Positions 1 to 64,000 of a stretch of DNA of 64,000 nucleotides are shown in pieces. This DNA comes from Desulfobaccales bacterium. GTDB lineage: Bacteria; Desulfobacterota; Desulfobaccia; Desulfobaccales; 0-14-0-80-60-11. Where the stretch lies: the NCBI GenBank assembly GCA_049696835.1, contig JBAVUP010000161.1, positions 8,726-72,725 on the forward strand. The letters run 5' to 3'. The notes under the pieces are model-generated. The model was not told the origin of the DNA. It made no database searches and saw nothing but the letters and a program-made list of their open reading frames with translations. Numbering within the stretch: the first letter of the stretch is position 1; each line of letters opens with the position of its first letter. A program made the translations under genes and the position numbers.

Positions 1-122
1 TTTCCGGCTACTTCCCTGGCTAATGATATGGACATAGTGCGTTTCTCCGGCGCGGCGCTCGGTAGCTCCCGCGTGTCAGGAGCCTGGTGGTCTGACGGCG
101 TTTCCTTCGCCGGGACGTCCGG

Positions 123-3100
123 TTACCCTAGCCCCAGCGCCGCGTCCACCTGGGCCCCCAGTTGTTCCAGGGTGAAGCCCGCCACATAAATGCCTTGCTT
201 GGGACAGGTGGCCATGCACGAACCGCAGCCCTTACACAGGACTTGATTCACTTCCACGGTCTTCTTCACATGGCCGTCTTTGACGTATTCCAACAGACTG
301 ATGGCGTGAAAGGGGCAGGCATCCACGCAAAAGGCGCAGCCGTCGCAATTTTCGTCCACGGGTCGGGAAATAATGGCCTCAAGCTCCAGGGTGTCCCGGG
401 ACAGGATAGTGCCGGCCCGGGAGGCGCAGGCCAGGGCCTCGGCAATCGATTCCTCGATGGGCTTGGGATAATGGCAGAGGCCCGCCATGAAGATGCCCGC
501 GGTGCTGGACTCCACCGGCTTGATCTTGGCGTGGGCCTCCGAGAAGAACCCATCGGCATTGAGGTGCACCTTGTACAGATCCGCCAACGTCGCATTCTGG
601 TGGGGAATAATGGCGGTGGCCAGCGTCAGCAGGTCCACCTCCAATGCCATCGGCAGCAGCAGGTCCTGATCCTCGAAGGTGATGACCATCTTGTCCCCGG
701 CCGCTTGCACCTGGGGGGGATTATCCACCGGGTAGCGGCAGAACCGCACCCCCTTTTCCCGCGCGGCGAGATAGAGCGTCTCCCGCTCTCCGTAGGTGCG
801 CATATCCCGGTACAGGATAGTCACCTCCATATCCGGATTCATGTTCTTCAGCCGGATGGCGTTCTCCACGGAATGGCTGCAGCACACCCGGTTGCAGTAC
901 GGCCGCTCCGGGATGCGGGAGCCCACGCATTGTATAAAGGCCACGCCCTGGGCTTGCTTCACCCGCTCGGTGCCCCGGGCCAGTTCCCGATCCAGGTCCA
1001 GGGAAAGCAACACGTTGGGATGCTGTTTGTAGAGAAATTCGCCTTCCGGCCGCAGGGGTTCGGCCCCGATGGCGATGATGACGATGCCGTGCTCGATCTC
1101 CTGGCCGGTGGACAGCTTGGATTTATAATTGCCCACCGAACCGGACACATCGTCCACCATGGCCAGATAATGGACGGTGATCTTGGGATGCTTCTCCACA
1201 TTGTCGATCATGGCGTCCACCAGCACCTGCACCGGTTCGTTCCGCCAGGTGCTGTGGAGCTTACGGGCGTTCCCCCCCAGGTGGTCCAGCCGCTCCACCA
1301 GATGGACTTCGAAACCCTGATCCGCCAGGGCCATGGCGCTGGTCATGCCCGCCATGCCGCCGCCGACCACCAGAGCCCGCTTGTTCACCGGCACCGACAG
1401 GTATTTCAGGGGCTCCAGCAATCTGGCCTTGGCTATGCCCATGCGGATCAGGTCCTGGCATTTTCCCGTGGCCTTATCCGGCTCCTGCTGGTGCACCCAG
1501 GTGCACTGGTTGCGGATGTTGGTCATCTCGAACAGGTATTTGTTCAGGCCGGCTTCCCGGAGCATGTTCTGGAACATGGCCCCGTGGGTCGTGGGGCTGC
1601 AGGCCGCCACCACCACCCGGTTCAGCCGGTGCTCCTTGATCATCTGCACCATCTGGTTCTGGGAGTCCTGGGAACAGGTGAACAGGTTATCCTGCACGTA
1701 TTCCACGTGGGGGAGGGTGCGGGTGTTTTCCACGATGGCCGGGATGTCGGCCACGCCGGCGATATTCAGGCCGCAATGGCAGATGAACACCCCCACCCGG
1801 GGTTCTTCCGCCGAAACCTCTCTTTCCGGCGGAAACGACCTTTCCCGCTGCATGGTTCCCCGGGACGCGGCCAGATCCCGGGCGGCGGCGGCGGCGGCGG
1901 CGCTTCCTTCCACGACCGAATCCGGAATATCCTTGGGCCCGGTAAACGCGCCGCACGCATAGATCCCCGGCTGGGAGGTGGCCACCGGCGTGCAGCAATT
2001 GGTCTTCACAAAGTTGTTGTCGGAAATCTCTATGCGCATGGTCTCGGCCAGGGCCGCGTTTTCCTTAGGGCTCGTCAGGCCGATGGACAGGACCACCAGG
2101 TCAAAGGCTTCGGTTCGGATGCCGTTGGTTTCGTCCACATAGGACACTTCCAGATTGTGGGTGCGGGGGTTCTGGATCACCCGGGAAACCATGGCCCGCA
2201 CGTATCTGATGTTATGGGCCTCTTTGGCCTGCTGATAGTAACGCTCAAAGCCCTTGCCGTGCGCCCTGAGATCAATGAAGAAAATCGTGGGCTGGATTTT
2301 GGCGTCATGCTCCTGGGCGATGATGGCCTGCTTGGTGGCGTACATGCAGCACACCGATGAGCAGTAGGGCCGGCCCTGCGCGGCATCCCGGGAGCCGACG
2401 CACTGGATCCAGGCGATCTTTTCCGGCTCCGTCCCGTCGGAGGGGCGCTGGATATGCGCATGGGTCGGGCCGCTGGCGGACAAGATTCGTTCGAATTCCA
2501 GGGACGTCATCACATTGGGATAGCGCCCGTAGCCGTATTCTCCCTTCAACCGGGCATCGAACGGCTGGAACCCCGGCGCCAGGATCACGGCCCCCACCTC
2601 CAGATGCACGACCTTATCCGTCTGGGAAAAATCCACCGCCTGGGAAGGACAGAACTTCTCGCAGGCCCGGCATTTGCCTTTGCGAAAATAAATGCATTGC
2701 TCCTGGTCGATGGCATATTTCAACGGCACCGCCTGGGGGTAGAGGACATAGGCGGCTTTGCGGGCATTGAGCCCCTGGTTGAACTCATCGGGCACCTTTT
2801 TGGGGCATTTTTCCGCGCATATGCCGCAGGCGATACACTTGCTCGCATCGATGAACCGGGCCCGCTGCAGCACCTCGACCGTATAATTGCCTTCCTGGCC
2901 AGAGATGCCCGCCACCTCCGCCGGCGCTAAAATCTCGATATTTAAATGCCGCCCCACCTCCACCAGCTTCGGGGCCAGGGTACACATGGAACAGTCATTG
3001 GTGGGAAAGGTCTTGTCCAACATCGGCATGACGCCGCCGATGGCGGGTTTTTTCTCCACCAGGTACACGTAAAAGCCGCTTTCCGCTAAATCCAGGGCCG

Positions 3101-3182
3101 CCTGCAGGCCCGCGATGCCGCCGCCTACCACCAGGACTGCGCCGATTTTCTCGGCTCTGCTGTTTGATCCCTTTGCCACCAT
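123..3182 (-). CDS. hdrA: Large HdrA-like FAD/Fe-S oxidoreductase (two HdrA-type modules fused, ~1019 aa)
   Basis: ORF 123..3407, with the start trimmed to MVAKGSNS (ATG at 3182, 15 nt after the upstream stop). It has two GxGxxG motifs (VVGGGIAGL, VVGGGMAGM) and an HdrA-type Cys segment (VFICHCGLNIAG...AACSPTTH). Several CxxCxxCxxxCP ferredoxin motifs are present. A poly-Ala linker is encoded by a (GGC)n run near 1881-1901. Confidence 0.85.
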   Translation of the reverse strand: MVAKGSNSRAEKIGAVLVVGGGIAGLQAALDLAESGFYVYLVEKKPAIGGVMPMLDKTFPTNDCSMCTLAPKLVEVGRHLNIEILAPAEVAGISGQEGNYTVEVLQRARFIDASKCIACGICAEKCPKKVPDEFNQGLNARKAAYVLYPQAVPLKYAIDQEQCIYFRKGKCRACEKFCPSQAVDFSQTDKVVHLEVGAVILAPGFQPFDARLKGEYGYGRYPNVMTSLEFERILSASGPTHAHIQRPSDGTEPEKIAWIQCVGSRDAAQGRPYCSSVCCMYATKQAIIAQEHDAKIQPTIFFIDLRAHGKGFERYYQQAKEAHNIRYVRAMVSRVIQNPRTHNLEVSYVDETNGIRTEAFDLVVLSIGLTSPKENAALAETMRIEISDNNFVKTNCCTPVATSQPGIYACGAFTGPKDIPDSVVEGSAAAAAAARDLAASRGTMQRERSFPPEREVSAEEPRVGVFICHCGLNIAGVADIPAIVENTRTLPHVEYVQDNLFTCSQDSQNQMVQMIKEHRLNRVVVAACSPTTHGAMFQNMLREAGLNKYLFEMTNIRNQCTWVHQQEPDKATGKCQDLIRMGIAKARLLEPLKYLSVPVNKRALVVGGGMAGMTSAMALADQGFEVHLVERLDHLGGNARKLHSTWRNEPVQVLVDAMIDNVEKHPKITVHYLAMVDDVSGSVGNYKSKLSTGQEIEHGIVIIAIGAEPLRPEGEFLYKQHPNVLLSLDLDRELARGTERVKQAQGVAFIQCVGSRIPERPYCNRVCCSHSVENAIRLKNMNPDMEVTILYRDMRTYGERETLYLAAREKGVRFCRYPVDNPPQVQAAGDKMVITFEDQDLLLPMALEVDLLTLATAIIPHQNATLADLYKVHLNADGFFSEAHAKIKPVESSTAGIFMAGLCHYPKPIEESIAEALACASRAGTILSRDTLELEAIISRPVDENCDGCAFCVDACPFHAISLLEYVKDGHVKKTVEVNQVLCKGCGSCMATCPKQGIYVAGFTLEQLGAQVDAALGLG

Positions 3183-3196
3183 GTATCTAACCTCGG

Positions 3197-4048
3197 TTAC
3201 GCTAAGCCCTTCATCTTTAATAACGGCATGGGGTCCACCAGGTGCTGCGCCAGCCACTTGGAGGCCTGGGGCAGCCCCAGGGCCAGGCCGATCAATTCGG
3301 TGAAGTAAAACACCGGCAAATAATAGTCCTTGCCGAACTTCTGGGCGATCCGCTCCTGGGAGAGATCCAGGTTGGCCTGGCACATCTGGCAGGAGACCAC
3401 GAAACAATCGGCCTTGGCGATCAGGGCCTGCTCATAGAGGCCCTGCACGAGGGTGTCGATGATGTCCGGGCGGGCCAAGGCCAGGCCCGCGCCGCAACAG
3501 TCGGTCTTGAAAGACCATTCCCGGGGCGTGGCGCCCAACACCTCGAGCAAACGCTCCATGTGTTGCGGGTTTTCATAATCCTTCCTGCCGGTCACAGCCG
3601 GCGGCCGGGACACCAGGCAGCCATAGTAGCTTACCGCCTGGAGATTATGGAGCGGCATGACCACCTTGGCGGCGATGTTCTCCAGGAAGTCAGGTTGCGT
3701 CAGATAGTCCAACAGATCCCAAATTTTGATCTCGCCTTTATAGTCAATGCCCAACTCCTCCCCGGCCGGGCCCTGCAAGGCGTGCTCCGCTGTCTTGAGC
3801 CGGTTGAAGCACAGGGCGCAGGGCGCCACCACATCACGTCCGGCTTGCTCCGCCAACGCCAGGTTGCGGGCCGGCAGACTCAAGGCGAGCCGGTGGTTGA
3901 GGCTGTGCGCCGAACTGGCCCCACAACAGTTCCAATCGAAGAGCTCCACCAGTTCCACGTCCAACAGGGGAGCAACGGCGGCGATGGACGCGCGGTAGTC
4001 CACCGCAGTGCCTTCCAGCGAGCAGCCCGGATAGTAGGTCACTTTCAT
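3197..4048 (-). CDS. hdrB: HdrB-like CCG-domain subunit
   Basis: N-terminus is MKVTYYPGCSLEGTA. Duplicated Cys-rich CCG-type segments are present (NCCGASS, DCCGAG). The gene is tightly packed between the hdrC-like and hdrA-like genes. Confidence 0.85.
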   Translation of the reverse strand: MKVTYYPGCSLEGTAVDYRASIAAVAPLLDVELVELFDWNCCGASSAHSLNHRLALSLPARNLALAEQAGRDVVAPCALCFNRLKTAEHALQGPAGEELGIDYKGEIKIWDLLDYLTQPDFLENIAAKVVMPLHNLQAVSYYGCLVSRPPAVTGRKDYENPQHMERLLEVLGATPREWSFKTDCCGAGLALARPDIIDTLVQGLYEQALIAKADCFVVSCQMCQANLDLSQERIAQKFGKDYYLPVFYFTELIGLALGLPQASKWLAQHLVDPMPLLKMKGLA

Positions 4049-4051
4049 AAG

Positions 4052-4630
4052 CTAAAAATCAGCCTCCCGGAATAGTTTGGCGATCTCCGCCTTGCCTCGC
4101 AACGCCGACGGGCCCAACAGACGCACCCGCCCCCGCTTAAACAGTTTCCACCCCAAGCGCATATTCTGCTTCAATTCCGCCAGGTTCCATTGCCGCCGCA
4201 GGCGAAACAGCGTAAACCGCCGCAGGAGCAGGCTCTCCGGCAGGCGGCCCCCCGCGTCCCGGATGCCCTGCAGGAAAAAGCGGTGGAAGGCCGCCACCTC
4301 GGGATCGGGGATGGATCGGCCCCGTTTCACCGCTTCCTCTTTGAGCCAGTCCATGGTACCGGCAATGTCGATGCCGTTGGGACAGCGGGTGGTACAGGTC
4401 TGGCAGCCGGCACAGACCCAGATGGTGCGCGAGTCCAACACCAGGTCCTCCTGGCCCAACAGCGCCAAACGGATGACATGGTGCGGCAACAGATCCATGG
4501 CAAAGGTCAGGGGGCAGCCTCCGGAACATTTCCGGCATTGAAAGCAGGTAGTTACCGTGAGGCCGGCTCGCGCCAGGACGCCCGACATGGTCTCCTGGGG
4601 CTTCAGAGGTTGATTAGCTGTGTTTTCCAT
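4052..4630 (-). CDS. hdrC: HdrC-like 2x[4Fe-4S] ferredoxin subunit
   Basis: Two Cys clusters are present: CFQCRKCSGGCP and CAGCQTCTTRCP. There is a 3-nt gap to hdrB. Confidence 0.8.
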   Translation of the reverse strand: MENTANQPLKPQETMSGVLARAGLTVTTCFQCRKCSGGCPLTFAMDLLPHHVIRLALLGQEDLVLDSRTIWVCAGCQTCTTRCPNGIDIAGTMDWLKEEAVKRGRSIPDPEVAAFHRFFLQGIRDAGGRLPESLLLRRFTLFRLRRQWNLAELKQNMRLGWKLFKRGRVRLLGPSALRGKAEIAKLFREADF

Positions 4631-4668
4631 GAAACCCTCTAGTCTCCTCTCAGGTAAACAATATTTAG

Positions 4669-4698
4669 TTTATATCTCCAAACCGCTGCATTTTGCAA
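4669..4698 (-). promoter_or_regulatory. Possible sigma70-type promoter for hdrCBA
   Basis: The minus strand reads TTGCAA-N18-TATAAA about 40 nt upstream of the hdrC ATG. This is a hexamer match only. Confidence 0.3.
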
Positions 4699-4740
4699 TG
4701 AAAGAAATTTTGGCGACCATGGGAGGAGCGCCGGGACAAG

Positions 4741-4768
4741 AAAAAAGGGTCAGGCCGTTTGACCTAAC
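4741..4768 (-). terminator. Intrinsic terminator after tRNA-Asp
   Basis: The minus strand has a GGTCA...TGACC hairpin followed by CTTTTTT, directly 3' of the tRNA. Confidence 0.55.
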
Positions 4769-4781
4769 CCCTTGATTTCAT

Positions 4782-4858
<77 letters not shown>

Positions 4859-4869
4859 GGGATGATGAG

Positions 4870-4892
4870 TTCAAAGTTCAAAGTTCAAAGTT
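4870..4892. repeat. Heptanucleotide tandem array (TTCAAAG)x3 in the tRNA spacer
   Basis: Direct reading shows ttcaaagttcaaagttcaaagtt. A second mini-array (AACCTTG)x2 lies at 4921-4937. Confidence 0.9.
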
Positions 4893-4944
4893 AGGGCTCA
4901 AGTCCATGAGAAATTAACAAAACCTTGAACCTTGAACAAAAATC

Positions 4945-5020
4945 TGGTAGGCGGAACAGGGCTCGAACCTGTGACCCCCGGCTTGTAAGGCCGATGCTCT
5001 CCCAGCTGAGCTATCCGCCC
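4945..5020 (-). tRNA. tRNA-Val (TAC)
   Basis: Reverse complement is GGGCGGATAGCTCAGCTGGGAGAGCATCGGCCTTACAAGCCGGGGGTCACAGGTTCGAGCCCTGTTCCGCCTACCA. The anticodon loop is CTTACAA and CCA is encoded. Pair 1-72 is a G-U wobble. Confidence 0.93.
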
Positions 5021-5066
5021 GCCCGCGTTATAGTCACCCAAGGCGCGGCTTCTGTCAAGGAGGAAA

Positions 5067-5095
5067 GTGAGCAGTGAGCTGTAAGCAGTGAACAG
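5067..5095. repeat. Heptanucleotide array (GTRAGCW-like)x4
   Basis: Sequence is gtgagca gtgagct gtaagca gtgaaca g. It is the same unit family as 26111-26167, in opposite orientation. Confidence 0.85.
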
Positions 5096-5146
5096 TTTTT
5101 GGCTATATTGGCAAGACTTGATAGTCCGTGGCAAGCTGCTCACAGT

Positions 5147-7597
5147 CTAATGCGCCTGAATCTCGGCGATGGCTGGCTCCGTCGGCACGTACACCGCTTC
5201 CGGCGGCAGCGGCGGCGCCTTGAACAGGCTATCGGGATCGTCCAGGACCAAAGCCTTTTTCAGCACTTCGTCCATGTGATCCACGGGCACCAGGTCCACC
5301 ACCTTGAGAATCCGGGCCGGGATCTCCTTGATATCCTTTACATTGTCCCGGGGGATGAGCACGGTCTTGATCTGGTGGCGGTGGGCCGCCATGATCTTTT
5401 CCTTCAGCCCCCCGATGGGCAGGACCCGCCCCCGCAGGGTGATTTCCCCAGTCATGGCCACGTCGCGATAGACCGGTATCTTCAGCAAAGCGGAGACAAT
5501 GCAAGTGGCGATGGTAATCCCGGCGGAAGGGCCATCCTTGGGAATAGCGCCCTCCGGCACGTGGACGTGGATGTCGATCCGGCGGTAAAACTCCGCCGGC
5601 AGCCCCAGGTATTCGGCCTTGGAACGCACATAGCTCAAGGCGGCCTGGGCCGACTCCTGCATGACTTCCCCGAGCTTGCCGGTGATCAGGAGTTTGCCCC
5701 GGCCGGGCAAAACCACCACCTCGGTATGGAGGAGTTCGCCCCCGAATTCGGTCCAGGCCAGACCGGTGGTGAGACCCACTTCGTCGGCCTCTTCGGTGCG
5801 GCCGAAGCGGAACCTGGGAACCCCCAGGTACTTGGGCACTATCTGGCTGGTGACCTTGACCTGGTGGTCTTTGCCCTTGGCCGCCACCTCCCGGGCTACC
5901 TTCCGGATGACGGAGGCGATTTCCCGCTCCAGGTTCCGCACCCCCGCTTCCCGGGTGTATTGCCGGACGATGGTCAGAATGGCGTTTTCCGAGAACTGGA
6001 TGTTCTCCTGGCTCAGGCCGTTGGCGGCGCACTGTTTGCGGATCAAAAATTGCTCGGCGATGTGAAGCTTCTCCACTTCGGTATAGCCGGCCAGGCGGAT
6101 GATCTCCATCCGATCCTGGAGCGGCGGCGGGATGGAATAGAGATTATTGGCCGTAGTAATGAACATCACTTCGGACAGGTCGTAGTCGACGTCCAGATAA
6201 TGATCATTGAACGCGATGTTCTGTTCCGGGTCCAGGACCTCCAGGAGGGCCGCGGACGGGTCGCCCCGAAAATCCGTGCTCATCTTGTCCACTTCATCCA
6301 GACAGAAGACTGGGTTGTTGGTCTTGGCCTTCTTGAGGGACTGCATGATCTTGCCGGGCAAGGCCCCGATGTAAGTGCGCCGGTGGCCGCGAATCTCGGC
6401 TTCGTCCCGCACGCCTCCCAAAGATAGGCGCACAAAGTTCCGGTCCAGCGCCCGGGCCACCGACTTGGCCAGGGAGGTCTTGCCCACCCCCGGCGGCCCC
6501 ACCAGACAGAGGATGGGGCCTTTCATCTTCTTCACCAGGCTCTGCACCGCCAGGTGCTCGAGGATGCGCTCCTTGGGCTTCTCCAGGCCGTAGTGGTCTT
6601 CTTCCAGGATATGCTCCGCCTCTTCCAGGTTATGCTTGTCTTTGGTCCGCTCGTACCAGGGCAGGGACAGGAGCCAGTCGATATAGTTCCGGGACACCGT
6701 GGCCTCCGCCGACATGGGGCTCATGAGCTTCAGCTTCTTCACCTCATGCTTCACCTTGCCGGTGGCTTCGGCGCTCATCTTTTTCCTACGGATGCGGCGC
6801 TCCAGTTCCTGGATTTCGCCTTTGAGATCCTCCTTTTCCCCCATCTCCTTCTGGATGGCCCGCATCTGTTCGTTGAGGTAGTACTCCCGCTGGGTCTTTT
6901 CCATCTGTTTCTTGACCCGGTTCTTGATGCGGGATTCGATCTGGAGGATTTCGTTTTCCCGGTTGACCAGGCCCACCACCTGTTCCAGGCGGCGGGTGGC
7001 GTCCAGGGTTTCCAGCAGGGCCTGCTTCTCATCCGACTTGATGGCCAGATGACCGGCGATGGTGTCCGACAGGCGTCCCGGGTCATCCACCCCCACCAGG
7101 CTCTGCATGGCCTCCTGGGGTACCTTCTTGTTCAGCTTGCTATAGGTCTCGAAGCCGCTCACCGCGGCGCGGCGCAAGGCCTCGGTCTCGGAGGTAATCT
7201 CCCAGGACTCCATGAGTTCCTCGGCCTCCACCTGGAAGAACTGGCTCATGGGCAGGAATTGGCGCGCAATGGCCCGGCCCTTGCCCTCCACCAGCACCTT
7301 GACGGTGCCGTCCGGCAGGCGCAGAAGCTGTAAGATGGCCGCCAGGGTGCCCACCCGGTGAATCTCCCCCTCCCGGGGTTCATCCTTGCGGGGGTCCTTC
7401 TGGGTGCACAGCAGGATATATTTTTCCTGCCCCATGGCGTATTCCAGGGCATGGATGGATCGCTCCCGCCCGATGAACAACGGCACCACCATGTGGGGGA
7501 AGATGACGATATCTCTGAGGGGCAACATGGGCACCGTGAGCATATGGCGTTTATCTCCTTCCCCGGTTGCGCGGATCTTGGGTAATCGGAAGATCAT
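5147..7597 (-). CDS. lon: ATP-dependent Lon protease
   Basis: Carries the [24 protein letters not shown]-domain, Walker [10 protein letters not shown] and catalytic [11 protein letters not shown]-track start 7702 would overlap clpX by about 100 nt. I prefer the ATG at 7597 (TAATG overlap with the clpX stop); the ATG at 7543 is an alternative. Confidence 0.95.
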
Positions 7598-8877
7598 TAT
7601 TGCACCGCCACGCCGGGCTTGTCCCAGGCCTCGTCCTCGGTCGTCCGAAAGGTGAGAATCGGCTCGCCCTGCTTGATGATGAAGTCCGCATTGATCAGGC
7701 AATCCTGGACATCTTTGAGAGACGGCAGTTCATACATCAGGTCGAGCATGGCCCGCTCCAGGATGGCTCTCAGACCCCGGGCCCCGGACTTGCGTTTCAG
7801 GGCTTCTTTGGCTACCGCCACCAGGGCGTCGTCGGTAAAACTCAAGTTTACCCGGTCCAGTTCCAGAAGTTTCTGATACTGCTTCACCAGGGCGTTCTTG
7901 GGTTCCCGGAGAATCCGCACCAGGGCGTCCTCATTCAGTTCGTCCAGGGTGGCGATGACCGGCAGGCGTCCCACGAACTCCGGGATGAGACCGAACTTCA
8001 GCAGATCCTGGGGATGGAGCTGGGCCAGGGTCTCACCCAGGGGCCGCTGGGCCCGGCTCTGGATGTCGGCCCCGAACCCCATGGCCTTGCGGCCGATGCG
8101 GGTCCCGATGATATCCTCCAGGCCGTTGAACGCCCCCCCGCAGATGAACAGGATATTGGTGGTGTCCACCTTGATGAACTCCTGTTGCGGGTGTTTGCGC
8201 CCCCCTTTGGGCGGGACCGAGGCCAGGGTGCCCTCGATGATTTTGAGCAGGGCCTGCTGCACCCCCTCCCCGGAGACGTCCCGGGTGATGGAGGGGCTGT
8301 CCGTCTTGCGGGCGATCTTGTCCACTTCGTCGATGTACACGATCCCCCGGGAGGCCTTCTCCACGTCGTAATCCGCCACCTGCAGAAGATTGAGGATGAT
8401 GTTTTCCACATCCTCGCCCACGTAGCCGGCCTCCGTCAGGGTGGTGGCGTCCGCAATGGTGAACGGCACGTTCAGGATTCGGGCCAGGGTCTGGGCCAGC
8501 AAGGTCTTGCCGGACCCCGTGGGGCCCACCAGCAGGATATTGCTCTTTTGGAGCTCCACCCCGTCCAGGTCCACCCCGGCGTTAATGCGCTTATAGTGGT
8601 TGTACACCGCCACCGACAGGATCTTCTTGGCCCGTTCCTGGCCGATGACGTATTCGTCGATCTGTTGTTTGATGATCGACGGCTCGGGGATGGCGAGCCT
8701 GGCATGTTTGGCGTCGTCTTTCTCGTATTCTTCCGCGATGATGTCGTTACACAACTCGATACACTCGTCGCAGATGTAGACACCGGGGCCGGCAATGAGC
8801 TTCTTCACCTCGCCCTGGCTTTTGCCGCAAAACGAACACAGCAGGTCGGCACTCTTGTCGGTACCGCGTTTACTCAT
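7597..8877 (-). CDS. clpX: ATP-dependent Clp protease ATP-binding subunit ClpX
   Basis: Has the N-terminal C4 zinc finger (CSFCGKS...CDECI), Walker A GPTGSGKT, pore loop GYVGEDV and a ClpP-docking MGF loop. The likely start is MSKRGTD at 8877; the ORF track starts at 8895. Confidence 0.95.
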
Positions 8878-9000
8878 AGAAATTTTCCTCCCCAAACCCC
8901 GAACCGCAGCCGCGTCCAGGGTTTGGCTGTTTTGCTTCTCCGCCGCTCGTCAAGCCTGCATCACAGGTTTAGCGGCGCTGAGGTATGGCCCATCAGGCTC

Positions 9001-9615
9001 TCAGTCCTGATGTTTCGGGAAGGGGATAGCCGCTTCCCGATGGGTGATCACTGCATCAATCAGGCCGTATGCCTTGGCCTGCTCCCCGGACATATAAAAA
9101 TCCCGCTCCGTATCCCGGTTGATCCGGTCAATGGGTTGGCCCGTATGAATGGCCATGATCTCATTCAGTTCCTCCCGGAGACGCAAAATCTCCCGGGCCT
9201 GGATGTCCACGTCCGTGGCCTGCCCCTGGAAGCCGCCCAGGGGCTGGTGAATCAGGATCCGCGCATGGGGCAGGGCAAACCGCTTGCCCGGGCTGCCCGC
9301 CGCCAGGAGCAGCGCCGCCATGGACGCCGCCTGGCCCATACACAGGGTGGCTACCGGGCTCTTGATGTACTGCATGGTATCATATATCGCCATCCCCGCG
9401 GTTACCAGCCCGCCCGGGGAGTTGATATAAAAGTTGATTTCCTTATCAGGATCCTCCGCCTCCAAAAACAGCAACTGGGCGATCACCAGGTTGGCGATGT
9501 CATCGCTCACTATAGTGCCCAGAAAGATGATCCGGTCCCGCAGCAGTCGGGAATAGATGTCGTAAGCCCGTTCCCCCCGGCTGCTCTGTTCCACCACAAT
9601 GGGAATTAACTGCAT
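9001..9615 (-). CDS. clpP: ATP-dependent Clp protease proteolytic subunit ClpP
   Basis: Contains [25 protein letters not shown] and GQAASMAA (catalytic Ser). The likely start is MQLIPIV at 9615, just after the tig stop. Confidence 0.95.
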
Positions 9616-9616
9616 G

Positions 9617-10957
9617 CTACTCCTTTGCAATCTCTGTACCCTCCTCGCCGCCGGGCGCAGAGACCGGGTTGATTTCGGCTTTTTCCAGTAACAGTTGCAT
9701 GGTCTGGTCGTCCAGGAGCTGCCTTCTTAAGGTCCCGATCAAATCGTGCTCCTCATAGAAATCCTTCACCTGGGCCACCTCCCGGCCGCTGTGCACCGCG
9801 ATGCGGGCCAGGGCGGCGTCCACTGCCGCGTCGTCCACCGCCAGGCCTTCCTGTTCGGCAATCCGCCCCAGCACCAGATTGACCCGCACCCGGCGCTCGG
9901 CCATGGGCTTCAGGACCTCCATCATCTTGGCCGTGTCCATATTGGCTATATTCATGCCCATCTGGCCATAGCGGTCCATCTGGTCCCGCAGCATATTCTC
10001 CTGTTCCTGGCTGATCAGGGAGGGCGGCACCTCGAAGGCGTGCCCGGCGAGCAATTTATCCGCCACCTGGTTTTCCAGGTAGGCCTTACGCTCCCTCTCC
10101 TTACCTTTAATAATATCCTGTCGCACCGCACTGCGCAAGTCAGCCATGGTCTGAAAATTACCGCCCAGGTTTTGAGCGAAGGTATCGTCCAGTTCGGCCA
10201 CCACCTTTTCTTTCACTTCAAGAATCTTGACCTGGAAATCCACTACCTTTCCGGCCAGGAGAGGATTGGCGAAATCCTCGGGCAGGGCCACCGCGAAGCG
10301 GGCCTCGGCCCCCGCTCTGAGGCCGATAAGGTTGCGTTCGAAATCGGGGTTGAACTTGCCGCTCCCCACCTCCATGTAAGTGCCTTCCGACTTGGCCCCT
10401 TCCACCGGCTGCCCCGCGAAGTAGCCCTGGTAATCCAGGACGACGAAGTCCCCTTCCTGGACCCCCCGGTCTTCCGCCGGCGGCTTTAAGAGGGCGTTGC
10501 CCTGCCGGATTTCCTCCAGGCGCTGCTCCACCTCGGCGTCGGTCACCTCGACTTCCGGGGCCTCGAGCTTGAAGCCCAGATAGTCCGCGGCGGTAAACTC
10601 CGGGGGGACCTCCAACTCCACGCTGTAGCGGTAATCCTGGCCGGCCACCACTGGCGGCGGCGACTCTGGCCATCTCAGGTTGACGGGCTCCAGGGCCTTG
10701 TCCTTCAGGACTTCCGCCAGGGACCGGCGCACCAGGGAGTCGGACACCTCCTGGTCGATCTCTTTGTGGTAATACATCTCCAGGATGGAGCGCGGCACCT
10801 TGCCCGGCCGGAAACCTTTGACTTTGGCCCGTTTTCCCAATTCCCGGTAGGCCCGGTCCACTTCCTGGGTCACCTCGGTGGAGGGCACCACAATCTTGAC
10901 TTTTCGTTTGACTTCACTGAGATTCTCAATCTCCACCTGCAATGCGCTGTCTGTCAT
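9617..10957 (-). CDS. tig: Trigger factor
   Basis: 446 aa and acidic, with the [14 protein letters not shown] ribosome-binding/PPIase-type signature. The tig-clpP-clpX-lon order is canonical. Confidence 0.93.
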
Positions 10958-11037
10958 GTTCTTAGCTCACCATTATCCTAAAATGTGATCATCATCAGGA
11001 GGGCATGTCCCCGGCCTGGCTCTCCCCCGCCGAGGTG

Positions 11038-11120
11038 TGCGAGAGGGGGGACTCGAACCCCCACGGTTGTCCCGCTGGAACCTAAATCCAGTGCGTCTGC
11101 CGAATTCCGCCACTCTCGCA
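11038..11120 (-). tRNA. tRNA-Leu (TAG)
   Basis: Reverse complement is GCGAGAGTGGCGGAATTCGGCAGACGCACTGGATTTAGGTTCCAGCGGGACAACCGTGGGGGTTCGAGTCCCCCCTCTCGCA. It has a long variable arm and anticodon loop TTTAGGT. CCA is not encoded. Confidence 0.92.
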
Positions 11121-11370
11121 ACGCGGACGATTCATCCATATTAATTTATTAATTTTCCTCGCTTAAGTCAACCTTCTGCTGGCCCCCTTCCCTGCCCCCT
11201 CATTGTTTCTTCCCGGGAATCATGGTATTTAATAACCATTCCGCGGCATTCTGTCACGGGATGGCAAGAGCATGTCAACGGAGAGTGCGTCTTACGCACT
11301 ATGAAGAGGCGCGCCAGTCGCGCCTTACGAATATCCTGAATGATCGAAATCAACGGAGGATGAATCAAAT

Positions 11371-12789
11371 ATGGAAGTTCCGGACAAGGACGCACTGCAA
11401 CAAATGTGGGACCGCCTGGCGGTCTCCCCGCAACTGGTGTGGGATGTGGTGAAGGATAACGAGGCTGAACGCCAGGCCATCTTTGCCTACGGCGACCGCT
11501 ACAAGACCTTTCTGGACCGGGCCAAGACGGAACGGGAGGCGGTGGCCGAGATCGAGCGCCAGGCCAGGGCCCTGGGCTTCGTGGACCTGGCCCGCCAGGA
11601 ATCCGGCCCCCGGGCCTTTTATAATTATAAGAACAAGACCATCGTCCTGGTGGTCCAGGGCCGCCGGCCCCTCACCGAGGGCCTCCGCCTGGTGGCCTCC
11701 CATATCGACTCCCCCCGCCTGGACCTCAAACAGTATCCCCTCTATGAAGATACGGACCTGGCCTTCCTGAAGACCCACTACTACGGCGGCATCAAGAAGT
11801 ACCAGTGGCTGGCCCGGCCCCTGGCCATCCACGGGGTGATCCTCAAGGCCGACGGCTCCCACGTGCCCCTCACCATCGGCGAAGAACCCGACGACCCGGT
11901 CTTCACCGTGCTGGATCTCCTGCCCCACCTGGCTAAGAAGGTCCAGATGGATAAAAAGGTGGCCGACGCCTTCGAAGGGGAAAAGCTCAACCTCCTGGTG
12001 GGCTCCCTCCCTTTAGGCACTTCCGAGACCAAGGAGCGCGTCAAGCTCCATCTCCTCAAGTTCCTGGAAGACCGTTACGGCATCCGGGAGGAAGACCTGG
12101 TAAGCGCCGAGTTGGAGGTGGTGCCGGCCGGCCCCGCCCGGGACCTGGGCTGGGACCGCAGCCTGATCGGCGCCTATGGCCAGGACGACCGCTCCTGTGC
12201 CTACGCCTCTCTGGCCGCCATCTTCGACGTCCAGGAGCCGGAACACACCTGCCTGGCCTTCTGTTACGACAAAGAAGAAATTGGCAGCGAAGGCAACACC
12301 TCGGCCAAAAACTGCCTCCTGGACGAAATCGTCGCGACCCTCCTGGAACAACGGGGTGAAAGCCCCCTGGCCCGGCGACGGGCGCTCATGGCCAGCAAGG
12401 CCCTCTCCGCCGACGTTACCGGGGGTCTGGACCCGGACTTCCCCGAGGTCCATGAAAAACGGAACGCCGCCCGCCTCGGCTACGGCGTCTGCTTCCACAA
12501 GTACGGCGGCAGCGGCGGCAAGTACCACACCAGCGACGCCAATGCCGAATACGTCGCCTGGATTCGCAAAATCTTCCAGGAGCACGGGGTCATCTGGCAG
12601 GCCGGGGAGTTGGGCAAGGTGGACGAAGGCGGCGGCGGCACCATCGCCAAGTTCCTGGCAGTGCACGGCCTGGAGATCATCGACTGCGGCACGCCCTTGC
12701 TGTCCATGCATTCGCCCTTTGAAGTCGCCTCCAAGGCCGACCTCTACATGACCTTCAAGGCCTACCGGGCCTTTTTCCAGGCGGGGTGA
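11371..12789 (+). CDS. M18-family aminopeptidase
   Basis: Motifs SHIDSPRLDLK, DKEEIGSEG, SADV..DP and LSMHSPFEV are typical of M18 zinc aminopeptidases. Confidence 0.85.
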   Translation: MEVPDKDALQQMWDRLAVSPQLVWDVVKDNEAERQAIFAYGDRYKTFLDRAKTEREAVAEIERQARALGFVDLARQESGPRAFYNYKNKTIVLVVQGRRPLTEGLRLVASHIDSPRLDLKQYPLYEDTDLAFLKTHYYGGIKKYQWLARPLAIHGVILKADGSHVPLTIGEEPDDPVFTVLDLLPHLAKKVQMDKKVADAFEGEKLNLLVGSLPLGTSETKERVKLHLLKFLEDRYGIREEDLVSAELEVVPAGPARDLGWDRSLIGAYGQDDRSCAYASLAAIFDVQEPEHTCLAFCYDKEEIGSEGNTSAKNCLLDEIVATLLEQRGESPLARRRALMASKALSADVTGGLDPDFPEVHEKRNAARLGYGVCFHKYGGSGGKYHTSDANAEYVAWIRKIFQEHGVIWQAGELGKVDEGGGGTIAKFLAVHGLEIIDCGTPLLSMHSPFEVASKADLYMTFKAYRAFFQAG

Positions 12790-12963
12790 TCCCGGCGCGT
12801 CAGATCACCATTTGGCAGAGGCGTGAATGATCCTGCGGGGCGCCATGTATAGCGCCCCTGGATTGGCGCAGCAACCCATGAGGGGCTGGTGCGCACTTGC
12901 AACTTTACGCAAAAATGCTAACCTTAATACCAGTTGGTTTTCACCCGCCTTGGAACTGATATT

Positions 12964-13545
12964 ATGGGCAAATTTTTTTCCCGTTTTCAAAAAGATCCAT
13001 CGGACCCTGCGGTTGCCTCCCTGGGGAATCTGGCCAATTTTTACAGCCTGCTGATCTTTCTCATCGCCATTCCCTTCGTGCTCATCATCGCCCTGGTGTG
13101 GGTCACCGGCATCCTGGGCTTCAACGCCTATATCTTCGCGGGCTTCGCCTGCGTGTTGGCCTTTGCCCTCTGGCGCCTTTATCGCGGTTGGGGGGCCATC
13201 AAGGCCAAGATGGCGGCCCAGACCGGCGATTTTCAGGACCTGATGCGGGCGGCGACCAAGAACGGCAAGGACGTCGAGATCTCCCTGATGAACGGCGTCC
13301 TCACCCTGCGCTACTCCGGCGCCGACCGCCTGGCCCACGCCCTGCCCGCGGCGCGGCCCCAGCCTTTGGCCCTGGAAGGCCCCCTCCGCCTGGAGACCGA
13401 GGCTCCGGCCTATCAGACCTGGCTGCCGCCGGAGCGCCTCCGGGAAGAATTGGAGGAGTTCATCAAGCTGAGGGATGAAGGCGTCATCAGCCCCGAGGAA
13501 TTCGACCGCATCAAGGCCAGCCTGCTGCAACGGATATCTGTCTAA
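12964..13545 (+). CDS. Membrane protein with C-terminal SHOCT domain
   Basis: Two hydrophobic helices are followed by a SHOCT-like C-terminus, EELEEFIKLRDEGVISPEEFDRIKASLLQRI. The start is taken at MGKFFSRF. Confidence 0.7.
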   Translation: MGKFFSRFQKDPSDPAVASLGNLANFYSLLIFLIAIPFVLIIALVWVTGILGFNAYIFAGFACVLAFALWRLYRGWGAIKAKMAAQTGDFQDLMRAATKNGKDVEISLMNGVLTLRYSGADRLAHALPAARPQPLALEGPLRLETEAPAYQTWLPPERLREELEEFIKLRDEGVISPEEFDRIKASLLQRISV

Positions 13546-13892
13546 GCCCGGCGTCGCCGCCGTCCACGGCGGATCACACCCCTTATAATGCAATATATTT
13601 TATTGATAATTATTTTAATATTATATTTGACTATTTAATGAATTTGTTGTACATATTTAACCAAATTAATGAGAGTTTGAATTTAGGCCCCCTTTATACC
13701 GGATGGTTCAAGAGATCCTCACTGCACTCTCCCTGCTGCGGGAACCCCCGGCCAGATCCCCGGCTTCTCCGCCGAAGGCGACTTTGATCCGGTTCCTCGC
13801 CCCAGAGCCAGCTGGCTCCGGAGTTCCGGCCTCATCCTGGCGGGCTTCAGGAGATGTCTCCCATAGCTGCATCATACCCCGAAAAATCAACA

Positions 13893-13923
13893 GGCAGGGA
13901 CCCGTGCCCCTGCCTTTTTTCTT
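13893..13923. terminator. GC-rich hairpin + T-tract (bidirectional terminator candidate)
   Basis: GGCAGGG-N8-CCCTGCC is followed by TTTTTTCTT on the plus strand. On the minus strand it is followed by GTTGATTTTT, 35 nt after the stop of the 13959..14591 gene. Confidence 0.55.
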
Positions 13924-13958
13924 ATCTTGATCGGCTGATGGCGCGCTGGCACCCGGGC

Positions 13959-14591
13959 TCAGACCTCCGGCACCGCCTCCTCCGGCTTGAGCTCTTCCGT
14001 CCCCAGGGCAAAGACCGGGCCGGCGCTGAGCGCCCCTCCCTCCCAAAAGTCCCGACGATAGCGGTAGTAAAGATGCAGGCGCATCAGACCCCGGGCCATC
14101 CGGCGAATGGCGTCGTCTCCCAGGTTGTCCAGGCAGGATTGCAGCAGGACCAGGAAGGCCCCGGGCAGGTAGAAGCCTTCTTTGCCGATGCTGCCGTGAA
14201 AATCCAGGCGGTAGCTGCCTCCCTGAAACTCATACAATTCCGCCTGGTAGGACCTCTCCGGGGGCACGTCGGGTTCCGCCGCCAGCTGCAGTTGGCCCAG
14301 GGGCAGGCGAGGCCGCCGCGGCGGTCCGTCACTGTTCAGCACCCGCCCGCACACCTGCTCCAGAAAGCGGATCAGTTCCCGGGCCGTCCGGACCTCGTTC
14401 AGTTCCGCCAGCTCATAGAGGATCCGGGCATAAACCATGAGGATCAGGGGAATAGTGTCGGCTTCGGGATCCTGGCCGCTCAACCAGGATATCTGGGGAG
14501 TCACCTGGTTTGCGGGGAAGAAGTCGACGCGCACCGTGGCCTTGTGAAGACCTCGATCCTGGCGAAACCGCTCCAGTAGCCGTTTAAACAT
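13959..14591 (-). CDS. Hypothetical protein (210 aa)
   Basis: Protein-like composition with no motif I recognise. The competing plus-strand ORF looks like a shadow. Confidence 0.6.
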   Translation of the reverse strand: MFKRLLERFRQDRGLHKATVRVDFFPANQVTPQISWLSGQDPEADTIPLILMVYARILYELAELNEVRTARELIRFLEQVCGRVLNSDGPPRRPRLPLGQLQLAAEPDVPPERSYQAELYEFQGGSYRLDFHGSIGKEGFYLPGAFLVLLQSCLDNLGDDAIRRMARGLMRLHLYYRYRRDFWEGGALSAGPVFALGTEELKPEEAVPEV

Positions 14592-14881
14592 AAGATAGTT
14601 GGCTTATTTTCGACGGCGTGGCGCTCATAATTGAAAGCCGGGAGCCTCTTGACCCGGCGGCCGCGGCCCCCCAGGCGGCTTTCCGAGGCCGCAGCGCCGC
14701 GAGTCTGAAACTCCCGAAATAATTGGGTAAAAACTCCGTGACATGTTTACCTTACTCAATGACACGGAGAAAGTCAAGAGCTTCGCGGGACCGGAGGCCC
14801 GAGCCCCGAGAAAATTACGGTTTACATACCCATCAAGATATTTTATAAATAATTGATTATCTGGAAGAGGAGGAGGAGCCG

Positions 14882-15283
14882 TTGAGTCCGGCCTCACCCG
14901 CGTTGCCCAAAGGCTTGCCGAACTGCCTCAAGAAAAGGCAACTGCTGGCCGACAAGGTCCTCACCCCGGCCCAATGCCGGGATTATGGCAACCAGTTTCT
15001 GGACCTGGGTTGGCAGGAAGATGCCCTGGAATTCTTCCGGAAAGGCGTGGTCACGGAAGGCCTGGAGGCGCTCAAGGCCTACTGCCTGGAAGCGGGAGAC
15101 GCTTACCTGCTCGGCCGCCTCGGGGAAACGGACCCCGAAGTTTGGCGCCGGCTGGCTGAACGGGCCTTGGCCCTGGGCCAACTCCACTTCGCCCGCCGGG
15201 CCTTCGAAATAGCCGGCGATACCGACAAAACCGCCATGGTCGCCGGCCTTATCGCCGGCCAGAACACGGCCCCAGACCAATAA
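14882..15283 (+). CDS. Hypothetical helical (TPR-like) protein, TTG start
   Basis: A strong RBS (GGAGGAGGAG) lies 4 nt before the TTG. There is a 3-nt gap to the downstream J-domain gene, so the two are probably co-transcribed. Confidence 0.65.
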   Translation: MSPASPALPKGLPNCLKKRQLLADKVLTPAQCRDYGNQFLDLGWQEDALEFFRKGVVTEGLEALKAYCLEAGDAYLLGRLGETDPEVWRRLAERALALGQLHFARRAFEIAGDTDKTAMVAGLIAGQNTAPDQ

Positions 15284-15286
15284 GGT

Positions 15287-16342
15287 ATGTCAGCTCTGGA
15301 TTACTATCGCATCCTGGGAGTGAAGCCCACCAGCACGTTGGAGGAAGTGCGCCGGCGCTACCGCGTCCTGGCCCGGCGGCACCACCCGGACCTCAATCCC
15401 AATGATCCGGAAGCTGCGGCCCGCTTTCGCCTGGTCGCCGAGGCCTTTGAGGCCATCCTGGCGGCCAGGGCCAGAGCCAGGAAACGCCCCCGCAGCCGGA
15501 GCCAGGCCGGCAATTATCGGCGCCCCCGGTTTACCGATAAAGATTCTTTCTTCGCGGAGTTTTTCGGCATCTTCCGGGAAGGCGCCCCCCTGTCCCAGTC
15601 GGCGGGGGCCGATTTCCGCTACGACCTGGAAATTCCCTTTGCTGCGGCCGTCAAGGGCATGGGCACCGTGATTGCGGTGGACCACCATCCACCCTGCGGC
15701 CACTGCCGGGCTACCGGCCTGGCCGCGGGCGCCGACTATGCCGAGTGCCCGGATTGCCAGGGCCGGGGACGGCGGTTCGGCGGGCCCGGCCTCCTGCGGT
15801 TCGGTCCCGTCTGCGAGCCCTGCCGGGGGCGGGGCAAGATCGTCACGCACCCCTGCCGGCACTGCGGCGGCGCCGGCTATCGCCATCTGAGGCGGGAATA
15901 TCAGTTCCGGATTCCCCCGGGCACCCAAGACGGCGCCCGCTTCCGCTTCGCCGGGGAAGGCGGCGTCGGCTTCCAGGACGGCCCCCCGGGGAACCTGGAA
16001 GTGGTGGTCCATGTGGCCCCTCATGCGTTCTTCACCCGGGTGGGCAACGATATTCACTATAAGATCGAGCTGTCCTTTGCCGAGGCGGCCCTCGGGGGCA
16101 CCTTCCGGATCCCCACCCTGGATGGCTCTCAGACCGTAAATCTGCCCCAGGGCACTCGTACCGGCCTGACGTTCCGGTTTCCCGGGGCCGGGGCTCCCGG
16201 CAGCCCTTATCACCCGCCGGGAGATCAGGTGAATGAAGTCGTCGTCACCACCCCGCAAAATTTAAGTCCCAGGCTGCGCTCCCTCCTGGAGGAGTTGGCC
16301 GGCCTGGAGCGGGAGCAGTTCGATAGAGCCGGTCATGAATAG
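15287..16342 (+). CDS. DnaJ-like J-domain / zinc-finger chaperone (no G/F region)
   Basis: The J-domain reads YYRILGVKPTSTLEEVRRRYRVLARRHHPDLNP. There are four Cys pairs: three full CxxCxGxG motifs (CPDCQGRG, CEPCRGRG, CRHCGGAG) and one variant (CGHCRATG). Confidence 0.85.
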   Translation: MSALDYYRILGVKPTSTLEEVRRRYRVLARRHHPDLNPNDPEAAARFRLVAEAFEAILAARARARKRPRSRSQAGNYRRPRFTDKDSFFAEFFGIFREGAPLSQSAGADFRYDLEIPFAAAVKGMGTVIAVDHHPPCGHCRATGLAAGADYAECPDCQGRGRRFGGPGLLRFGPVCEPCRGRGKIVTHPCRHCGGAGYRHLRREYQFRIPPGTQDGARFRFAGEGGVGFQDGPPGNLEVVVHVAPHAFFTRVGNDIHYKIELSFAEAALGGTFRIPTLDGSQTVNLPQGTRTGLTFRFPGAGAPGSPYHPPGDQVNEVVVTTPQNLSPRLRSLLEELAGLEREQFDRAGHE

Positions 16343-16823
16343 TTTTACCCACCTGGATGAATCAGGGCAGATGCGCATGGTGGACGTGGGGCACAAGGCC
16401 GAAACCCTGCGCCAGGCCATGGCCGCCTGCCGCATCGTCGTGGGTCCCAAGGTCTTCCCGCTGCTCGCGGCCGGCCGCCTGCCCAAAGGGGACGTCTGGG
16501 CCGCGGCGCGGCTGGCCGGCATCATGGCGGCCAAGCATACGTCGCAGCTCATCCCCTTGTGTCATCCCCTGCCCCTCACGGGCATCGAGGTGGAGTTCAC
16601 GCCGGAACCCGAGGACTGGGCGGTGGCTATCCGGGCGACGGTCAGGACTTACGCCCGCACCGGGGTGGAAATGGAGGCCTTGACGGCCGCCGCGGTGGCC
16701 GCTTTGACCATCTACGACATGTGCAAGGCGGTGGACCGGGGCCTGATGATTACGGATTTGGTGCTCATGGAGAAGAGTGGGGGCGCCAGCGGTGATTATC
16801 ACCGCGGCGCGGTATCCCCCTAA
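16335..16823 (+). CDS. moaC: Cyclic pyranopterin monophosphate synthase MoaC
   Basis: Contains HLDESGQMRMVDVGHK and TSQLIPLCHPLPLTGIEV. The ATG overlaps the upstream stop. Confidence 0.92.
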   Translation: MNSFTHLDESGQMRMVDVGHKAETLRQAMAACRIVVGPKVFPLLAAGRLPKGDVWAAARLAGIMAAKHTSQLIPLCHPLPLTGIEVEFTPEPEDWAVAIRATVRTYARTGVEMEALTAAAVAALTIYDMCKAVDRGLMITDLVLMEKSGGASGDYHRGAVSP

Positions 16824-16851
16824 TTTATTTTGCCCAGGCCGGAGTTGAGTA

Positions 16852-17214
16852 ATGGAACCTGAACGACTGGAATATTTCCGCCAGCTTTTGCAGGAACGCT
16901 TGGAAGAGATCCTCGGAGAAGCCGATAAGACGCGCAATGACATGACCGGCGCCGTGGCGCCTTTCCCTGACCCCACGGATCGGGCCACCCTCGAGACCGA
17001 CCGCAACTTCACCTTGCGCATCCGGGACCGGGAACGGAGATTGATCACCAAGATCAGGGAAGCCCTGGACCGCATCGAAGCGGGCACCTACGGCTATTGC
17101 GAGCTCTGCGGCGGTGAAATCAACGAAAAACGCCTCAAGGCCCGGCCGGTGACCACCATGTGCATCGCCTGCAAATCCCGGCAGGAAGCCCAGGAGCGGT
17201 CCCGGGGGCAATAA
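16852..17214 (+). CDS. dksA: DksA/TraR-family zinc-finger regulator
   Basis: A coiled-coil N-terminus is followed by the C4 finger CELCGGEI...CIACK. Confidence 0.85.
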   Translation: MEPERLEYFRQLLQERLEEILGEADKTRNDMTGAVAPFPDPTDRATLETDRNFTLRIRDRERRLITKIREALDRIEAGTYGYCELCGGEINEKRLKARPVTTMCIACKSRQEAQERSRGQ

Positions 17215-17312
17215 CCGTTCAGCGCGCCGCCCCTGCGCTCACCCGCTGAGCGGGTTTGCCTCCGCGGCTCTCTGACACCGCGCCGGCATCAGTAACCGTC
17301 ATCATTCCTCTC

Positions 17313-18356
17313 ATGACTCACCCCCTGGATCTGAAAGAATTCACCCTCCCCGAGCTGGAGCAGCTCATGGCCTCCTGGGGCCAGCCCTCGTTCCGGGCCC
17401 GGCAACTGGTCAAGTGGCTCTATAAAGGCGTCGCCGACTTCGAGGCCATGACCGATGTCGCCCGGCCGTTCCGGGCGGAATTGGCCGACAAGGCCCGGAT
17501 CAGCCATCTCACGGTGGAGCAGGTCCGGGTCGCCGCCGACGGCTGCCGCAAATTTCTCTTCGCCCTCGAAGACGGCAACCGCATCGAATCGGTCCTCATT
17601 CCGGAAGACAGCCACTACACCCTGTGCCTCTCTTCCCAGGTCGGGTGCGCCCAGGGCTGCCGCTTTTGCCTGACGGCCCGACGCGGCCTGATCCGCAACC
17701 TCACCGCCGGCGAAATGGTCAATCAAATCCTGGCGGTGCGCCGGGAGCTTACCGACGACCGCCCCCTTACCAACCTGGTGTTCATGGGCATGGGGGAACC
17801 GCTGGCCAATTTCGCCGCCCTGGTGCGGGCCCTCACCACGATCAGCGCCCCCTGGGGGCTCAACTTTTCTCCCCGGCGGATAACCGTGTCCACCGCCGGG
17901 ATGGCCCCCTACATCCCCCGGCTGGGCTTGGAAGCCCGGGCCAACCTCACCGTTTCCCTCAATGCCCCGGACAATGACACCCGCAGCCGCATCATGCCGA
18001 TTACCCGGCGCTATCCCCTGGAGGAGCTGTTGCGCGCCTGCCGGGCCTTCCCCCTGCCCCGGCACCGGCGCATCACCTTTGCCTACGTGCTCTTAGACGG
18101 CCTCAACGACTCCCCGGACCAGGCCCGGCAACTGGCCCGGCTGCTCCGGGGCTTTCGGGCCAAAATCAACCTGATCCCCTTCAACCGCCATCCGAGCCTG
18201 CCCTTCGGGCCGCCGCCCGAGGCCAGGACCCTCGAATTCCAGGATATTTTGCGCCAGGCCAATTATACGGTGATGATCAGGGAGAGTCGGGGGCAGGAGA
18301 TCGGGGCCGCCTGCGGCCAACTGGCGGGGGAGAAAGCGGCTCAACTTACCGGTTGA
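17313..18356 (+). CDS. rlmN: 23S rRNA/tRNA A-C2 methyltransferase RlmN (radical SAM)
   Basis: Contains FRARQLVKWLY, radical-SAM CAQGCRFC, GMGEPLAN and the C-terminal GAACGQL. The ATG at 17313 is preferred over the track's non-ATG start at 17256. Confidence 0.92.
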   Translation: MTHPLDLKEFTLPELEQLMASWGQPSFRARQLVKWLYKGVADFEAMTDVARPFRAELADKARISHLTVEQVRVAADGCRKFLFALEDGNRIESVLIPEDSHYTLCLSSQVGCAQGCRFCLTARRGLIRNLTAGEMVNQILAVRRELTDDRPLTNLVFMGMGEPLANFAALVRALTTISAPWGLNFSPRRITVSTAGMAPYIPRLGLEARANLTVSLNAPDNDTRSRIMPITRRYPLEELLRACRAFPLPRHRRITFAYVLLDGLNDSPDQARQLARLLRGFRAKINLIPFNRHPSLPFGPPPEARTLEFQDILRQANYTVMIRESRGQEIGAACGQLAGEKAAQLTG

Positions 18357-18367
18357 GCGGGTGCGCC

Positions 18368-18397
18368 GGGGTCAGGGATCGGGGGTTAGGGGTCAGG
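18368..18397. repeat. Heptanucleotide array (GGGGTCA-like)x4
   Basis: Sequence is ggggtca gggatcg ggggtta ggggtca gg. It starts 11 nt after the rlmN stop. Confidence 0.8.
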
Positions 18398-18506
18398 TCG
18401 TAGGGCGCGTCTTACGCGCCGACCATGACGGCCATGGGCCGCTGCCCAGACGAATTTTCAGGGCTCATCCAACCCCCGTGAGCTTGCCCCATTCCTGGTT
18501 TTGACT

Positions 18507-18535
18507 GAAACCTGAAACCTAAAACCTGAAACCTG
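18507..18535. repeat. Heptanucleotide array (GAAACCT)x4
   Basis: Sequence is gaaacct gaaacct aaaacct gaaacct g. It ends 2 nt before the stop of the minus-strand gene at 18538. Confidence 0.9.
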
Positions 18536-18537
18536 CC

Positions 18538-18933
18538 TCATTGGGTTCGACTCCAGGGCAGGCTCCCGGCGGGAACCCCCTCCGCTTCCGGGCGGTCCAC
18601 CGCCTGACGGTAGTCCCGCTTGCCGACGCCAACCAGGCGGTCACTCTTAAATACCAGGGGGGTGTAACCGCCCCGCACGGTGTTGCTTTCCTCGAAATCC
18701 ATGCTATGGGTCAGGTAGAAACAGATGGTGTAGTGGCCGCCCCGGTAATCGCCTTCTTCCTTGATCCCGGGCGGGCCCATGATGCCCAGCACTTCCGCCT
18801 CGGTCATCCCCGGCTTCACGTCATTGAGGTGGATATAGTTGGTCCACATGCTCTTTTCGAAGCGCTGATACAATACCCGGTCGCAGCCCGCGGTCAACAT
18901 CGTTATTACCAGTATCAGGTGTAACCAAGCCAT
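18538..18933 (-). CDS. Lipoprotein, BamE/SmpA-OmlA-like
   Basis: Signal peptide with lipobox LTAGC, plus a GMTEAEVLGIMGPPG motif typical of BamE-like proteins. Confidence 0.65.
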   Translation of the reverse strand: MAWLHLILVITMLTAGCDRVLYQRFEKSMWTNYIHLNDVKPGMTEAEVLGIMGPPGIKEEGDYRGGHYTICFYLTHSMDFEESNTVRGGYTPLVFKSDRLVGVGKRDYRQAVDRPEAEGVPAGSLPWSRTQ

Positions 18934-19091
18934 GTGTTTTCTCCCCCGCCCGCCGGGCTAACCACACTATAATACCCGCCGGCGCGCCCGTCAAGCCGGG
19001 GTCTACACTCCCAGGTCGGCATGCCGAGCCGATTATGTGCCTTGGTCCAACGCCAGCTTCTCTTGTTAAGTTTGAGTCCTCATCCCCATCT

Positions 19092-19217
19092 CCTGTTCCG
19101 AAAGGTCTTTCGTGCGTTCTACTCACCATCTGCTTTCGGCCGCGGCGGGCCTGGAGGCCCGCCCTACCGACTTTTCATAGTTTCGGGTGAGCCAAGGGCT
19201 CATGAATTACTGCTTGG
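19092..19217. repeat. ~135-nt structured dispersed repeat, copy 1 of 3
   Basis: Aligns with 36885-37016 and 63117-63256. Shared blocks are CCGAAA(A/G)GTCTTTCGT, GCTTTCGGC, GGCGGGC-loop-GCCCGCC, CCTAC(C)GACTTTTCAT and CATGA(A/T)TTACTGCTT. Confidence 0.85.
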
Positions 19218-19506
19218 AAACATCTGTTGTGGCCCAAGCTCTGCTTGGGCACCTTCATTCAGATTTCATGAATTCAATCACTTGCCCAACGAGATCGCCA
19301 AGCCGGAGCTTGGCCAATCCGTGGGGATGGTAAGCAATTTCTTGGACCCCGATACTGCCTTACGCCGACGCCATACCAACGGCCCCGGAAACCTTCCTAA
19401 AGTCTAGACTTCAACCCCGCAACCCCCATGCTTGCGACCCCAGGGCCAGACCCCGAGAACCCCGGTCACCCCCTCAACGCGCCGGTGCCCCCCCGGGGCT
19501 TCCCCC

Positions 19507-19689
19507 TTACGCCGTGTCCTTCCCACGCGACTCAAAGGGAGATTCGACTTTGCTGGCCCGCTGACGATAAAAAATCTTCAAGCGCAGGCGAATGTAATCC
19601 CCCTCGCGGCCCATTTGCGTCAGGATATGTTCCGTCAGGGGCGCCAATTCTTCGTGAGCTTTGGTGTCGGTGCGCTTGTTACGCGTCAT
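19507..19689 (-). CDS. Possible small protein (60 aa), function unknown
   Basis: ATG preceded by GGGGGAG at 5-nt spacing. The sequence is charged and helical-looking. No recognisable family. Confidence 0.35.
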   Translation of the reverse strand: MTRNKRTDTKAHEELAPLTEHILTQMGREGDYIRLRLKIFYRQRASKVESPFESRGKDTA

Positions 19690-19811
19690 GGAACTCCCCC
19701 AGGTAAGTTTTTCATGAAAACTTCAAGTATTATGCCAGGCCGGCGAGCCCTGCCGTGGCGCCGGGGGCTCAGGTGGGACCCCCGCCCCGGGATTAGCTTC
19801 CCGCGACTTTA

Positions 19812-20561
19812 CTACGCCCTCCGGATTGATTGCAAGAAGTTATCCATGAACCGGCGGAACTCCTGGCCCATCACGGCTTCCTGGGCCACTGCGGCGGTCA
19901 CCATGGCCTCGGGATCGGCTCCCGACCCCTCCAGGGCCCACTCCCCGTCATGCTTGAGCCAGGTGGCCACGTCCACCGCTGCCGCGTGGTTATCATACTG
20001 CAACCCCACCACCCGGGGATTATCGGCCAATCCCAGGGCCTCCACCGGCGCCGCCGCCGATTTGGCCAACAGGCTGACGCCGGCCGCCAGGGGCGGCAAC
20101 ACTCCCTGCCCGTGCCACTTGAACAGCTTGAACTGCCGCGGCAATCCCGTAAATACCGGGTGCGCCAGCCCCGCCGGGGTCAGTTCGCCGGTAATGAAAC
20201 CTACGGATTTCTTCGGCAGAGGGGCCACCTGACACCCCAACACCTGGGCCAGCAACTGGTGTCCCAGGCAAAAGCCCAGATAAGCCTGCCCCGCCGCGAT
20301 CACATCCCGGATGCGGGCCTTCAGCGGGATGAGGTAGGGGAACTGTGCTTCTTCATCCACGTTCGGAGACCCCCCCAAGACAATCATTCCGCCAAAGTTG
20401 TGCATGGGCGGTAAGGGCTCCTGCCAGGCCTGCACCACCCGGAAGGTGACGTTGGCCGAAAGGAGCGCCGCCAGCAGGTGCTGCCCGGGGCCCTCCCAGT
20501 CCATGTGCTGCACGATCATGAGGCTTGTCGCGGCCACGCCTGTTTTCCTCCTTGATGACAT
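19812..20561 (-). CDS. Class-I glutamine amidotransferase-like protein
   Basis: Has the GATase1 nucleophile elbow (YLGFCLGHQLL) and MIVLGGSPNV. The track ORF (to 21122) is an upstream read-through into the pgeF antisense. The start is trimmed to MSSRRKT at 20561; MIVQH at 20519 is an alternative. Confidence 0.8.
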   Translation of the reverse strand: MSSRRKTGVAATSLMIVQHMDWEGPGQHLLAALLSANVTFRVVQAWQEPLPPMHNFGGMIVLGGSPNVDEEAQFPYLIPLKARIRDVIAAGQAYLGFCLGHQLLAQVLGCQVAPLPKKSVGFITGELTPAGLAHPVFTGLPRQFKLFKWHGQGVLPPLAAGVSLLAKSAAAPVEALGLADNPRVVGLQYDNHAAAVDVATWLKHDGEWALEGSGADPEAMVTAAVAQEAVMGQEFRRFMDNFLQSIRRA

Positions 20562-20663
20562 GATCCGGGCGCCGGTGACGCCCGCCACATTATATGCCCA
20601 GACCCGGCAACCCGCCCGGGATAATGCATCTGCGGATTTTCGGATGTTCCGGTCTGTCCGGGT

Positions 20664-21464
20664 ATGATAGAGTACCCGGCGAGGAGATGCAGGCGGATGG
20701 TGGATTGGCAGATAGCCGACGGACTCACGTATTATCGCAGCCCCGTGCTGGCCGCCTTGCCGGAGGTCGCCCACGGCTTTTTCACCCGCCGGGGCGGGGT
20801 GAGCGCCGGGCCGTATCACAGTCTCAATGTCAGTCTGGCGGTGGGCGACCGGCGGGAGTTGGTGGCCCGGAACCAGCGCCGCCTGCAACAGGCCCTGGGC
20901 TTGGCGGGCCTGGCCGGCGCCGTTCAGGTGCACGGCGGCCGGGCCGCGGTGATCACCGCCGCCGGCCAGGTCCCGGTGGCGGATATCCCGGAGGTGGACA
21001 TCCTCATTACCACTGTATCCGGTCTGGGCCTGCTCATCAAGCAGGCCGACTGCCAGGCGGTGATGTTCTATGACCCCGTGCACCGGGTGGTGGCCAACGT
21101 GCATTGCGGCTGGCGTGGGCAAGTCGCCAATATCCTGGGTGAGTCGGTGAACCTGCTGCAGTCCCGGTTCGGGACCCGCCCCTCAGACCTCTACGCCGTG
21201 GTGGGCCCGAGTCTGGGACCCTGCTGCGCCGAGTTCCGCAACTTCCGCCAGGAATTTCCCCCGGCCCTGTGGACCTACCAGGTGCGGCCCACCTACTTCG
21301 ACCTCTGGCGGTTCAGCCGCGATCAACTGCTGGCGGCGGGGCTCTCCCCGGCGCGCCTCGACCTCGCCGGCCTCTGCACCCGGTGCCAGGCCGCCGAGTT
21401 CTACTCCTATCGCCGGGACCGGCTGACCGGCCGCCAGGGAGCCGTCATCGCCCTGCGACCCTGA
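20664..21464 (+). CDS. pgeF: Purine nucleoside phosphorylase / peptidoglycan editing factor YfiH/PgeF family
   Basis: Contains HGFFTRRGGVS.GPY.SLN, DCQAVMF and HCGWRG. An alternative start is the ATG at 20697 (MVDWQ). Confidence 0.85.
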   Translation: MIEYPARRCRRMVDWQIADGLTYYRSPVLAALPEVAHGFFTRRGGVSAGPYHSLNVSLAVGDRRELVARNQRRLQQALGLAGLAGAVQVHGGRAAVITAAGQVPVADIPEVDILITTVSGLGLLIKQADCQAVMFYDPVHRVVANVHCGWRGQVANILGESVNLLQSRFGTRPSDLYAVVGPSLGPCCAEFRNFRQEFPPALWTYQVRPTYFDLWRFSRDQLLAAGLSPARLDLAGLCTRCQAAEFYSYRRDRLTGRQGAVIALRP

Positions 21465-21593
21465 ACCTCCTCCCCCGTCCGCGGTGGCAGCCTCCCCTGC
21501 CCCCGGCCTGGGGCAAGAGCGCCCTCTGCCAGGATGGCCAGGGCCGCCTCTAAAAACGCCAGCCCCTCTAAAGCTGAACCTGGTGGGCTAAGG

Positions 21594-21737
21594 TTATTGC
21601 TGCCCTTCCTTCTTGAAGAACTTCTCCTTCAAATCGGTGCAGACTTTTTTGCCCGACTGGGTAACCTGGTCCACCTGCTGAGGATATTTGTAGCCCACAA
21701 AGACACCAACGATAAAAGCGACAATGATTAAAAACAT
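21594..21737 (-). CDS. Small membrane protein (47 aa), not in the ORF track
   Basis: Manual translation of the minus strand gives MFLIIVAFIVGVFVGYKYPQQVDQVTQSGKKVCTDLKEKFFKKEGQQ*. It has one N-terminal TM helix, an RBS (GGAAGGGAAAG) upstream, and lies 75 nt downstream of the HEAT-repeat gene. Confidence 0.5.
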   Translation of the reverse strand: MFLIIVAFIVGVFVGYKYPQQVDQVTQSGKKVCTDLKEKFFKKEGQQ

Positions 21738-21812
21738 CTGGCTTTCCCTTCCTTATCCTTGGGTTAATCTGATGCGCATGCACAGAAAAAGGTGAGTGTC
21801 CGCTTTCTCGAT

Positions 21813-22490
21813 TCAGGCTAAAGCATCCATGGCCTCTTGGGCCACCTGTCCCACGGTGGCCTGGAACAGCTCCCCCCGATCGTAGAGCTGCACCGGGTGG
21901 CCGTCCCCCAAAAGCGTCGCCAGCGCGCCGGCAACCGGGCGGTACCGGGCTTTGCCGAGACACCAGGCGGCCAGGGCCCGCACCTGCGGCTCCGGGCTTG
22001 TGAGAAAAGGTGCAATACGGGGCAAAACTTCAACCAGCAGTTCCGGATGCACTTCCGCCATCCGGCCGACGCCCCACAGCATCGGTTCCAGGGTGAACGT
22101 TTCTCCCAGAAAGCCGATGAACATGGGGATGATCTCTTTGATCAGGGAGACCCGGTGCCGGCCGATCTCCCCCAGGGCCGCGGCCGCCCCCCACCCCGTA
22201 CTGCCCGAATCCTCATTGACCAGGTAGAGGAGCCGGTTGATGAGTTTGTGCACCTGTTCCGGATGGGCTCCGGCCACGTGCCCCAACCCCTCCAGGGCTC
22301 GCCAATGCAGGAGGTCGCCGGGATCATAGAGAAATTGCATCAGGATGGCCGCCACCCCGCGATCCCGGCCGGCCAGTTCCTCCAAACCCTGGAAATCCCC
22401 GGCCTTGAGCCGCGTTACCACCTCTTCCCGCACCTGGCGCCGACTGGGTCGCAAAACGGTGGTTTCTCTCCGGGCGCGGCCAAGGCCCAC
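21813..22490 (-). CDS. HEAT-repeat protein (DVU0298-like)
   Basis: Helical repeats with PQVRALAAWCLGK-type HEAT signatures and a GTG start. The family assignment is from memory. Confidence 0.65.
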   Translation of the reverse strand: MGLGRARRETTVLRPSRRQVREEVVTRLKAGDFQGLEELAGRDRGVAAILMQFLYDPGDLLHWRALEGLGHVAGAHPEQVHKLINRLLYLVNEDSGSTGWGAAAALGEIGRHRVSLIKEIIPMFIGFLGETFTLEPMLWGVGRMAEVHPELLVEVLPRIAPFLTSPEPQVRALAAWCLGKARYRPVAGALATLLGDGHPVQLYDRGELFQATVGQVAQEAMDALA

Positions 22491-22528
22491 CCGTTGCTAA
22501 CGGGCCGGCGTACGCCCCAACCTATGGC

Positions 22529-22939
22529 TTAAAAGGGGATATCGTCTTCAGGCATGCCGCCCGGCGGCTGTTCAAAGGGAGCTTCCGGCTCTTGAGCCCG
22601 ATTGCCTGGGCCCGGGCCTCCCAGCATCTGCATATTTTCGGCGACGATGTCGGTGGTGTAGTGCTTCACACCGTCCTTTTCATAAGACCCGTACTCAATC
22701 CGGCCTTCAATCATCACCTGTTTGCCCTTGGAAAGATATTGGCCGCAAATTTCCGCCAGTTTGCGCCAGACCACGATGCGGTGCCACTCGGTCTTTTCCT
22801 GCTTCTGTCCATCTCTGCCGGTGAATCTCCGGCTGGTGGCCAGGGAGAACTTGCACACCGCGGTGCCGTCGGCGGTATAACGCATCTCCGGATCAGCCCC
22901 CAGATTCCCTATCAGAATAACCTTGTTGACCCCGGCCAT
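22529..22939 (-). CDS. ssb: Single-stranded DNA-binding protein
   Basis: OB-fold N-terminus NKVILIGNLGADPEMRY, a W..V.W motif, a Gly/Pro-rich tail and the acidic tip DDIPF. The start is MAGVNK at 22939. Confidence 0.93.
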   Translation of the reverse strand: MAGVNKVILIGNLGADPEMRYTADGTAVCKFSLATSRRFTGRDGQKQEKTEWHRIVVWRKLAEICGQYLSKGKQVMIEGRIEYGSYEKDGVKHYTTDIVAENMQMLGGPGPGNRAQEPEAPFEQPPGGMPEDDIPF

Positions 22940-23175
22940 GATCCCTCCTGTGACCGCGCATAAGTTACCTCCATCCTCTATCATAGAAAAGAGGGCTGAT
23001 CAAGGTCTTATGCGGCCGCCTCCTTGATGGGGGAATTGCGAAAAAATTTGATCTTTATCCCTCCCACGCTTCCCGGGGTTGGCAAGCGGGTTTCCGGACA
23101 TTATACTTTAGGCGTGGAAATTTGCGCGGCGCAGCGCGTTCGCGTTATCTGCATAATATTCTGGTTGGACTGACC

Positions 23176-23967
23176 ATGAACCCGACTCGCGGGATGCAGT
23201 TCCTGGGATGTATAGCTTTGATCCTCCTGGCCGCCACCGCCGGGCTGAACGCCGCCCCCGCCGCCCTGACCGAAGCCGATACCCTCCTGAAGAGCGCCAC
23301 GTTGGACGCAGCTCAGGCCGAGAAGGCCCTGAGCTTGTACGAAGAACTGCTTTCCGCCAACGCGGCTCCCCGCCCCCTGGTCCTGGCGCGGCTGGCCCGC
23401 ACCTGCTTTATCCTGGGGCAACTGACCCCCAAGAAATATTGTGAAGGGCATTACCGCAGGGGCAAGGTTTATGCCGACACCCTGATCCATGAAGACCCCA
23501 ACCGGGTTGAGGGCCACTATTGGCTGGCCCTCAATCTTTGCGGTTTAGCCGAAAATTGCGGCTATATGATGGCCCGCCGGCTCCTGCCTCAAATCATGCA
23601 GGAGCTCGAGCGCGCCGTGGTCCTGGATGCAACCTACGAACAGGCCGGGGCCCACCGGGTACTGGGCCGCATCTATTATGAGGCCCCCGCCTGGCCCATG
23701 TCCGTGGGCGACCTGCACAAATCCCTTAAACACCTCCAGACCGCGGTGCGCCTGGCCCCGGAGAACAGCACCAACCACCTGTACCTGGCCCAGACCCTTT
23801 ACCGCCTTCATGAGCGCGTCCCGGCCCGAGAGGAATTGGCACGGGTGCTGAAAAGCACCCGGCATGCCGATAAGCCCCAGGATCTGGAGGAGGACAAGCA
23901 GAAAGCCCGGCGCCTGCTGGCGGACAGGGACCAGCCGGGTTCTCCTCACCTGGGATCATCACCATAG
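23176..23967 (+). CDS. Secreted helical/TPR-like protein (TatT-like, tentative)
   Basis: A signal peptide (LILLAATAGLNAA) is followed by helical repeats. The start is the ATG at 23176. The functional call is weak. Confidence 0.55.
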   Translation: MNPTRGMQFLGCIALILLAATAGLNAAPAALTEADTLLKSATLDAAQAEKALSLYEELLSANAAPRPLVLARLARTCFILGQLTPKKYCEGHYRRGKVYADTLIHEDPNRVEGHYWLALNLCGLAENCGYMMARRLLPQIMQELERAVVLDATYEQAGAHRVLGRIYYEAPAWPMSVGDLHKSLKHLQTAVRLAPENSTNHLYLAQTLYRLHERVPAREELARVLKSTRHADKPQDLEEDKQKARRLLADRDQPGSPHLGSSP

Positions 23968-24008
23968 GGTTGTCATGGGTATTCCCTTTAAATAAGTTGG
24001 CCGTTACT

Positions 24009-24065
24009 GTAGGGGCGGACCCATGTGTCCGCCCTTGTTTTTAGGGCGCACACGCAGGTGCGCCC
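24009..24065. repeat. Two adjacent GTAG/TAGG-headed REP-like hairpins
   Basis: The hairpins are gtaggGGCGGACccatgtGTCCGCCc and tagGGCGCACacgcagGTGCGCCcttacaaa. The same design recurs at 34491, 38335, 58299 (inverted), 27011 and 38279. Confidence 0.85.
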
Positions 24066-24190
24066 TTACAAAACTTTGTCAAATTATATCTGGGATGCAA
24101 CACTAGCTGAATCTTTTTGAACTGGCAGAGACAAGATGCGCAAGACCCCCATCTGGGAGCCCCCTTTCGCTCATCCCGGGTCTTGGCTAA

Positions 24191-24218
24191 AAGCTGAAAG
24201 CTGACTGCTGATAGCTGA
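24191..24218. repeat. Heptanucleotide array (NNGCTGA)x4
   Basis: Sequence is aagctga aagctga ctgctga tagctga. It ends 2 nt before the recJ stop codon, so the recJ mRNA carries (UCAGCNN)n right after its stop. Confidence 0.9.
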
Positions 24219-24220
24219 TT

Positions 24221-25927
24221 CTACGGCTTCCCCCAATCCAGCAGCCGCAGGTCCGGGGCGGCCCGTCCCTGATACTGCGATACCCTGGTGCTCAGGGCCA
24301 CATCCAGGGTGCCGGTGAGCGGGTGGCTGGCCCCCCGGTCAAAGGCAATGGCCTCCAGCACCTGCCCGGCCTGGGCCAGTTGCACCCGCAGGTGCCGCTC
24401 TCCCACCACCCGGGACCCCAGGCATTCCACCTCCTGGCACACCAGGACCGGCGCCGGGTTGCCGGGACCGAACGGCCGCAGGGATTCCAGGTGCTGGTAA
24501 AACACGCCGTTCAGTTCCGCCAGCGTCACCTGGGCGTCGACTTTGAGGGTGGGCCGGCGCGGTTGGGGCCCCACCTGCTCGACCACGGCTTGCTCCAGGA
24601 GTTCGCGAAAGTGCGCCAGATTATCCGCCGCCACCTCAAAGCCCGCGGCAAACTCATGCCCCCCGTACTTGTGGAGCGCCTGGCGGCAGGCGTGCAATCC
24701 CCGAAATAAATGAAATCCTTCGACGGACCGGGCGGAGCCCCGGCCCACCCCGTTGGTGAGGCTCACCAGGGCCACGGGCCGGTGATACTCTTCCGCCAGG
24801 CGGGCCGCCACGATGCCGATCACCCCGGGATGCCAGCCCTCGCCCGCCAGGACCAGCGCCGGCCGCGTCCCCAGGCCTTCCCGGCCAATCAGGGCCGCGG
24901 CCACCTGCAGCACCTCCTCTTCCAGGGCCTGACGCTGCCGGTTGAGGTTCTGAAGATAGTTAGCCTGAACCCGCGCCTGTTGCAGATCATCGCTCAGGAG
25001 CAACTCCAGGGCGCACCGGGCCTGGCCCAGGCGGCCGGCGGCATTGAGCCGGGGCGCCAGCTTGAAGACCACGTCCCGGTAAGTGATGGGTTTGCCTTCC
25101 AGCCCCACCACTTCTTTCAGGGCCACCAGCCCGGGACGGCGGCTCTCCTCCAGGACCATGAGCCCCTGGCGCATCAGGATGCGGTTTTCCCCCAACAGCG
25201 GCACCACGTCCGCCGCGGTGCCCAGGGCCACCAGGTCAAGGTACGATCTGAGGTTGGGCTCCCGGCGCTCCCGGAACCAGCCTTCCGCCCGGAGCTCCGC
25301 CCGCACCCCCAGGGCCAAGAGCAGCGCCACCCCCACCCCGGCCAGTTCCCCAAAGGGGTAATCGGAGCCCTGGCGCTTGGGATTGACCACGGCCACGGCC
25401 GGGGGCAGCTCCGGGGGAATCTCGTGGTGATCGGTGATGATCACCTCCAGCCCGTGGGCCTGAGCCCAGGCCACCTCGGAGGCGTCGCTGATGCCGCAAT
25501 CCACCGTCACCAGCAGCCGGGCCCGGGCCGCCAGTTCCTTCAGGGCCTCGAGCTTGAGGCCGTAACCCTCGGTCAGCCGATCGGGGATATAAGGAATACC
25601 GGTAAGGCCTAATTCCCGCAAAAACTGGTACAGCACCGCGGTGGCGGTGAGGCCGTCGGCGTCATAATCGCCGTAGATCGCCACTGCCTCTCCCTGGCGC
25701 ACCGCCCGACCCAGGCGGGCCGCGGCGGTCTCCAGGTCCGGCAGGCCGAAGGGCGGATAGAGGCGCTCCAGGGACGGGTCCAGATACGCCAGGATGTCGT
25801 CCGCGGCGGCGAGCCCCCGATTCAACAGGATGCGGGCCACCAACGGCGGCAGATTATGGCGGGCCGTGACCTCAGCCACCAACTCCGGCTGATTCGGATA
25901 TACCTGCCAGGCCTTCTTACGGCGCAA
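24221..25927 (-). CDS. recJ: Single-stranded-DNA-specific exonuclease RecJ
   Basis: DHH-family motifs are present: DYDADG, ITDHH and the DHHA1 motif YGGHEFAAG. Confidence 0.93.
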   Translation of the reverse strand: MRRKKAWQVYPNQPELVAEVTARHNLPPLVARILLNRGLAAADDILAYLDPSLERLYPPFGLPDLETAAARLGRAVRQGEAVAIYGDYDADGLTATAVLYQFLRELGLTGIPYIPDRLTEGYGLKLEALKELAARARLLVTVDCGISDASEVAWAQAHGLEVIITDHHEIPPELPPAVAVVNPKRQGSDYPFGELAGVGVALLLALGVRAELRAEGWFRERREPNLRSYLDLVALGTAADVVPLLGENRILMRQGLMVLEESRRPGLVALKEVVGLEGKPITYRDVVFKLAPRLNAAGRLGQARCALELLLSDDLQQARVQANYLQNLNRQRQALEEEVLQVAAALIGREGLGTRPALVLAGEGWHPGVIGIVAARLAEEYHRPVALVSLTNGVGRGSARSVEGFHLFRGLHACRQALHKYGGHEFAAGFEVAADNLAHFRELLEQAVVEQVGPQPRRPTLKVDAQVTLAELNGVFYQHLESLRPFGPGNPAPVLVCQEVECLGSRVVGERHLRVQLAQAGQVLEAIAFDRGASHPLTGTLDVALSTRVSQYQGRAAPDLRLLDWGKP

Positions 25928-25940
25928 TCTGGGCTCCTTT

Positions 25941-26078
25941 CAGTCGCCAGCTATCAGTGATCAGTAGGCAGTCTTGCGTAGGGTGCGTTTTACGCACCAT
26001 TATACTCGTTCCCAAGCTCCTGCTTGGGAACGATGAAATTTCAGCCCAAGCTCTGCTTGGGCACCTTATCGAGTAATT
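25941..26078. repeat. Composite: (CAGNNNN)x5 array + GTAG-REP hairpin + ~80-nt double-hairpin element (copy A)
   Basis: The array is cagtcgc cagctat cagtgat cagtagg cagtctt. It is followed by gtagGGTGCGttttaCGCACC. Then come GTTCCCAAGCtcctGCTTGGGAAC and GCCCAAGCtctGCTTGGGC. Confidence 0.85.
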
Positions 26079-26110
26079 ATTTCTCTCCGAGCCCGGCAAT
26101 AGTTACTATA

Positions 26111-26167
26111 ACTGCTCACCGCTTACTGCTTACTGCTCACTGCTCACTGCTTACTGCTCACCGCTCA
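26111..26167. repeat. Heptanucleotide array (ACYGCTY)x8
   Basis: Eight consecutive 7-nt units directly abut the TAG stop of the 26168..26884 gene. On its mRNA they read (U[GA]AGC[AG]G)n. Confidence 0.92.
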
Positions 26168-26884
26168 CTACTCCACCGTCTCCCCCGGTTTCAAGGGAAT
26201 CACCGTGATCTCCGGCTCGCCCTTGAGACGCTCGATAAGCTCTTCCGCGGTGCCGGTGAGCACCGGGAAGGTGCCGTAGTGCATGGGGATCACCCAGCGG
26301 GGCTTCAGCATCTTGCAGGCCAGGGCCGCCTCCAGCGGGCTCATGACGTAATGGCTGCCGATGGGCAGCATGGCCAACTCCGGATGGTAGAGCTCCCGGA
26401 TGAGTTCCATGTCCTTGAAGACCGCGGTGTCCCCCGCGTGGTAGGCTACGAAGCCGTTGGGAAACTCTATGACAAAGCCGCCGGGGTCGCCCGCGGCGAT
26501 GAGTTTGCCCCCTTCCTCCACCGCCGAGGAATGCACCGCCTGGGTCATGGTGACCTTACACCCGGCGATGGCCATGGTCCCCCCCTTGTTCATGCCGATG
26601 GTCCGGGGGGCCCCCTGCCCTGCCAAAATCACCGACAGCTCGTGGATGGCCACCAGCGCCGCGCCGCTCGCCTTTGCCACCGCCACGGCTTCCCCCACGT
26701 GGTCGCCGTGGCCGTGGGTCACCAGGATGAGGTCCACCCGGCCCACCTTGTCCACCGGCGTATTGAACAGCGGATTACTGAGCCAGGGGTCGATGAGCAC
26801 GCTCACGCCCCCGCCCGTTAATTTGAAGGCCGCATGGCCCAGGAAGGTGATGCTGACCCCGCGGCCGATCCTGACGTTTGTCAT
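26168..26884 (-). CDS. Metal-dependent hydrolase, beta-lactamase fold (UPF0173-like)
   Basis: Contains ITFLGHAAFKL, VLIDPW and LILVTHGHGDHVG. Confidence 0.82.
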   Translation of the reverse strand: MTNVRIGRGVSITFLGHAAFKLTGGGVSVLIDPWLSNPLFNTPVDKVGRVDLILVTHGHGDHVGEAVAVAKASGAALVAIHELSVILAGQGAPRTIGMNKGGTMAIAGCKVTMTQAVHSSAVEEGGKLIAAGDPGGFVIEFPNGFVAYHAGDTAVFKDMELIRELYHPELAMLPIGSHYVMSPLEAALACKMLKPRWVIPMHYGTFPVLTGTAEELIERLKGEPEITVIPLKPGETVE

Positions 26885-26929
26885 GGCACCCTCCGAGCTT
26901 CTAGTCTTAGTCGGATTAACTGGCTTTTT

Positions 26930-27030
26930 TTATACTCGTTCCCAAGCTGTGCTTGGGAACGAAAACTTTTCAGTCCAAGCTCTGCTTGGACACTTTATCG
27001 GTTAATTCTAGTGGGCAGTGCCCACCCTAC
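26930..27030. repeat. Double-hairpin element (copy B) + inverted REP hairpin
   Basis: Sequence is tatactcGTTCCCAAGCtgtGCTTGGGAACg...GTCCAAGCtctGCTTGGAC, followed by GTGGGCAgTGCCCACcctac. Confidence 0.85.
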
Positions 27031-27109
27031 ATTTATCTTCCGTCAGCTTTTGAAAGCTTAGAGCTGACCGCTTCCTTACCCCACCATAGCTTCCAGAGCA
27101 TCCAGATTT

Positions 27110-27189
27110 TTTATACTCGTTCCCAAGCTCCTGCTTGGGAACGACATTTTTCAGCCCAAGCTCTGCTTGGGCACCTTATCTAGTAATTT
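27110..27189. repeat. Double-hairpin element (copy C)
   Basis: Near-identical to 26000-26078: ttatactcgttcccaagctcctgcttgggaacga...cagcccaagctctgcttgggcaccttatc. Confidence 0.9.
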
Positions 27190-27252
27190 TCATGAGAACC
27201 CCCGGCAGGCATGGTCCACCGAAAAATTTTAACAACTTCAGAACGCGGTCTT

Positions 27253-27287
27253 TTCCTGAAAGCTAAAAGCTGACCTCTGACCGCTGC
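27253..27287. repeat. Heptanucleotide array (NNSCTRA-like)x5
   Basis: Sequence is ttcctga aagctaa aagctga cctctga ccgctgc. It ends 1 nt before the K+ channel stop codon. Confidence 0.85.
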
Positions 27288-27288
27288 C

Positions 27289-28281
27289 TTAACCCACCAT
27301 GGCTTCCAGGGCATCCAGATTTTTCCGCAGCCCCAGGGCGATGAGGGTGTCTCCCGCCAGAATGGGGGTCTCATGGCTGGGGTTGAAGAGCATGTCGCCG
27401 TCGGCCCGTTTAATCGCCACCAGGATGAGGTCCAGCTTTTGGCGGATTCCCGAGTCCTTGAGCGGCACTCCCAAGAGAGGCGAAGTCTGGCCCACCGCGA
27501 TCTCTTCCATGCTCCATTCCACCCCCTCCTTCATGGCCAGTTCCATGAAGGTTACCACCGTGGGATGGAGAATGGTGTGGGCCATTTTCTGCCCCCCCAT
27601 ATGATAGGGCGACTCTACCTTGTCGGCCCCGGCCCGCAGGAGTTTCTGTTCCGCACCCGGTTCTTCCCCCCGGGCCACGATGAAGAGCTGCGGGTTGAGG
27701 CTGCGGGCGGTTAGGACAATATAGACGTTGTCGGCGTCCGAGGCCACCACCGCCACCAGTCCCTTGGCCCGCTCGATCCCCGCCTCCAGCAGGACCTCAT
27801 CCCGGGTAGCGTCCCCCATGATGAAGTAATAACCTAGTTCCTCCAGCCGGGTGATTTGCTCCGGATTTTTATCGACGACCACCAGGGACAGGCCGCGGCC
27901 GGTGAGCTGCCGGGCGATGATTTCCCCGATGCGCCCGAAGCCGCAGATGATGTAATGATTTTTCAGGCTCTTGATATGTTTGATCAATTTGCGCTTTCCT
28001 AAGACCGCCCGCAGTTCTCCTTCGATCACCACCCGGGCCAGGGAGCCGACGATATAGAGCATGACCCCCATGCCGGCGAGGATCAGCACCATATTATAGA
28101 TGCGCCCCACGTGGTCCAGGGGGTGAACCTCCCCGTAGCCCACGGTGGTCAGGGTGGTCACCGTCATGTATAGGGCGTCAAAGAAATTCCAGCCTTCCAG
28201 CCAGACGAAACCCAGGCTGCCGCCCACCAGCAAGGCCACCAGGCAGGCGGTCCACTGGGCGATTTTACGGAAGGTTACCAT
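27289..28281 (-). CDS. Potassium channel with RCK/TrkA-N domain
   Basis: Two TM helices flank the selectivity filter TTVGYGE. A Rossmann-type RCK domain follows (IICGFGRIGEIIARQL). Confidence 0.9.
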   Translation of the reverse strand: MVTFRKIAQWTACLVALLVGGSLGFVWLEGWNFFDALYMTVTTLTTVGYGEVHPLDHVGRIYNMVLILAGMGVMLYIVGSLARVVIEGELRAVLGKRKLIKHIKSLKNHYIICGFGRIGEIIARQLTGRGLSLVVVDKNPEQITRLEELGYYFIMGDATRDEVLLEAGIERAKGLVAVVASDADNVYIVLTARSLNPQLFIVARGEEPGAEQKLLRAGADKVESPYHMGGQKMAHTILHPTVVTFMELAMKEGVEWSMEEIAVGQTSPLLGVPLKDSGIRQKLDLILVAIKRADGDMLFNPSHETPILAGDTLIALGLRKNLDALEAMVG

Positions 28282-28538
28282 TGGCCCTGTGGATATGCAA
28301 GCTCAGGATAATTATTTGGCATTATTGGAGGAAACCTCGCAGACGTTCAATGCCAGATGCGACTTGTGCACCTTCTTACCGCAACTCCCGCTGCTTTACT
28401 TCGTCAGAGAGCCCTTTACGCCGATGGGTTGCCTTCTTGAAAGTCTCCTCAATGGCTCGCTGCGGCTAGTCCAGTTTGGATTCCCGCAAACGATTCTGCG
28501 ATGGTGAGGATTTGAACCCTGGGGAACCATCCTTGCAT

Positions 28539-28880
28539 TCAAGACTCTCCCAACTCATTGAGGATGGCAGTTACATGCTTCTTTAATTCCGGCAACTCTC
28601 GCTCCACCACATTCCAGACCGGCGGCAGGTCGATGTCGAAATAGTCATGCACCAGAATATGACGCATTCCGATGATCTTCGACCACGGAATTTCGGGATG
28701 GCGATTTCTCACCGATGCTGACAACGAACGGCAGGCTTCGCCGATAATCTGGAGATGGCGAAGGAACCATGCCTGGATCAGTTCATCCGCCTGGAAAGCG
28801 GTACGTCCTTTGGCGACATATTTCCCAATATGCTCAATGGCTTCAAGGATATCGCGCAATCTTTCGCGATCATCCCTCAT
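28539..28880 (-). CDS. hepT: HepT-like (DUF86) ribonuclease toxin
   Basis: Contains [14 protein letters not shown] and an R..IVHDY-type motif ([10 protein letters not shown]). It overlaps the upstream MNT gene by 4 nt. Confidence 0.85.
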
Positions 28881-29167
28881 AACGGCACCGCCTCTTGCAG
28901 CACGCGGTCACGGATGCGCGTTTTTAAGCCTCTCTCGGTTACCACATCAACCTTACACCCCAAAAGGTCCTCCAGGTCCGCCAAAAATCCACCTAAATCC
29001 AAAAGGCTGCGGTTCGGCTCCATTTCCACCAGCACATCCACATCGCTAGCCTCATCCGCCTCCCCTCGGGCCACGGAGCCAAAAATACGGACGTTATAGA
29101 CCCCGTGCTGAGCGGCGATTTTCAAGATTTCTTGGCGTTTCTCTTGTATCACCTTATTCAGGGCCAT
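28877..29167 (-). CDS. mntA: MntA-type minimal nucleotidyltransferase antitoxin
   Basis: Has the GS...D.D nucleotidyltransferase motif ([21 protein letters not shown]). The ATG at 29167 (MALNK) is preferred over the TTG at 29194. Confidence 0.85.
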
Positions 29168-29252
29168 GACCGGACCCCTCCTCCGGATTAGCAAACCATA
29201 ATCTCCACTATGACAAAATGGCGGGGCGGTGGCTCACCGCCCCGGTGACGGT

Positions 29253-31169
29253 TCATCCCTGCAGCAGGGCCTCAGCCACGTACGCGTCGGTGACCAGCAC
29301 GTTGAAATACTTCCCTTTGAGGCAGGCCCGGATGGCTTGGGTCTTTTCCAGGCCCCCGGCCACCGCCACCACGTAGCGGTCGGCCCTGGCGGCGCGTTCT
29401 CTGAGTTCCAACGCTCCCACCCCGATGACCCGCCGGGTCAGGGCCGCCAGCTGTTTGTCTTTGCCGTCCAGCATGGGCTCACCCCGGGCATCTATCGGCG
29501 TATGGTTGATCTCGCCCACCACGCCTTTTTTCTTCAGGTCCTCCGCGGTCAAGCCCATTTCCTGGTCGGCAAACGCGCGGAACCCGGGCATGGGACCCGT
29601 CAGGTAGCCTATGCCCAGCACCATGATATCCACGTCCCAAATTTCCCGGTAGATTTGCTGGAGCTTGGGATTGGCCGCCATCTGCTTCTCGTATTCTTCC
29701 TTGGTCTTCACCGGAATGGTGGGCAGGGTGTAAGCCGTGGCATCGGGGTACTTGGTGCTCATCATGCCCACCATGGCGTTGGCGGTGAGCCCCGGCATGG
29801 TGAGGATGGGCGTCAGGGTCAACGGATAGAGGTGCAGGCCCGTGAGGCGCTCCGGCTCCAGGTAGGTAATGAGGGAATACAGGGTCTTGCCGCCGGAAAG
29901 GCCGATCTTGGCGCCGCTCCAGGCGATTTCCTCCAGGTAATACGCCCCTTCGCGGGCCACGGTCTTCTGGATGGCTCCCAGGTCCTTGATCCCGGGGTCC
30001 ACCACCCGCAGTTCCCGGAGGTGCGGGTAGAGTTGTTTGAGCCGGTCCTCCAGGTCGCTGCGCCGGGGGATAGCCGATTTTTCGAAGATAAAGGCCATCA
30101 CCTGGGGCAGGGTGGTGTATTCCATGTCGTGCAATCCCAGGCGATGCGGCTCGAAGGGCCCGTGGCGCCGCATGTAATTGGCCACCCGGTTGGCCTCTTT
30201 GCGCGCTTCATCAAAGGCCACGTCCGCAAACATATCCATGGGGCCCAGGAGTTTGCCCTCGCAGAGCTGGTAGCCCGCGGCGATCACCCGGGGCGGGCCG
30301 TCAAACCGGCTGGGGATGGCGTCTTTAAAGGCCACCGGCATCAGCGGGCCGTGGTGCGAGCCCCGCATCCAGCCCTCCACCAGATGCGGGAAGGCGAAGG
30401 GTTCCAAGACCTCGCCGACCGCCGGAAAGCCGGACTGGCAGCGAGCGATCATCACCGGGTCGTCTTTGCCCACGTAGCGCCCGGCCAGGAGACCCAGCTT
30501 CTGGGACGAGGCCGCGGCCGCCACTTCGTTGTCTTTTTTACGATAAATGTTCTCGATGAGGTAGCGGCCCGGGGTGCCGATCAATACCAGCAGGTCGTAC
30601 ATGTCCTCGGGGCAGGACAGGATCCATTCCTTGTGTTCGATGGCGTCGATCACCCGGAAGCGGAAGCCCCGGTGCATGTTGGGGTCGATGACCAGCCCCA
30701 CGGTGGTGAAGGGATCGCCGAAGATGCGAAACAGGGGCAGGTTCCAGGCGCCGGGGGACGTCTTGTCCGCCATGAAGATGATGACCGGCTCGCTCTTGCG
30801 CTCTTCAAAGTGCAGTTCCGCTACCCCCGGCCCCATGCCCTTGACGTTGCCGGAGAAGGAGTCCGCCAGCATGTCCTGACCGGCCCCGTAGAGCTTCAAC
30901 CGCTTGGCCAGTTGGGTAAGCTCCATGAAGGTGTCCCAGGCGAACTGATGGATGTCCGAGTCTTCCTCGCCGCGGCGATGGGTCATGATCAGCTCCACGT
31001 CGTCGCCGCAATTGAGCACCTGGCCGTCGATGAGGAGGCCGCGCTCCACCGCCGCTTTTACCAGTTTCCGGGCTAAGACCAACATGTCCGGGTAACAGGT
31101 GCTGTGCCCCACCCAGCCGCCCACGTCGGCTTTGATTACCGATAACGTAATCTTGTCTGCGGTTCCCAT
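29253..31169 (-). CDS. fbp: Class-V fructose-1,6-bisphosphate aldolase/phosphatase fused to a SorC/CggR-type sugar-phosphate-binding domain
   Basis: Residues 1 to about 375 match archaeal-type FBP aldolase/phosphatase (ITLSVIKADVGG, SFSGNVKGMGPGVAE, GKDDPVMI, GWMRGSHHGPLMPV, RFDGPPR, MEYTTLP). Residues from about 385 to 638 follow the SorC sugar-binding pattern (IGLSGGKTL, DIMVLGIG, VVAVAGGLEKTQAIRACLKGKYFNVLVTD..A.ALL). No HTH is present. Confidence 0.85.
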   Translation of the reverse strand: MGTADKITLSVIKADVGGWVGHSTCYPDMLVLARKLVKAAVERGLLIDGQVLNCGDDVELIMTHRRGEEDSDIHQFAWDTFMELTQLAKRLKLYGAGQDMLADSFSGNVKGMGPGVAELHFEERKSEPVIIFMADKTSPGAWNLPLFRIFGDPFTTVGLVIDPNMHRGFRFRVIDAIEHKEWILSCPEDMYDLLVLIGTPGRYLIENIYRKKDNEVAAAASSQKLGLLAGRYVGKDDPVMIARCQSGFPAVGEVLEPFAFPHLVEGWMRGSHHGPLMPVAFKDAIPSRFDGPPRVIAAGYQLCEGKLLGPMDMFADVAFDEARKEANRVANYMRRHGPFEPHRLGLHDMEYTTLPQVMAFIFEKSAIPRRSDLEDRLKQLYPHLRELRVVDPGIKDLGAIQKTVAREGAYYLEEIAWSGAKIGLSGGKTLYSLITYLEPERLTGLHLYPLTLTPILTMPGLTANAMVGMMSTKYPDATAYTLPTIPVKTKEEYEKQMAANPKLQQIYREIWDVDIMVLGIGYLTGPMPGFRAFADQEMGLTAEDLKKKGVVGEINHTPIDARGEPMLDGKDKQLAALTRRVIGVGALELRERAARADRYVVAVAGGLEKTQAIRACLKGKYFNVLVTDAYVAEALLQG

Positions 31170-31243
31170 AAGTCCTCCTTTTCTTCACGGGGTCCGGTTA
31201 AATGGTTTGGCAGAGGCTGACGGTTTATGGTAATCAGAAGTTC

Positions 31244-31825
31244 ATGCGTATGAGAAAGTGCACCTCCCTGGGTCTGGTCCTGACCCTCTGTCTGCTCGGC
31301 CAGTGGGGCTGCGTCCCCCGCGTGCCCCCGGCCACGCCGCCGGGCCTGACGCTAACGCCCGGCCGCTATCTTACCGCTTGTTATCGAGCCCCCAATTTCG
31401 CGCCGGTCCATGCGACCTATGCCCTGACGCCCTTCCCCGTGGCCACCGCCCAGGGGACTCCGGCCGACGTCCAGGGCCTCTTCATGCAGGAGCTGACCCA
31501 GGCCTGGCGGGCGAACGGCCTCAAGACCTCGCCCCAGGGCGACACCGTCCTGACCGGCGTCATTCAATACGTGGCCATCCGGGGCACCGCCCTCCGCTTC
31601 CTCACTGCCAAGATCGATGCCTACCTGGTGGTGTCCGGGGCCATCTCCCGGGGCGACGTCACCCTCTTTGCCTTCCAGGACCGCGTCAGCATCAGCTCCC
31701 CGGTGAACCCCGGGCCCCCGGCTCCCAAGGAAAGCGAACTGTTGCTGCGCCAGGCCGCCCACACCTTTGCCGGCCACCTGCTCAATGAAATGCTGCTTTA
31801 CTGGCCCCCCGCCGAAGGTAAATAG
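31244..31825 (+). CDS. Lipoprotein, function unknown
   Basis: MRMRKCTSLGLVLTLCLLGQWGC is a lipobox signal peptide. The ATG at 31244 is preferred. Confidence 0.7.
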   Translation: MRMRKCTSLGLVLTLCLLGQWGCVPRVPPATPPGLTLTPGRYLTACYRAPNFAPVHATYALTPFPVATAQGTPADVQGLFMQELTQAWRANGLKTSPQGDTVLTGVIQYVAIRGTALRFLTAKIDAYLVVSGAISRGDVTLFAFQDRVSISSPVNPGPPAPKESELLLRQAAHTFAGHLLNEMLLYWPPAEGK

Positions 31826-32547
31826 ATCTCGCCAAAGACCCGCACAATGAGGCGAGGCCTCTTCTCGGAAGTGGTGAACAGCTCAATAATGCCCGCATAA
31901 GGCCCCGCATCCTGGCGCTTGTTGCGCACCTCCAGGTCATAAATCTTGTCCGGCACTTCCGGCTTGAGGCTCACCTCGATTTTGTCCGGGATGGTGGTAC
32001 GGTAGCCGGTAATCTTCCAGGGGCCCGGCAGGTGCGAAATAAAGCGCACCTCCCCCTTCAGATTGTCGCCCGGGCTGCCCCGCAGCCGCACGATGTGGCT
32101 GGGCTGAATCTCGATGAAGGGTTGGGCCACTCCCGTCAGGTCCAGGTAGAGCACCGGTTGCTCCGGGTCGTTCAGCCTGACCTTGGTTTCCTTCTTGAAT
32201 TGATGGATCACCGAAAACGGTTTGATGCTCAGGGTGATTTCCCCCTGGGCGCCCGCCGGGATGCTCTTATCGTAGCTCGCCACGGTGCAGGCGCAGTCCG
32301 GGTCCACGTCCTCGATTCTCAAGGTCTCCGACCCGGTGTTGCGGACCACAAAGGTATGGGTCAGGGACTGGTCTTCATAGATGTGGCCGAAATCAAAGGT
32401 GGTGGCCCCGATGGCCGCCTGGGGGCCGGTCCCCGCCGCCCCCGCCGCCCTGGGAAGGACGGCTCCGGCCATGGCCGCCGCCCCCAGGAGCACCCAGGCC
32501 CCTAGGCCAATAACTTGCCGTAATTTCATGATGTTAAGTTTTATCAT
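31798..32547 (-). CDS. DUF1573-like secreted protein
   Basis: A signal peptide is followed by the motif FVVRNTGSETLRIEDVDPDCACTV. The start is ambiguous (32547 or 32529). Confidence 0.72.
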   Translation of the reverse strand: MIKLNIMKLRQVIGLGAWVLLGAAAMAGAVLPRAAGAAGTGPQAAIGATTFDFGHIYEDQSLTHTFVVRNTGSETLRIEDVDPDCACTVASYDKSIPAGAQGEITLSIKPFSVIHQFKKETKVRLNDPEQPVLYLDLTGVAQPFIEIQPSHIVRLRGSPGDNLKGEVRFISHLPGPWKITGYRTTIPDKIEVSLKPEVPDKIYDLEVRNKRQDAGPYAGIIELFTTSEKRPRLIVRVFGEIYLPSAGGQ

Positions 32548-32778
32548 GGTCGTGTGTGGTTGACTCCAGGCGCGGCCGGCATTTCCAACCCTTGGGTTTG
32601 GGAAAGCTACGCCCACCGGGGCTGTGTCCCACCTGCCGGCAACGCCGCCGCGAGACTCTTGCCGCTATATTATCATAAACATTTGTCAAGGTTCCCGAAA
32701 AGATTTATGATAACCGTGGAAACTGATGGCTATCCCGGTAATTTTCCAGGACTTCTCAAGCGCCAGGAGGTTGAGCGG

Positions 32779-33051
32779 ATGCAACGACGGATGCGGCTTG
32801 CCGGCATGGTGGTGGTGGCCACGCTGCTGATCATGGTGGGCAGCGGCTGTGCCTCCTCATCAACGGTGCAACAACCCCCGACCACCGGCTATATGCAGAG
32901 CGCCGTGGGCACGACGAACGAGTTGTCCCCCCTGGCGCCCCCGGGGGCCTGCAACCTGCATAAGGTCGGGAACCGTTGGACCTGCGAAGTGAACGGGCAG
33001 ACCATGGTCTATAATGACGCCTCCTCTCGTTGGGAACCCCAACCGAAGTGA
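32779..33051 (+). CDS. Small lipoprotein (90 aa), paralog of 33329..33637
   Basis: Trimmed from the track ORF to MQRRMRLAG... with lipobox GSGC. It shares QPPTT.YMQS.VGT.NELSPLAP...KVGN.W.C.VNGQTMV.ND.AS.WEP with the next gene. Confidence 0.7.
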   Translation: MQRRMRLAGMVVVATLLIMVGSGCASSSTVQQPPTTGYMQSAVGTTNELSPLAPPGACNLHKVGNRWTCEVNGQTMVYNDASSRWEPQPK

Positions 33052-33328
33052 CGCCTGGATACATAAGCCCGTTTGCGGTTTTCGGTAAAATAATGTAACA
33101 TATTCATAGGTTATCCCCTTTATAACAGGGGATTTAGCGGGTTTATGAAGCGGTGATCTCATCCCCCCTTATCCTCCCCTTGAAAAAAGGGGTGAGAAAC
33201 CCTACTTTTAAAGAAGAGCGGCATAGCCCCAGTCGGCTGGGTCATCAAGTACGGTGGACGCCAACCACCCCGGCTTTTGACTGGCCTGATGAGGTGCCGC
33301 GATTTTTTCAGGGAGGGAGGGTTAACCG

Positions 33329-33637
33329 ATGTCAGCTAAGATTAATTTTGCCGTGTTGGTGGTGGCCGCAACGACGTTGATCTTCGCGGGAAGTGGCTTG
33401 GCCGCCTCCCCGGGCCAATCATCCGGGGCGATCCGCGTCGAACAACCCCCGACCACCAGCTATATGCAAAGCCAGGTGGGGACGTCGAACGAGTTGTCCC
33501 CGCTGGCGCCCGCAGAGGCGAAAAACATGCGCAAGGTCGGCAATCAGTGGCTCTGCGACGTGAATGGGCAGACCATGGTTTTTAATGATGGCGCCTCTTG
33601 TTGGGAACCGCATCAGCAGGAAGGTCGGAAAAAATAA
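33329..33637 (+). CDS. Small secreted protein (102 aa), paralog of 32779..33051
   Basis: Has a signal peptide and the same conserved 60-aa core as the upstream gene. RBS is GGAGGGAGGG. Confidence 0.72.
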   Translation: MSAKINFAVLVVAATTLIFAGSGLAASPGQSSGAIRVEQPPTTSYMQSQVGTSNELSPLAPAEAKNMRKVGNQWLCDVNGQTMVFNDGASCWEPHQQEGRKK

Positions 33638-33851
33638 GGGGATGGCGCCTCACTTCCGTCTCTGCTAAAATTTAATAACTTTTGTTAGATTTGTCTCTGC
33701 CGACTACAGCCGGCGCGGGTGTGGCGCCTGTTGGTCTTATCAGAGAGAGCCTCAAAGGTATGCCCTCGCGGCGGGGGTAATCTCTTTATCCATGTATGAC
33801 TAATTTGCATGGCGACCGGGGATCGGGGGTCGCCGGGGGAGACCGTCAACC

Positions 33852-34433
33852 ATGCCCAACAGCAAGGTCCACCGTCAGACCCGGGAGACGGAAGTCACTC
33901 TGGAACTGGAACTGGATGGCCGCGGCCACGCCGATATCGACACCGGCATTCCCTTTCTCAATCACATGCTCCATCTCTTCGCCGCCCACGGGTATTTTGA
34001 CCTCACCGTCCGGGCCATGGGCGACCTCCAGGTGGACCAGCACCACACCGTGGAAGATATCGGCATCTGCCTGGGGCACGCCTTTCGGGAGGCCCTGGAG
34101 CAGCGGCCCGGGGTGCGCCGCTTCGGCGAGGCCCGGGTCCCCATGGACGAAGCCCTGGCGCAGGTGACCGTGGACCTGAGCAACCGCCCCTTCCTCCATC
34201 TGGAGGTGGACCTGCCGCCGGGCGCCGCCGGCCTGGACCCCCAACTGCTCAAGGAATTCTGGCGGGCCATCGCCAACCACGGCGGCATGACCCTGCACAT
34301 CACCGTGCCCTACGGCGAGAACACCCACCACATCCTCGAAGCCGTGTTCAAGGCCGCCGGCCGGGCCCTGGATATGGCCACGACCCCGGAACCCCGGGCC
34401 GCCGGCGTGCCGTCCACCAAGGGAGTGCTTTAA
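33852..34433 (+). CDS. hisB: Imidazoleglycerol-phosphate dehydratase
   Basis: Contains RETEVTLELELDG, GIPFLNHMLHLFAAHG, DQHHTVEDIGI and HHILEAVFKA. Confidence 0.94.
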   Translation: MPNSKVHRQTRETEVTLELELDGRGHADIDTGIPFLNHMLHLFAAHGYFDLTVRAMGDLQVDQHHTVEDIGICLGHAFREALEQRPGVRRFGEARVPMDEALAQVTVDLSNRPFLHLEVDLPPGAAGLDPQLLKEFWRAIANHGGMTLHITVPYGENTHHILEAVFKAAGRALDMATTPEPRAAGVPSTKGVL

Positions 34434-34439
34434 AGAAGG

Positions 34440-34467
34440 TTTTCAGTTTCCGGTTTTCAGTTCTCAG
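34440..34467. repeat. Heptanucleotide array (TTTYCRG-like)x4
   Basis: Sequence is ttttcag tttccgg ttttcag ttctcag. It begins 6 nt after the hisB stop. Confidence 0.85.
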
Positions 34468-34490
34468 TTAAGGAAAATTCGTGGTTTCCT

Positions 34491-34590
34491 GTAGGGGCGG
34501 ACCTGCGTGTCCGCCCTTACAAATCCTCGTTCCCAAGCTCCTGCTTGGGAACGCTGATTTTTGGCACAAGCTCTGCTTGGGCACCTTAAT
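34491..34590. repeat. GTAG-REP hairpin + double-hairpin element (copy D)
   Basis: The REP hairpin is gtaggGGCGGACctgcgtGTCCGCCcttacaaa. It is followed by cGTTCCCAAGCtcctGCTTGGGAACg and a GCACAAGC/GCTTGGGC hairpin. Confidence 0.85.
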
Positions 34591-34603
34591 CCCTGGCTCT
34601 TTA

Positions 34604-34649
34604 CTGACAACTGACAACTGACAACTGACAACTGACAACTGGGTACTGG
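34604..34649. repeat. Heptanucleotide array (CTGACAA)x5 plus 2 degenerate units
   Basis: Five perfect units (ctgacaa) are followed by ctgggta ctggc. The array directly abuts the pirin TAG stop. Confidence 0.93.
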
Positions 34650-35564
34650 CTACTGACCACCGCTCTTAATAAACGTGCCCTGCCGATACTCCTCAAACGC
34701 CACCCTGAGTTCCTCCTCCGTATTCATCACAATGGGGCCGTACCACGCCACCGGCTCGCCGATAGGCTTGCCCGAGACCAGCAGAAACCTCACCGGCTCT
34801 GCCTCCGTGGACACCATGATCCGGTCGCCGTCGCCGAAGAGGGCCAGCATGCCGTTACTGACAAACGGCTCCCATTGCATATCGAAGTAGTTTCGCCCTT
34901 CCACCTCATGGGAAAAAGGCTTCTTCTCCTGGCAGAAGTACCCCTGGCCCCCGATGACATAGGCAAACACGGTGTGGCCCCGGACGGTGGGATGGGTGAA
35001 GGCCGTGCCCGCCGGCACCGTGACGTCCAGGTACTCCGGCTCGGTGACCACATCCTTGACCGGCCCGGTCACCTCCCCTACCCTGCCGGCAATAATCTTG
35101 AGGGTGACGCCCCCGGACAGTGCCACCTCCGGGATGTCCTGGGTTTCCACCCCCCGGTAGCGGGGCGCCATCATCTTCTGGGCCTTGGGCAGATTGGCCC
35201 ACAACTGCAACCCGTACATCACCCCTTGCGGGTCCCCTTTCGGCATTTCCTGGTGGATGATGCCGCGGCCCGCGGTCATCCATTGCACGTCCCCCGAGGA
35301 AATCACCCCCTTATTCCCCAGGCTGTCGCCGTGCTCCACGTCGCCCCGGAGCACGTAGGTGATGGTCTCGATGCCCCGGTGCGGGTGCCACGGGAAGCCC
35401 TTGACATAATCCTCGGGATTGGTCGACCGGAAATCGTCCAGCAGGAGAAACGGGTCGAACTGCGGCACCTCGGCAAACCCGAACACCCTGTTTAAATGCA
35501 CCCCTGCCCCCTCGAGGGTGGGTTTGGCCTTCAACACCTTGCGGATATTTCTGGTGGTGGTCAT
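34650..35564 (-). CDS. Pirin-family protein
   Basis: Bicupin with HPHRGIETITYVLRG..EH.DS.G. Confidence 0.9.
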   Translation of the reverse strand: MTTTRNIRKVLKAKPTLEGAGVHLNRVFGFAEVPQFDPFLLLDDFRSTNPEDYVKGFPWHPHRGIETITYVLRGDVEHGDSLGNKGVISSGDVQWMTAGRGIIHQEMPKGDPQGVMYGLQLWANLPKAQKMMAPRYRGVETQDIPEVALSGGVTLKIIAGRVGEVTGPVKDVVTEPEYLDVTVPAGTAFTHPTVRGHTVFAYVIGGQGYFCQEKKPFSHEVEGRNYFDMQWEPFVSNGMLALFGDGDRIMVSTEAEPVRFLLVSGKPIGEPVAWYGPIVMNTEEELRVAFEEYRQGTFIKSGGQ

Positions 35565-35755
35565 GGTGGCCCTCCATTGATTCTTTGCCAGCTCTTCTAA
35601 GAACTATAAGACCGACTATTCCAAAAATCAAAAACGTGAGATTTGCCATAAAAATTCGCCCGTAATGGCCAATAAAGCCCCAGAATTTACCTTTCCCAAT
35701 AATTTCTGGCTTTCTTCATATCCCCAATTTTTCCAAAAGACCCTCCTCCCTCCCC

Positions 35756-35784
35756 TTGTTTTTCCGAAAATGATGCTTATTTAT
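35756..35784 (+). promoter_or_regulatory. Sigma70-type promoter of ncRNA unit 1
   Basis: TTGTTT-N17-ATTTAT, positionally homologous to the stronger promoter of unit 2. Confidence 0.5.
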
Positions 35785-35790
35785 ATGTTT

Positions 35791-36150
35791 GCTAGGACGG
35801 TCAGTCTGAGCACCGCAAGGTTACGGGTTGACGGCCGTTCGGCTGCGCCCGAACGAGGGTAGGATCGCCCTCCGGACTGAACCTCACGGCAACCTGCTTT
35901 GGCCCTGAGCAGCAGGCCGGCCAATGATCCAAAGGTTTTAAGCATGGCCGGCGGGGCGCTGATAGCCGGAAGCGGCCATAGATGCCCGCTCCGCGGCCGA
36001 AGCAGTGAAGGCGACCACGGAACGTTCCGGACGTTTGTTCGGCGACTTCCTGCGTGGAGAATGAAAAAGGTTCCGTGATCTTGGGAAGCCGGGGAATCCC
36101 AGATGAATCCTCCTCCTGCTAAGGAGGTCTCTGGTTCCCCGGCTTTCTTC
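35791..36150 (+). ncRNA. Candidate structured ncRNA, unit 1 (~360 nt), class unknown
   Basis: Bounded by a promoter and by the terminator GCCGGGGAA...TTCCCCGGC+TTTCTTC (36088-36150). The 113-nt 5' core is nearly identical to unit 2. It has multiple GC hairpins and no credible ORF. Confidence 0.6.
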
Positions 36151-36230
36151 GTGCAGCCCCCTCGCCTACCTGCCCTCTGAGGGCCGGGTCTCAGCCACTT
36201 AAGATTTTGTTATAAAACTTCCCCACCCCC

Positions 36231-36259
36231 TTGATTTTCCGGGAAAGATGCGTTATAAT
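36231..36259 (+). promoter_or_regulatory. Sigma70-type promoter of ncRNA unit 2
   Basis: TTGATT-N17-TATAAT, with a consensus -10 hexamer. Confidence 0.6.
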
Positions 36260-36265
36260 ATATAC

Positions 36266-36623
36266 GCTAAGATGTTCAGTCTGAGCACCGGAAGGGTTAC
36301 GGGTGGACGGCCGTTCGGCTGCGCCCGAACGAGGGCAGGGTCGCCCTCCGGACTGAACCTCACGGCAACCTGCTTTGGCCCTGAGCAAAGGCGGCCATCG
36401 ACCCGCGGCAGCAAAGATGGCTCAGCCGGGTGCTGGAGCCGGAAAAGGCCCAACAGCCTGCTCCGCTGCCGAAGCAGCGAGGACACCGCGCAACCGTGCG
36501 GACCTGGCTCCGCCGAATCCTTCGGAGGAATGGATAACGGTTTCGTGGTCCTGGGGAGGCCGGGGCATTCAGGAGAGTCTCTTCGCAGAGCGGAGACGCC
36601 TGAATCCCCGGCTTTCTTTGTTT
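36266..36623 (+). ncRNA. Candidate structured ncRNA, unit 2 (~358 nt), paralog of unit 1
   Basis: Bounded by a promoter and by the terminator GCCGGGGCATTCAGG...CCTGAATCCCCGGC+TTTCTTTGTTT (36559-36623). It shares the 5' core (36275-36387) and the GCCGAAGCAG island with unit 1. Confidence 0.6.
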
Positions 36624-36884
36624 ACCCCCTATGTTCCTGTCTTCTGAGCATCCCAGGCGCGCCTAGGTCTGTTTCCTGGCTTCCGCCCCCAGCCTCAAAA
36701 TAGTGGTCATTGCTGTTATCTCTGCTGGCTATCTCCCTCGCCTCGCCTAAACTGAAATTGTGTGACGCCATCGCCTCAGAAAGCATTACCCCATGACGTA
36801 CGTTTCAAACTATTATTATGCCCGAGTGGCACAGGCTTCCAGCCTGTGAAAATTCCGGAGGACTTTTTTCCTCATTCCCAAGCT

Positions 36885-37016
36885 CCTGTTCCGAAAAGTC
36901 TTTCGTAGGGTGCGTTCTACGCACCATCTGCTTTCGGCAGCGGCGGGCACCGAGGCCCGTCCTACCGACTTTTCATAGTTTCGGGTGTTCCGAAGAAACA
37001 TGAATTACTGCTTTGG
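36885..37016. repeat. ~135-nt structured dispersed repeat, copy 2 of 3
   Basis: See 19092-19217. This copy includes GTAGGGTGCGTTCTACGCACC and the hairpin GTGTTCCGAAGAAACAT. Confidence 0.85.
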
Positions 37017-37179
37017 CGCCTTCGTCGTAAAAGCGGCACACCAGCGGCACAAAAAGGCGAAAAAAGGGGGACCCTAACGGCGGAAACCCGGGTATAATCA
37101 GAACCAGCGCGGCGCAAAAAAGGAACAAAGCATTGTCGCGGCACCCCCGACGGGCGCCCCCTTGCCCTGAGAGGTCACC

Positions 37180-38244
37180 ATGAAACGCCGAGAGTTTCTG
37201 CGGCAGATGACGCTGGCCCTGGCCGCGGCCTGGACCGCCGGCCGCCTCACCTGGCCCCAACCCGCTCAGGCCCAAGCCCCCGACCTGCGCCTGGCCCTGT
37301 TGGCCGACGCCCACCTCAAATCCGGGGATGACCGCCGCGCCGAGGCCCTCGCCCTGGCCCGGGCCGTGGCGGAAATCAAGGCCCTGACGCCCCCGCCCGA
37401 CCTGGTATGTTTCGCCGGCGATCTGGCCCACCAGGGCCGTCCCGACGCCCTGGACCTGGGGAGAGAAATCCTCTCGGACCTGCCCGCACCGCTGCTGGCC
37501 GTGCGGGGGGAAGGGGATCACGGCCCCAGGGAGTCCGCCTGGGGCCGGCGTTTCGGCGAGCCCCGCTTCTCCCGGCCTTACCGGGGCGCTCACCTCATCG
37601 GCCTGGACACCGTCCCGACGCCCACGCCCCATGGCCCGGTCTTCGAGATCGGCCCCGCCCAACGCCGCTGGCTGGCCGCGGCCCTGACGGGGTTGGACCC
37701 CGCCACGCCTCTGGTCATCCTATCCCACGCCCCCCTGGCCCGCCTCTTCCATCCCTGGCAGCAGTGGACCAATGATGCCCCGGAGCTCGCCCCACTGTTC
37801 TCCTCTTTCCATCGGGTTCTTTGCCTGTATGGACACGTGCATGGGGCAGGGGTCGGTAATGCAGGGGCCAGGGGTCAGGGGTCAGAGTTTATCGGCAAAA
37901 TCCCCCCTAGCCCCCTTTTAGCAAAGGGGGGAATGGCTATACCCTTCTTCCCAGGAACAGGGGAGTCTGAAAATCCCCCTTTGGCAAAGGGGGATTTAGG
38001 GGGATTTAAAGGGGCCTGGATTAATTTCAATGACGGCATTCTATTTCCCTGGGCCACAGAAAACAGCAAACAGAAAACAGAAAACCACATTTCATTACCC
38101 GCCACCGCCTGGCCCCGACCTCAGGCCGTCCAGGGCACCCCGGCGGTCCCGCGCCCCGGCCTGGGCCCCCACGGCTGCGGCTGGGCCTTGCTCACCTTAA
38201 GTTCCACGCAAGGAAATTTTCAGCCTTACCTGTGGCGGGCTTGA
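37180..38244 (+). CDS. Tat-signal metallophosphoesterase carrying an in-frame repeat insertion
   Basis: Twin-arginine leader MKRREFLRQM. Metallophosphoesterase motifs are LLADAHL, FAGDLAHQG, LSHAPL and LYGHVHG. About 80 low-complexity codons (37846-38085) follow the GHVH motif. Confidence 0.8.
   Translation: MKRREFLRQMTLALAAAWTAGRLTWPQPAQAQAPDLRLALLADAHLKSGDDRRAEALALARAVAEIKALTPPPDLVCFAGDLAHQGRPDALDLGREILSDLPAPLLAVRGEGDHGPRESAWGRRFGEPRFSRPYRGAHLIGLDTVPTPTPHGPVFEIGPAQRRWLAAALTGLDPATPLVILSHAPLARLFHPWQQWTNDAPELAPLFSSFHRVLCLYGHVHGAGVGNAGARGQGSEFIGKIPPSPLLAKGGMAIPFFPGTGESENPPLAKGDLGGFKGAWINFNDGILFPWATENSKQKTENHISLPATAWPRPQAVQGTPAVPRPGLGPHGCGWALLTLSSTQGNFQPYLWRA
37846..38085 (+). repeat. Composite intergenic-type repeat embedded in frame in the metallophosphoesterase CDS
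   Basis: Contains heptad arrays (aggggcc aggggtc aggggtc; cagaaaa cagcaaa cagaaaa cagaaaa). Also contains hairpin modules (ATCCCCCTTTGGCAAAGGGGGAT) of the same type as the intergenic repeats at 33110-33200. Confidence 0.75.
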
Positions 38245-38278
38245 GAAAAAGAAAGAGGCGCACGGCGGCAGAAGATAT

Positions 38279-38358
38279 GGTGGGCAATGCCCACCCTACA
38301 TTAAATATATCATGTTAAATTACCTGGTTGACCGTAGGGGCGCAGCGGGCTGTGCCCT
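38279..38358. repeat. Pair of REP-like hairpins in opposite orientation
   Basis: GGTGGGCAatGCCCACCctac is the inverted head and gtagGGGCGCAGCGGGCTGTGCCC is the direct head. Confidence 0.8.
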
Positions 38359-38439
38359 TTATGGAAGGCTTTAAGTGTGAATTCTGAGGATTTAACAGAG
38401 GTGCCTTACCTGCGGGTCAACTTTCCCATGCTTCAGTCT

Positions 38440-38474
38440 TGGCTGAAAGCTGACCGCTGACTGCTGAGAGCTGC
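38440..38474. repeat. Heptanucleotide array (NNGCTGA)x5
   Basis: Sequence is tggctga aagctga ccgctga ctgctga gagctgc. It ends 4 nt before the hflX stop. Confidence 0.9.
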
Positions 38475-38478
38475 TTTG

Positions 38479-40077
38479 TTACTCCCCGGCGGCGTCCTGG
38501 AGGGCCGGCACCGGCTGGCCGGCCTCCCGGCGGGCCACCACCTCCTCCACGGTGTCCTCCAGGCGGGCAATCAGGGCCGGCAGGGTGGCTTCGTCCAAGG
38601 CTGAAATGGCCACCCCCCGATGGATGCGGCATTGCAGCGCCGCCAGTTTGGGGTCCACCAGATCCTGCTTGTTGAAGACCATAAGCATCGGCTTGTCCTG
38701 CAGGGCCAGCGAGGCCAGGATATCATCCACCGCGCCCATCTGCTCAATGAAGCGGGGATTGCTCAGGTCCACCACGTGGATGAGCAGGTCCGCCTCCTCC
38801 AGTTCCTCCAGGGTGGCCTTAAAGGCCTCCAGGAGATTCTTGGGCAGGTTCCTGATAAACCCTACGGTGTCGGTGATGATCACCTCCCGTTCCCGGGGGA
38901 AGCGCAGGCGGCGGCTGGTGGGGTCCAGGGTGGCGAACAGCCGGTCTTCGGCGAGGACCGCGGCGTGGGTCAGGGCATTGAACAGGGTGGATTTCCCGGC
39001 GTTGGTATAGCCGATGATGGACAGGATGGGAAGGTTCAGACGCCGCCGGGGCTGACGCCGCTCCCGCCGCTCCCGGCGCACCCCGGACAGGTCCTGTTGC
39101 AGCCGGTGGAGGCGTTCCCGGAGACGGCGGCGGTCCATCTCCAGCTTGGATTCACCGGGGCCCCGCCCGCCGATGCCGCCCATGAGCCGGGATAGGGCGT
39201 CGCCTTTGCCCACCAGCCGGGGCAGGAGGTATTTCACCTGGGCCATCTCCACCTGGAGCTTGCCTTCCCGGCTGCGGGCCCGCTGGGCAAAGAGGTCCAG
39301 GATGAGCTGCGTGCGGTCAATGACCTTGAGTTCGGTAAAGTCCGTGATGGAGCGCACCTGGGAGGGGCTGAGCTCAGCGTCGAACCCCAGCATGTCGGCC
39401 CCCAGTTGCAAGGCCTGGATGACCAGCTCCGAGAGCTTGCCCTTACCCATAAGGAACCGGGAGTCGAACCGGGGACGGCGTTGAATGATGGTGGCGGCCA
39501 CGTCCAGGCCGGCGGATAGGGCCAGCTCCGTGAGCTCCGCCATGGAATCCTCGGCCGCGAGGCGATTGGCCCCGGTGACGCCGATCAAAATGGCCCGCTC
39601 CCGGCCGTGGGCACCCTCGGCCGGCGTCAGGCGGGAGAATTCCGCTTCCAGGGAGGCCACCAGGGCCTCGAAATCCAGGTAGAGGCCACCCACCTGCCGG
39701 GCCTGGATAATGGTCCAACTGTGGCCGTCGACCGGCTGCGGCAGGAGATGGGCGACCTCAATGGCGCCGGGCTGGCTGTCGGTTACGGCCAGGGCGGCCA
39801 CCGCGTCCAGACGGAGCAGGGCCAGGTCCATGAAATCATCCCGGTTCAAAGGGCCGGCGTCCAGGTGGGTGTGGATCAGCCTAAGCCCCTTGAGGCGGCC
39901 CTTAACTCCGCGCTCCCGGGGCAGGGTGGGGATCAGGAGGCCCTTGGCGTCCCCGACGATGACGTAGGCCACCGCGCCCTGGCGGTTCACCAGGACCCCG
40001 ACTTGACGATGGACTTCGCCGGAAATTTCCGCCAGTTGGTGAGCCAACTCCGGGGTGAGCACTTGGGCCGGCGGCAC
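38479..40077 (-). CDS. hflX: GTPase HflX
   Basis: HflX N-domain, coiled-coil linker and G-domain (GYTNAGKSTLFNALT, DTVGF, NKQD). GTG start. Confidence 0.92.
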   Translation of the reverse strand: MPPAQVLTPELAHQLAEISGEVHRQVGVLVNRQGAVAYVIVGDAKGLLIPTLPRERGVKGRLKGLRLIHTHLDAGPLNRDDFMDLALLRLDAVAALAVTDSQPGAIEVAHLLPQPVDGHSWTIIQARQVGGLYLDFEALVASLEAEFSRLTPAEGAHGRERAILIGVTGANRLAAEDSMAELTELALSAGLDVAATIIQRRPRFDSRFLMGKGKLSELVIQALQLGADMLGFDAELSPSQVRSITDFTELKVIDRTQLILDLFAQRARSREGKLQVEMAQVKYLLPRLVGKGDALSRLMGGIGGRGPGESKLEMDRRRLRERLHRLQQDLSGVRRERRERRQPRRRLNLPILSIIGYTNAGKSTLFNALTHAAVLAEDRLFATLDPTSRRLRFPREREVIITDTVGFIRNLPKNLLEAFKATLEELEEADLLIHVVDLSNPRFIEQMGAVDDILASLALQDKPMLMVFNKQDLVDPKLAALQCRIHRGVAISALDEATLPALIARLEDTVEEVVARREAGQPVPALQDAAGE

Positions 40078-40306
40078 CTTACGGCGGTATAGGCGCTCGA
40101 GAGCCCGGTATTGATGGGTTTTTAAACCGGTGAGATTACCTAAGGGACGGTGTATAGAAACTTCCTCGCTCAGCCCGACTCAGCACGGCACGCCATGCCC
40201 CTACGCGCTCAAGTCTGTGCCTGGCATATCAGACTAGTTTTATTTCGGATTATCAATCTCTTACTTATTATTTTACCTTTCTATCAGACAACTTGAAAGG
40301 AGAAAA

Positions 40307-40873
40307 TCACCCCATCTGGTTGATGAGCCTGGCGGTCTCCAGCAGGCCGGGCTGGAGCACGTCCACCAGGACAATGTCAAGGCCGGCCCCGGCCAGGACC
40401 CCCAGGGTGGCCTCCTCCAGCCGCACGGGATAGGTGTGGCGCAGGCCGCTCCGCAGGTTGGAGAGCCCCGCCATGGTCCGGGCCGGCTTGGACCACACTG
40501 CGCCGGTGGCCAGGAGGCGCACGGTCTTGACGGCTTCACGGGTCTGGTCCCAGACGTCGGGCCAGGAGAGGTTGGGGAGCACCGGGTCAAAGATCAATTG
40601 TTCGTCCTTGAGTCCGGCGGCCAGGGCGTGCTCCCTGAGCTCCAGGGCCAGGGTGATTTTGCCTTCCAGGGAGGCCGCAGGAAATGAATGGGCATCGAGG
40701 AGCAGGAGCACCAGGTCGGTCTGATGGGCCGCGGCCAGCGGCAGGATCTCTCGCAGCTTGTCATCCTCGAGGGTGCAGGCGTTGAGGATGGGCGGCTGCT
40801 CACAAACCGTAAGCCCCCGGGCCACCGCGGGATTTAAGACGTTCAGGTTATCGGCGACGATGATCAGGGACAT
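40307..40873 (-). CDS. Pterin-binding (methyl-H4folate:corrinoid methyltransferase-like) domain protein, shortened
   Basis: The C-terminal half follows the MeTr/AcsE pattern (IFDPVLP..., GLSNLRSG..., AGLDIVLVD). The N-terminal half appears about 60 aa shorter than canonical ~260-aa proteins. The start MSLIIV is at 40873, 1 nt after the upstream stop. Confidence 0.65.
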   Translation of the reverse strand: MSLIIVADNLNVLNPAVARGLTVCEQPPILNACTLEDDKLREILPLAAAHQTDLVLLLLDAHSFPAASLEGKITLALELREHALAAGLKDEQLIFDPVLPNLSWPDVWDQTREAVKTVRLLATGAVWSKPARTMAGLSNLRSGLRHTYPVRLEEATLGVLAGAGLDIVLVDVLQPGLLETARLINQMG

Positions 40874-40874
40874 G

Positions 40875-41456
40875 TTACCTTCCCAGGAGCCCGGCCCGAA
40901 CCTGCCGATACGCAATTTCAGCGGCCCCTAAGGCCTGCCCCATTTCCCGGGCCTGGTTTTTCCGTGCCGAGCGGTCGGGCATGAGCGCCAGGTTGGCCCG
41001 GGCGATGTGATGCGCCCCGCGCCAGGCCGCGCCCAGGAGTTCACAGGCGACCAGCAGATCGGATACCAGGTGGGGTTTGCACCCGGCGCCGACTCGAGCA
41101 ATGAGATCCAGACCCTCCCGGGCATGCTGCATGATGCGCCGAGGGCAGGCCATCGCCTCCTCGAGGGCCGCCGCCAGGTCTCCGGGGCCACCTTGGGTGC
41201 GGGCCCGGGCGAGATGATCATAGGCCCGGACATCTTCCTCCTGGAGTCGAGCCAGCCCCTCGGCGGCCTGTCGAACCCGGGCCAGGAGATCATGCCAGGG
41301 AAAACCGGACTTTTCCTCCCGCCCCGGGCGTTGCTGCTCGAGCCGCACGACTTTTTCCAACAGGGCTAGACCCAGAGCGGCGCCGTGGGCCGCGGCGGCG
41401 CCGCCGCCCGGCCCAGGTCGGGGTTGGGCCAGAGCCTGCAGGAACGGCGAAGACAT
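40875..41456 (-). CDS. Cyclodeaminase/cyclohydrolase (FTCD C-terminal-like) family protein
   Basis: All-helical, with an N-terminal GGGAAAAHGAALGLALLEKV signature typical of this folate-binding family. Confidence 0.72.
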   Translation of the reverse strand: MSSPFLQALAQPRPGPGGGAAAAHGAALGLALLEKVVRLEQQRPGREEKSGFPWHDLLARVRQAAEGLARLQEEDVRAYDHLARARTQGGPGDLAAALEEAMACPRRIMQHAREGLDLIARVGAGCKPHLVSDLLVACELLGAAWRGAHHIARANLALMPDRSARKNQAREMGQALGAAEIAYRQVRAGLLGR

Positions 41457-41613
41457 GCTCCTCCGGAATTTCAGGGTGGGCGCTGCACCCGCCAGCGGGA
41501 TTTGCCTTATTCTACCCCATCTTCGGCTGAAGTCGAGAACGGCTTAACCACCCTGGGGAAATATTTCTTGACCGGAGCGGAGCGGTTTCGGTTCAAGCCT
41601 ATGTGGCCCTCCC

Positions 41614-41642
41614 TTGCAACCGGTCTGGAGGAGGGTTATAAT
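41614..41642 (+). promoter_or_regulatory. Sigma70-type promoter for the clpX-like/radical-SAM operon
   Basis: TTGCAA-N17-TATAAT, about 45 nt upstream of the ATG at 41686. Confidence 0.55.
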
Positions 41643-41685
41643 GTAAAAAAAATATCTATACTGGTCCTGTAAGATACGGCCAGTT

Positions 41686-43452
41686 ATGACCATTGAGCTT
41701 ATGGAAAAAATCCCTGATCCCAAAGAACTGGAAAAAGAACTGAGTGAGTATCTTACCAAGAAGTATGGCAGCCGTATCAAAGTGCTGGCGCCGCACTGGG
41801 TTGCCAAACCGGAGAAAGACGACGACACCCCCGGCCCAGACACCAAAGTGAGCCGGATTAAGTTCGATCTGAAACCGGAGGAACTGGAAGCCTATCTCGA
41901 TGAGTATGTCATCAAGCAGGACCTGGCGAAAAGCATCCTGGCGACCAAGGTCTGCACCCATTTTAATCGGATTCGCCATTCCCAGGAATTGGGCCGGGAC
42001 CCCGAAACCGGGGTGGGCTCCATTAAAAACAACATTATTCTCATCGGTCCCACCGGGGTGGGGAAGACCTACCTGGTCAAACTCATTGCCAAAAAGATCG
42101 GGGTGCCGTTTATCAAGGGTGATGCCACCAAATTCAGCGAAACCGGATACGTGGGCGGCGATGTGGAAGATCTGGTCCGGGACCTGGTCTACGCCGCCGG
42201 CGATGACCTGGAACTGGCCCAATACGGCATCATCTATATCGATGAAATCGACAAAATTGCCTCCGCCGGGCATGCCTGGGGGGGGCCGGATGTGTCGCGC
42301 ACCGGCGTCCAGCGAGCCTTGCTGAAGCCCATGGAAGAGACGGAAGTGGATCTGAAGGTGGCCCATGACCCGGTCTCTCAGATTCAGGCCATCGAACACT
42401 ACCGCCGCACCGGCAAGAAGGAAAAACGCACCCTCAATACCCGGCACATCCTGTTCATCGTCAGCGGCGCCTTCAACGGCCTGGATACGATGGTCAAGGA
42501 GCGGGTCAGCAAGCAGGAGATCGGCTTCCGGGGCGAGATGACGTCCCGGGACCATGACCGCACCTTCCTCAAGCAGGTGACCGCGGAAGACCTGATCAAG
42601 TTCGGCTTCGAATCGGAATTTGTGGGCCGCCTGCCGGTGATCGCGGTGTTGGACGAACTCACGGCCGGTGATCTCTATGATATCCTCCAGAACCCCAACA
42701 ATCCCATCATCACCAGCAAGAAGCGGGATTTCCGGGCTTACGGCATTGACATCGCCTTTGAAGACCAGGCCCTCAAGAAGTTGGCGGAACAGGCCGCGTT
42801 GGAAAAAACCGGGGCCCGGGGTCTGGTGAGCGTCATCGAACGCGTCCTCATTCAGTTTGAAAAACGTTTGCCCTCCACCCAGGTCGAGGAACTGGTGGCT
42901 ACTCCGGAGCTCGTGGATCACCCCGAGGAGGAACTGGCGAGTCGCTTGGCTGAGCCTGAAGATGCGCATCTCCAGGTGAGATTCAAAGAAGCGGCCGGGA
43001 AGGAACGGGAGATCCTGAAGGAATCCATCTGGCGCCGGGAAGCGGAGCTCATGACCCGGTATCACTTGCCCCTCACCCCGGCCAGGGTGGAATTGCTGGC
43101 CGATCAGTACCACCAATGGGATTTTGACATGAAAACGGCTTTCGAAGAGACGGCGCGGCTCCATAACCAGGTGCGCCGGTTTGAAAGCACGTTTTTGGGC
43201 AACCACGGGATTCAGCTTCATTTCGAGCTGGACGCGGTGGATGAAATCCTGCAACAGGCCTTGTCTCGGGAGACTTCGGCGGCCACTGTCTGCCAGGAGA
43301 TGGCCAAGGATTTGGAATATGCCTTGAAACTGGTGCGGGACCGTACCTCCCAGGACAATTTCCTCCTGACCCGGGAAGCCATCTGCGACCTGGATACCTA
43401 TCTCAACCGCGTTATTCGGGACTATTACCAGACAACTCTTTTTAGAGAGTAA
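41686..43452 (+). CDS. ClpX-like AAA+ unfoldase paralog (no zinc finger, long C-terminal extension)
   Basis: Walker A GPTGVGKTY, pore-1 loop TGYVGGDVED, an IGF tripeptide (QEIGFRG) and sensor-2 GARGL. It lacks the C4 zinc-binding N-domain. About 190 extra C-terminal residues are present. Confidence 0.85.
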   Translation: MTIELMEKIPDPKELEKELSEYLTKKYGSRIKVLAPHWVAKPEKDDDTPGPDTKVSRIKFDLKPEELEAYLDEYVIKQDLAKSILATKVCTHFNRIRHSQELGRDPETGVGSIKNNIILIGPTGVGKTYLVKLIAKKIGVPFIKGDATKFSETGYVGGDVEDLVRDLVYAAGDDLELAQYGIIYIDEIDKIASAGHAWGGPDVSRTGVQRALLKPMEETEVDLKVAHDPVSQIQAIEHYRRTGKKEKRTLNTRHILFIVSGAFNGLDTMVKERVSKQEIGFRGEMTSRDHDRTFLKQVTAEDLIKFGFESEFVGRLPVIAVLDELTAGDLYDILQNPNNPIITSKKRDFRAYGIDIAFEDQALKKLAEQAALEKTGARGLVSVIERVLIQFEKRLPSTQVEELVATPELVDHPEEELASRLAEPEDAHLQVRFKEAAGKEREILKESIWRREAELMTRYHLPLTPARVELLADQYHQWDFDMKTAFEETARLHNQVRRFESTFLGNHGIQLHFELDAVDEILQQALSRETSAATVCQEMAKDLEYALKLVRDRTSQDNFLLTREAICDLDTYLNRVIRDYYQTTLFRE

Positions 43453-43461
43453 GCTACTCGA

Positions 43462-44643
43462 ATGATCGGGGTGTCTAAGCTCTATTGCGGGGCGGTGGAA
43501 GCCGGAGACGTGCTGCGCTACCGGGATCGCCGGGCCCAGGACTTGCCGTCCCACCTCCTGCAGTTTTCCGCCGACAAAAAGCCGGTGGTGGTCTGGAATG
43601 TCACCAAACAGTGCAATCTCAGGTGCCTCCACTGCTACGCCCAGGCCACGGCGGGGGCGGCGCCGGATGAACTGGGACACCTGGAAGGCCAGGCCCTCCT
43701 CAAAGACTTGAAGGCATTCGGCGTGCCCGTGCTGTTGTTTTCCGGGGGCGAACCGCTGATGCGGCCGGACATTTTGCAGTTGGTGGAGTGGACCGTGGCC
43801 CAAGGTATGCGGGCGGTGATCTCCACCAACGGCACCCTCATCACCGCGGAATTGGCCAGCCGCCTCAAGAACTTGGGCCTCTCTTACGTGGGCATCAGTC
43901 TGGACGGCACCGCCGCCGTCCATGAGCGGTTCCGGGGAGTACCCGGGGCCTTTGCCGCGGCCATGGCCGGCGTCCGACATTGCCAGGAGGTGGGCCTGAA
44001 GGTAGGATTGCGCTTCACGGTGAGCCGCCTCAATTATCAAGAGGTGCCGGCCATCTTTGACTTGGTGGAGGAATATCACCTTCCCCGCATCTGCTTCTAC
44101 CACCTGGTCTATGCCGGCCGGGGCAGCAAACTGGTGGAAGAGGCGCTTTCCCACGGGCAGACCCGGGAACTGGTGGACCTGATCTGCGCCCGCACCCGGC
44201 GCCTGTTTGAGGCGGGCCGCACCGTGGAAGTGCTGACCGTGGACAACCATGCCGACGGTTCCTATATTTACCTCAAGCTGCTCAAGGAAGACCCCCGGCG
44301 GGCCGCCGAAGTCCTGGAACTCCTGAAGATGAATGAAGGCAACAATTCGGGTCGGGGCATCGGCTGCGTCAGTTGGGACGGGGAGGTGTACGCCGACCAG
44401 TTCTGGCGTCATTACTCCTTCGGGAACGTCCGGGAGCGCCCCTTCAGCCGGATCTGGACGGATCTCACCAACCCCCTCATGGCCCGCTTGAAAGACAAGA
44501 AGCGTTATGTCACCGGACGCTGCGCCGGGTGTCGCTGGCTGGACATCTGCGGCGGCAACTTCCGGGTCCGGGCCGAAGCTTTAACCGGTGACCTCTGGGC
44601 TTCGGACCCGGCCTGTTACCTGACCGACGCGGAAATCAGCTGA
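43462..44643 (+). CDS. Radical SAM/SPASM protein, NirJ/AhbC-AhbD-like
   Basis: CNLRCLHCY is the radical-SAM cluster. The N-terminus LRYRDR..LPSHLLQFS..KKPVVVWNVTKQCNL resembles NirJ-type proteins. The C-terminus has SPASM cysteines (GRCAGCRWLDICGG). There is a 9-nt gap after the clpX-like gene. Confidence 0.82.
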   Translation: MIGVSKLYCGAVEAGDVLRYRDRRAQDLPSHLLQFSADKKPVVVWNVTKQCNLRCLHCYAQATAGAAPDELGHLEGQALLKDLKAFGVPVLLFSGGEPLMRPDILQLVEWTVAQGMRAVISTNGTLITAELASRLKNLGLSYVGISLDGTAAVHERFRGVPGAFAAAMAGVRHCQEVGLKVGLRFTVSRLNYQEVPAIFDLVEEYHLPRICFYHLVYAGRGSKLVEEALSHGQTRELVDLICARTRRLFEAGRTVEVLTVDNHADGSYIYLKLLKEDPRRAAEVLELLKMNEGNNSGRGIGCVSWDGEVYADQFWRHYSFGNVRERPFSRIWTDLTNPLMARLKDKKRYVTGRCAGCRWLDICGGNFRVRAEALTGDLWASDPACYLTDAEIS

Positions 44644-44724
44644 CGGGATTTCGCTTCCCCCATAGAATCAAAAGTTGCAGGAACAGAAAATAGCCCAGCA
44701 AATCCCTCCAACGTAACCGGGCCC

Positions 44725-44758
44725 AAAAGACAAAAAGGGGCGCGTCCGGGGCGCCCCT
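44725..44758 (-). terminator. Intrinsic terminator after cspA
   Basis: The minus strand reads GGGGCGCcccggaCGCGCCCC followed by TTTTTGTCTTTT. Confidence 0.65.
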
Positions 44759-44830
44759 CAATTATCTCGTCTTCTTGCAGGTTGCCAGGGAGATATTCCC
44801 GGCCCCGGCCTCCATCGGCACGGCCGCAGG

Positions 44831-45034
44831 CTAAATCTTGGTCACTTTCACGGCCTGGAGCCCCTTGGGGCCTTCACTCACCTCGAACTCTACCTTGTCC
44901 TCCTCCTTAAGGGTGCGGAAACCTGACCCCGCGATGTTGGTGTAGTGGACGAACAGGTCGGGGCCGTCATCGCGTTTAATAAAGCCGTAGCCTTTGGCTT
45001 CGTTGAACCATTTAACCGTGCCGGTAAAGACCAT
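44831..45034 (-). CDS. cspA: Cold-shock protein (CspA family)
   Basis: [15 protein letters not shown] and DLFVHY are the RNP1/RNP2 motifs. A possible TTGACA-N17-TAATGG promoter at 45188-45216 would give a 5' UTR of about 130-150 nt. Confidence 0.95.
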
Positions 45035-45332
45035 AACCCCAAGCTCCTTTAACCGTAAAAATTCCTTTGCCGGCTTTCAGCCGAGGGGGGCAGGCCCAAA
45101 AAAAAACGGCCGGCTCCCGCCATACCGTCATGCTATTACTGTGTCGCCCCGATCACTGCATCTGCGCCTGACTAAAGGATAGTTTTGCCATTACCACAAC
45201 TGCATGGAATTGTCAAGTAATTATTTACCTGCCGTTGCTCCTGTCTCAGAATAAATCTGTTATATCCAAATACCACCTGAAGTGATCCTTTACCTCCTCT
45301 TTTAAACCCTCTGGTTTATAGCCCTTTTTCCC

Positions 45333-46298
45333 TCAGAAGTGATCGAACGGTATTCCCATGAGAAGCCTGAGATGGTCCTCCACGCATTCTTCCAAGACTT
45401 CCAGGTTATATCCGCCCTCCAGGACAGTAATGAGCCGGCCCGCGGCCGTCTCCTGGGCCAGGTCCAGGATCAACCGGCCCATGTGGCGATAACCTTCCCT
45501 CGTGAGCTTCATATGAGCCAGGGGGTCTTTCTCGTGGCCGTCAAACCCCGCGGAGATAAACACCAACTGGGGCGCAAACTGCCGCAACCGGGGCAGGGCT
45601 TCTTGGCGCAAGGCTTCCAGGTATTCCTCGTCGCCGCTGTAGGGCGGAAAAGGCAGGTTCATGGTATAGCCCTGGCCGGGACCCTTGCCAGTTTCCCGGC
45701 GATAGCCGGTGCCGGGATAACAATTCTGGGGGTCCTCGTGCAGGGAAAGATAAAAGACCCGGGGGTCGGATTCAAACATATGCTGGGTGCCGTTGCCGTG
45801 ATGGACGTCCCAATCCACGATGGCCACCCGTTCCAGCCCGTAGTTCTCCAGGGCGTAGAGCGCCCCCAGGGCCACGTTGTTAAAAAAGCAGAAGCCCAGG
45901 GCCCGGTCCCGTTCGGCGTGATGTCCGGGAGGTCGCACGGCGCAGAAAGCGTTTTCCACCTGGCCGCCCATCACCGCGTCCACCGCCGACATAACTCCCC
46001 CCGCGGCCAGCAGGGCAATGTCATAGGTTTGCCGGCAGATGCCGCAGTCAGGCACCCCAAAGATCCGGTTGCCCTTGACGCAGGCTGCCTTCAGCCGCTG
46101 GATATAGGCGGGATCGTGGAGCCGCTCCACCCAGGCCAGGGGGGCCTTATAGGGCTGGATGGCCACCACCAATTCCAGGAGGCTGGCCTCCTCGAGATTC
46201 TTCTGGATAGCTTTCAGACGGTCCGGGCGTTCAGGATGCCAGGAACCGGGGTCGTGGTGTAAATAACGCTCATCATAGACGTAGCCGGTACGACGCAT
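45333..46298 (-). CDS. Histone deacetylase-family (acetoin utilization/HDAC-like) deacetylase
   Basis: Contains RPPGHHA, DWDVHHGNGTQ and EGGY. The start is trimmed to MRRTGYVYDERY at 46298; the track ORF extends to 46472. Confidence 0.9.
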   Translation of the reverse strand: MRRTGYVYDERYLHHDPGSWHPERPDRLKAIQKNLEEASLLELVVAIQPYKAPLAWVERLHDPAYIQRLKAACVKGNRIFGVPDCGICRQTYDIALLAAGGVMSAVDAVMGGQVENAFCAVRPPGHHAERDRALGFCFFNNVALGALYALENYGLERVAIVDWDVHHGNGTQHMFESDPRVFYLSLHEDPQNCYPGTGYRRETGKGPGQGYTMNLPFPPYSGDEEYLEALRQEALPRLRQFAPQLVFISAGFDGHEKDPLAHMKLTREGYRHMGRLILDLAQETAAGRLITVLEGGYNLEVLEECVEDHLRLLMGIPFDHF

Positions 46299-46441
46299 GG
46301 TTCTCTCCCGGGTTACTGGTGTGCCCACCAGGATGGGCTGGACCAGAGTAACCCGGGGAGCAAGACGTTGTAAAGGAAATTTGGGCCGGGAGCAGGGACG
46401 CCGCGGCCCCTGACCCCTCGGACCGGGACGCAGTCTTCTCC

Positions 46442-47020
46442 TTACAACAGGCGTTTTTCCGCCACGTCCCACTTGATGTTTTTGAAGAAGGCCTCGATGT
46501 AGTCGGCTCTTTTCAGGCCATAATCGGTCATGAAGGCATGTTCAAAGACATCGAGGATCAGGATGGGGTTGCAGCCGGCGGGATGACCCACGTCATGTTC
46601 ATTAATCCACTGGTTAAAAATGAGGCCGGTCTCGATGTCCTGGTACATGATGACCCAACCGATGCCGCGCATGGTGGCGGTAGCCTTGAAATCCTTGGCG
46701 GCCATCTCTACAGAGCCGAATTGCTCCTGCTTTTTCTTCATGAGGTTCGGGGCCTTGGACATATCCCCGTCACCGCCTAAATTGGCGAAATAGAGTTCGT
46801 GCAGCCGCATGCCGTTGAACTCCCATCCCAGGCGGCGTTTCAACTCACCAAATTCGGGGGTGCCCTCCTTGCCCTCTTTGACCATGCTGGCTAGAAGTTC
46901 CATAACTTTATTGGTGTTGTTCACGTAGCCCTGGTAGAGGGTGAAATGATTCTGGAGGAGAGTGTCGCTAAAACCCGGCATCCCCAACAAAAAAGAGAAA
47001 TCTTTAGCTTTATAGGCCAT
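46442..47020 (-). CDS. sodB: Fe/Mn-family superoxide dismutase
   Basis: All four metal-ligand positions are recognisable (NHF, LHELYF, DVFEHAF). A good RBS (AAGGAG) is present. Confidence 0.8.
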   Translation of the reverse strand: MAYKAKDFSFLLGMPGFSDTLLQNHFTLYQGYVNNTNKVMELLASMVKEGKEGTPEFGELKRRLGWEFNGMRLHELYFANLGGDGDMSKAPNLMKKKQEQFGSVEMAAKDFKATATMRGIGWVIMYQDIETGLIFNQWINEHDVGHPAGCNPILILDVFEHAFMTDYGLKRADYIEAFFKNIKWDVAEKRLL

Positions 47021-47159
47021 ATGATCTCCTTCCTGGTCCTTAAGTCAAGACCGCATATTTAGTTTTTAAGATAGTATCGGGTTCAGCTGATGCAAGGCAC
47101 CGCCGGAAATTTCCCTCCGCACTTTCAAGTTTCCCCCGGGATTGCCGACATATTAATCG

Positions 47160-48824
47160 ATGGTCCAAGATAACAAATTTGCGGAGCCGGGACCACCATC
47201 GCCGCCGCAGCCTGGAGAGGCACACCTCCCGGCGGGCTGCCGCTGGGGTCAAGACACCCTTATCTTTCTGGAGACCTTGCTCGATCTGAGCCTCCGTTGT
47301 GCGGGGATCGTGGATGAACAAGGCATGGTGCGCTACGTCAACCCGGTGTGCAGGCATATCTACGGGATGGCCCCGGAGGCCATCACCGGCCGGCATTTCC
47401 GCGAGCTGTATGCCGACCATCAAGCCCTGAACCGGATGCTGGCCGCGGTGCGCCAGCACGGGCGGGTGGACGGCTGGCCCATCGATGCCCGGCGGGGCGA
47501 CGGCCAGTCGGTCCCGGTTAAGGTCACCCTGGTCCGCATCCGGAACGGGTCCTCCACCTTGGGCAGCGTAGCGATGATTCAAGACGCGCGAGCGCCCGAG
47601 GATCTGGTGCGCCAGTTACAACAGCAAGAGCTGACCTTGCTGAGCATGAATCGCAGCCTGGAGCTGGCCAACCTGGAAATGGCCCGGGCCAATCGTCTAA
47701 AAAGCGAATTCCTGGCCAACACCTCCCACGAACTACGCACTCCCCTCAACGCCATCCTGGGGTTTTTGCGTCTGGTGCTGGACGGCCTGTGCGATAACCC
47801 TGAAGAGGAGCGGCAGTTTCTCCACCATGCCTATGACAGCGCCCGGAATCTCCTCAACCTGATCAATGAACTTCTGGACAGCGCCAGGTTGGAGGCGGGC
47901 AAGCTGGAACTCCAGTTAACGGAAGTCAACGTCCACACGATCTTCGATCAGGTGAAAAAGCTGACCAGGTTGCAGGCGGAGCAGAAAAAATTGCGCTTGA
48001 CCTTTCGTACGCCCCGCCGCCAGGTTCTGGTGCGGGCGGACCCCGGCAAGCTGCAACAGATTCTCTTGAATTTAGTGGCCAATGCCATCAAGTTCACCGC
48101 CAAAGGCGAGGTGCGGGTCCAGGCCCGATCTTTCCCGGCCAAGGGGCACGTACGCTTTCAAGTACGGGATTCCGGGATCGGCATCCCCCCGGAGACCCAG
48201 GAGATCCTGTTCCAAAAATTCGTCCAGGCAGACGGCTCCTCCACCCGGCAATTCGGCGGCGCGGGTCTGGGATTGGCCATCTGTAAAAACCTGGTGGAAT
48301 TCATGGGGGGTCAGATCTGGCTGAGCAGCCCCGGCCCGGGGCAAGGCACCACGGCATCGTTCACGCTTCCCCTGGTAACCTCCCAATCCCTGTTTTGGCG
48401 TCGTACGGAGGATCGGGAACGGGGCTTCCAGGTCCAGGGGCCGCCAGAGGGCACCTTGATCCTCCTGGTGGAAGACGAACCCAAAGTCCTGGATGTCATG
48501 GCCCGCATTCTGCAAAAGCAAGGCTACCGCACGGCTTTTGCCATAACCGCCGACGACGGCCTGGAAGGAGCGCGCCGTCTGGAGCCCTCCTTGATTACGA
48601 TCGACATGGGGTTGCCGGTGCGTCCCCAAGGGGTGCTCCACAGCGGCATGGATCTGTACCATGCCCTGCAGAAAGATCCACAAACCGAGACCATCCCCGT
48701 GATCCTAGTCACCGGCCATGACGCCACCCTGAGCCAATCCCTGCACGATCTCCCTCCCCTCTTGATCAAACCCTTTCGAGCCCAGGAACTGGTGGAGAAG
48801 ATAGACCGGCTGGCCAGAGGGTAA
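47160..48824 (+). CDS. Hybrid sensor histidine kinase (PAS-HisKA-HATPase-REC)
   Basis: H-box [13 protein letters not shown] boxes ([26 protein letters not shown]) and a C-terminal receiver domain (ILLVEDEP). Confidence 0.9.
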
Positions 48825-48851
48825 CCATGGATTGGCCGCAGGAGGAAGGAA

Positions 48852-49760
48852 ATGACTGACTACTCCCGGCAGCTTCGAGCCGGATGCCGGAGACTGCCCG
48901 AGTCCTCTACGCATCACATACTAGTGATCGATGATGACCCGGCTTGTCTCCAGATTCTGAAGAAATTTTTGGAAAAAGACGGCTACCGGGTGGTTTGCGT
49001 CCCCGATGGACCCCGGGCGCTGGCCCAGGCCCGCACGCAAAAGCCGGATCTGATCATCTGCGACTGGATGATGCCGGGCATGGATGGACCCCAAGTCTGC
49101 CAGGCCTTTAAGTCGAACCCCGCCCTCAAGGACAGCTTTTTCATTTTCCTCACCGCCCTGGAAAAGAGATATATCGGCGATGGTATCGCCCATGGGGCTG
49201 ACGACTTCATCACCAAGCCCATTGATCCTGTAGAGGTGCGCGCCAAGGTCAAAGCGGGACTGCGGCTGTCTCAAACCCAAAAAACCCTCCTGGCTCAAGC
49301 CCAGCGGGACGGTCTCACTGGCGCGTATAATCGGCGCTATTGGGATGGTGTCCTGCGGCGGGCTTGCCAGGGCACCAGGCCGTTTCTGGTGTCCATCGCG
49401 GATGTGGACGGATTCAAAGCCATCAATGACCACTGGGGGCATCAGTTGGGTGACATCTTCTTAATCCAACTGGCCCGCATCTGGTCGGCAAAAATGCAAG
49501 AGGGGGAAGTGCTGGCGCGCCTGGGCGGGGATGAATTTGTTTGCCTTTTACACAGCCCTCTCTCCCGTCTGCACCTCTTGCGGCAACAGGTGGAGCAGGA
49601 GCTGGCCGCGGCCTTTCCGGAACTCCCGGTGGGCCTGTCTCTGGGTTACGCCCGCTTCCATCCCCATAAACCGATCAGCGCCGCTGACCTCTTGACTCAG
49701 GCGGACCGCCGGCTTTACCGGGACAAAAACCGTCGCCGGAGCGCCAGGAAACAGCCATAG
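48852..49760 (+). CDS. Response regulator with GGDEF diguanylate cyclase output
   Basis: REC domain (ILVIDDDP, DWMMPGMDG, K at FITKP) plus GGDEF (RLGGDEFVCLL). Confidence 0.9.
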   Translation: MTDYSRQLRAGCRRLPESSTHHILVIDDDPACLQILKKFLEKDGYRVVCVPDGPRALAQARTQKPDLIICDWMMPGMDGPQVCQAFKSNPALKDSFFIFLTALEKRYIGDGIAHGADDFITKPIDPVEVRAKVKAGLRLSQTQKTLLAQAQRDGLTGAYNRRYWDGVLRRACQGTRPFLVSIADVDGFKAINDHWGHQLGDIFLIQLARIWSAKMQEGEVLARLGGDEFVCLLHSPLSRLHLLRQQVEQELAAAFPELPVGLSLGYARFHPHKPISAADLLTQADRRLYRDKNRRRSARKQP

Positions 49761-49973
49761 CCGTTCACGCCGTCATCCCCTTGGAACCTCATACCCATCC
49801 CTGCAACGACCAGTCGCGTAATTTCCTTAAGGTGAACTGAAATCACGGACCAGCGCGGCGGCATGCCGCCGGCCGGATGACGGCTGCGCCTCCCGACGGC
49901 CTTCCCGGCTCTCTCCGGGTGCCTTTTCATTGCATCGGCAGGCGAGATTCAGTATAGTAATTAATCTTAGGGC

Positions 49974-50237
49974 TTAGTCGGGGGAATCCAGGTCTTCGGC
50001 ATCCAGGAGGCCCTGCTGAATCATGGCCTTTTCCAATTCGGCCAGGGCCTGTTTGAAGGCTGGATAGAGTCCCACCGCGATGGAGACTCCCTTGCGGGTG
50101 GGCACCCAGTCTCCTTCTTGATCCCCCGGCACATGCACCCGAATATCGATGAGGCGATGACCTTTATACTCGGACAGGGAAAGGAAGATCACTTCCCGGG
50201 CGTTCTTGGTAACCTGACTGATGATGTCGGACATCAT
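49974..50237 (-). CDS. PC4/YdbC-like ssDNA-binding transcriptional coactivator family protein
   Basis: Shows the EVIFLSLSEYKGHRLIDIRVHV...WVPTRKGVSI pattern. RBS is GGGGGA. Confidence 0.7.
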   Translation of the reverse strand: MMSDIISQVTKNAREVIFLSLSEYKGHRLIDIRVHVPGDQEGDWVPTRKGVSIAVGLYPAFKQALAELEKAMIQQGLLDAEDLDSPD

Positions 50238-50323
50238 TTCCCCCTTGCTGGCTGCCTTAACCGGCAGACTGACTGGAGATTGACTTCGCCTAAATTCCCG
50301 ACCTTGTCAACCCCCTTTTTCCT

Positions 50324-51799
50324 ATGCAACTGTATAATACCTTAAGCAGACGCAAAGAATCCTTCAAGCCCCTCACCCCGGGAAAAGTGGGGATGTATGC
50401 CTGCGGGGTGACGGTTTACGATGACTGCCACCTGGGCCACGCCCGCTCCTCCGTGGCCTTTGAGGTCCTGGTCCGCTACCTGCGGCGCCGGGGGTTTCAG
50501 GTCACCTGGGTGCGCAATTTTACCGACATAGATGACAAGATCATCCGCCGGGCTCAGGAACTGGGCCTATCCTGGAAGGAAGTGGCTGAGCGCTACATCG
50601 CTTCTTTCCAGGAGGACATGGCCGCCTTGGGCCTGCCGCCGGCTGAAATCGAACCCAAGGCCACGGAGCATATCCCCCAGATCATCGACCTCATCCGGCG
50701 CTTGGAGGAGCGCGGCTTTGCCTATGCCGGCGGCGGCGACGTCTTTTTCCGGGTGCGGCGCTTCCCGGGCTATGGCAAGCTGTCGGGGCAGAAGATAGAG
50801 GATATGGCAGTCGGGACCCGCATCGAGGTGGACCCCAACAAGGAAGACCCCCTGGATTTTGTCCTGTGGAAGGGCAGCAAGCCCGGAGAACCGGCCTGGG
50901 ACAGCCCCTGGGGACCAGGGCGGCCGGGCTGGCACATCGAGTGCTCCGCCATGAGCATGCACTACCTGGGGGAGACCTTCGACCTGCACGGCGGCGGCCA
51001 GGATCTGGTATTTCCGCACCATGAAAATGAACTGGCCCAGTCGGAAGCGGCCACGGGCAAGCCCTTTGCCCGCTACTGGCTGCACCACGGCCTCCTCACC
51101 CTCGACCAGGAAAAGATGTCCAAGTCCCTGGGGAATTTCTTCACGGTGAAGGAGGTGTTGGCCCGCTTCCCCGCGGAGGTGGTGCGCTTCTTCCTGATCA
51201 ACTGCCACTATCGCAGTCCCCTGGATTTTTCCGACACGGCCCTGGCCGAAGCGGAGACCGCGCTGCTGCGCCTCTATGCCTGCCTGGCCCGGATGCAGGA
51301 AGTGCTGCGGCCATACCCGGACCTGAAGCCCCAACACCCCGTCGACACCTATCCCGACAACCTCACCTTGGAGGAATTTCACCGCTTCGGCTCCCTGCGG
51401 GCCCGCTTCGACGCCGCCATGGATGACGATCTCAATACCGCCCAGGCTCTGGGCTACCTGTTCGAGACCGTGCGCCTGCTCAATCGCCTCCTGGAGTCGC
51501 CGTCCTCCGACCCGGGCTATCTCACCATCCTCCGGGAAATGTACGACGAACTGCTGGACCTGGGCCGGGTGCTGAACCTCCTCCAGGCTGACCCCCAGAC
51601 CATGGTCACCACCCTGCGGCAAAAAGCCGCTGAGCTGAAGCTCTCCCCGGAAGAAATCGAACAACTCATCCAGGCACGGACCGAGGCCCGAACAAACAAG
51701 GACTGGAACCGCGCCGACGCCATCCGCCAACAATTGCTGGGCCTGGATATCCTCCTGGAAGATACGCCCCAGGGGACCATCTGGAAGGTCAAGAGCTGA
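50324..51799 (+). CDS. cysS: Cysteine--tRNA ligase
   Basis: HIGH-type CHLGHA, the KMSKS motif, and the zinc-site region around WHIECS. Confidence 0.95.
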
Positions 51800-52015
51800 G
51801 AAAATATTTCCCCTTTTGTGGGTCGGGCTCTTACGAGCCCTGACCAGCAAGAGCAGTAATTCATTGGGGGGAGGGCCATGGGCTGTTTTGTAAGGGGCCC
51901 CTGCCCCTCCCTCAAGCCCCCCTTCCAACCCCCAGAAGGAGGGCCATCCACGGCCCAAGAGAGGTAATAGACGAAACCGAGAATCACCCCCATTAATTTT
52001 ACAGGAGGGTTTTTT

Positions 52016-52300
52016 ATGGCCACTTTTTTGATGTTCGGCAAGTACTCGGCGGAAGGCGTTAAGGGCATCAGCTCTCAACGGACCAAGAAGGCGGTGGACT
52101 TGATCAAAAAACAGAAGGGCCAGGTCAAGGCTATGTACGCCATGCTGGGCATGGCCGACCTGCTCCTCATCGTGGACTTACCGGGGGTGGAGGCGGCCAT
52201 GCAGACCTCCGTGGCCCTGGGCAAAATGACCGGCATCAGCTTCTGCACCTCGCCCGCCATGACCGTGGAAGAATTCGACAAACTGATGGGCGAGAAGTAA
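52016..52300 (+). CDS. GYD-domain protein
   Basis: 94 aa, with the FLMFGKYS.EG.KGIS....K.....K..G.VKAMYAMLG..DLLLIVD pattern. RBS is AGGAGGG. Confidence 0.75.
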   Translation: MATFLMFGKYSAEGVKGISSQRTKKAVDLIKKQKGQVKAMYAMLGMADLLLIVDLPGVEAAMQTSVALGKMTGISFCTSPAMTVEEFDKLMGEK

Positions 52301-52376
52301 GGGGAAGATAAGTTGATTGCGGGCAGGCGGGGTTGCCACGCCCCGCCTTACCCGGCTTTTTGGCGCTCACCATTAA

Positions 52377-52413
52377 GGGATTGGGGGTGGGGGTCTGGGG
52401 GAGGGGGTAAGGG
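52377..52413 (+). other. G-quadruplex-forming motif
   Basis: GGG-att-GGGGG-t-GGGGG-tct-GGGGG-a-GGGGG-taa-GGG: six G-runs with loops of 1-3 nt. A mirrored C-run tract lies at about 51895-51935. Confidence 0.6.
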
Positions 52414-52538
52414 CACTTACAAAAAGCCCTTAGCCCCATCCCCCAGTTTCTTAGCGGAAAGACTAAGGCCGCAGGCCTTAGCTCTTTCCTGCAAAAAATG
52501 TTATCTTTTCTTATACCTAATTCCGATTTAACCTTAGT

Positions 52539-54533
52539 ATGCCCGACCAATTCCACTTAGTCACCTCCTTTACGCCCAAGGGCGACCAGCCCCAGGCCAT
52601 CCGCAAGCTGGCGGCGGGGGTGCGGTCCGGTCATTCCCACCAGGTATTGTTGGGGGTTACCGGCTCCGGGAAGACGTTTACGATCGCCAACGTTATCGCC
52701 CAGGAGAATCTGCCCACGTTGGTGCTCGCCCCCAACAAGACCCTGGCGGCCCAGCTGTACGGCGAATTCCAGGATTTCTTCCCGCACAACGCGGTGGAGT
52801 ATTTTGTCAGCTACTACGATTATTATCAGCCGGAGGCCTATGTGCCCCAGGCCGACCTCTATATCGAGAAGGATTCCTCCATCAACGAAGCCATCGACCG
52901 GATGCGCCATTCCGCCACCCGGTCGCTGTTCGACCGCAATGACGTGATCATTGTGGCCTCCGTGTCCTGCATTTACGGCTTGGGCTCCCCCGAGGCTTAC
53001 CACGGCATGCTGCTCTACCTGGAAGAGGGTATGGAGAAAGACCGGCGGGAGGTCCTGAGCAAGCTGGTCGAAATCTTATACGAGAGAAACGACATGGATT
53101 TTCACCGGGGCACCTTTCGGGTGCGGGGGGATCGCGTGGAGATCTTTCCGGCTTATGAAGAGGACCGGGCCATCCGGGTAGAGTTCTGGGGCGACACGGT
53201 GGAGGCCATCCGGGAGATCGACCCTCTCCGAGGCCAGACCATACGCTCTCTGAAGAAGATAACGGTCTATCCCGCCTCCCACTATGTCACGCCGGACCTG
53301 GTGCGCCGCCAGGCCATGGCCGCCATCGAGGCGGAGTTGGGCGAGCGGCTGGCCTGGTTTCGGGAGCAGGGGAAGCTCCTGGAGGCCCAGCGCCTGGAGG
53401 AGCGCACCCGCTTCGATCTGGAGATGATGAAAGAGCTGGGTTACTGCCATGGTATCGAGAACTATTCCCGCCACCTCACGGGCCGAGCCCCGGGGGAGCC
53501 TCCCCCTACCCTGCTGGACTATCTGCCCCGGGAGTCCCTGGTGGTTATCGATGAGTCCCACATCACCATGCCCCAGCTCCATGGGATGTTCCGGGGGGAC
53601 CGCTCCCGCAAGCAGACGCTGGTGGACTATGGCTTCCGCCTGCCGTCGGCCCTGGACAACCGCCCTTTGAGTTTTGAGGAATTCGAGACCCGGGTGCGGC
53701 AGCTCATCTATGTTTCGGCCACTCCCGGCCCCTATGAGATTCAGAAGGCCAAGGGCCGGATCGTCGAGCAGATCGTGCGCCCTACTGGTCTCATGGACCC
53801 GGAGATCCTCGTCAAACCCGCGGCCAACCAGGTGGACGACCTCTTAGGGGAGATCCGGGTCCGTCTGGCCCGGGGGCACCGGGTGCTGGTCACCACCCTG
53901 ACCAAGCGCATGGCCGAAGACCTCACCGAGTACTACCAGGACCTGGGCCTCAAGGTGCGGTATCTCCATTCCGATATCACTACGTTGGAACGCATGGAGA
54001 TCATTCGGGATTTGCGCCTGGGGGTCTTTGACGTCCTCATCGGCATTAACCTGCTGCGCGAGGGGCTGGATCTGCCGGAAGTCTCCCTGGTGGCGATTCT
54101 GGATTCGGACAAAGAAGGCTTTCTGCGCTCGGAGCGCTCCCTCATCCAGACCTGCGGGCGGGCCGCCCGCAACGTCCATGGCCAGGTCATGTTTTACGCC
54201 GACCACGTTACCCCGTCGATGGCCGCGGCCATCGGGGAAACCAACCGGCGGCGGCACCTCCAGGACACCTACAACCGGGAGCACGGCATCACCCCGGAGT
54301 CCATCCAGAGCAAGATCAAAGACGTGCTGGCCTCGGTGTACGAGGCCGATTACGTCACGGTACCCCTGGCGGCGGAGGAACAGGCGCCGTATCTGGTGGA
54401 CAACCATCCCGCCACCATTAAACGCTTGAAAAAGGAGATGCAGGCCGCGGCCAAGAAGCAGGAGTTCGAGCGGGCCGCGATCCTGCGGGACCGCATCCGG
54501 GCCCTGGAGGCGGAGAATCTGAAGTATTCCTGA
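52539..54533 (+). CDS. uvrB: Excinuclease ABC subunit B
   Basis: [14 protein letters not shown], helicase motifs and a C-terminal UVR domain ([15 protein letters not shown]). Confidence 0.96.
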
Positions 54534-54631
54534 AAACAGGGTTCAGGGGTTATCGCTTAGGGTTAGGAATCCGTGGGGTGCACATCGCGCCCCTGGTTTT
54601 TTCTTGCAAGAAGGGCGGGGGACGCCGGTTG

Positions 54632-55744
54632 TCAGTCTTTTTTACCCCTGATCCCCTTTTCCTTTCCTGCCATACCCTTGACCCCCTCTAGGTCGCCGGA
54701 ATCCTCCAGCCTGAGAAACTCTGCCAGGAGTTGTTTTTGTTTGTCGGAAAGCCAAATAGGGGTTTGCAGGTCCGCGATCACCACCAAATCCCCGGGGGCC
54801 TTGCCCCGCAGGCAGGGCAAGCCCAGGCCGGGCAAGCGGAAGGTGGCCCCGGGCTGAGTGCCGGGGGGAATCGCCAGGCTGGTTTGGGCGGTCAGGGTGG
54901 GAACCTCCACTTCCGTCCCCAAGGTGGCTTCCACGAAAGAGAGTTGGGTCCGATAATAGAGATCCTTCCCCTTGCGAGTGAAGACGGGATGAGGGGTGAC
55001 ATACATTTCCAGGTAGAGGTCACCCGGCGGCGCCCCGTTGATTCCTGCTTCGCCTTCGCCCCGGAGCCGCAGGCGGGTGCCCGTATCCACCCCGGGGGGG
55101 ATGCGCACCTGGATCTGCGTCTTTTCTTTGGTGATCCCGGTTCCCTGGCAGGCGGCACAGGGAGAGGCGATGACGGTGCCGACCCCCTGGCATTGCGGGC
55201 AGGTATTGAGGATTTTTAGGAGCCCCTTGGACTGGCTCACCTGGCCCGTACCCTGGCAGAGGGGGCAGGCAAGGCGCTGGCTCCCGGGTTCGGCCCCACT
55301 GCCCTGACAGCGGCGGCAAGGGGCGCGCCGTTCCACGCTCAAGGCGGTGTTCAGGCCCCGGGCGACGTCATCCAGGGTCACCACCACCCGCTGCCGCAGG
55401 TCGGCGCCGGGGTGGGGCTCATCCGGCCGGCCGGGGCCACGCCCGAACCCGAAGAAATCCTCGAAGGCCTCCCCGAAGGAGCTGAAGATATCCTCGAAGC
55501 CGTTGAAACCGCCCACATCCAGGCCCGCCAACCCGGCATCGCCATAGAGGTCGTAAAGCTGGCGCTTTTCCGAGTCGGCCAGCACCTGGTAGGCCTGGGA
55601 AATCTGCTTGAATTGATCCTCCGCCACCCTATCGCCGGGGTTCTTGTCCGGGTGATACCTGAGAGCCAACCGCCGGTAGGCGATCTTGATTTCGTCCAGC
55701 GTGGCCTCTCGCGAGACCTCGAGGATCTCGTAATAATTCCTCAT
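54632..55744 (-). CDS. dnaJ: Molecular chaperone DnaJ
   Basis: J-domain [34 protein letters not shown], a G/F-like region and four Cys pairs (three CxxCxGxG plus the variant CRRCQGSG). Confidence 0.92.
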
Positions 55745-55870
55745 CCCGAAGTGACCGTAACCCCTTGAGGATTAAAGATGGCTTTTCACCTTGACATATG
55801 CCCTTAAATGTGAGCATCGGTCTACCCCTTGTCAAGGACGGCGGCAGGATGTTGGCGGGGAGCCGGCGGT

Positions 55871-56176
55871 TTACTCGGAGTGGGGAACCAGTCGGCGGAG
55901 GCGATCCGTCAGGTCCGGGGACAGGTCGTGGACGGCCACCACTTTGGCCCGGCTCTGGGCGCCCAGGGTGAGTTTTAGGGCATGCTTGGGGAGGTCAAGG
56001 CTGCGGGCCAGAAAGGCGATGAGTTCCCGGTTGGCCGCGCCTTTTTCCGGGGGCGCGGCCAGGCGCACTTTGAGGCGGTCGCCGTGCAGCCCTACCACCT
56101 GGGTACGCTGGGCCCCGGGCACCACCGTCAGGCGCAGCACATATCCCTGGCGGGTGGGTTGAAAAAAGGGGGCCAT
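55871..56176 (-). CDS. yggU: YggU/DUF167-family protein
   Basis: LKVRLAAPPEKGAANRELIAFLA motif. It is adjacent to yggT, as in many bacteria. Confidence 0.85.
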   Translation of the reverse strand: MAPFFQPTRQGYVLRLTVVPGAQRTQVVGLHGDRLKVRLAAPPEKGAANRELIAFLARSLDLPKHALKLTLGAQSRAKVVAVHDLSPDLTDRLRRLVPHSE

Positions 56177-56194
56177 GGAGCGGCAGAGACCCGG

Positions 56195-56494
56195 TCAGCC
56201 TAGGCGCTGGGCCAGGTCCCAGAGGGTGGAGACCAGGAAGCGCTGCAGGAATACAATGGCCAGCAACACCAGGATGGGGGAGAGGTCAAGACCGCCGAAG
56301 ATCAAGGGGACCCGGCCCCGGACCCATCCCAGCACCGGCTCCGTGATGTTGTAGAGGAACCGGACGATGGGATTATAGGGGTCGGGATTGACCCAGGAGA
56401 GCAGGGCCCGGGCGATAATGATCCACATGTACACGGTCAGGGCCAGATCCAGGATGGAGGTCAGGGCTTCGAGCAGGTGTTTCACGGCAAACAT
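56195..56494 (-). CDS. yggT: YggT-family membrane protein
   Basis: IIIARALLSWVNPDPYNPIVRFLYNITEP motif. The start is trimmed to MFAVKH at 56494. Confidence 0.85.
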   Translation of the reverse strand: MFAVKHLLEALTSILDLALTVYMWIIIARALLSWVNPDPYNPIVRFLYNITEPVLGWVRGRVPLIFGGLDLSPILVLLAIVFLQRFLVSTLWDLAQRLG

Positions 56495-56757
56495 TCCCCA
56501 GGTCTCCGCAATCGTAAGTATTTCATATCTATATAGGCTCCGGACCGGGTACTTGTCAAGGCCTGACCGCCGGCGCGGCGCCGGGATCCCGCGCCACCGG
56601 GGCCAGCCGGGTTTCGTCAATGTTCTAAGGTTCCGACGCAACCCATTGCGGAAGTGCGGGTCTTTTTCTAAAATTGACAGTACGGCTTATGGTCTGGCCC
56701 GGGTAGTTCGCCTCCCGGCTGACGTCGGCCGGTAAATCCTGGCGGGAGAACATCGAG

Positions 56758-58029
56758 ATGGCCCCGGTGCGGTTTTCCACCTTTGCAGCCTTGCGCCACC
56801 GGAATTTCCGGCTGTACTACTTCGGCCAGCTGATCTCCCTCACCGGCTCCTGGATGCAATCCATTGCCTTTAGCTGGCTGGTCCTGGTGCTCACCAATTC
56901 CGCGTTCTACCTGGGTCTGGTGGGAGCCCTCCAGACCCTGCCGGTGTTGCTCTTTTCCTTTCTGGGCGGGGTGGTGGCCGACCACACCCACAAGCTCAGG
57001 TTGCTCTTTTTAACCCAGGCCGTCCTCATGCTTCTGGCCCTGGCCCTGGGAGTGCTGGTGGATATCAAGCTGATCCAGGTCTGGATGCTGTGCGTCCTGG
57101 TCTTTCTGTCTGGTACGGCCATGGCCTTCGATATCCCGGTGCGCCAGGCCTTCATCGTGGAGCTGGTGGGTAAGCCGGACCTCCCCAACGCCATCGCCCT
57201 CAACTCGACGTTGTTCAACGCCACCCGGGTGGCGGGCCCGGCGGTGGGGGGGGTGGTCATCGCCGCGGTGGGCATGGCCAACTGCTTCTATCTCAATGCC
57301 GTCAGCTTCCTGGCGGTGCTCGTGGCCCTGGTGCTCATGCAGCTGCCCCCGACCCAGCCGGCGACCTGGACCCCCTTCGTGCGGGCCTGGAAAGAACTCC
57401 TGGATTACCTGCTGGAGCGCCGGGAACTCAAGCTGGTCCTGGTGCTCATGACCACGGTGGCGGTCCTGGCCATGCCCTATTTCGTGCTGCTGCCCATCCT
57501 GGCCCGGGATACCCTGGGGGTGGGACCCGGCGGCTTCGGGCTCCTCATGGCCACGAGCGGGGTGGGAGCCTTTGCGGGGGGCCTCACCCTGGCCCGGCGC
57601 CTGCAACATCACCCGCCCATGCCCTCGTTTCTGGCGGGCCAGGGCCTGTTTCTCCTGGGGCTGATGGGGTTGGGGCTCTGCCGCAACTATTACGCCGCCC
57701 TGGGCTTTATCTCGCTGGCCGGGTTCGGTATGGTGACCCAGCTGTCCACCGGCAACAGCCTGCTCCAGCTCAACGTGCCCGACGCCCTGCGGGGGCGCAT
57801 CATGAGCCTGTTCGGCCTGATCGTCATGGGCTTTGCGCCGTTGGGCAGCATCCTTTACGGCGGCGCAGCCCACTTCGTGGGGGCCGGCCCGGCCATCACC
57901 GGCGGCAGCTTTCTGGCGGCGTTGGTGGCGGGCTTCGTGCTCTGGAGGAACCCGGAACTGCGCCACTTCACCTTCAGCGAGCCTGAACCGCCGACGGCCG
58001 ACGCCATCCGGCCTACCATAACTCCGTAA
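56758..58029 (+). CDS. MFS transporter
   Basis: About 12 hydrophobic segments, an N-terminus FRLYYFGQLISLTGSWMQ, and a GG..AD loop. Confidence 0.88.
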   Translation: MAPVRFSTFAALRHRNFRLYYFGQLISLTGSWMQSIAFSWLVLVLTNSAFYLGLVGALQTLPVLLFSFLGGVVADHTHKLRLLFLTQAVLMLLALALGVLVDIKLIQVWMLCVLVFLSGTAMAFDIPVRQAFIVELVGKPDLPNAIALNSTLFNATRVAGPAVGGVVIAAVGMANCFYLNAVSFLAVLVALVLMQLPPTQPATWTPFVRAWKELLDYLLERRELKLVLVLMTTVAVLAMPYFVLLPILARDTLGVGPGGFGLLMATSGVGAFAGGLTLARRLQHHPPMPSFLAGQGLFLLGLMGLGLCRNYYAALGFISLAGFGMVTQLSTGNSLLQLNVPDALRGRIMSLFGLIVMGFAPLGSILYGGAAHFVGAGPAITGGSFLAALVAGFVLWRNPELRHFTFSEPEPPTADAIRPTITP

Positions 58030-58196
58030 TTTTCCCCCTTGAGCCCGGTCAGGCGGCGCTGCCCTGTGCCGTTCAGGGGAAAAATCGCGCTTCCGAACCG
58101 CCAGGTGGCTGATTTATCTCGATTATTAGCCGCCAGGCCTCGTCACCTGGCCGCTTTTCTCTCGCATGGGTGCCGCTTCTGTGACGCATTCATACC

Positions 58197-58225
58197 GTTT
58201 TCTGTTTTCTGTTTTCTGTTTTCGG
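58197..58225. repeat. Heptanucleotide array (GTTTTCT)x4
   Basis: Sequence is gttttct gttttct gttttct gttttcg g. It lies at the left edge of the low-GC island. Confidence 0.9.
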
Positions 58226-58540
58226 CTAAAAGAATATAAGATATTAATAAGTTACGTAGCAGGTTGGTTTCATTTCACAGTGAAAATGAGATAAACCTGG
58301 GGCACAGCCCGCAGCGCCCCTAAGAAAAGCCGAAATATCCTGACCGGATTGAGATCACTTGAGTTTGACTATAGAACTTGAAAGAGAGATTACCAGAAGG
58401 GAGAGGCTGGTTGGCGCACTTTCCGAGGCCTGGACTGAATCGGCGGCTAAGACCTCAGAGGGGTCCATGTCATTATCCAGATCATATCTGTACTTAATTT
58501 GAATTTTTAAGGGATTATGATTTTGGCAAGTGATGTGGCA

Positions 58541-61500
58541 TCAATCGTTTCGTTTATCGGGGCCATCATCGCCGTATTCGCGCTTACGCATTTCCAAATC
58601 TTCTTCACTCCTGCGTTGCTCGGCGGCAATTCGTCTGTCCAGGCTCAGCACATGGCTTCTTGCGAATAACTGAACACTTTCCCGCGGATCGCTAAGCCAC
58701 AGCTCAAGCTCCGTCTTCTTGCGTTTATATGCTTCCACAAATCCGAATTCTCCGGTAACCACGCCGGTCGAATCCAGGGCTGCATCTACTTCGTTTAATA
58801 GCGGGTCTTCTAATGGCAGAAGGGCCACGATCTCTTTGCAAAGGCCATTTATAAAGGTCTTTCCTTCATAATTACGCAAAATCTTAGCTACAAACTCAAG
58901 GTCAGTTCTGTCACTGCCTTTTATGAGATTTTGTAGGATGTGCTCAAACTCGGGCGGTAAATTTGGAAAGACACTTGAGAGTAACTGACCGCCGCGATAT
59001 TGGAAAAATAGCTTGTCTTCCTTAAACCAGGATCGAGCCTCTTCCACTAAATATTCCGGGATTTTCGCGAGTTGCTCATGCAGGCGGAGAAACTGGAATG
59101 GTATTGCTTTAAATCTCAGTTTGTCGCCGGTCGTTGATTTTAGTTCGAATTTCAACCTAGAGCCGAAAAAGTCAACCACCTTCGTTGGCCAAGAGGCTGC
59201 GATTGACGCCAAGACATCATCAACATGATAGTCTATCTGAGGGTGTCGGATCAAACTTGCAAGCACCTGGTCCGCCTGCTCCGAATTCAAATCCTGAAGC
59301 AGCGCCCTATTTGTTTGAGAAGCCCATAAGGCGTTCACCCACCTGGTGTCGCCCTTCTCGGTTAAGTAGTCGATAGCGGGCAGAAAAAGCCTATCAATCA
59401 ATCCACCTGCGACGTCTCCGTGGCGTGCTACGCTAGTGCTAACTGCATTAAAAATGGCATCATCATTGCCGACTTCGATTGCTGCACTCAAAGCTCGTTC
59501 AAGTAAATGCACATCGAAATTTGCAGCGAATCGCTGATACCAGATTAATTGGGGCAAATATTGGCGGATATCAATCCAATGCCGAATCTTTTCTTGTGCA
59601 ACGCCTTCTTTTGGTCCACCTTCAAGTCCACTTAACATCGCGGGCAGGAAGTTTGCAAGCCGTTCATCCAGCCGGTCGAGGTAAGTGATTACTATATGAG
59701 GCTTCGATCTTCCAAGCTCTTCCAAAAAGCGCCCAAAGCTTGGGAAAGTAGCAAGATCCTTTGACTCCGTCTGGGCGCATCGCGACAACACAGAGAGCCA
59801 TTCGTCGGCGTTCTCTTCGGTGACTTCGTCGAGAAGCTTTTTTAATTGTTGATTGCGGTACTCTTCCTCTGCCTCAAAATCGAAGCTCGCATTCTCCCAT
59901 GCCGCTGGAAAAACCGACTGAAATCCCACCAACGTCTTATAGACAACAAACTCCTGGTTACTGTTCAAAAGGTCGCGGAAAGCAAGAATTTGCTCGGTCA
60001 GGCTTTGACGGGAAATTGCGATTGTCGGATCATTCGCGGTGTCGCTAGGCATATCACGGTTCCGTCGGTATAGCCAAAGAAGGTCATGTTCAAGCTGTTG
60101 AAGGAGCTCATAGCTCTGATCGACCGCGACCTCTTTGTAAAACTCAACAATATTGGCCGTATCGTCTAATATGGTTTTTAGTAGCTCATTTGAATAATTG
60201 CCAATGTATGGCGTTGTCGTTGCAGTGGATAGTCTTTGCACAACTTCACGACGCTCAGCATCGGTTTTAGCTTCCCTGAATAAAGACTTAAGAATCTCGA
60301 TAGCGGTGGCCCGAATTTCTGTTAGCATCTCGCTTGGCACAACCGAGCCTTTGTGAATTGTGAGGGTTTTGTATGTACTTGAAGTGCCTTCTACTTCCGG
60401 TTGGAGCACTTGCCCAAGCACCTCCATTACAACAGGTTTAATGGAGGCGAGCTCTCCAATGTCTATTCTGCGGATGCGCTGCACCAATAATTGTTGAATA
60501 AGAGGACCCACCTGTTTCCAAATATTAAGGTCGTGTCTGGAGAGCTTTTCCGCGGATTGTAATAAAAATTTACGTTCCTCATCACTTTTCGCTCCTGGAA
60601 AGAGCTCACAAATGGCATTGAAAGTCGCCTCAACGGCCACTTCGTCGAGGTGACGCAAACGTAATTGATGGAGAATATCAACCGCGACACTCACGACCTG
60701 CTCAACAGTGTAGCCAGGGAGTGCACCAAACGGCGTATCAATCGGGCGCATCGGTGTCTCGCGCGCTTGTTTTATGGCCGAAACAACCGCCGAGCGGATT
60801 TCAGGATGAACGCTCTGTAAGTCGTCATAATTCGGAAGTACATATGTACCGAACCTTTCCAGCAAATCATGTCGCTCATTATTGTCTTTACAACTCGCAA
60901 GCGGTGTCAATGCGCCTTGATCAAATAGCTCCTTCCCGCTAGATAGACGTTCAAAATCGGTGGCAACTTTCTGGAATTCGTAGCCAGCAGGCAATAGATA
61001 ATCATGCATTATTTTCTTCATGCGTTGTTCAATGCCCTGCATCAATCTGCCACCGAAACCCTTTAGCTTTGGCTTTTTATAAATGGTGTCGTGCGCCATC
61101 TCTGACCACGCATGATTTAACGTTGTCTGAACTTGGACTTCACACCACATACCACGAAAGCGGGCATACTCGGGAAGGGCAACACGTTGATCGTTAAGGC
61201 GCACTACATAGTTGGTCGAAATGAAGAGCTCGGTGGCGCTACTCGTATCCGGACTTGGGTGGTGAATTTTAGTCCGGTCCCAATCAACTTCGAAGTTATC
61301 TCTAACAATGCCAGATGACAAGAACCGGGAAACGTCGGAATTAGTGTAAAAAACAAGACGGCATCCGGCCAGGTCCTTAATAACTTCTTCAATATTTTCA
61401 CTTTCAAGGGCACCGGCTTCTTCAAGTTTTTCCTTAAGAGACTCTGGGTCCTTGGCGCGGTGCTTTATCTGCTGCAATCGGAGGTTGGGGTGCGCCTCTA

Positions 61501-61585
61501 TCGCTGCCGTGAGCACTGCCCCTATAGTTTCGGCAAGGCCAGCGTAATCGCTGCGCATCCTTTTTTCATACATCTCGAAGTTCAT
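58541..61585 (-). CDS. RelA/SpoT-homolog (RSH) nucleotidyltransferase-domain protein with ~800-aa helical-repeat C-terminus
   Basis: The N-terminal ~180 aa follow the RelA_SpoT synthetase pattern: HRAKDPESLKEKL, IKDLAGCRLVFY, YVVRL, WCEVQVQTTLNHAWSEMAHDTIYKK. The rest is Leu/Glu-rich and helical, with no P-loop seen. RBS GGGGGAG lies 5 nt upstream. G+C is visibly far below that of the neighbours. Confidence 0.85.
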   Translation of the reverse strand: MNFEMYEKRMRSDYAGLAETIGAVLTAAIEAHPNLRLQQIKHRAKDPESLKEKLEEAGALESENIEEVIKDLAGCRLVFYTNSDVSRFLSSGIVRDNFEVDWDRTKIHHPSPDTSSATELFISTNYVVRLNDQRVALPEYARFRGMWCEVQVQTTLNHAWSEMAHDTIYKKPKLKGFGGRLMQGIEQRMKKIMHDYLLPAGYEFQKVATDFERLSSGKELFDQGALTPLASCKDNNERHDLLERFGTYVLPNYDDLQSVHPEIRSAVVSAIKQARETPMRPIDTPFGALPGYTVEQVVSVAVDILHQLRLRHLDEVAVEATFNAICELFPGAKSDEERKFLLQSAEKLSRHDLNIWKQVGPLIQQLLVQRIRRIDIGELASIKPVVMEVLGQVLQPEVEGTSSTYKTLTIHKGSVVPSEMLTEIRATAIEILKSLFREAKTDAERREVVQRLSTATTTPYIGNYSNELLKTILDDTANIVEFYKEVAVDQSYELLQQLEHDLLWLYRRNRDMPSDTANDPTIAISRQSLTEQILAFRDLLNSNQEFVVYKTLVGFQSVFPAAWENASFDFEAEEEYRNQQLKKLLDEVTEENADEWLSVLSRCAQTESKDLATFPSFGRFLEELGRSKPHIVITYLDRLDERLANFLPAMLSGLEGGPKEGVAQEKIRHWIDIRQYLPQLIWYQRFAANFDVHLLERALSAAIEVGNDDAIFNAVSTSVARHGDVAGGLIDRLFLPAIDYLTEKGDTRWVNALWASQTNRALLQDLNSEQADQVLASLIRHPQIDYHVDDVLASIAASWPTKVVDFFGSRLKFELKSTTGDKLRFKAIPFQFLRLHEQLAKIPEYLVEEARSWFKEDKLFFQYRGGQLLSSVFPNLPPEFEHILQNLIKGSDRTDLEFVAKILRNYEGKTFINGLCKEIVALLPLEDPLLNEVDAALDSTGVVTGEFGFVEAYKRKKTELELWLSDPRESVQLFARSHVLSLDRRIAAEQRRSEEDLEMRKREYGDDGPDKRND

Positions 61586-61702
61586 AAAGACTCCCCCCGG
61601 CGCATTACGGCTATCTCAGTATTAAACAGCTTATGTCGAAAAATAGAGAACAGGCTGGGATGATTACTCGTCTACAAAAATGCCATTATCTGAAGACAAG
61701 CA

Positions 61703-61882
61703 CGTAGGGCGGGAAAGCGTAGCGCATCCCGCCTTTAGCATCATTAGTTTCCGGCGGCGTTCCAGCAGCGTGACCGTGAAAAAGAACATGCCGCCAGGAA
61801 CAAAGGCGCGAATATATTGTAGCATAAATCAGGCCTGACCTGATTGCCGAAGGCGGGATGCGCTACGCTTTCCCGCCCTACG
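61703..61882. repeat. MITE-like element: perfect 33-bp terminal inverted repeats around a 114-bp spacer
   Basis: cGTAGGGCGGGAAAGCGTAGCGCATCCCGCCTT (61703-61735) is the exact reverse complement of AAGGCGGGATGCGCTACGCTTTCCCGCCCTACg (61850-61882). Confidence 0.85.
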
Positions 61883-62078
61883 CCCATATCTTTTGCTGCA
61901 AGATTACTACTATACATCAACGGTTTAAGCCCCAAGAAAAAATAGATGATATATTTTCATAAGCCGCCTGATGGGGAAAAAGCCTGGGCAGAAGGCAGGT
62001 GGTCATGTTGGCGCAAAGGCGAATTCCCCGACGCCCCCTCCTTATCAGAGAATATCTCATTTTCCTCCCCCAAAAACC

Positions 62079-62107
62079 TTGTGAAGCCCAGCCATTTTTG
62101 TTATAAA
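62079..62107 (+). promoter_or_regulatory. Sigma70-type promoter for rpsB-tsf
   Basis: TTGTGA-N17-TATAAA. It predicts a GC-rich leader of about 105 nt before rpsB. Confidence 0.45.
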
Positions 62108-62218
62108 ATTATGATTTGAATTACACTACTCACGCGCCGTCAGGGCGGGCTGGTGCCGACCGGATGGGTCGGTGGCCCCGCCGGCGGCGGCGCGGCGGAC
62201 CAACCAGGAGGAAGGTTT

Positions 62219-63004
62219 ATGTCGTACGTCACCATGAAGGAGCTGCTGGAGGCCGGGGTGCACTTCGGCCACCAGACCCGCCGCTGGAATCCCAAGATGG
62301 GAGCTTACATCTTCGGGGCCAGAAACGGCATTCACATCATCGACCTGCAAAAGACGGTGCAGTTTTTCAAGGTCGCTTACAACTATGTGGTGGAAAAGGT
62401 CGCCGACGGCGGCCTCGTGCTGTTCGTGGGCACCAAGAAGCAGGCCCAGGACGCCATTGCGGAGGAGGCCCGGCGCTGCGGCATGTTCTATGTCAACCAC
62501 CGCTGGCTGGGGGGCATGCTGACCAACTACCAGACCATCAGCCGTTCCATTGCCCGCCTCAAGGAGTTCGAGGCCATGAAGGAAGACGGCTCGCTGAAGC
62601 GCTTCCCGAAAAAAGAAGTCCTGATGATGGAAAAGAAGGCGGCTAAGCTGGAACGGTCCCTGGGGGGCATCAAGGATATGGGCCGGCTGCCCGATATCGT
62701 CTACGTGGTGGACCCCCGGAAGGAAGACATCGCGGTGGCGGAAGGCCGGAAGATGAGCATCCCGCTGCTGGCCATCGTGGACAGCAACTGCGATCCCACG
62801 GAGATTGATTATCCCATCCCGGGGAACGACGACGCGATTCGCGCTATTCGCCTCCTCACCTCCCGGGTGGCCGACGCGGTGTTGGATGGCAAGAAGCTGG
62901 CGGAAGAGCGGCTCCAGGCCATAACCGACAAGGAAATGGTCGAAGCCGAGGCGGAAGCGGCGGCGGCTCCGGCGGCGGAGGCGGCGGCGGAGGTGGAGGC
63001 GTAA
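62219..63004 (+). CDS. rpsB: 30S ribosomal protein S2
   Basis: [40 protein letters not shown]. The track ORF starts upstream at 62153. Confidence 0.95.
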
Positions 63005-63116
63005 GGGGAGGGTTTTTACCCTCATCCTGACCCTCTGGCTTGAAAAGGTTATCCGCACAGGCTGGAAAGCCTGTGCCACAGATAATAATTCTTTAGGGCT
63101 GAAGCGAAGGCTCATA

Positions 63117-63256
63117 TTCCGAAAAGTCTTTCGTGCGTCCTACGCACTAGGTACTTTCGGCAACGGCGGGCGAGACGCCAACGGCGGGCGAGACGCCCGC
63201 CCTACGAACTTTTCATGGTTTCGCGTGTTCCCAAGGAACATGATTTACTGCTTGTG
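63117..63256. repeat. ~135-nt structured dispersed repeat, copy 3 of 3 (with an internal 18-nt tandem duplication)
   Basis: See 19092-19217. This copy carries aacggcgggcgagacgcc twice and the hairpin GTGTTCCCAAGGAACAT. Confidence 0.85.
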
Positions 63257-63315
63257 TGGACAGGAGACAGGAGAGGGGTAGTGAAAATGCCCCCCTGCAT
63301 ATAAGGAGACGGACG

Positions 63316-64000
63316 TTGGAAATTACGGCGGAACTGGTAAAAACCCTGCGGCACCAAACCAACGCGGGGATGATGGATTGCAAAAAAGCTTTGCAGGAAA
63401 CGGGCGGGGACCTGGAGGCCGCGGTGTCCTACCTCCGCCAGAAGGGTCTGGCGGTGGCTGCCAAGCGGGCCGACCGGGAGACCGCCGAGGGCGCCATCTG
63501 GGCTTATATCGCCCCGGATCACCGCTCCGGCCTGCTGCTGGAAGTGAACTGTGAAACGGATTTTGTGGCCAAGACCCCGGCTTTCATGGACCTGGGGACC
63601 AAGCTGACGGAACATCTGGCCGCGGTGGCCCTGGAGACGGTGGAGGACCTCCTGGGCCAGCCCTGCCCCCACCGGCCCAGCCTGACGGTGACGGATTACC
63701 TCAATGAGGTGATCGCCAAGACCGGGGAGTCCATCCGCATCCGGCACTTTACCCGGTACCGGGGCGATTTGGTGGCGGCTTACATCCATCACGGCGGCAA
63801 GATCGGGGTGATGCTGGAGCTGAGCGGCGGCGGCGCGCCGGAGGCCCAGGCCGCGGCCAAAGACCTGGCCATGCAGGTGGCCGCCACCGCGCCCTTCGCC
63901 GTGGCCCGGGAAGACATCGCGGCGGAGGCGGTGGCCAAGGAAAAGGCCATCTTTGAGGCCCAGGCCAAAGAGAGCGGCAAGCCGGAGAAGATCATCGAGA
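63316..64000 (+). CDS. tsf: Elongation factor Ts (5' partial, runs off the window; TTG start)
   Basis: Manual translation from the TTG at 63316 (RBS AAGGAG 7 nt upstream) gives (M)EITAELVKTLRHQTNAGMMDCKKALQETGGDLEAAVSYLRQKGLA... The frame stays open to the window end. It is not in the ORF track because it lacks a stop. Confidence 0.9.
   Translation, partial: MEITAELVKTLRHQTNAGMMDCKKALQETGGDLEAAVSYLRQKGLAVAAKRADRETAEGAIWAYIAPDHRSGLLLEVNCETDFVAKTPAFMDLGTKLTEHLAAVALETVEDLLGQPCPHRPSLTVTDYLNEVIAKTGESIRIRHFTRYRGDLVAAYIHHGGKIGVMLELSGGGAPEAQAAAKDLAMQVAATAPFAVAREDIAAEAVAKEKAIFEAQAKESGKPEKIIE

Follow-up and report, generated by a model that had tools for sequence, protein, structure and literature searches.

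The DNA analysed here, a stretch of 64,000 nt (the window), belongs to an uncultured bacterium of the Desulfobaccales (Thermodesulfobacteriota) and carries a family of short tandem arrays with a period of 7 nt and a CAG core that abut gene ends, with the CAG-bearing strand reading away from the gene. These arrays are lineage-wide heptanucleotide microsatellites of the same class as the cyanobacterial STRR and other bacterial heptamer arrays. The best explanation, to which we give about an even chance, is that heptamer arrays made by slippage are retained as periodic binding platforms for a single-strand-binding protein.

Arrays were detected with TRF and a lag-7 scan. A preliminary description of the window had listed at least 17 period-7 arrays, and all of them are present at or near the coordinates it gave; the two programs together recovered them except for the six weaker ones listed at 18368, 25941, 27041, 27253, 34440 and 54541, which were seen by eye, two of these (25941 and 27253) being also caught by a test for CAG chains. 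The total is 17 arrays per 64 kb, among which those at 4921 (2.4 copies), 27041 and 54541 are weak. In the lag scan, 8 strict arrays were found at period 7 vs. 0–3 at each other period from 4 to 12. Chains of at least three CAG triplets at exactly 7-nt spacing, that is, with 4-nt spacers, numbered 9 in the window vs. none at spacings of 5, 8, 10, 11, and 13, making CAG/CTG the trinucleotide with the clearest period-7 excess (GGG/CCC, 11 vs. 4.8 at other spacings). The units stand head to tail in three or more copies at a period of exactly 7 nt, and the arrays are numerous, scattered, mainly non-coding and drawn from multiple unit families, as in repeats of the LSSR/STRR type. The idea of a single period-7 family with a CAG core is supported.

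Nine of the window arrays begin between −6 and +11 nt from a stop codon, and in all nine CAG lies on the mRNA sense strand, with host genes on both strands of the DNA. On the plus strand, a (GGGGTCA)-type array (18368–18399) lies 11 nt past the rlmN stop and precedes a REP-like hairpin whose head is GTAG; (TTTTCAG)x4 (34440–34470) lies 6 nt past the hisB stop, followed by a REP-like hairpin and then by a hairpin with a T-run (34528–34553); and a degenerate (CAGGGKT)x4–5 array (54537–54569) starts 3 nt past the uvrB stop, immediately before a T-run hairpin (54575–54593) that resembles an intrinsic terminator. On the minus strand, (CAGGTTT)x4.4 (18505–18535) lies 2 nt past the stop of a DUF3192 gene, (TCAGCNN)x4.7 (24186–24218) 2 nt past that of recJ, (TCAGNNN)x4–5 (27253–27286) 2 nt past that of the K+ channel gene, and (TCAGCNN)x5 (38440–38474, found at 38442–38473 by TRF and the lag-7 scan) 4 nt past that of hflX, the recJ and hflX arrays being followed by AAGAC and the K+ channel array by AAAAGAC. 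Also on this strand, (GTRAGCR)x8, equivalent to CAGTRAG (26111–26167, extended to 26173 by TRF and the lag-7 scan), begins at the stop of an MBL-fold hydrolase gene, and (TGTCAGT)x7.7 (34603–34655) overlaps the pirin stop, the TAG lying within a unit CAGTAGC. The nine stop-adjacent, sense-oriented arrays of the preliminary description therefore stand, and its names for the adjoining genes are correct by Pfam; for a few genes the gaps counted here depart from its figures by 1–4 nt (2 nt and not 1 for the K+ channel, 3 and not 7 for uvrB, and an overlap with the stop for pirin).

Further arrays of the window lie in other contexts. A second class is found just upstream of start codons, with orientation opposite to that of the stop-proximal arrays: (CAGTNNN)x5 (25941–25975, plus strand) reads as ACTGNNN on the recJ sense strand and lies right next to the Shine-Dalgarno sequence of that gene, 13 nt ahead of its TTG start. 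Around the tRNA genes, (AACTTTG)x3.6 (4868–4892, minus strand), a CAA variant, occupies the spacer from tRNA-Val to tRNA-Asp about 10 nt upstream of tRNA-Asp, and its unit family also occurs in relatives, distant from tRNA genes; a short (CAAGGTT)x2.4 (4921–4937, minus strand) lies 8 nt downstream of tRNA-Val; and (AGTGAGC)x4.4 (5066–5096), seen by TRF and by eye with CAG on the plus strand, is placed between the lon stop (5147, minus strand) and the 5′ end of tRNA-Val (5020), antisense to both. Between the K+ channel and hydrolase genes, the spacer contains a decayed array resembling TCAGCNN (27041–27070, minus strand), which was recognised by eye only, being under the detector threshold. For (GTTTTCT)x3.9 (58197–58223, plus strand), the nearest stop is that of an MFS transporter gene (58029), 167 nt upstream, and the array is T-rich on the strand that is sense for this gene.

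Two arrays on the plus strand are not intergenic. (CAGGGGY)x3.4 (37862–37885), right after a GHVH motif, and (CAGAAAA)x4.3 (38056–38085) are both in frame within one metallophosphoesterase ORF, where they are translated as ..AGARGQGS.. and ..TENSKQKTEN.., respectively, with about 170 nt of palindromic repeats between them. Five orthologues carry arrays at the 38056 site, relatives possess both arrays without the 170-nt insert, and the total length of the in-gene arrays is always a multiple of 3 nt. That the same arrays occur in frame within a coding gene shows that they are placed, by a generative process at the DNA level, at any site that tolerates them, and this counts against the binding platform proposed below.

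The genomes closest to the window are metagenome-assembled genomes of Desulfobaccales/Thermodesulfobacteriota, and across them the arrays are a clade-wide trait. In 586 kb of related loci there are 117 period-7 arrays vs. 2–11 at periods 5, 8, 10, and 11, and a second set of relatives (504 kb) has 150 vs. 3–9 at other periods; period-7 arrays are nearly absent from most outgroups, with almost none in Eisenbacteria and Clostridia. Over 40 unit types occur, although most units are TCAGCNN, CRGTTTT or GTRAGCA; copy number peaks at 3–5. Strains that are 97–99.7% identical differ within arrays by indels of 7n nt (+14 nt for L024/L082, −14 nt for L020/L095, and about +7–8 nt for L017/L079), which bears out the earlier idea of slippage. 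The array at the recJ stop is present in the orthologous locus L062, and with other units in many related species, as are arrays upstream of recJ. Both the post-stop and the pre-Shine-Dalgarno arrays keep their position across species with 71–93% RecJ identity; the units at these sites vary (TCAGCNN, CGGTTTT, CAGTAGC, CAGTGGC), and a C[A/G]GT core and the flank GTAAAAGAA are kept while they turn over. Among 124 distinct arrays, mismatches within the array amount to 5–7.5% at unit positions 1–4 and 12–13% at positions 5–7 (chi-square p = 4e-10), and each unit can be divided into a conserved 4-nt core (CAG and the next base) and a variable 3-nt spacer. Three of these observations go beyond the preliminary description, namely the inverted class near starts, the arrays translated as part of a gene, and the persistence of arrays at orthologous sites throughout the clade.

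Placement at gene ends was tabulated in the 586 kb of related loci, which are orthologous regions of related genomes, and the independent sample sizes are for this reason small (14 gene families). By context, 35 arrays lie in convergent spacers (30 kb), 45 in co-directional spacers, 8 in divergent spacers (41 kb) and 16 in coding DNA (439 kb), corresponding to about 0.7–1.2 arrays per kb of co-directional or convergent spacer vs. 0.04 per kb of coding DNA. Half of the 80 convergent or co-directional arrays (40/80) have a stop within 11 nt, while uniform placement in the spacers predicts 8.6. With orthologues collapsed into gene families, CAG is sense in 8 families and antisense in none; G+T predominates on the sense strand of 12 families, A+C on that of none. 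Counted by array, those with CAG on one strand only are oriented outward in 18 cases and inward in 2 at stops, and outward in 3 and inward in none at starts; 34 of the 41 stop-adjacent arrays have a GT-rich outward strand, and G exceeds C on that strand in 28 vs. 10. The earlier claim that placement and orientation relative to stops are not random is supported by this tabulation of stop distance and CAG strand in the related loci, in which both the enrichment and the strand bias were found.

The Desulfobaccales arrays are a further example of a known bacterial repeat class and no new kind of system. Stop-abutting, oriented heptamers had been taken as undescribed; in fact, such repeats were reported in Xanthomonas and Nostoc, where the coding strand has them up to 50 bp past stops and the non-coding strand ahead of ORFs, with units GGGAATC or GGGGA(C/T)T (GGGNATC) for which G-quadruplex formation has been proposed (Rehm et al., 2015; PMC4692102). 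Both systems consist of many scattered 7-nt tandem arrays that are over-represented in non-coding DNA and under-represented between divergent ORFs and within ORFs; some arrays overlap stop codons, about four units are preferred, and arrays at the same intergenic sites vary in length and sequence among related genomes. The Desulfobaccales arrays differ in their phylum (Thermodesulfobacteriota), in their tighter distance of about 0–11 nt from the stop compared to the 50-bp bin, and in their core, which is CAG(N) rather than a G-tract. As a rule the units lack the four-tract G-quadruplex potential of the Xanthomonas/Nostoc kind, G-tracts being confined in the window to the CAGGGGY arrays (18368, 37862, 54537), a minority that could form G-quadruplexes. 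TAACTGA direct repeats of marine Beggiatoaceae, cyanobacteria and Bacteroidetes (MacGregor, 2015; PMC4679880) are likewise intergenic, oriented heptamer arrays of 2–6 copies abutting ORF boundaries, and their reverse complement TCAGTTA has the same TCAG/CAGT core. The 25941 array, reading ACTGNNN on the recJ sense strand at the Shine-Dalgarno sequence, has the same placement and orientation as these, and ACTGACA occurs at 34603; an array of exact TAACTGA units was seen only in the relative L020 (CAGTTATCAGTTATCAGGTATCAG). Maribeggiatoa, however, has one dominant unit located mostly before start codons (PMC4679880), while in Desulfobaccales many unit families coexist and the main class lies just past stops, not before starts.

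Of the cyanobacterial STRR units (CCCCAGT, TTGGTCA and CAACAGT), two contain CAGT. The comparison with STRR made in the preliminary description is apt, as in both cases heptanucleotides are repeated in tandem at dispersed sites and a genome has several families of units. Strict membership can be rejected, since STRR are defined in heterocystous cyanobacteria, the host here is a Desulfobaccales bacterium, and its units are not those of STRR1–3; a HIP1 site was also absent from the window. In Geobacter metallireducens, which like the present host belongs to the formerly “deltaproteobacterial” genomes, the text consulted gives fifteen sites of five tandem heptanucleotides with the consensus MTYCTGA (reverse complement TCAGRAK, again with TCAG as its core) and 49 sites of four GGACCGG repeats (PMC2700814). 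It annotates the elements as putative binding sites of global regulators, often paired on opposite strands, and reports no adjacency to stop codons (PMC2700814).

How could such arrays be made and kept? Slipped-strand mispairing adds units to the arrays and removes them, and the arrays survive almost exclusively in non-coding DNA next to gene boundaries, where the strand that carries CAG and is rich in G+T reads away from the gene, sense past stops and antisense before Shine-Dalgarno sites. In the explanation that we prefer, slippage would supply and resize the arrays, and this strand would present the core CAG and its next base every 7 nt, usually 3–5 times, with a free 3-nt spacer. An oligomeric RNA-binding protein, or one with a 7-nt footprint, would recognise this periodic core, and selection on the core and on its orientation at gene ends would retain the arrays. 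HutP, which binds three XAG triplets with U4 spacers in the Bacillus hut leader and recognises only A and G (PMC2425495), and cold-shock-domain proteins, in which one domain spans about 7 nt, with a preference for T-rich heptamers (PMC1904285, PMC1636342), CspB preferring GTCTTTG/T (PMC1904285), serve as working models and not as identified partners. By analogy, the HutP register would equal that of CAGUUUU, GAGUUUU and UAG-type units, although HutP sites are found in one 5′ leader terminator, not genome-wide past stops, and units with CGG or CTG fall outside the XAG rule. The likeness to HutP and cold-shock sites is an analogy only, with no such protein linked to the arrays, and among the window proteins scanned no HutP-like, ring-shaped domain was found.

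A conserved 4-nt core with a variable 3-nt spacer is, at the level of sequence, consistent with such an RNA-binding-protein platform. As judged from position, the location of some arrays between a stop and a terminator-like hairpin suggests transcription into a 3′ or 5′ UTR. In the window the uvrB and hisB arrays lie between a stop and a hairpin with a T-run; terminator-like sites showed no enrichment over shuffles, so that inclusion in the transcript is inferred for only 2/9 arrays. Against the platform, many units (CGGTTTT, CTGTTTT, AACTTTG) violate the NAG rule, and the unit families are very diverse for one reader protein. The arrays are no less structured than permuted units, and conservation of the core could also be the outcome of an amplification mechanism that depends on the core, without any function.

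It is possible, if less probable, that the arrays are neutral by-products of a lineage whose replication machinery slips by 7 nt. They would then arise anywhere, be purged from coding DNA, promoters and divergent spacers, and survive between stop and terminator without function; their orientation would reflect a strand-asymmetric process, such as R-loop-prone, untranslated G+T-rich transcripts leaving the gene body, or directional growth halted at the ORF boundary. Slippage by 7 nt was proposed for heptanucleotide repeats in general (Mrazek et al., 2007, as cited in PMC4679880 and PMC4692102), and the 7n-nt indels between strains, the de novo arrays in a coding gene with their overall multiples of 3 nt, the depletion in divergent spacers and coding DNA and the high unit diversity all fit this account, as does the outward GT-rich rule, which applies to stops and starts alike and could follow from one geometric or mutational rule. 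What argues for retention is that orthologous arrays persist down to 71–75% RecJ identity, by which neutral microsatellites should have decayed, that the 4-nt core is 2–2.5 times more conserved than the spacer, that the non-repeat recJ flank is conserved, and that stop-proximal arrays far exceed the expectation of uniform placement.

A stronger form of the binding-platform explanation, which we consider rather unlikely, holds that the arrays are a clade-wide gene-boundary code, cis-elements whose CAGN core is read every 7 nt by a dedicated oligomeric single-strand-binding protein. A HutP/TRAP-like or cold-shock-domain reader would then act on transcripts leaving gene bodies, at sense 3′ ends and antisense 5′ ends, and might control what follows translation termination, such as 3′-UTR stability, termination or antitermination, and the suppression of read-in or antisense transcription. 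The TCAG/CAGT core common to Beggiatoaceae, cyanobacteria and Geobacter would in that case indicate a mechanism shared across phyla, and STRR-type repeats would at last be given a function.

There is a still smaller chance that the arrays represent small dispersed elements of the copy-and-paste type, or else the ends of miniature mobile elements, that insert beside stops. The recJ, hflX and K+ channel arrays share an order of unit variants (..AG/GG, TT, TT) and the 3′ flank AAGAC, the recJ and hflX arrays matching by eye at about 36/41 nt (24186–24225 vs. 38436–38478); REP-like hairpins with a GTAG head and other repeated hairpins are often found 3′ of arrays, and the two metallophosphoesterase arrays bracket the palindromic repeat DNA. 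Terminal inverted repeats, target-site duplications and an associated transposase were nevertheless not found, orthologous arrays swap units in place instead of being replaced along with their flanks, strains differ in unit number and not in the presence or absence of whole elements, and relatives carry both coding-gene arrays without the insert.

Action at the DNA level or during transcription, by G-quadruplex formation or by a directional insulation in which incoming transcripts would carry the A/C-rich, Rho-loading-type complement and outgoing ones the G/U-rich strand, appears more doubtful again. The CAGGGGY arrays have 3–4 G-tracts, like the G-quadruplex-forming repeats of Xanthomonas and Nostoc (PMC4692102), and the GT- and G-biased outward strand, at starts as well as stops, would suit insulation; yet most units (TCAGCNN, CGGTTTT, GTRAGCA) are incapable of forming a G-quadruplex, the C-over-G bias of the inward strand is only moderate, and a 7-bp period mismatches the helical repeat of DNA.

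The all-frame stop or ribosome-rescue buffer suggested in the preliminary description, with UGA, UAA or UAG in every frame past the stop, fits the hydrolase array, (UGAGCAG/UAAGCAG)n, and is hardly credible beyond it, being refuted as a general explanation by the finding that all sense frames are stopped in 1/9 window arrays (the hydrolase array only) and 4/41 clade arrays, that 26/41 stop-adjacent clade arrays have no sense-frame stop at all, and that it is the antisense strand which is richer in stops, closing all frames in 7/9 and 15/41, respectively. In L018 and L024, the recJ ORF itself enters the array and is ended by a TGA within a unit, which accords with the buffer at that site.

Tandem Repeats Finder placed period-7 arrays in the window at 4868, 4921, 5066, 18505, 24186, 26111, 34603, 37862, 38056, 38442, and 58197, a lag-p self-similarity scan gave eight arrays at period 7 against 0–3 at each other period from 4 to 12, and degenerate arrays at 18368, 25941, 27041, 27253, 34440, and 54541 were discernible on inspection of the sequence, so that the positions listed in the preliminary description are borne out. 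CAG triplets form chains of three or more at exact 7-nt spacing nine times in the window, and never at spacings of 5, 8, 10, 11, or 13, in agreement with the proposed CAG-core family; among trinucleotides CAG/CTG has the clearest period-7 excess (nine chains versus 0), GGG/CCC standing at 11 versus 4.8 elsewhere. The 3′ flank of every gene in the window was printed in sense orientation to measure the distance from array to stop codon, and nine arrays start between −6 and +11 nt from a stop, with CAG on the sense strand in 9 of 9, as had been claimed, and with genes on both strands. The gene names given earlier were also correct according to the Pfam domains found (Lon, RlmN, DUF3192, RecJ, MBL-fold hydrolase, TrkA-type K+ channel, HisB, pirin, HflX, and UvrB). 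An Rfam scan of the window returned three tRNAs and nothing else. A link between arrays of the AACTTTG type and tRNA genes was considered and rejected, since relatives carry an AACTTTG-type unit without a nearby tRNA.

Within the genome collection, relatives by RecJ were metagenome-assembled genomes labelled Desulfobaccales, Desulfobacca, Syntrophobacterales, or Thermodesulfobacteriota (71–87% amino-acid identity), and one metagenome contig gave 93%. The cyanobacterial marker HIP1 (GCGATCGC) has 0 sites in the window, and the host is thus not a cyanobacterium. In 586 kb made up of related loci and the window, 117 arrays have period 7 versus 2–11 at periods 5, 8, 10, and 11, and 504 kb of independent metagenome loci hold 150 period-7 arrays versus 3–9 at control periods. 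CAG chains in the related loci number 81 at spacing 7 versus 5 at other spacings; in outgroup loci (Eisenbacteria, Clostridia, and others) the excess of CAG chains and of period 7 is absent. The arrays are thus a trait of the lineage and not a peculiarity of the window; their departure from chance is genuine and strong and extends over the clade. Array density varies among the relatives, from array-rich genomes (L015, L018–L021, L024, L036) to array-poor ones (L001, L006, L023); L017 comes from the complete Desulfobaccales chromosome OY969108.1 (3.4 Mb).

Bacterial tandem arrays of heptanucleotides have been on record for decades. Their existence here is in itself unsurprising. Heptanucleotides are reported as the commonest class of long simple repeats with 5–11-nt units in many bacteria, with polymerase slippage as the proposed cause (Mrazek 2007, as cited in PMC4679880 and PMC4692102). 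Oriented arrays close to gene ends have been described in Xanthomonas and Nostoc (Rehm et al. 2015, PMC4692102) and in Beggiatoaceae, cyanobacteria, and Bacteroidetes (MacGregor 2015, PMC4679880), and the sites described in Geobacter metallireducens include five-unit MTYCTGA and four-unit GGACCGG sites (PMC2700814). The arrays reported here belong to this known class; no description of them for Desulfobaccales was found in the searchable literature.

Genes in the 586 kb were called by a codon-usage log-odds caller trained on these loci, the starts being approximate. Convergent spacers contain 35 arrays in 30 kb, co-directional spacers 45 in 62 kb, divergent spacers 8 in 41 kb, and coding DNA 16 in 439 kb; the counts by spacer type depart from a length-proportional expectation (chi-square ~25, our own arithmetic from these counts) in the direction that attachment of arrays to gene 3′ ends would give. 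Of the 80 arrays in convergent and co-directional spacers, 40 start at most 11 nt from a stop codon, where uniform placement of each array within its own spacer predicts 8.6. Where just one strand of a stop-adjacent array bears CAG, that strand is the sense strand in 18 arrays and the antisense strand in 2, and 34 of 41 stop-adjacent arrays have a G+T-rich sense strand. Because the loci are orthologous regions, arrays were collapsed by upstream-gene family (14 families), after which 8 families have CAG in sense and 0 in antisense (p = 0.008), and 12 have a G+T-rich sense strand versus 0 with an A+C-rich one (p = 0.0005). A replication-strand cause of this orientation was rejected, since sense arrays on opposite strands can be only a few hundred bases apart, as in the pairs 18368/18505 and 34440/34603.

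A second class, unnoticed in the preliminary description, adjoins start codons in inverted orientation. The array at 25941–25975, (ACTGNNN)n on the recJ sense strand, abuts the recJ Shine-Dalgarno sequence 13 nt 5′ of the TTG start, and the same position is occupied in many species by (AAAACCG)n, (AAAACTG)n, (GCTGAYA)n, or (CACTGCT)n, the last frequently fusing into GGAGG. One geometric rule covers both classes, namely that the CAG-bearing, G+T-rich strand always points outward from the gene body. The outward distribution is the one published for the heptamers of Xanthomonas and Nostoc (Rehm et al. 2015), and the TAACTGA repeats of MacGregor (2015), whose reverse complement is TCAGTTA, match the start-proximal class. 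Heptamers also lie just 5′ of recJ at distant loci, as (ATTAGCG)x8 in a Thermoflexia locus (L031, 9517–9571), ACTGCTY units in a deltaproteobacterium (RecJ identity 49%; L032, 9957–9987), and ATCATGA units in L104 (9934–9972), and heptamers before recF and recO were reported in a 2022 Nostoc preprint; this recurrence may be a coincidence in array-rich genomes.

The turnover of the arrays could be followed across contigs and species. Between contig pairs that are 97–99.7% identical the majority of arrays are unchanged, and the differences within arrays are +14, −14, −30, and ~+7–8 nt; the shifts of +14, −14, and ~+7–8 nt uphold the suggestion that the arrays are slippage-prone spacers. Copy number is mainly 3–5 with a mode of 4. 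Directly 3′ of the recJ stop an array is found in about half of the species, and among the loci fetched around recJ (L-numbers) the unit is TCAGCNN in the window and L062, CGGTTTT/CAGTTTT in L002, L014, L016, L025, L027, L058, L079, L084, and L090, CAGTAGC in L011 and L012, CAGTGGC in L028, CAGTRAN in L018, L024, and L036, and GGGTTYT in L009, L010, L013, L064, L067, and others. Despite this turnover the core C[A/G]GT and the non-repeat flank GTAAAAGAA are kept. In 124 distinct CAG arrays, unit positions 1–4 (CAG and the next base) are off consensus in 4.7–7.5% of units and positions 5–7 in 12.4–12.9% (chi-square 55, p = 4e-10), whereas slippage and neutral mutation alone predict equal rates at every position. 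By comparison of the published units, the TCAG/CAGT core would also be present in TAACTGA and MTYCTGA. Some relatives have two arrays, with complementary units, that point toward one another, such as (CAGTAAC)n with (GTTACTG)n, giving long potential hairpins between convergent genes (L018, 11703–11785; L024, 2948–3036; L036, 7284–7362, 9133–9212, and 10766–10840), and in L018 and L024 the recJ reading frame enters the array and terminates at a TGA within a unit.

A typical module consists of the stop codon, 0–11 nt that are often purine-rich, 3–8 units, and an A-rich tract (39% A over the 12 nt 3′ of the array, as in AAAAGAA, AAGAC, and AAAGAG), and what follows the array is often a GTAG-headed REP-like hairpin or another repeated hairpin. 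A convincing hairpin with a T-run follows only the uvrB array (54575–54593) and the hisB array (34528–34553, a site that also belongs to the hairpin family CGTTCCCAAGCTCCTGCTTGGGAACG/GGTGCCCAAGCAGAGCTTGGGC), and from this position the two arrays should sit in the mRNA 3′ UTR. Consensus terminator-like sites are no commoner than in shuffles, and the arrays took no part in any structure shared among the minimum free energy folds of the nine 3′ flanks. Selection for unstructured RNA was undetected, a mean of 0.56 of same-composition permutations being as stable or more stable, with arrays folding at −0.127 kcal/nt versus −0.101 for shuffles.

We propose, with about even confidence, that the arrays are slippage-driven microsatellites with a constrained core that face outward at gene boundaries and are kept as single-strand binding platforms in transcribed UTRs. 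The data show them to be heptanucleotide microsatellites driven by slippage, confined to gene boundaries, facing outward, and persisting at orthologous sites with four constrained nucleotides; they may be retained as transcribed UTR modules that offer a periodic single-stranded surface. A periodic RNA-binding platform is consistent with a conserved 4-nt core and a free 3-nt spacer. HutP reads three XAG triplets with U4 spacers and recognizes only A and G (PMC2425495), and the cold-shock domain binds a heptanucleotide with preference for GTCTTTG/T (PMC1904285, PMC1636342); both are published precedents for the 7-nt register.

The main rival holds that the arrays are neutral products of slippage filtered by selection, their orientation reflecting a transcription-linked or directional mutational asymmetry. 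It accounts well for in-frame arrays inside genes. A Tat-signal metallophosphoesterase ORF (37180–38244, + strand) includes the 37862 and 38056 arrays, which are read in frame as ..AGARGQGS.. and ..TENSKQKTEN.. in the stretch from the GHVH motif to the conserved C-terminal block SLPATAWP...GCGW. In five orthologues this site likewise holds arrays, in frame in every case (L019, 3518–4477; L020, 4378–5343; L021, 4970–5935; L029, 1706–2833; L003, 2248–3141), and four of the five have an additional in-frame array at another loop that is absent from the window; in the window the two arrays are separated by ~170 nt of additional palindromic repeats, CCCCCTTT(A/G)GCAAAGGGGG, also in frame. The generative process thus operates on DNA in any place that tolerates its product, and array generation is not intrinsically bound to 3′ UTRs. 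Neutral slippage is however a poor account of positions kept over deep divergence, of a protected core, and of a conserved flank, and we regard it as the less likely reading.

A dispersed-element origin is improbable. The minus-strand arrays of recJ (24186–24225), hflX (38436–38478), and the K+ channel gene (27250–27290) have a common order of unit variants, TCAGC followed by AG/GG, then TT, TT, and a common flank (C)AAGAC; the recJ and hflX copies are near-identical including AAGAC, with ~36 of 41 nt matching by eye. This likeness, which is what suggests dispersal, may come from common origin, gene conversion, or convergence, and no transposition signature goes with it. Models at the DNA level, invoking G4, Rho, or R-loops, appear somewhat less probable still. 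The suggestion that the arrays supply stops in all frames was rejected, as sense-frame stops in all three frames occur in only 1 of 9 window arrays and 4 of 41 clade arrays, 26 of the 41 have no sense-frame stop, and the antisense strand is richer, its three frames all containing stops for 7 of the 9 and 15 of the 41.

For the question of function or mere slippage, this clade is an unusually clean handle, with arrays within a few nt of stops, strict orientation, a conserved 4-nt core with a free 3-nt spacer, orthologous persistence despite unit turnover, and in-frame coding arrays. The role of heptamer arrays was left open in the 2015 papers and still called unresolved in the 2022 Nostoc preprint on recF and recO; the tight geometry and conserved core make this long-standing question directly testable. 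If the arrays are neutral, they would still be hypervariable markers and a source of in-frame protein length variation, and could still confuse the annotation of gene 3′ ends.

Several other repeats accompany the arrays. REP-like elements, with a GTAG(G) head and then a GC-rich palindrome (e.g., GTAGGGCGCGTCTTACGCGCC, GTAGGGGCGGACCTGCGTGTCCGCCC), lie at ~18400–18425, 24005–24035, 25978–26000, 34490–34520, 36897–36925, and 38335–38360 and at many related loci, at times in inverted pairs (L019, L025, L081); such a head and palindrome characterize REPs that go with RAYT transposases, and the window showed no RAYT gene. A dispersed hairpin family, CGTTCCCAAGCTCCTGCTTGGGAACG with its relative GGTGCCCAAGCAGAGCTTGGGC, occurs at 26010–26035, 27117–27144, 34528–34553, and 34560–34585 and in L016, L020, L027, and L079, and its members, often followed by a T-run, may be terminators. 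Inverted-repeat elements rich in G5/C5 (TTGGGGGAGGGGG...CCCCCTCCCCCAA), at ~51900–51960 and 52380–52410 in the window and 3′ of recJ in L015, L026, L029, L080, L087, L091, and L092, are another miniature repeat family recurrent in the spacers of the clade.

A tandem pair on the + strand (35700–36170 and 36190–36660) consists of copies of ~430 nt, 82% identical overall, each 3′ of a promoter-like TTGATT-N17-TATAAT site, near-identical over the first ~115 nt past it, and finishing with a hairpin and then CTTTCTT; neither has a convincing ORF or an Rfam match even at E<=1, and the two may be non-coding RNAs not yet described. A HepT-like RNase and MNT nucleotidyltransferase pair of the toxin-antitoxin type (28539–29194, − strand) is flanked by the fructose-1,6-bisphosphatase and K+ channel genes. 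An ORF of 1014 aa that encodes a RelA/SpoT-type nucleotidyltransferase domain (58541–61585, − strand) is atypical in codon usage, with a GC3 of 0.48 versus ~0.8 in its neighbours, adjoins an AT-rich spacer, and was probably acquired horizontally.

Follow-up and report, generated by a model that had tools for sequence, protein, structure and literature searches.

A tandem pair of paralogous units, very probably genes of a new structured RNA family, in a Desulfobaccales genome

The window analysed here, a 64,000-nucleotide stretch of Desulfobaccales DNA, contains a 1.6-kb gap (35565-37179) between a pirin gene and a gene for a Tat-signal metallophosphoesterase, and the locus raises the question of what this gap encodes. 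A sequence-only reading had claimed that the gap lacks any credible ORF and that it holds two RNA units. The first claim stood in that the 151-aa ORF running through the second unit proved spurious, although that ORF does exist. The second was confirmed for both units, here called u1 and u2, but the segment 36860-37013 does not belong to them; it is dispersed REP/MITE-like repeat DNA, lying within the gap and outside the RNA. The intergenic regions of the window are rich in REP/MITE-like repeats, genuine REP-like families having 3-6 copies each, and the 36713-37059 segment of about 350 nt that contains the above repeat has no counterpart in the related contig L004. The genes around u1 and u2 are ordinary chromosomal ones (pirin, hisB, Tat-signal metallophosphoesterase, HflX and FBPase). 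The best homologues of the pirin and the phosphoesterase were found in MAGs labelled Desulfobaccales, Syntrophobacterales or Thermodesulfobacteriota.

The two units lie head to tail and could be aligned over about 420 nt including the promoter (35740-36160 against 36215-36635), which bore out the proposal of two tandem paralogous units, each running from promoter to terminator. Their features are collected in Table 1. Over the 5' ~113 nt, the units differ by 4 substitutions and 1 indel, the same count as reported earlier, and the remainder is far more diverged. Exactly two matches to the core pattern were obtained in the 64-kb window, where none was expected by chance. The minimum free energy (MFE) folds were more stable than those of shuffled controls for u1 (-171.9 kcal/mol, z -4.6) as well as u2 (-179.2 kcal/mol, z -4.1).

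Table 1. Features of the two RNA units and the genes bordering the gap (positions in the window)
Feature	Position	Strand	Basis and remarks
u1 promoter TTGTTT-N17-ATTTAT	35756-35784	+	Read from sequence; A/T-rich tract and CCC upstream
RNA unit 1 (u1), ~355 nt, mainstream paralogue	35796-36151	+	nhmmer E 4e-115; 5' end inferred from promoter spacing
u1 5' domain (D1), four-way junction: P1 GGUCAGUCUG/CGGACUGAAC and hairpins P2-P4	35799-35882	+	Consensus fold; model R1 97.2 bits
u1 domain 2 (D2): P5 CUGCUUUGGC/GCCGAAGCAG and P6 around hairpins P7 (variable, covarying) and P8	35894-36005	+	Pair counts
u1 domain 3 (D3): helix P9 GACCACGGAAC/GUUCCGUGAUC around variable insert	36013-36080	+	Consensus fold, pair counts
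u1 intrinsic terminator (D4): long GC hairpin, then UUUCUUC	36083-36150	+	MFE fold; base GAAGCCGGGG...CCCCGGCUU conserved, apex variable
u2 promoter TTGATT-N17-TATAAT	36231-36259	+	Promoter scan, 10/12 matches; conserved in family alignment
RNA unit 2 (u2), ~352 nt, divergent paralogue	36272-36623	+	nhmmer E 7e-104
u2 5' four-way-junction domain	36274-36358	+	Model R1 105.1 bits
u2 domain 2 (P5-P8)	36370-36477	+	MFE fold, consensus fold
u2 domain 3: P9 ACCGCG..AACCG / CGGUU..CGUGGU	36485-36549	+	MFE fold, consensus fold, pair counts
u2 intrinsic terminator: long hairpin, then UUUCUUUGUUU	36553-36623	+	MFE fold
Pirin gene, divergent from u1	34650-35564	-	
Tat-signal metallophosphoesterase gene	37180-38244	+	

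The window was scanned with the 4227 models of Rfam 15, including RNase P, tmRNA, SRP, 6S, riboswitches, ribozymes and OLE/ROOL/GOLLD/raiA/HEARO. At gathering thresholds, cmscan of the whole window returned only three tRNAs elsewhere and nothing in 35500-37250. A permissive scan of 35500-37250 (E<=10) gave best E values of 4-8, with 12-18 bits against thresholds of 34-86, which is the level of chance. ARAGORN likewise called three tRNAs in other parts of the window, and no tRNA or tmRNA at u1 or u2. A 6S RNA should form a rod of ~180 nt whose large central bubble mimics an open promoter; this identity was rejected, as the consensus structure has four separate domains and no 6S model matched. 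The claim that the units belong to no known RNA family was thus upheld at gathering threshold as well as at E<=10, and searches of the literature on non-coding RNA of Desulfobaccales, Desulfobacca and Desulfobacterota, together with two genome surveys of the Breaker laboratory, revealed nothing on this locus.

About 30 full-length homologues were obtained by pattern scans and flanking-gene look-ups, all of them from Desulfobaccales-like MAGs or metagenome contigs. The analysis relied on nhmmer profiles and on a 97-position covariance model of the 5' domain (R1). The four contigs reached through pirin homologues (L001-L004) carried one copy each, at the same position. A scan of 185,579 species genomes with one exact pattern revealed eight loci with full-length copies, all in delta/Desulfobaccales-type MAGs and one of them on the same contig as L001, along with one 5' fragment at a contig end in a Treponema MAG (L013) and one chance match. 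A second pattern, in which helix P1 was left free, was scanned over metagenomes and yielded 14 full-length copies (one cut by a contig end), the partial copy L019 and five chance matches. Groundwater and lake-sediment samples were the source of L001, L008, L018 and L032. One MAG, MFD04408.bin.1.190, carried copies at separate loci, L007 and L011. Both patterns demanded exact matches inside D1, so the sample is biased toward conservation of D1. Six further copies were reached through phosphoesterase or pirin homologues and not through any RNA pattern (L035, L036, L038a, L038b, L039 and L040); they share the core of the other copies, in which both GGUUACGGG and GAGCACC (as GGGCACC in L036) are preserved. 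L010, L017, L020, L025, L027 and L031 were discarded as chance matches, since the family profile does not recognise them and their sequence beyond the pattern bears no resemblance to the RNA. In L013 and L019 the 5' part alone is present, and it lies at a contig break or close to one; these two were not accepted as members and in all likelihood are chimeras that arose during assembly at the conserved core. Members of the family are confined to Desulfobaccales-like Thermodesulfobacteriota, with a handful of members among 185,579 species genomes by exact pattern.

A promoter precedes every homologue, consisting of an A/T-rich tract, CCCTTGyTTTT as the -35 element, a spacer of ~17 nt and TAtTATAT as the -10 element. 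Downstream of the -10 element and a few bases ahead of helix P1, GCTAGGAC is present in every copy. Sigma70-type promoters had been proposed for both units; that of u2 was recovered by the promoter scan, and that of u1 falls in the same alignment columns as the promoter of all homologues. Similarly, every copy ends in GAAGCCGGGG...CCCCGGCUU followed by a U-rich run, and the terminators proposed for u1 and u2, GC stems with U-tracts, were present in both MFE folds. A simple terminator scan misses both of them, since their loops and stems exceed its limits. Scores with model R1 were strongly asymmetric between the + and - strands (105 vs 12 bits for u2, 97 vs 7 bits for u1), and because of this asymmetry and the many G-U pairs the + strand is taken to be the transcribed one. 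A promoter of its own, a conserved 3' hairpin with U-tract and strand-specific structure mark the generic class of stand-alone, intrinsically terminated sRNA genes, and these three features were found here. The autonomous transcription signals claimed for the two units are conserved as promoter and terminator in all ~30 homologues. From these promoter-like and terminator-like signals we infer that u1 and u2 are transcribed; the predicted transcript would be ~355 nt long, with its 5' end near GCUAGGAC and its 3' end at the U-tract.

The consensus structure was derived with RNAalifold from 24 sequences, helix P9 being extended by hand. It consists of four domains in series, namely the four-way junction D1, closed by the 10-bp helix P1, the three-way junction D2, the variable D3 and the terminator D4. 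The family consensus of P9 is GGCCACGR/YCGUGGCC around a variable insert. Standard pairs occupied 96.1% of 1766 pair cells, as against 33-51% when the 3' partners were slid by 1-3 columns. Double compensatory changes were observed at 13 pairs, where shuffling gave a mean of 7.0 and none of 500 shuffles reached 13; the earlier view that divergence in this RNA preserves structure is thereby supported by covariation at paired sites of the homologue alignment. These changes were concentrated in P7 (6/7 pairs), P8, P9 and P5. Pair 178/183 of P8, for example, is changed from GC to AU in 7 sequences, and pair 231/292 of P9 is AU in 9, GC in 6 and GU in 6 sequences. The hairpins that had been regarded as equivalent between the units (35916-35952 and 36393-36422) are one helix, P7, with compensatory changes, and the sequence island reported to be kept between the units, GCCGAAGCAG, is conserved as the 3' strand of the helix with CUGCUUUGGC. 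An all-against-all scan for column covariation revealed no conserved pseudoknot, extra helix or long-range contact, only 3-bp runs of noise. From the window-only MFE folds, the long-range helix UCACGGCAACC/GGUUCCGUGA was dropped in favour of the family-supported P9 (GGCCACG/CGUGGCC); the MFE helix UCACGG/CCGUGA lacks support in the family, being lost in group-B sequences, and gives way to P9.

Could the gap nevertheless hold something other than a functional RNA, such as a duplicated intergenic repeat, the remnant of a mobile element or a gene for a small protein? The REP/MITE-like repeats of the window, one of them in the same gap, speak for a repeat or remnant and the 151-aa ORF across u2 (36248-36703, +) for a small protein. 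This ORF is absent from u1, and L004 and L038b differ from u2 by a 1-nt indel that disrupts its frame. The ORFs of the homologues differ in position, frame and strand, and some homologues, L012 and L023 among them, have almost none; no small ORF was found to be conserved across them. Pfam gave no match for the 151-aa ORF or for the small ORFs of group B, and indels of 1-2 nt occur throughout the homologue alignment. As for a dispersed repeat, which the 5' core might have been, model R1 found only two copies in the 64 kb (105 and 97 bits), the next match scoring 14.6 bits. Together with the fixed syntenic position in relatives, the conserved promoter and terminator and the compensatory base-pair changes, these results largely refute a non-functional origin, which we consider scarcely tenable. 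That the units represent a real and new family of structured non-coding RNA genes is, in our judgement, highly probable. The novelty is at the family level, the class of stand-alone structured bacterial RNA being itself familiar.

Comparison of the units with their closest relatives clarified their paralogy. The tandem pair is also present in L038, whose phosphoesterase (88% identity) makes it the closest relative, and L004 has the u2 type only. The 3' part of u1 is 96% identical to L038a, 78% to L001 and 60% to u2. While u2 is 97% identical to L004 and L038b, the 3' part of the u2 type is at most 66% identical to every other member. Judged from these identities, u2 is apparently a lineage-specific, fast-diverging paralogue with its predicted fold retained. 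The earlier claim of a duplicate that has kept its fold despite divergence agrees with the 10 double changes found between u1 and u2. In their 5' parts (alignment columns 1-124), u1 and u2 are 92% identical, exceeding the 86% between u1 and its orthologue L001, a sign that the 5' parts evolve in concert or else are under tighter constraint.

The 5' domain is the most conspicuous part of the RNA. Over ~85 nt, D1 is nearly invariant in sequence across 29 sequences, stems included; the only differences are one-sided G-U/A-U/G-C changes and variation in the P2-P4 loops and in the J3/4 joiner. Between u1 and the other members, identity is 71-92% in the 5' 124 alignment columns, with 73-86% for the 5' domain, and falls to 51-78% in the remainder. 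D1 has almost no double compensatory changes, and support for its fold comes mainly from the one-sided changes. Its unpaired parts are limited to joiners of 3-5 nt and variable loops, those of P2 being GNRA-like (GCAA, GGAAA and GGNAA), and no long conserved single-stranded stretch that might serve as an antisense seed was evident by eye in the alignments. With a closing stem and three hairpins, the last of which joins that stem with 0 nt in between, D1 has the topology of the tRNA cloverleaf. It differs in that its closing stem has 10 bp, its 'D' loop has 4-5 nt, its middle arm carries a variable tetraloop, and T-loop motif, anticodon loop and CCA are absent.

Our best explanation, which we hold with slightly more confidence than doubt, is that u1 and u2 are tandem paralogous genes for an uncatalogued, independently transcribed structured non-coding RNA that would act in trans through a partner-binding D1. 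Partner recognition is favoured over antisense pairing because the stems of D1 are frozen, its loops drift and no long conserved single strand is evident in the alignments. The working part would be the ~85-nt four-way junction, whose surface may be recognised by one particular partner, in all likelihood a protein or RNP, and the 3' domains, which evolve more freely, would act as a scaffold or confer stability. The paralogues, u1 and u2 as well as L007 and L011 of MFD04408.bin.1.190, may then be differently tuned versions. The specific form of this model, in which the invariant 5' domain of a trans-acting RNA has a protein or RNP as its binding partner, is put forward tentatively, at less than even confidence. 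It counts against this model that no protein gene is a constant neighbour of the RNA in both of the synteny groups described below. The invariance of the D1 stems could alternatively come from tertiary packing, as in a ribozyme or aptamer, or from narrow lineage sampling.

The arrangement of the pair recalls OmrA/OmrB, PrrF1/F2 and AbcR1/2, which are also adjacent paralogues on the same strand, each with its own promoter and terminator, and near-identical at one end with the rest diverged. Both features would be accounted for if u1 and u2 were sRNAs that act in trans by pairing with target mRNAs, as OmrA/OmrB do, the conserved 5' part being a shared seed and the divergent 3' part serving stability and termination. 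OmrA/OmrB, PrrF1/F2 and AbcR1/2 are, however, Hfq-dependent RNAs of 80-150 nt that act via an unstructured conserved seed. At ~355 nt, u1 and u2 have three to four times the length typical of seed-type sRNAs, and their conserved part is a closed four-way junction locked in a stable fold without a free seed. There is also no sequence or Rfam relationship between the OmrA/OmrB-type sRNAs and u1/u2. An sRNA pair of this kind is hence regarded as unlikely, and recognition of D1 by a partner as the better account.

As the phosphoesterase gene lies downstream, the RNA might be its leader. Two gene orders were distinguished among the homologues. In group A, the order is hisB/(pirin) - RNA - phosphoesterase - HflX, and at most of these loci the RNA is upstream of the phosphoesterase gene and on the same strand, with a gap of ~50 nt in L016, L022 and L034. 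In the ~50-nt gaps, a TACAAT hexamer, a candidate -10 box, is located 7 nt before the phosphoesterase ATG, which suggests that this gene may have its own promoter and a leaderless mRNA. In L001-L003 and L023, a convergent MFS gene directly follows the RNA, and in group B an ADP-forming acetyl-CoA synthetase gene is found ~600 nt downstream. On these grounds, a phosphoesterase leader was rejected, and a riboswitch or other cis-regulatory 5' leader in general appears unlikely, given the variable downstream gene and the lack of any alternative pairing above chance. The one candidate for a switch, pairing of the P1 3' strand with a D3 segment, was dropped, as its single seemingly covarying column pair was no better than in shuffled sequence. 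The RNA gene stands alone, whatever gene lies downstream.

The same observations bear on the proposal of a sensor RNA, in which a metabolite or ion bound at the junction would govern either read-through into the phosphoesterase gene or what becomes of the RNA. The extreme conservation of a compact junction domain and its position ahead of the phosphoesterase gene in most group-A loci are in line with such a role, and stand-alone riboswitch-containing non-coding RNAs such as EutX/Rli55 exist. It is opposed by the candidate promoter of the phosphoesterase gene, by the other genes found downstream and by the failed alternative pairing; moreover, ~200 nt of conserved structure without an antiterminator lie between the junction and the terminator, and aptamer stems usually covary, which the D1 stems do not. 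A sensor of this type seems quite improbable to us. A catalytic or self-assembling ornate RNA, either a ribozyme or a multimer like ROOL/GOLLD/OLE, would treat D1 as a tertiary-packed core. Densely packed cores typically show invariance that extends to the stems, and the RNA has several domains and the GNRA-like P2 loops, but it matched no ribozyme family in Rfam, showed no conserved pseudoknot or long-range contact in the covariation scan and falls far short of the known ornate RNAs in size; we rate this reading as very unlikely. It is likewise rather doubtful that D1 is a new sensing or catalytic fold, an aptamer for a metabolite or ion or a ribozyme core, in a stand-alone ligand-controlled regulatory RNA of an uncultured sulfate-reducer lineage; if it were, u1 and u2 would each join the same sensor to an output domain of its own.

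The family has further parallels among known RNAs. Like 6S, CsrB/RsmZ, Ms1 and bacterial Y RNA, it is a stand-alone RNA with a near-consensus promoter and with paralogues inside a single genome, and recognition by a partner accounts better for its conserved structured module than antisense pairing does; unlike them, it has no 6S rod with central bubble, no repeated GGA loops and no Y-RNA stem beside an rsr gene. With raiA, OLE, ROOL, GOLLD and HEARO it shares the character of a multi-domain, covariation-supported, GC-rich intergenic RNA of narrow phylogenetic range, but it has no homology to them and no association with a mobile element or partner gene. It is also smaller than OLE, ROOL and GOLLD, and is confined to Desulfobaccales-like MAGs.

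Multi-domain structured bacterial RNAs of 300-400 nt are rare, and RNase P, tmRNA, OLE, raiA, ROOL and GOLLD each opened new biology; OLE, raiA, ROOL and GOLLD are still orphans. The importance of the present family is limited by its narrow phylogenetic range. Its frozen 85-nt junction beside freely covarying domains is an unusual pattern, and gives work on binding partners by pull-down or on the structure a clear starting point. The pair u1/u2 is a natural domain-swap, with the same 5' module placed on 3' parts that are only 60% identical, and the RNA family marks the almost unstudied, uncultured order Desulfobaccales.

In two of the related contigs carrying the RNA, L016 and L022, TACAAT is present 7 nt before the ATG of the phosphoesterase gene, which suggests that the phosphoesterase is expressed from its own promoter, directly past the RNA terminator, as a leaderless mRNA. 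In two other contigs (L013, binned as Treponema, and L019) the RNA breaks off after its 5' part and unrelated sequence follows. Both probably arose as assembly chimeras, with the highly conserved 5' core that is common to strains and paralogues as the seed.

The window also harbours a second tandem duplication near the two RNA copies, u1 and u2, comprising paralogous small ORFs. The N-termini of both are hydrophobic, and one has a lipobox-like GSGC. The pair of ~90-aa genes was also called in L001-L003, L038 and L039, and a single gene in L036. In group B, the loci with an ADP-forming acetyl-CoA synthetase gene downstream of the RNA, an ORF of 90-112 aa lies between the two, convergent to the RNA; Pfam search of these ORFs gave no match. 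Upstream of the RNA, one group-B locus (L032) has a gene encoding a response regulator of the LuxR type and another encoding a sigma factor of the sigma-70 family (region 2 + region 4).

Several types of repeats were detected in the window. The dispersed REP/MITE-like repeats include palindromes, e.g. GTTCCCAAGCTCCTGCTTGGGAAC and GTAGGGTGCGTTCTACGCACC, and one cluster of them falls within the ~350 nt (36713-37059) of the interval between u2 and the phosphoesterase gene that are present in the window but missing from L004. Short tandem runs (family D4) are built of units of the CTGACAA, CTGAAAG or CTGCTTA type, and two of them separate convergent genes, namely the ends of hisB and pirin, and those of the phosphoesterase and HflX genes. 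An inverted repeat, I1, was also present.

Features of the window and of related contigs
Feature	Source	Coordinates	Strand	Details
RNA 5' part only	L013	1-124
RNA 5' part only	L019	633-855
TACAAT before phosphoesterase ATG	L016	1000-1025
TACAAT before phosphoesterase ATG	L022	1222-1250	-
Duplicated DNA	window	32870-33067; 33441-33638		DNA identity 78%
Paralogous small ORFs	window	32554-33051; 33329-33637	both +	about 90-100 aa
Group-B ORF	L032	5225-5497	-
Group-B ORF	L014	6328-6645	+
Group-B ORF	L005	1125-1463	+
Group-B ORF	L018	80-352	+
REP/MITE-like repeats	window	36860-37013; 19090-19258; 25970-26078; 26926-27188; 34519-34590; 63111-63253		intergenic
D4 tandem runs	window	34597-34637; 38436-38476; 24180-24220; 27249-27289; 18498-18538; 26115-26155		6-7-nt units; intergenic
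Inverted repeat I1	window	61693-61892		48-nt arms, 88% complementary, spacing 104 nt
ORF through u2	window	36248-36703	+	151 aa; start within u2 promoter

One ORF spans all of u2. It is a GC-rich spurious ORF, because it gave no match in a Pfam search, has no counterpart in u1, and its frame is broken in L004 and L038b. An annotation pipeline might call it a hypothetical protein.

Follow-up and report, generated by a model that had tools for sequence, protein, structure and literature searches.

A RelA/SpoT-type synthetase fused to an alpha-solenoid as a candidate member of a family of modular toxin-plus-sensor systems

The 64,000-nucleotide stretch of Desulfobaccales DNA analysed here (the window) carries a 1014-aa gene that fuses a RelA/SpoT-type synthetase to a large alpha-solenoid. 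As the main new finding, the solenoid of this fused protein also exists as a stand-alone partner of separate effectors. On balance, the gene is predicted to be a conflict module that is complete in itself and spreads by horizontal transfer, and its product is most likely an anti-phage protein acting by abortive infection. At other loci, the solenoid is a protein of its own that partners PIN nucleases on mobile elements, which makes the fused protein a probable member of a large family, as yet unnamed, of candidate systems that combine a toxin and a sensor as modules and are likely directed against phages. A literature search returned no published description of either the fused or the split solenoid systems.

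The fused gene and its boundaries

The locus comprises the following features, with the evidence for each in brackets:

58030..62079, no strand: whole low-G+C stretch from the MFS gene to the rpsB leader, intergenic to intergenic (composition profile)
58541..61585, minus strand: complete CDS, RelA/SpoT-type synthetase fused to alpha-solenoid (ORF, end-to-end homolog alignment, dN/dS)
61061..61585, minus strand: residues 1-175, predicted small-alarmone-synthetase-type pyrophosphokinase (effector) domain (Pfam, PHROG, profile, fold, conserved residues)
60881..61060, minus strand: residues 176-235, linker of two conserved helices with an invariant LLPAGYEFQ motif (model, conservation)
58691..60880, minus strand: residues 236-965, HEAT/ARM-like alpha-solenoid, proposed sensor/regulatory module (model, Foldseek, homology)
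58541..58690, minus strand: residues 966-1014 and stop codon, with a long C-terminal helix that is charged and conserved and contains LDRRIAAEQRRSEEDLEMRKREYG (model, conservation)
61586..61700, minus strand: upstream leader of about 115 nt travelling with the gene, with TATAAT-like box and GGGGGAG Shine-Dalgarno (DNA alignment of homologous loci)
58299..58320, minus strand: terminator-like G+C hairpin about 220 nt 3' of the stop codon (stem inspection)
61693..61892, no strand: REP-like inverted-repeat pair around a short transposase-like ORF fragment (repeat search)

The ORF listing of the window yielded one intact 1014-aa frame with an ATG start at 58541..61585 on the minus strand. This is the single gene of an earlier, preliminary description of this DNA, and the motifs quoted there (HRAKDPESLKEKL, DLAGCRLVFY and EVQVQTTLNHAWSEMAHDTIYKK) were all located in it. 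More than 120 proteins of about 1000 aa align with the protein over its full length at 48-84% identity. Comparison with close homologs gave low dN/dS values (0.16-0.26) across all domains, which indicates that the gene is intact and under purifying selection; the same analysis revealed signs of intragenic recombination. The proposed low-G+C island was borne out by computation, with 47.7% G+C in the gene versus 61.1% in the rest of the window. In 500-nt windows, G+C was 0.456-0.498 between 58000 and 61999 and 0.60-0.69 in the flanks, which hold an MFS-like ORF ending at 58029 on the left and rpsB (S2) on the right.

The DNA in common with homologous loci covers 58524-61700 only. Identity to two such loci, L081 (86.6%) and L005, ends at window position 61700/61697, and both the TATAAT-like and the Shine-Dalgarno box are conserved in the leader alignment. 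The arms of the neighbouring inverted repeat (61693-61740 and 61845-61892) are 48 nt long and show 88% complementarity, including a perfect core of 30 nt that occurs nowhere else in the window; the same 40-nt REP-like element was found in a related Deltaproteobacteria MAG. This pair abuts the acquired unit and lies outside the system. The island had initially been thought to be bounded by REP/MITE-like repeats, which had to be revised: the right-hand pair is real, but the supposed left repeat (58299-58320) is an unrelated hairpin: its 7-bp stem counts six G-C pairs, and its T tail is weak. This hairpin is unlike the right-hand repeat, and no repeat joining the left and right island ends was detected.

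Enzyme domain, solenoid and swapped effectors

By sequence and predicted structure, residues 1-175 are a genuine RelA_SpoT synthetase domain with a small-alarmone-synthetase fold and all catalytic residues conserved. Pfam RelA_SpoT (PF04607) matched residues 42-172 with 42.3 bits (gathering cut-off 27) as the sole Pfam match in the 1014-aa protein, and phrog_9640 matched the enzyme domain with 68.9 bits. The domain call made earlier for the N-terminus is thereby upheld by Pfam, profile and fold alike, as is the reported lack of HD and P-loop domains: the Pfam search found no HD, TGS, ACT or P-loop domain in the entire protein. The enzyme-domain family profile matched RelP (6fgk, E 3e-12), RelQ (1e-4) and CapRel (0.04). 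For the predicted fold, RelQ (5dec/5ded) and RelP (6fgj/6ex0) were the best Foldseek matches (TM 0.55-0.70) and led a list in which CapRel ranked 38th, which places the domain nearer to RelP/RelQ than to CapRel as far as profiles and models indicate. R43, K45, D71, R76, E149, Q151, T154 and H158 are invariant across the family. The acceptor-binding 'G-loop' reads F-I-S-T-N in the window's clade, while distant members keep the canonical Y-R-x-x-H. As the loop of the window's clade is not canonical, the substrate is uncertain, which speaks against our main reading.

In the AlphaFold2 model, the linker helices span residues 179-195 and 201-222. Mean pairwise identity of the linker is 52%, equal to the level of the catalytic domain, and P199, A200 and G201 are invariant. 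The C-terminal ~800 aa, previously described as helical from sequence, were modelled as all-helical with a mean pLDDT of 85.6, and Foldseek matched SF3B1, importin-beta and CAND1 in the PDB at probability 1.0. Residues ~236-1004 are thus confidently modelled as a HEAT/ARM-type alpha-solenoid, to which profile searches assigned no Pfam, PADLOC or PHROG family. The C-terminal helix spans residues 969-1004 in the model; L982, E994 and E998 do not vary, conservation reaches at least 90% at residues 986-992 and 1000-1002, and the tail is kept also in stand-alone solenoids paired with PIN. Two properties of the solenoid count against a role in defence: the dN/dS analysis detected no domain-wide positive selection (omega 0.16-0.30), and the solenoid is collinear across phyla with a variability below that of many phage-protein sensors.

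The solenoid also occurs as a separate protein of ~800 aa, encoded directly after the gene of a ~280-350-aa effector. Proteins of this size from Legionella and Pseudanabaena align with residues 249-1011 (BLASTP E 6e-103 for the Legionella protein), and their genes lie 3 bp 3' of PIN_12 genes (89.5 and 53.7 bits). An HMM built from stand-alone members only matched the window's solenoid at E 2.6e-183. The two-gene effector-solenoid layout, with overlaps of 1-4 bp, was found in four more contexts. The preceding effectors are of the PIN_12/DUF4935 type, of another PIN-like type or carry an unassigned domain, and have only a C-terminal adaptor of ~90 aa in common; in the partners at L092, L093 and L095, the N-terminal domains differ and this adaptor alone is shared. 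Such pairs occur on integrative elements, on plasmids and, in one case, on a phage-like contig. The solenoid superfamily counts 1,740 representatives (clusters at 50% identity, E ≤ 1e-3), the best 150 of which fall into two length classes, with an RSH domain in 47 of the 48 long ones. As the solenoid occurs with different effector heads, the enzyme head is interchangeable and the solenoid the constant part, and a swappable enzyme domain fits conflict or defence systems, where it is typical. The original idea of an enzyme and a large sensor in one polypeptide is strengthened by a helical domain that is a separable module, pairing with PIN-type and other effectors on mobile elements. PIN_12/DUF4935 proteins have been described only as PIN proteins that resemble VapC, have no known function and are 'usually mono-cistronic' (PMC5499597), and the literature searched gave no description of a link from PIN_12 to an ~800-aa solenoid gene and thence to an RSH fusion.

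The unrelated partners also bear on whether the protein might be a non-toxic accessory signalling enzyme, an extra synthetase of (p)ppGpp or a related alarmone in which the solenoid would tie synthesis to a signal from the cell, for instance the status of ribosomes or protein complexes. Such a protein would represent a 'long' RSH of a novel type that serves in stress adaptation. The closeness of the catalytic domain to housekeeping-type RelP/RelQ synthetases, the guanine-binding loop Y-R-x-x-H kept in distant members, purifying selection over the whole length and the several loci inside ordinary metabolic or housekeeping neighbourhoods would agree with this role. However, PIN nucleases and other unrelated effector heads would be senseless as partners in a system devoted specifically to alarmone signalling, horizontal transfer drives a sporadic distribution with a G+C offset, some copies occur with plasmids or defence islands, and no hydrolase partner was found that could reset the signal. 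We regard a signalling role as quite unlikely.

Distribution, neighbourhoods and proposed function

The fused form is sporadic, occurring in 73 genomes of at least five phyla, and is present in Proteobacteria, Desulfobacterota, Nitrospirota and Acidobacteriota. The G+C content of the gene is below that of its flanks in most of 60 homologous loci (median -4.5 points), plasmid copies exist, some superfamily loci sit within ICE or integrase islands, and the gene neighbours of the fused form differ from locus to locus. The horizontal acquisition proposed at the outset is supported by this sequence evidence: the G+C offset, the sporadic taxonomy, the plasmid copies and the changing neighbours. Likewise, the reported lack of an adjacent antitoxin-sized ORF extends beyond the window, as no conserved adjacent small ORF or partner gene was found across 61 homologous loci.

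The preliminary description had also suggested looking for defence genes next to homologs, and these were present at some loci only. They adjoin the fused form in two of six Pfam-annotated contexts and in one plasmid island. AbiEi/AbiEii lies directly upstream of the fused gene at L078, a type I R-M system adjoins the 83%-identical homolog at L081, and the copy at L088 sits within an island of SIR2, caspase and VapBC genes. In contrast, the other four contexts have housekeeping or metabolic neighbours only, and no defence family recurred more than twice among 145 nearest neighbours, both of which count against the defence reading. PADLOC fitted neither the fused nor the split form to a known system; its sole match for the fused protein, the candidate model PDC-S33, is weak (E 1.7e-6) and covers the enzyme domain only, which also counts against defence.

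Carriage by plasmids and integrative elements, the proximity of VapBC and RelE modules, and split operons in which a toxin-like PIN gene precedes its partner, the stop codon of the one overlapping the start codon of the other, would also suit a fused toxin-antitoxin or addiction module. Here, the solenoid would act as an intramolecular (in the split form, intermolecular) antitoxin that stabilises host plasmids or islands without phage sensing. However, ~800 aa is far above the typical size of type II antitoxins, differential antitoxin decay is impossible in a fused polypeptide, and many fused copies, including that of the window, sit by themselves in housekeeping regions of the chromosome, where there is no mobile element that they could stabilise. 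We consider this explanation unlikely; it also overlaps with our main reading, as many TA systems are defence systems as well. We consider it highly improbable that the protein is a toxin that is secreted or used between bacteria, as is the (pp)pApp synthetase Tas1, and that its solenoid serves as delivery or adaptor domain. RSH-fold toxins do serve T6SS warfare (Tas1, as cited in PMC7229694), and one of the 145 neighbours has a T6SS Tle1-like domain. Yet no association with PAAR, Rhs, VgrG, signal peptides or immunity genes was found in the 61 loci, the gene is not followed by a conserved immunity ORF, and the toxin domain is N-terminal here but C-terminal in polymorphic toxins.

For the favoured abortive-infection protein, we propose that the solenoid keeps the effector inactive. 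The trigger would be a protein of a phage or mobile element, or a cell state caused by infection; its binding to the solenoid would release or activate the effector, which in the fused version would move pyrophosphate from ATP onto an acceptor. A nucleotide acceptor, giving (pp)pGpp or (pp)pApp and draining ATP, is slightly favoured because the domain is closer to RelP/RelQ than to tRNA-modifying toxSAS enzymes; the tRNA 3' CCA end may be the acceptor instead. Either route would stop growth and abort the infection. An own promoter and leader, with no partner gene needed, would explain how a single gene could land between housekeeping genes (the MFS gene and rpsB).

Comparison with known systems

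RelP and RelQ (PDB 6FGK, 6EWZ, 5DEC) are the best profile and fold matches to residues 1-195 and have the motifs RxKxxxS, DxxGxR and ExQxxT and the absence of a hydrolase domain in common with the window protein. They are, however, stand-alone, vertically inherited, tetrameric Firmicute enzymes of ~210 aa with the G-loop G-Y-R-S-x-H, whereas the window protein has 1014 aa, is fused to a solenoid, is spread horizontally in Gram-negative phyla and has F-I-S-T-N in its clade.

The fused toxSAS CapRel acts as a sensor of phage proteins (PMC9712102). CapRel-SJ46 (PDB 7ZTB) and the window protein are both single polypeptides with an N-terminal RSH toxin fold and a C-terminal regulatory or sensor part; both are mobile and accessory, have no separate antitoxin gene and may follow the same proposed logic of auto-inhibition until a trigger binds. 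CapRel measures ~370 aa and ends in a small antitoxin domain, whereas the window protein has an alpha-solenoid of ~780 aa, and CapRel pyrophosphorylates tRNA, while the acceptor of the window enzyme is only proposed. Membership in the CapRel family was rejected on an N-terminal domain of only distant kinship (profile E of 0.04 and a Foldseek rank of 38, after every RelP/RelQ entry) and on the unrelated C-terminal parts. Accordingly, the earlier label 'CapRel-like' does not hold in the family sense, given E 3e-12 for RelP versus 0.04 for CapRel and a ~780-aa solenoid in place of a small antitoxin domain.

In PANGU, the GRel toxSAS makes pppGpp and aborts infection (10.64898/2026.04.06.716658). 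The anti-phage PANGU type I (NAP sensor and GRel toxSAS Pag1B) has an RSH effector whose pppGpp synthesis drains NTPs and, like the solenoid superfamily, PANGU is modular with alternative effectors (10.64898/2026.04.06.716658). It is, however, bicistronic; its sensor is a nucleoid-associated protein and its effector bears an acidic DNA-mimic C-terminal domain, whereas the window protein has no conserved partner gene and its sensor candidate is the fused solenoid. In fungal NLRs, too, RelA_SpoT serves as the effector at the N-terminus of a protein that resembles an immune receptor and ends in repeats (PMC4986451), but these proteins contain a NACHT or NB-ARC NTPase in their centre and ANK, TPR or WD40 repeats; in the window protein, Pfam found no NTPase domain.

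In DSR2, an NADase forms the N-terminus, and the phage tail tube is bound by a C-terminal domain of HEAT repeats (PMC11263360); binding of this phage structural protein turns the enzyme on (PMC11263360). Its plan and size are alike, ~1000 aa with an N-terminal enzyme and a large HEAT-repeat-like C-terminal domain, but its effector is a SIR2 NADase and not an RSH pyrophosphokinase. PADLOC gave no DSR2 match and DSR2 was absent from the best 50 Foldseek PDB matches, so that no relationship by sequence was detected; the likeness is architectural only. PIN_12/DUF4935 (PF16289) proteins, finally, are the effector partners of stand-alone solenoids in the sister branch of the fused protein's own superfamily.

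Locus and boundaries of the gene

The gene under study is a single long open reading frame (ORF) flanked by an MFS-type transporter gene (end at 58029) and rpsB. ORF calling and composition bore out the low-G+C, single-gene island that the preliminary description had seen by eye, including the motifs, the neighbours and the dip in G+C. The gene itself has a G+C content of 47.7% as compared to 61.1% for the remainder of the window, and 500-nt windows between 58000 and 61999 range from 0.456 to 0.498, with 0.60-0.69 in both flanks. The features of the locus are as follows.

58541-61585, minus strand: single long ORF of 1014 aa with ATG start, containing all three motifs quoted in the preliminary description
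61693-61740 and 61845-61892: inverted repeat with 48-nt arms 104 nt apart and a 30-nt perfect core, GGCGGGATGCGCTACGCTTTCCCGCCCTAC
58299-58320, minus strand (the gene's own): terminator-like hairpin, previously taken as the left repeat and unlike the right one

The island had been thought to be bounded by REP/MITE-like repeats. The right element is genuine, but the left one is an unrelated terminator-like hairpin, and no repeat joins the two ends. Neither matching boundary repeats nor a target-site duplication nor flanking direct repeats were found at the locus, and the interval 58030-62079 contains no recombinase ORF. DNA similarity to the closest homologous loci is confined to 58524-61700, and the transferred unit therefore consists of the gene and a leader of about 115 nt, in which a TATAAT-like box and a ribosome-binding site (GGGGGAG) are conserved. 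A search against Rfam (E <= 1) returned no regulatory RNA within this leader. A sub-threshold match to t44 RNA (RF00127; 62111-62204, plus strand; 30.4 bits versus a gathering score of 44, E 0.0013) is located directly upstream of rpsB and outside the transferred unit, which is the expected place of an S2-autoregulated rpsB leader.

A short ORF (61664-61825, minus strand; MLQYIRAFVPGGMFFFTVTLLERRRKL) begins between the arms of the inverted-repeat pair. We take it to resemble the N-terminus of a REP-associated tyrosine transposase; Pfam gave no match. A 40-nt element of the repeat also occurs in a related Deltaproteobacteria MAG, Yes49-14 (L003/L006; positions 4993-5032 of L006), which, in addition to this REP-like element, has a 74%-identical homolog of the protein. 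There, a protein of the MamI (magnetosome) family is encoded 2 kb from the homolog, and a 1781-aa UvrA-like protein downstream.

Enzyme head and solenoid of the protein

RelA_SpoT (PF04607) was the only Pfam family detected in the protein (residues 42-172; 42.3 bits versus a gathering cut-off of 27), and no HD, TGS, ACT or NTPase domain was found with Pfam. Both the earlier domain call and the reported lack of an HD domain are in line with this result. A family profile built from 31 N-termini matched RelP/YwaC (6FGK; E 3e-12), S. aureus RelP (2e-11) and RelQ/YjbM (1e-4), and scored E 0.04 (16.7 bits) against CapRel (7ZTB). The AlphaFold2 model of residues 1-230 (pLDDT 77; most of the core above 85) gave RelQ and RelP structures as best Foldseek matches (E about 1e-7, TM 0.55-0.70), among them RelQ 5dec (E 1e-7, TM 0.57/0.67) and RelP 6fgj (TM 0.60/0.69). 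CapRel appeared at rank 38 (E 3.5e-5), after every RelP/RelQ chain, and FaRel2 scored E 1e-3.

The catalytic motifs RxKxxxS, DxxGxR (with the Mg2+-binding Asp) and ExQxxT (with the catalytic Glu) are retained in the head. A loss of catalytic residues among homologs, named in the preliminary description as an argument against activity, was not observed: R43, K45, D71, R76, E149, Q151, T154 and H158 do not vary in either of two alignments (46 and 31 sequences), and the active site looks intact for this reason. The G-loop, which stacks the acceptor base, reads F121-I-S-T-N125 in the clade of the window protein and Y-R-x-x-H in distant members, the canonical form being G-Y-R-S-x-H. The Phe could still stack the acceptor base; the sequence by itself does not tell which acceptor is used. 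Taken together, the domain, the catalytic residues and the predicted fold, each of which was tested, place the protein in the synthetase-only class of the RSH superfamily.

The strongest library match of the head was phrog_9640 (68.9 bits), a phage protein family of unknown function. Among the PADLOC-DB 2.0 models, the only match of the protein was a weak one to the candidate model PDC-S33 (E 1.7e-6), which covers residues 37-161 within the enzyme domain; no system model of this database was matched over the full length.

In the full-length AlphaFold2 model (mean pLDDT 85.6, pTM 0.63), the head is followed by two linker helices (179-222) and then by an all-alpha region, which extends to a long terminal helix (969-1004). 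When the C-terminal ~780 aa were compared with the PDB by Foldseek, SF3B1, importin-beta, CAND1 and karyopherins were retrieved with probability 1.0 but low TM. The model thus assigns this region to the HEAT/ARM solenoid fold class, without a specific relative. Pfam, NCBIfam, PADLOC and PHROG have no family for this region, and a PDB sequence search with the solenoid, and with the non-PIN partner heads described below, gave no meaningful match.

A solenoid shared by fused and separate effectors

A tblastn search over plasmids yielded two matches confined to the solenoid, in Legionella adelaidensis and Pseudanabaena galeata. Both are ~800-aa 'hypothetical proteins' whose alignment with the window protein spans residues 249-1011 and thus takes in the terminal helix (29% identity; BLASTP E 6e-103 for the Legionella protein), and both genes start 3 bp after that of a ~340-aa PIN_12/DUF4935 protein (89.5 and 53.7 bits). 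Homologs of the stand-alone protein were also found in Bacteroidota, Ca. Sedimenticola and a number of Legionella species, L. pneumophila among them. In three more contexts, the solenoid gene overlaps by 1-4 bp with an upstream gene for a protein of 262-321 aa; the contig of a fourth breaks off within the upstream ORF, and the part that remains stops just short of the solenoid gene. The elements bearing these additional pairs carry integrase, AlpA, Rep or conjugation genes.

The upstream proteins of four split-form loci (L083, L084, L085 and L087), as read from the DNA, are mutual homologs, and the acidic residues that a PIN active site should have are kept in them. Other upstream proteins, from IMG/VR contigs and one independent complete genome, agree with these only in the C-terminal segment of about 90 aa (RRILGYxxWxDP...), and their N-terminal head differs. 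In one split-form locus (L092), this head is a second PIN-like type. In two others (L093:5087-5929 and L095:8001-8837), the partner has an N-terminal head of about 170 aa without an assigned domain and with 22 homologs. The motif of this head (GFEDFFIELAKERWG...GDHKCDGY...FQCYG) is presumably restriction-endonuclease-fold-like, a putative assignment confirmed by no tool; a distant homolog of the partner (P0330) is annotated as PF20275.

A hidden Markov model derived from stand-alone solenoids only scored the window protein at E 2.6e-183, and the latter shows the collinear ~780-aa solenoid ending in a conserved charged C-terminal helix that defines the superfamily. With the solenoid profile, 1,740 representatives of clusters at 50% identity were retrieved at E <= 1e-3, and 927 when the limit was set to <= 1e-30. 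By length, the best 150 form two classes of about 800 and about 1000 aa; the RSH head is present in 47 of 48 long members and absent from 120 of 121 short ones. The key result, newly found here, is that the RSH fusion and the split pairs with PIN or other effectors have a solenoid scaffold in common, which, by these sequence comparisons, is a separable module with interchangeable effectors. A description of an RSH-solenoid fusion or a PIN-solenoid operon was not found in the literature; for DUF4935/PIN_12, the published account goes no further than a VapC-like PIN whose function is unknown and which was believed to be monocistronic (PMC5499597).

PADLOC gave no match for the split PIN and solenoid proteins except a weak one to OloA (Olokun; E 3e-7, residues 401-667) in the stand-alone Pseudanabaena solenoid (L084:7821-10226), and none in the other solenoids tested. 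A 1021-aa protein encoded downstream in the Pseudanabaena locus was considered as a paralog and turned out to be unrelated. One IMG/VR contig (L091) carries a PIN-solenoid pair (4930-8331) beside ORFs that by eye are terminase-like and HNH-like (1388-3076 and 3788-4210), which suggests that this pair is carried by a phage or prophage. A 1206-aa protein from an Aulosira laxa plasmid (L090:4682-8302) has an N-terminal match to an AAA_16 (STAND-type) ATPase and adjoins a 1223-aa helicase-like protein. Its C-terminal ~400 aa are weakly solenoid-like (tblastn E 9e-9, 21.6% identity) and may represent either a distant link of the solenoid to STAND-type sensors or generic repeat similarity.

Spread, neighbourhood and proposed function

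More than 1,145 proteins match the window protein, and the best 120 are all ~1000 aa long and collinear (48-84% identity); an exact copy is not on record in public assemblies. Sampling one genome per species gave 73 fused-form loci, which are distributed over Desulfobacterales, Alpha-, Beta- and Gammaproteobacteria, Nitrospirota and Acidobacteriota. In most loci, the G+C content of the fused gene is lower than that of its ±8-kb flanks (median -4.5 points; 62% below -3 points), and in about one quarter of the loci a recombinase or group II intron is located no more than 10 kb away. Full-length copies are also present on a conjugative Sphingobium plasmid (pYGP1, L089) and a Rhizobium rhizogenes plasmid (pC6.5d, L088). 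The gene is real and intact, and its deviating composition, patchy phylogenetic distribution and plasmid copies mark it as horizontally acquired, as the preliminary description had proposed for its island.

Mean pairwise identity by domain in the fused-form family
Enzyme domain: 52%
Linker: 52%
Solenoid: 34-36%
C-terminal helix: 47%

Among the closest relatives of the window gene, dN/dS was 0.16-0.26 in every domain, and such low values show that the gene is functional. In a test for positive selection in the solenoid, the domain-wise Nei-Gojobori omega was 0.16-0.30, and a domain-wide signal was not detected. Within the set compared for dS (the window gene and its homologs L081, L080, L005 and L006), the window gene and L081 differ by 0.24 in the N-terminal domain and 0.47 in the solenoid, L081 and L080 by 0.66 and 0.24. 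This inequality between domains speaks for a reshuffling of head and solenoid by recombination among family members.

Clustering of all ORFs within ±10 kb over 61 loci revealed no recurrent partner or antitoxin gene, consistent with the earlier remark that an adjacent antitoxin is missing, and a Pfam/PADLOC scan of the 145 nearest neighbours gave no family in more than three. The expected proximity to defence genes was found in part. Among six Pfam-annotated fused-form contexts, AbiEi/AbiEii are located directly upstream of the fused gene in one, and a type I R-M cluster adjoins an 83%-identical homolog in another; the neighbours in the remaining four are housekeeping or metabolic only. On the Rhizobium plasmid, the fused copy (L088:6653-10585) is a 1310-aa variant with RelA_SpoT, solenoid and an additional C-terminal, hydrolase-fold Gamma_PGA_hydro domain (PF05908), and the surrounding island encodes a 1108-aa SIR2_2 protein, a metallophosphoesterase, a caspase-family protein, VapBC (VapC/Phd), an integrase and IS elements. 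Several unrelated loci have cassettes for SOS mutagenesis only a few kb away from the fused gene: imuA-imuB-dnaE2 on the Sphingobium plasmid, and in L008, L017 and L037 a Y-family polymerase together with SRAP and a LexA/UmuD-like protein. These cassettes may reflect nothing beyond joint carriage on mobile elements.

Carriage on plasmids and ICE together with the operon layout would also suit a pure addiction module, which we nevertheless consider unlikely, as this would require an 'antitoxin' of about 800 aa and does not account for solitary chromosomal copies such as the window gene. The RelP/RelQ-like head and some housekeeping contexts would fit an accessory alarmone synthetase that is not toxic and whose input domain is novel; effector swapping, the pattern of horizontal transfer and the lack of a hydrolase argue against this, and we regard it as rather improbable. 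That the protein is a secreted interbacterial toxin is very improbable, as signatures of secretion or immunity are absent.

On balance, we favour a role of the window gene in conflict or defence. The fused form needs no partner gene, its head is apparently active as judged by its residues, and the solenoid also serves unrelated nuclease-type heads. The window gene is probably a toxin effector with a built-in sensor, a known kind of protein in a fresh architecture. More specifically, we give about even chances to a model in which a large unnamed immune family uses the ~780-aa solenoid throughout as its sensor scaffold and combines it with plug-in effectors, either a fused RSH pyrophosphokinase or separate, adaptor-docked proteins. 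In this model, the solenoid would sense and regulate and the head would act as toxic effector. Separate PIN_12, other PIN-like and unassigned-domain effectors would dock on the solenoid via the common ~90-aa adaptor. In the single-chain window protein, the solenoid would bind a conserved infection cue and thereby turn on the head, which would transfer pyrophosphate from ATP. This would lead either to a flood of alarmone-type nucleotides and NTP depletion or to a tRNA block by modification of the CCA end. The alarmone route is slightly favoured since the head is RelP/RelQ-like and part of the family has a canonical G-loop. The resulting growth arrest would then abort the infection.

If the defence reading is true, the bacterial immune repertoire gains a widespread family, which comprises at least 1,700 clusters (50% identity) and has members in Proteobacteria, Desulfobacterota, Nitrospirota, Acidobacteriota, Cyanobacteria, Legionella and Bacteroidota. 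It would also provide a second solution to combining an RSH toxin with a built-in sensor, structurally unrelated to CapRel, and a first functional context for DUF4935/PIN_12 proteins. The natural combination of a single scaffold with three heads (RSH, PIN and a third type) would offer an experimental handle, as a trigger found once could be read via different effectors. If the protein is instead a regulatory synthetase, long RSH proteins would gain a new class, distinguished by an input domain of HEAT type and relevant to the stringent response. Under either reading the window gene is cheap to test because no partner is needed. The common scaffold with swappable effectors turns one odd gene into a testable, widespread system family.

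Published systems provide a precedent for every single element of this arrangement. CapRel is a fused RSH toxin with a sensor (PMC9712102), PANGU/GRel uses pppGpp synthesis as abortive effector (10.64898/2026.04.06.716658), DSR2 couples an enzyme head to a HEAT-like domain by which a phage tail protein is sensed and bound (PMC11263360), and fungal NLRs carry RelA_SpoT heads (PMC4986451). Strict small alarmone synthetases (SAS) are single-domain proteins of about 200-400 aa, whereas the 1014-aa window protein has an extra domain of about 780 aa. Long RSH proteins (Rel/RelA/SpoT) combine an HD hydrolase or pseudo-hydrolase with TGS, helical, ZFD and ACT/RRM regulatory domains; a member of this class is ruled out, as HD, TGS and ACT are absent and the C-terminal fold is a HEAT/ARM solenoid. 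Bicistronic toxSAS modules (FaRel, FaRel2, PhRel, PhRel2) form conserved bi- or tricistronic operons with an antitoxin, and their toxicity depends on the synthetase active site; they are ruled out since no cognate antitoxin gene is conserved over the 61 loci.

The idea put forward in the preliminary description was largely right in spirit, and wrong on the bounding repeats and on kinship to CapRel. CapRel proteins total about 340-375 aa with a C-terminal antitoxin/sensor of about 100 aa, are activated by direct binding of a phage protein and pyrophosphorylate the tRNA CCA end. Membership in this subfamily is ruled out by sequence (profile E 0.04), fold rank (38), length and the C-terminal domain, an alpha-solenoid of about 780 aa instead of a small antitoxin domain. 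DSR2 has an N-terminal SIR2 NADase, whereas the window protein has no SIR2 match in Pfam or PADLOC; the large HEAT-repeat-like C-terminal domain of both is a likeness of fold class only, homology not being detected. The resemblance to CapRel and DSR2 is confined to architecture.
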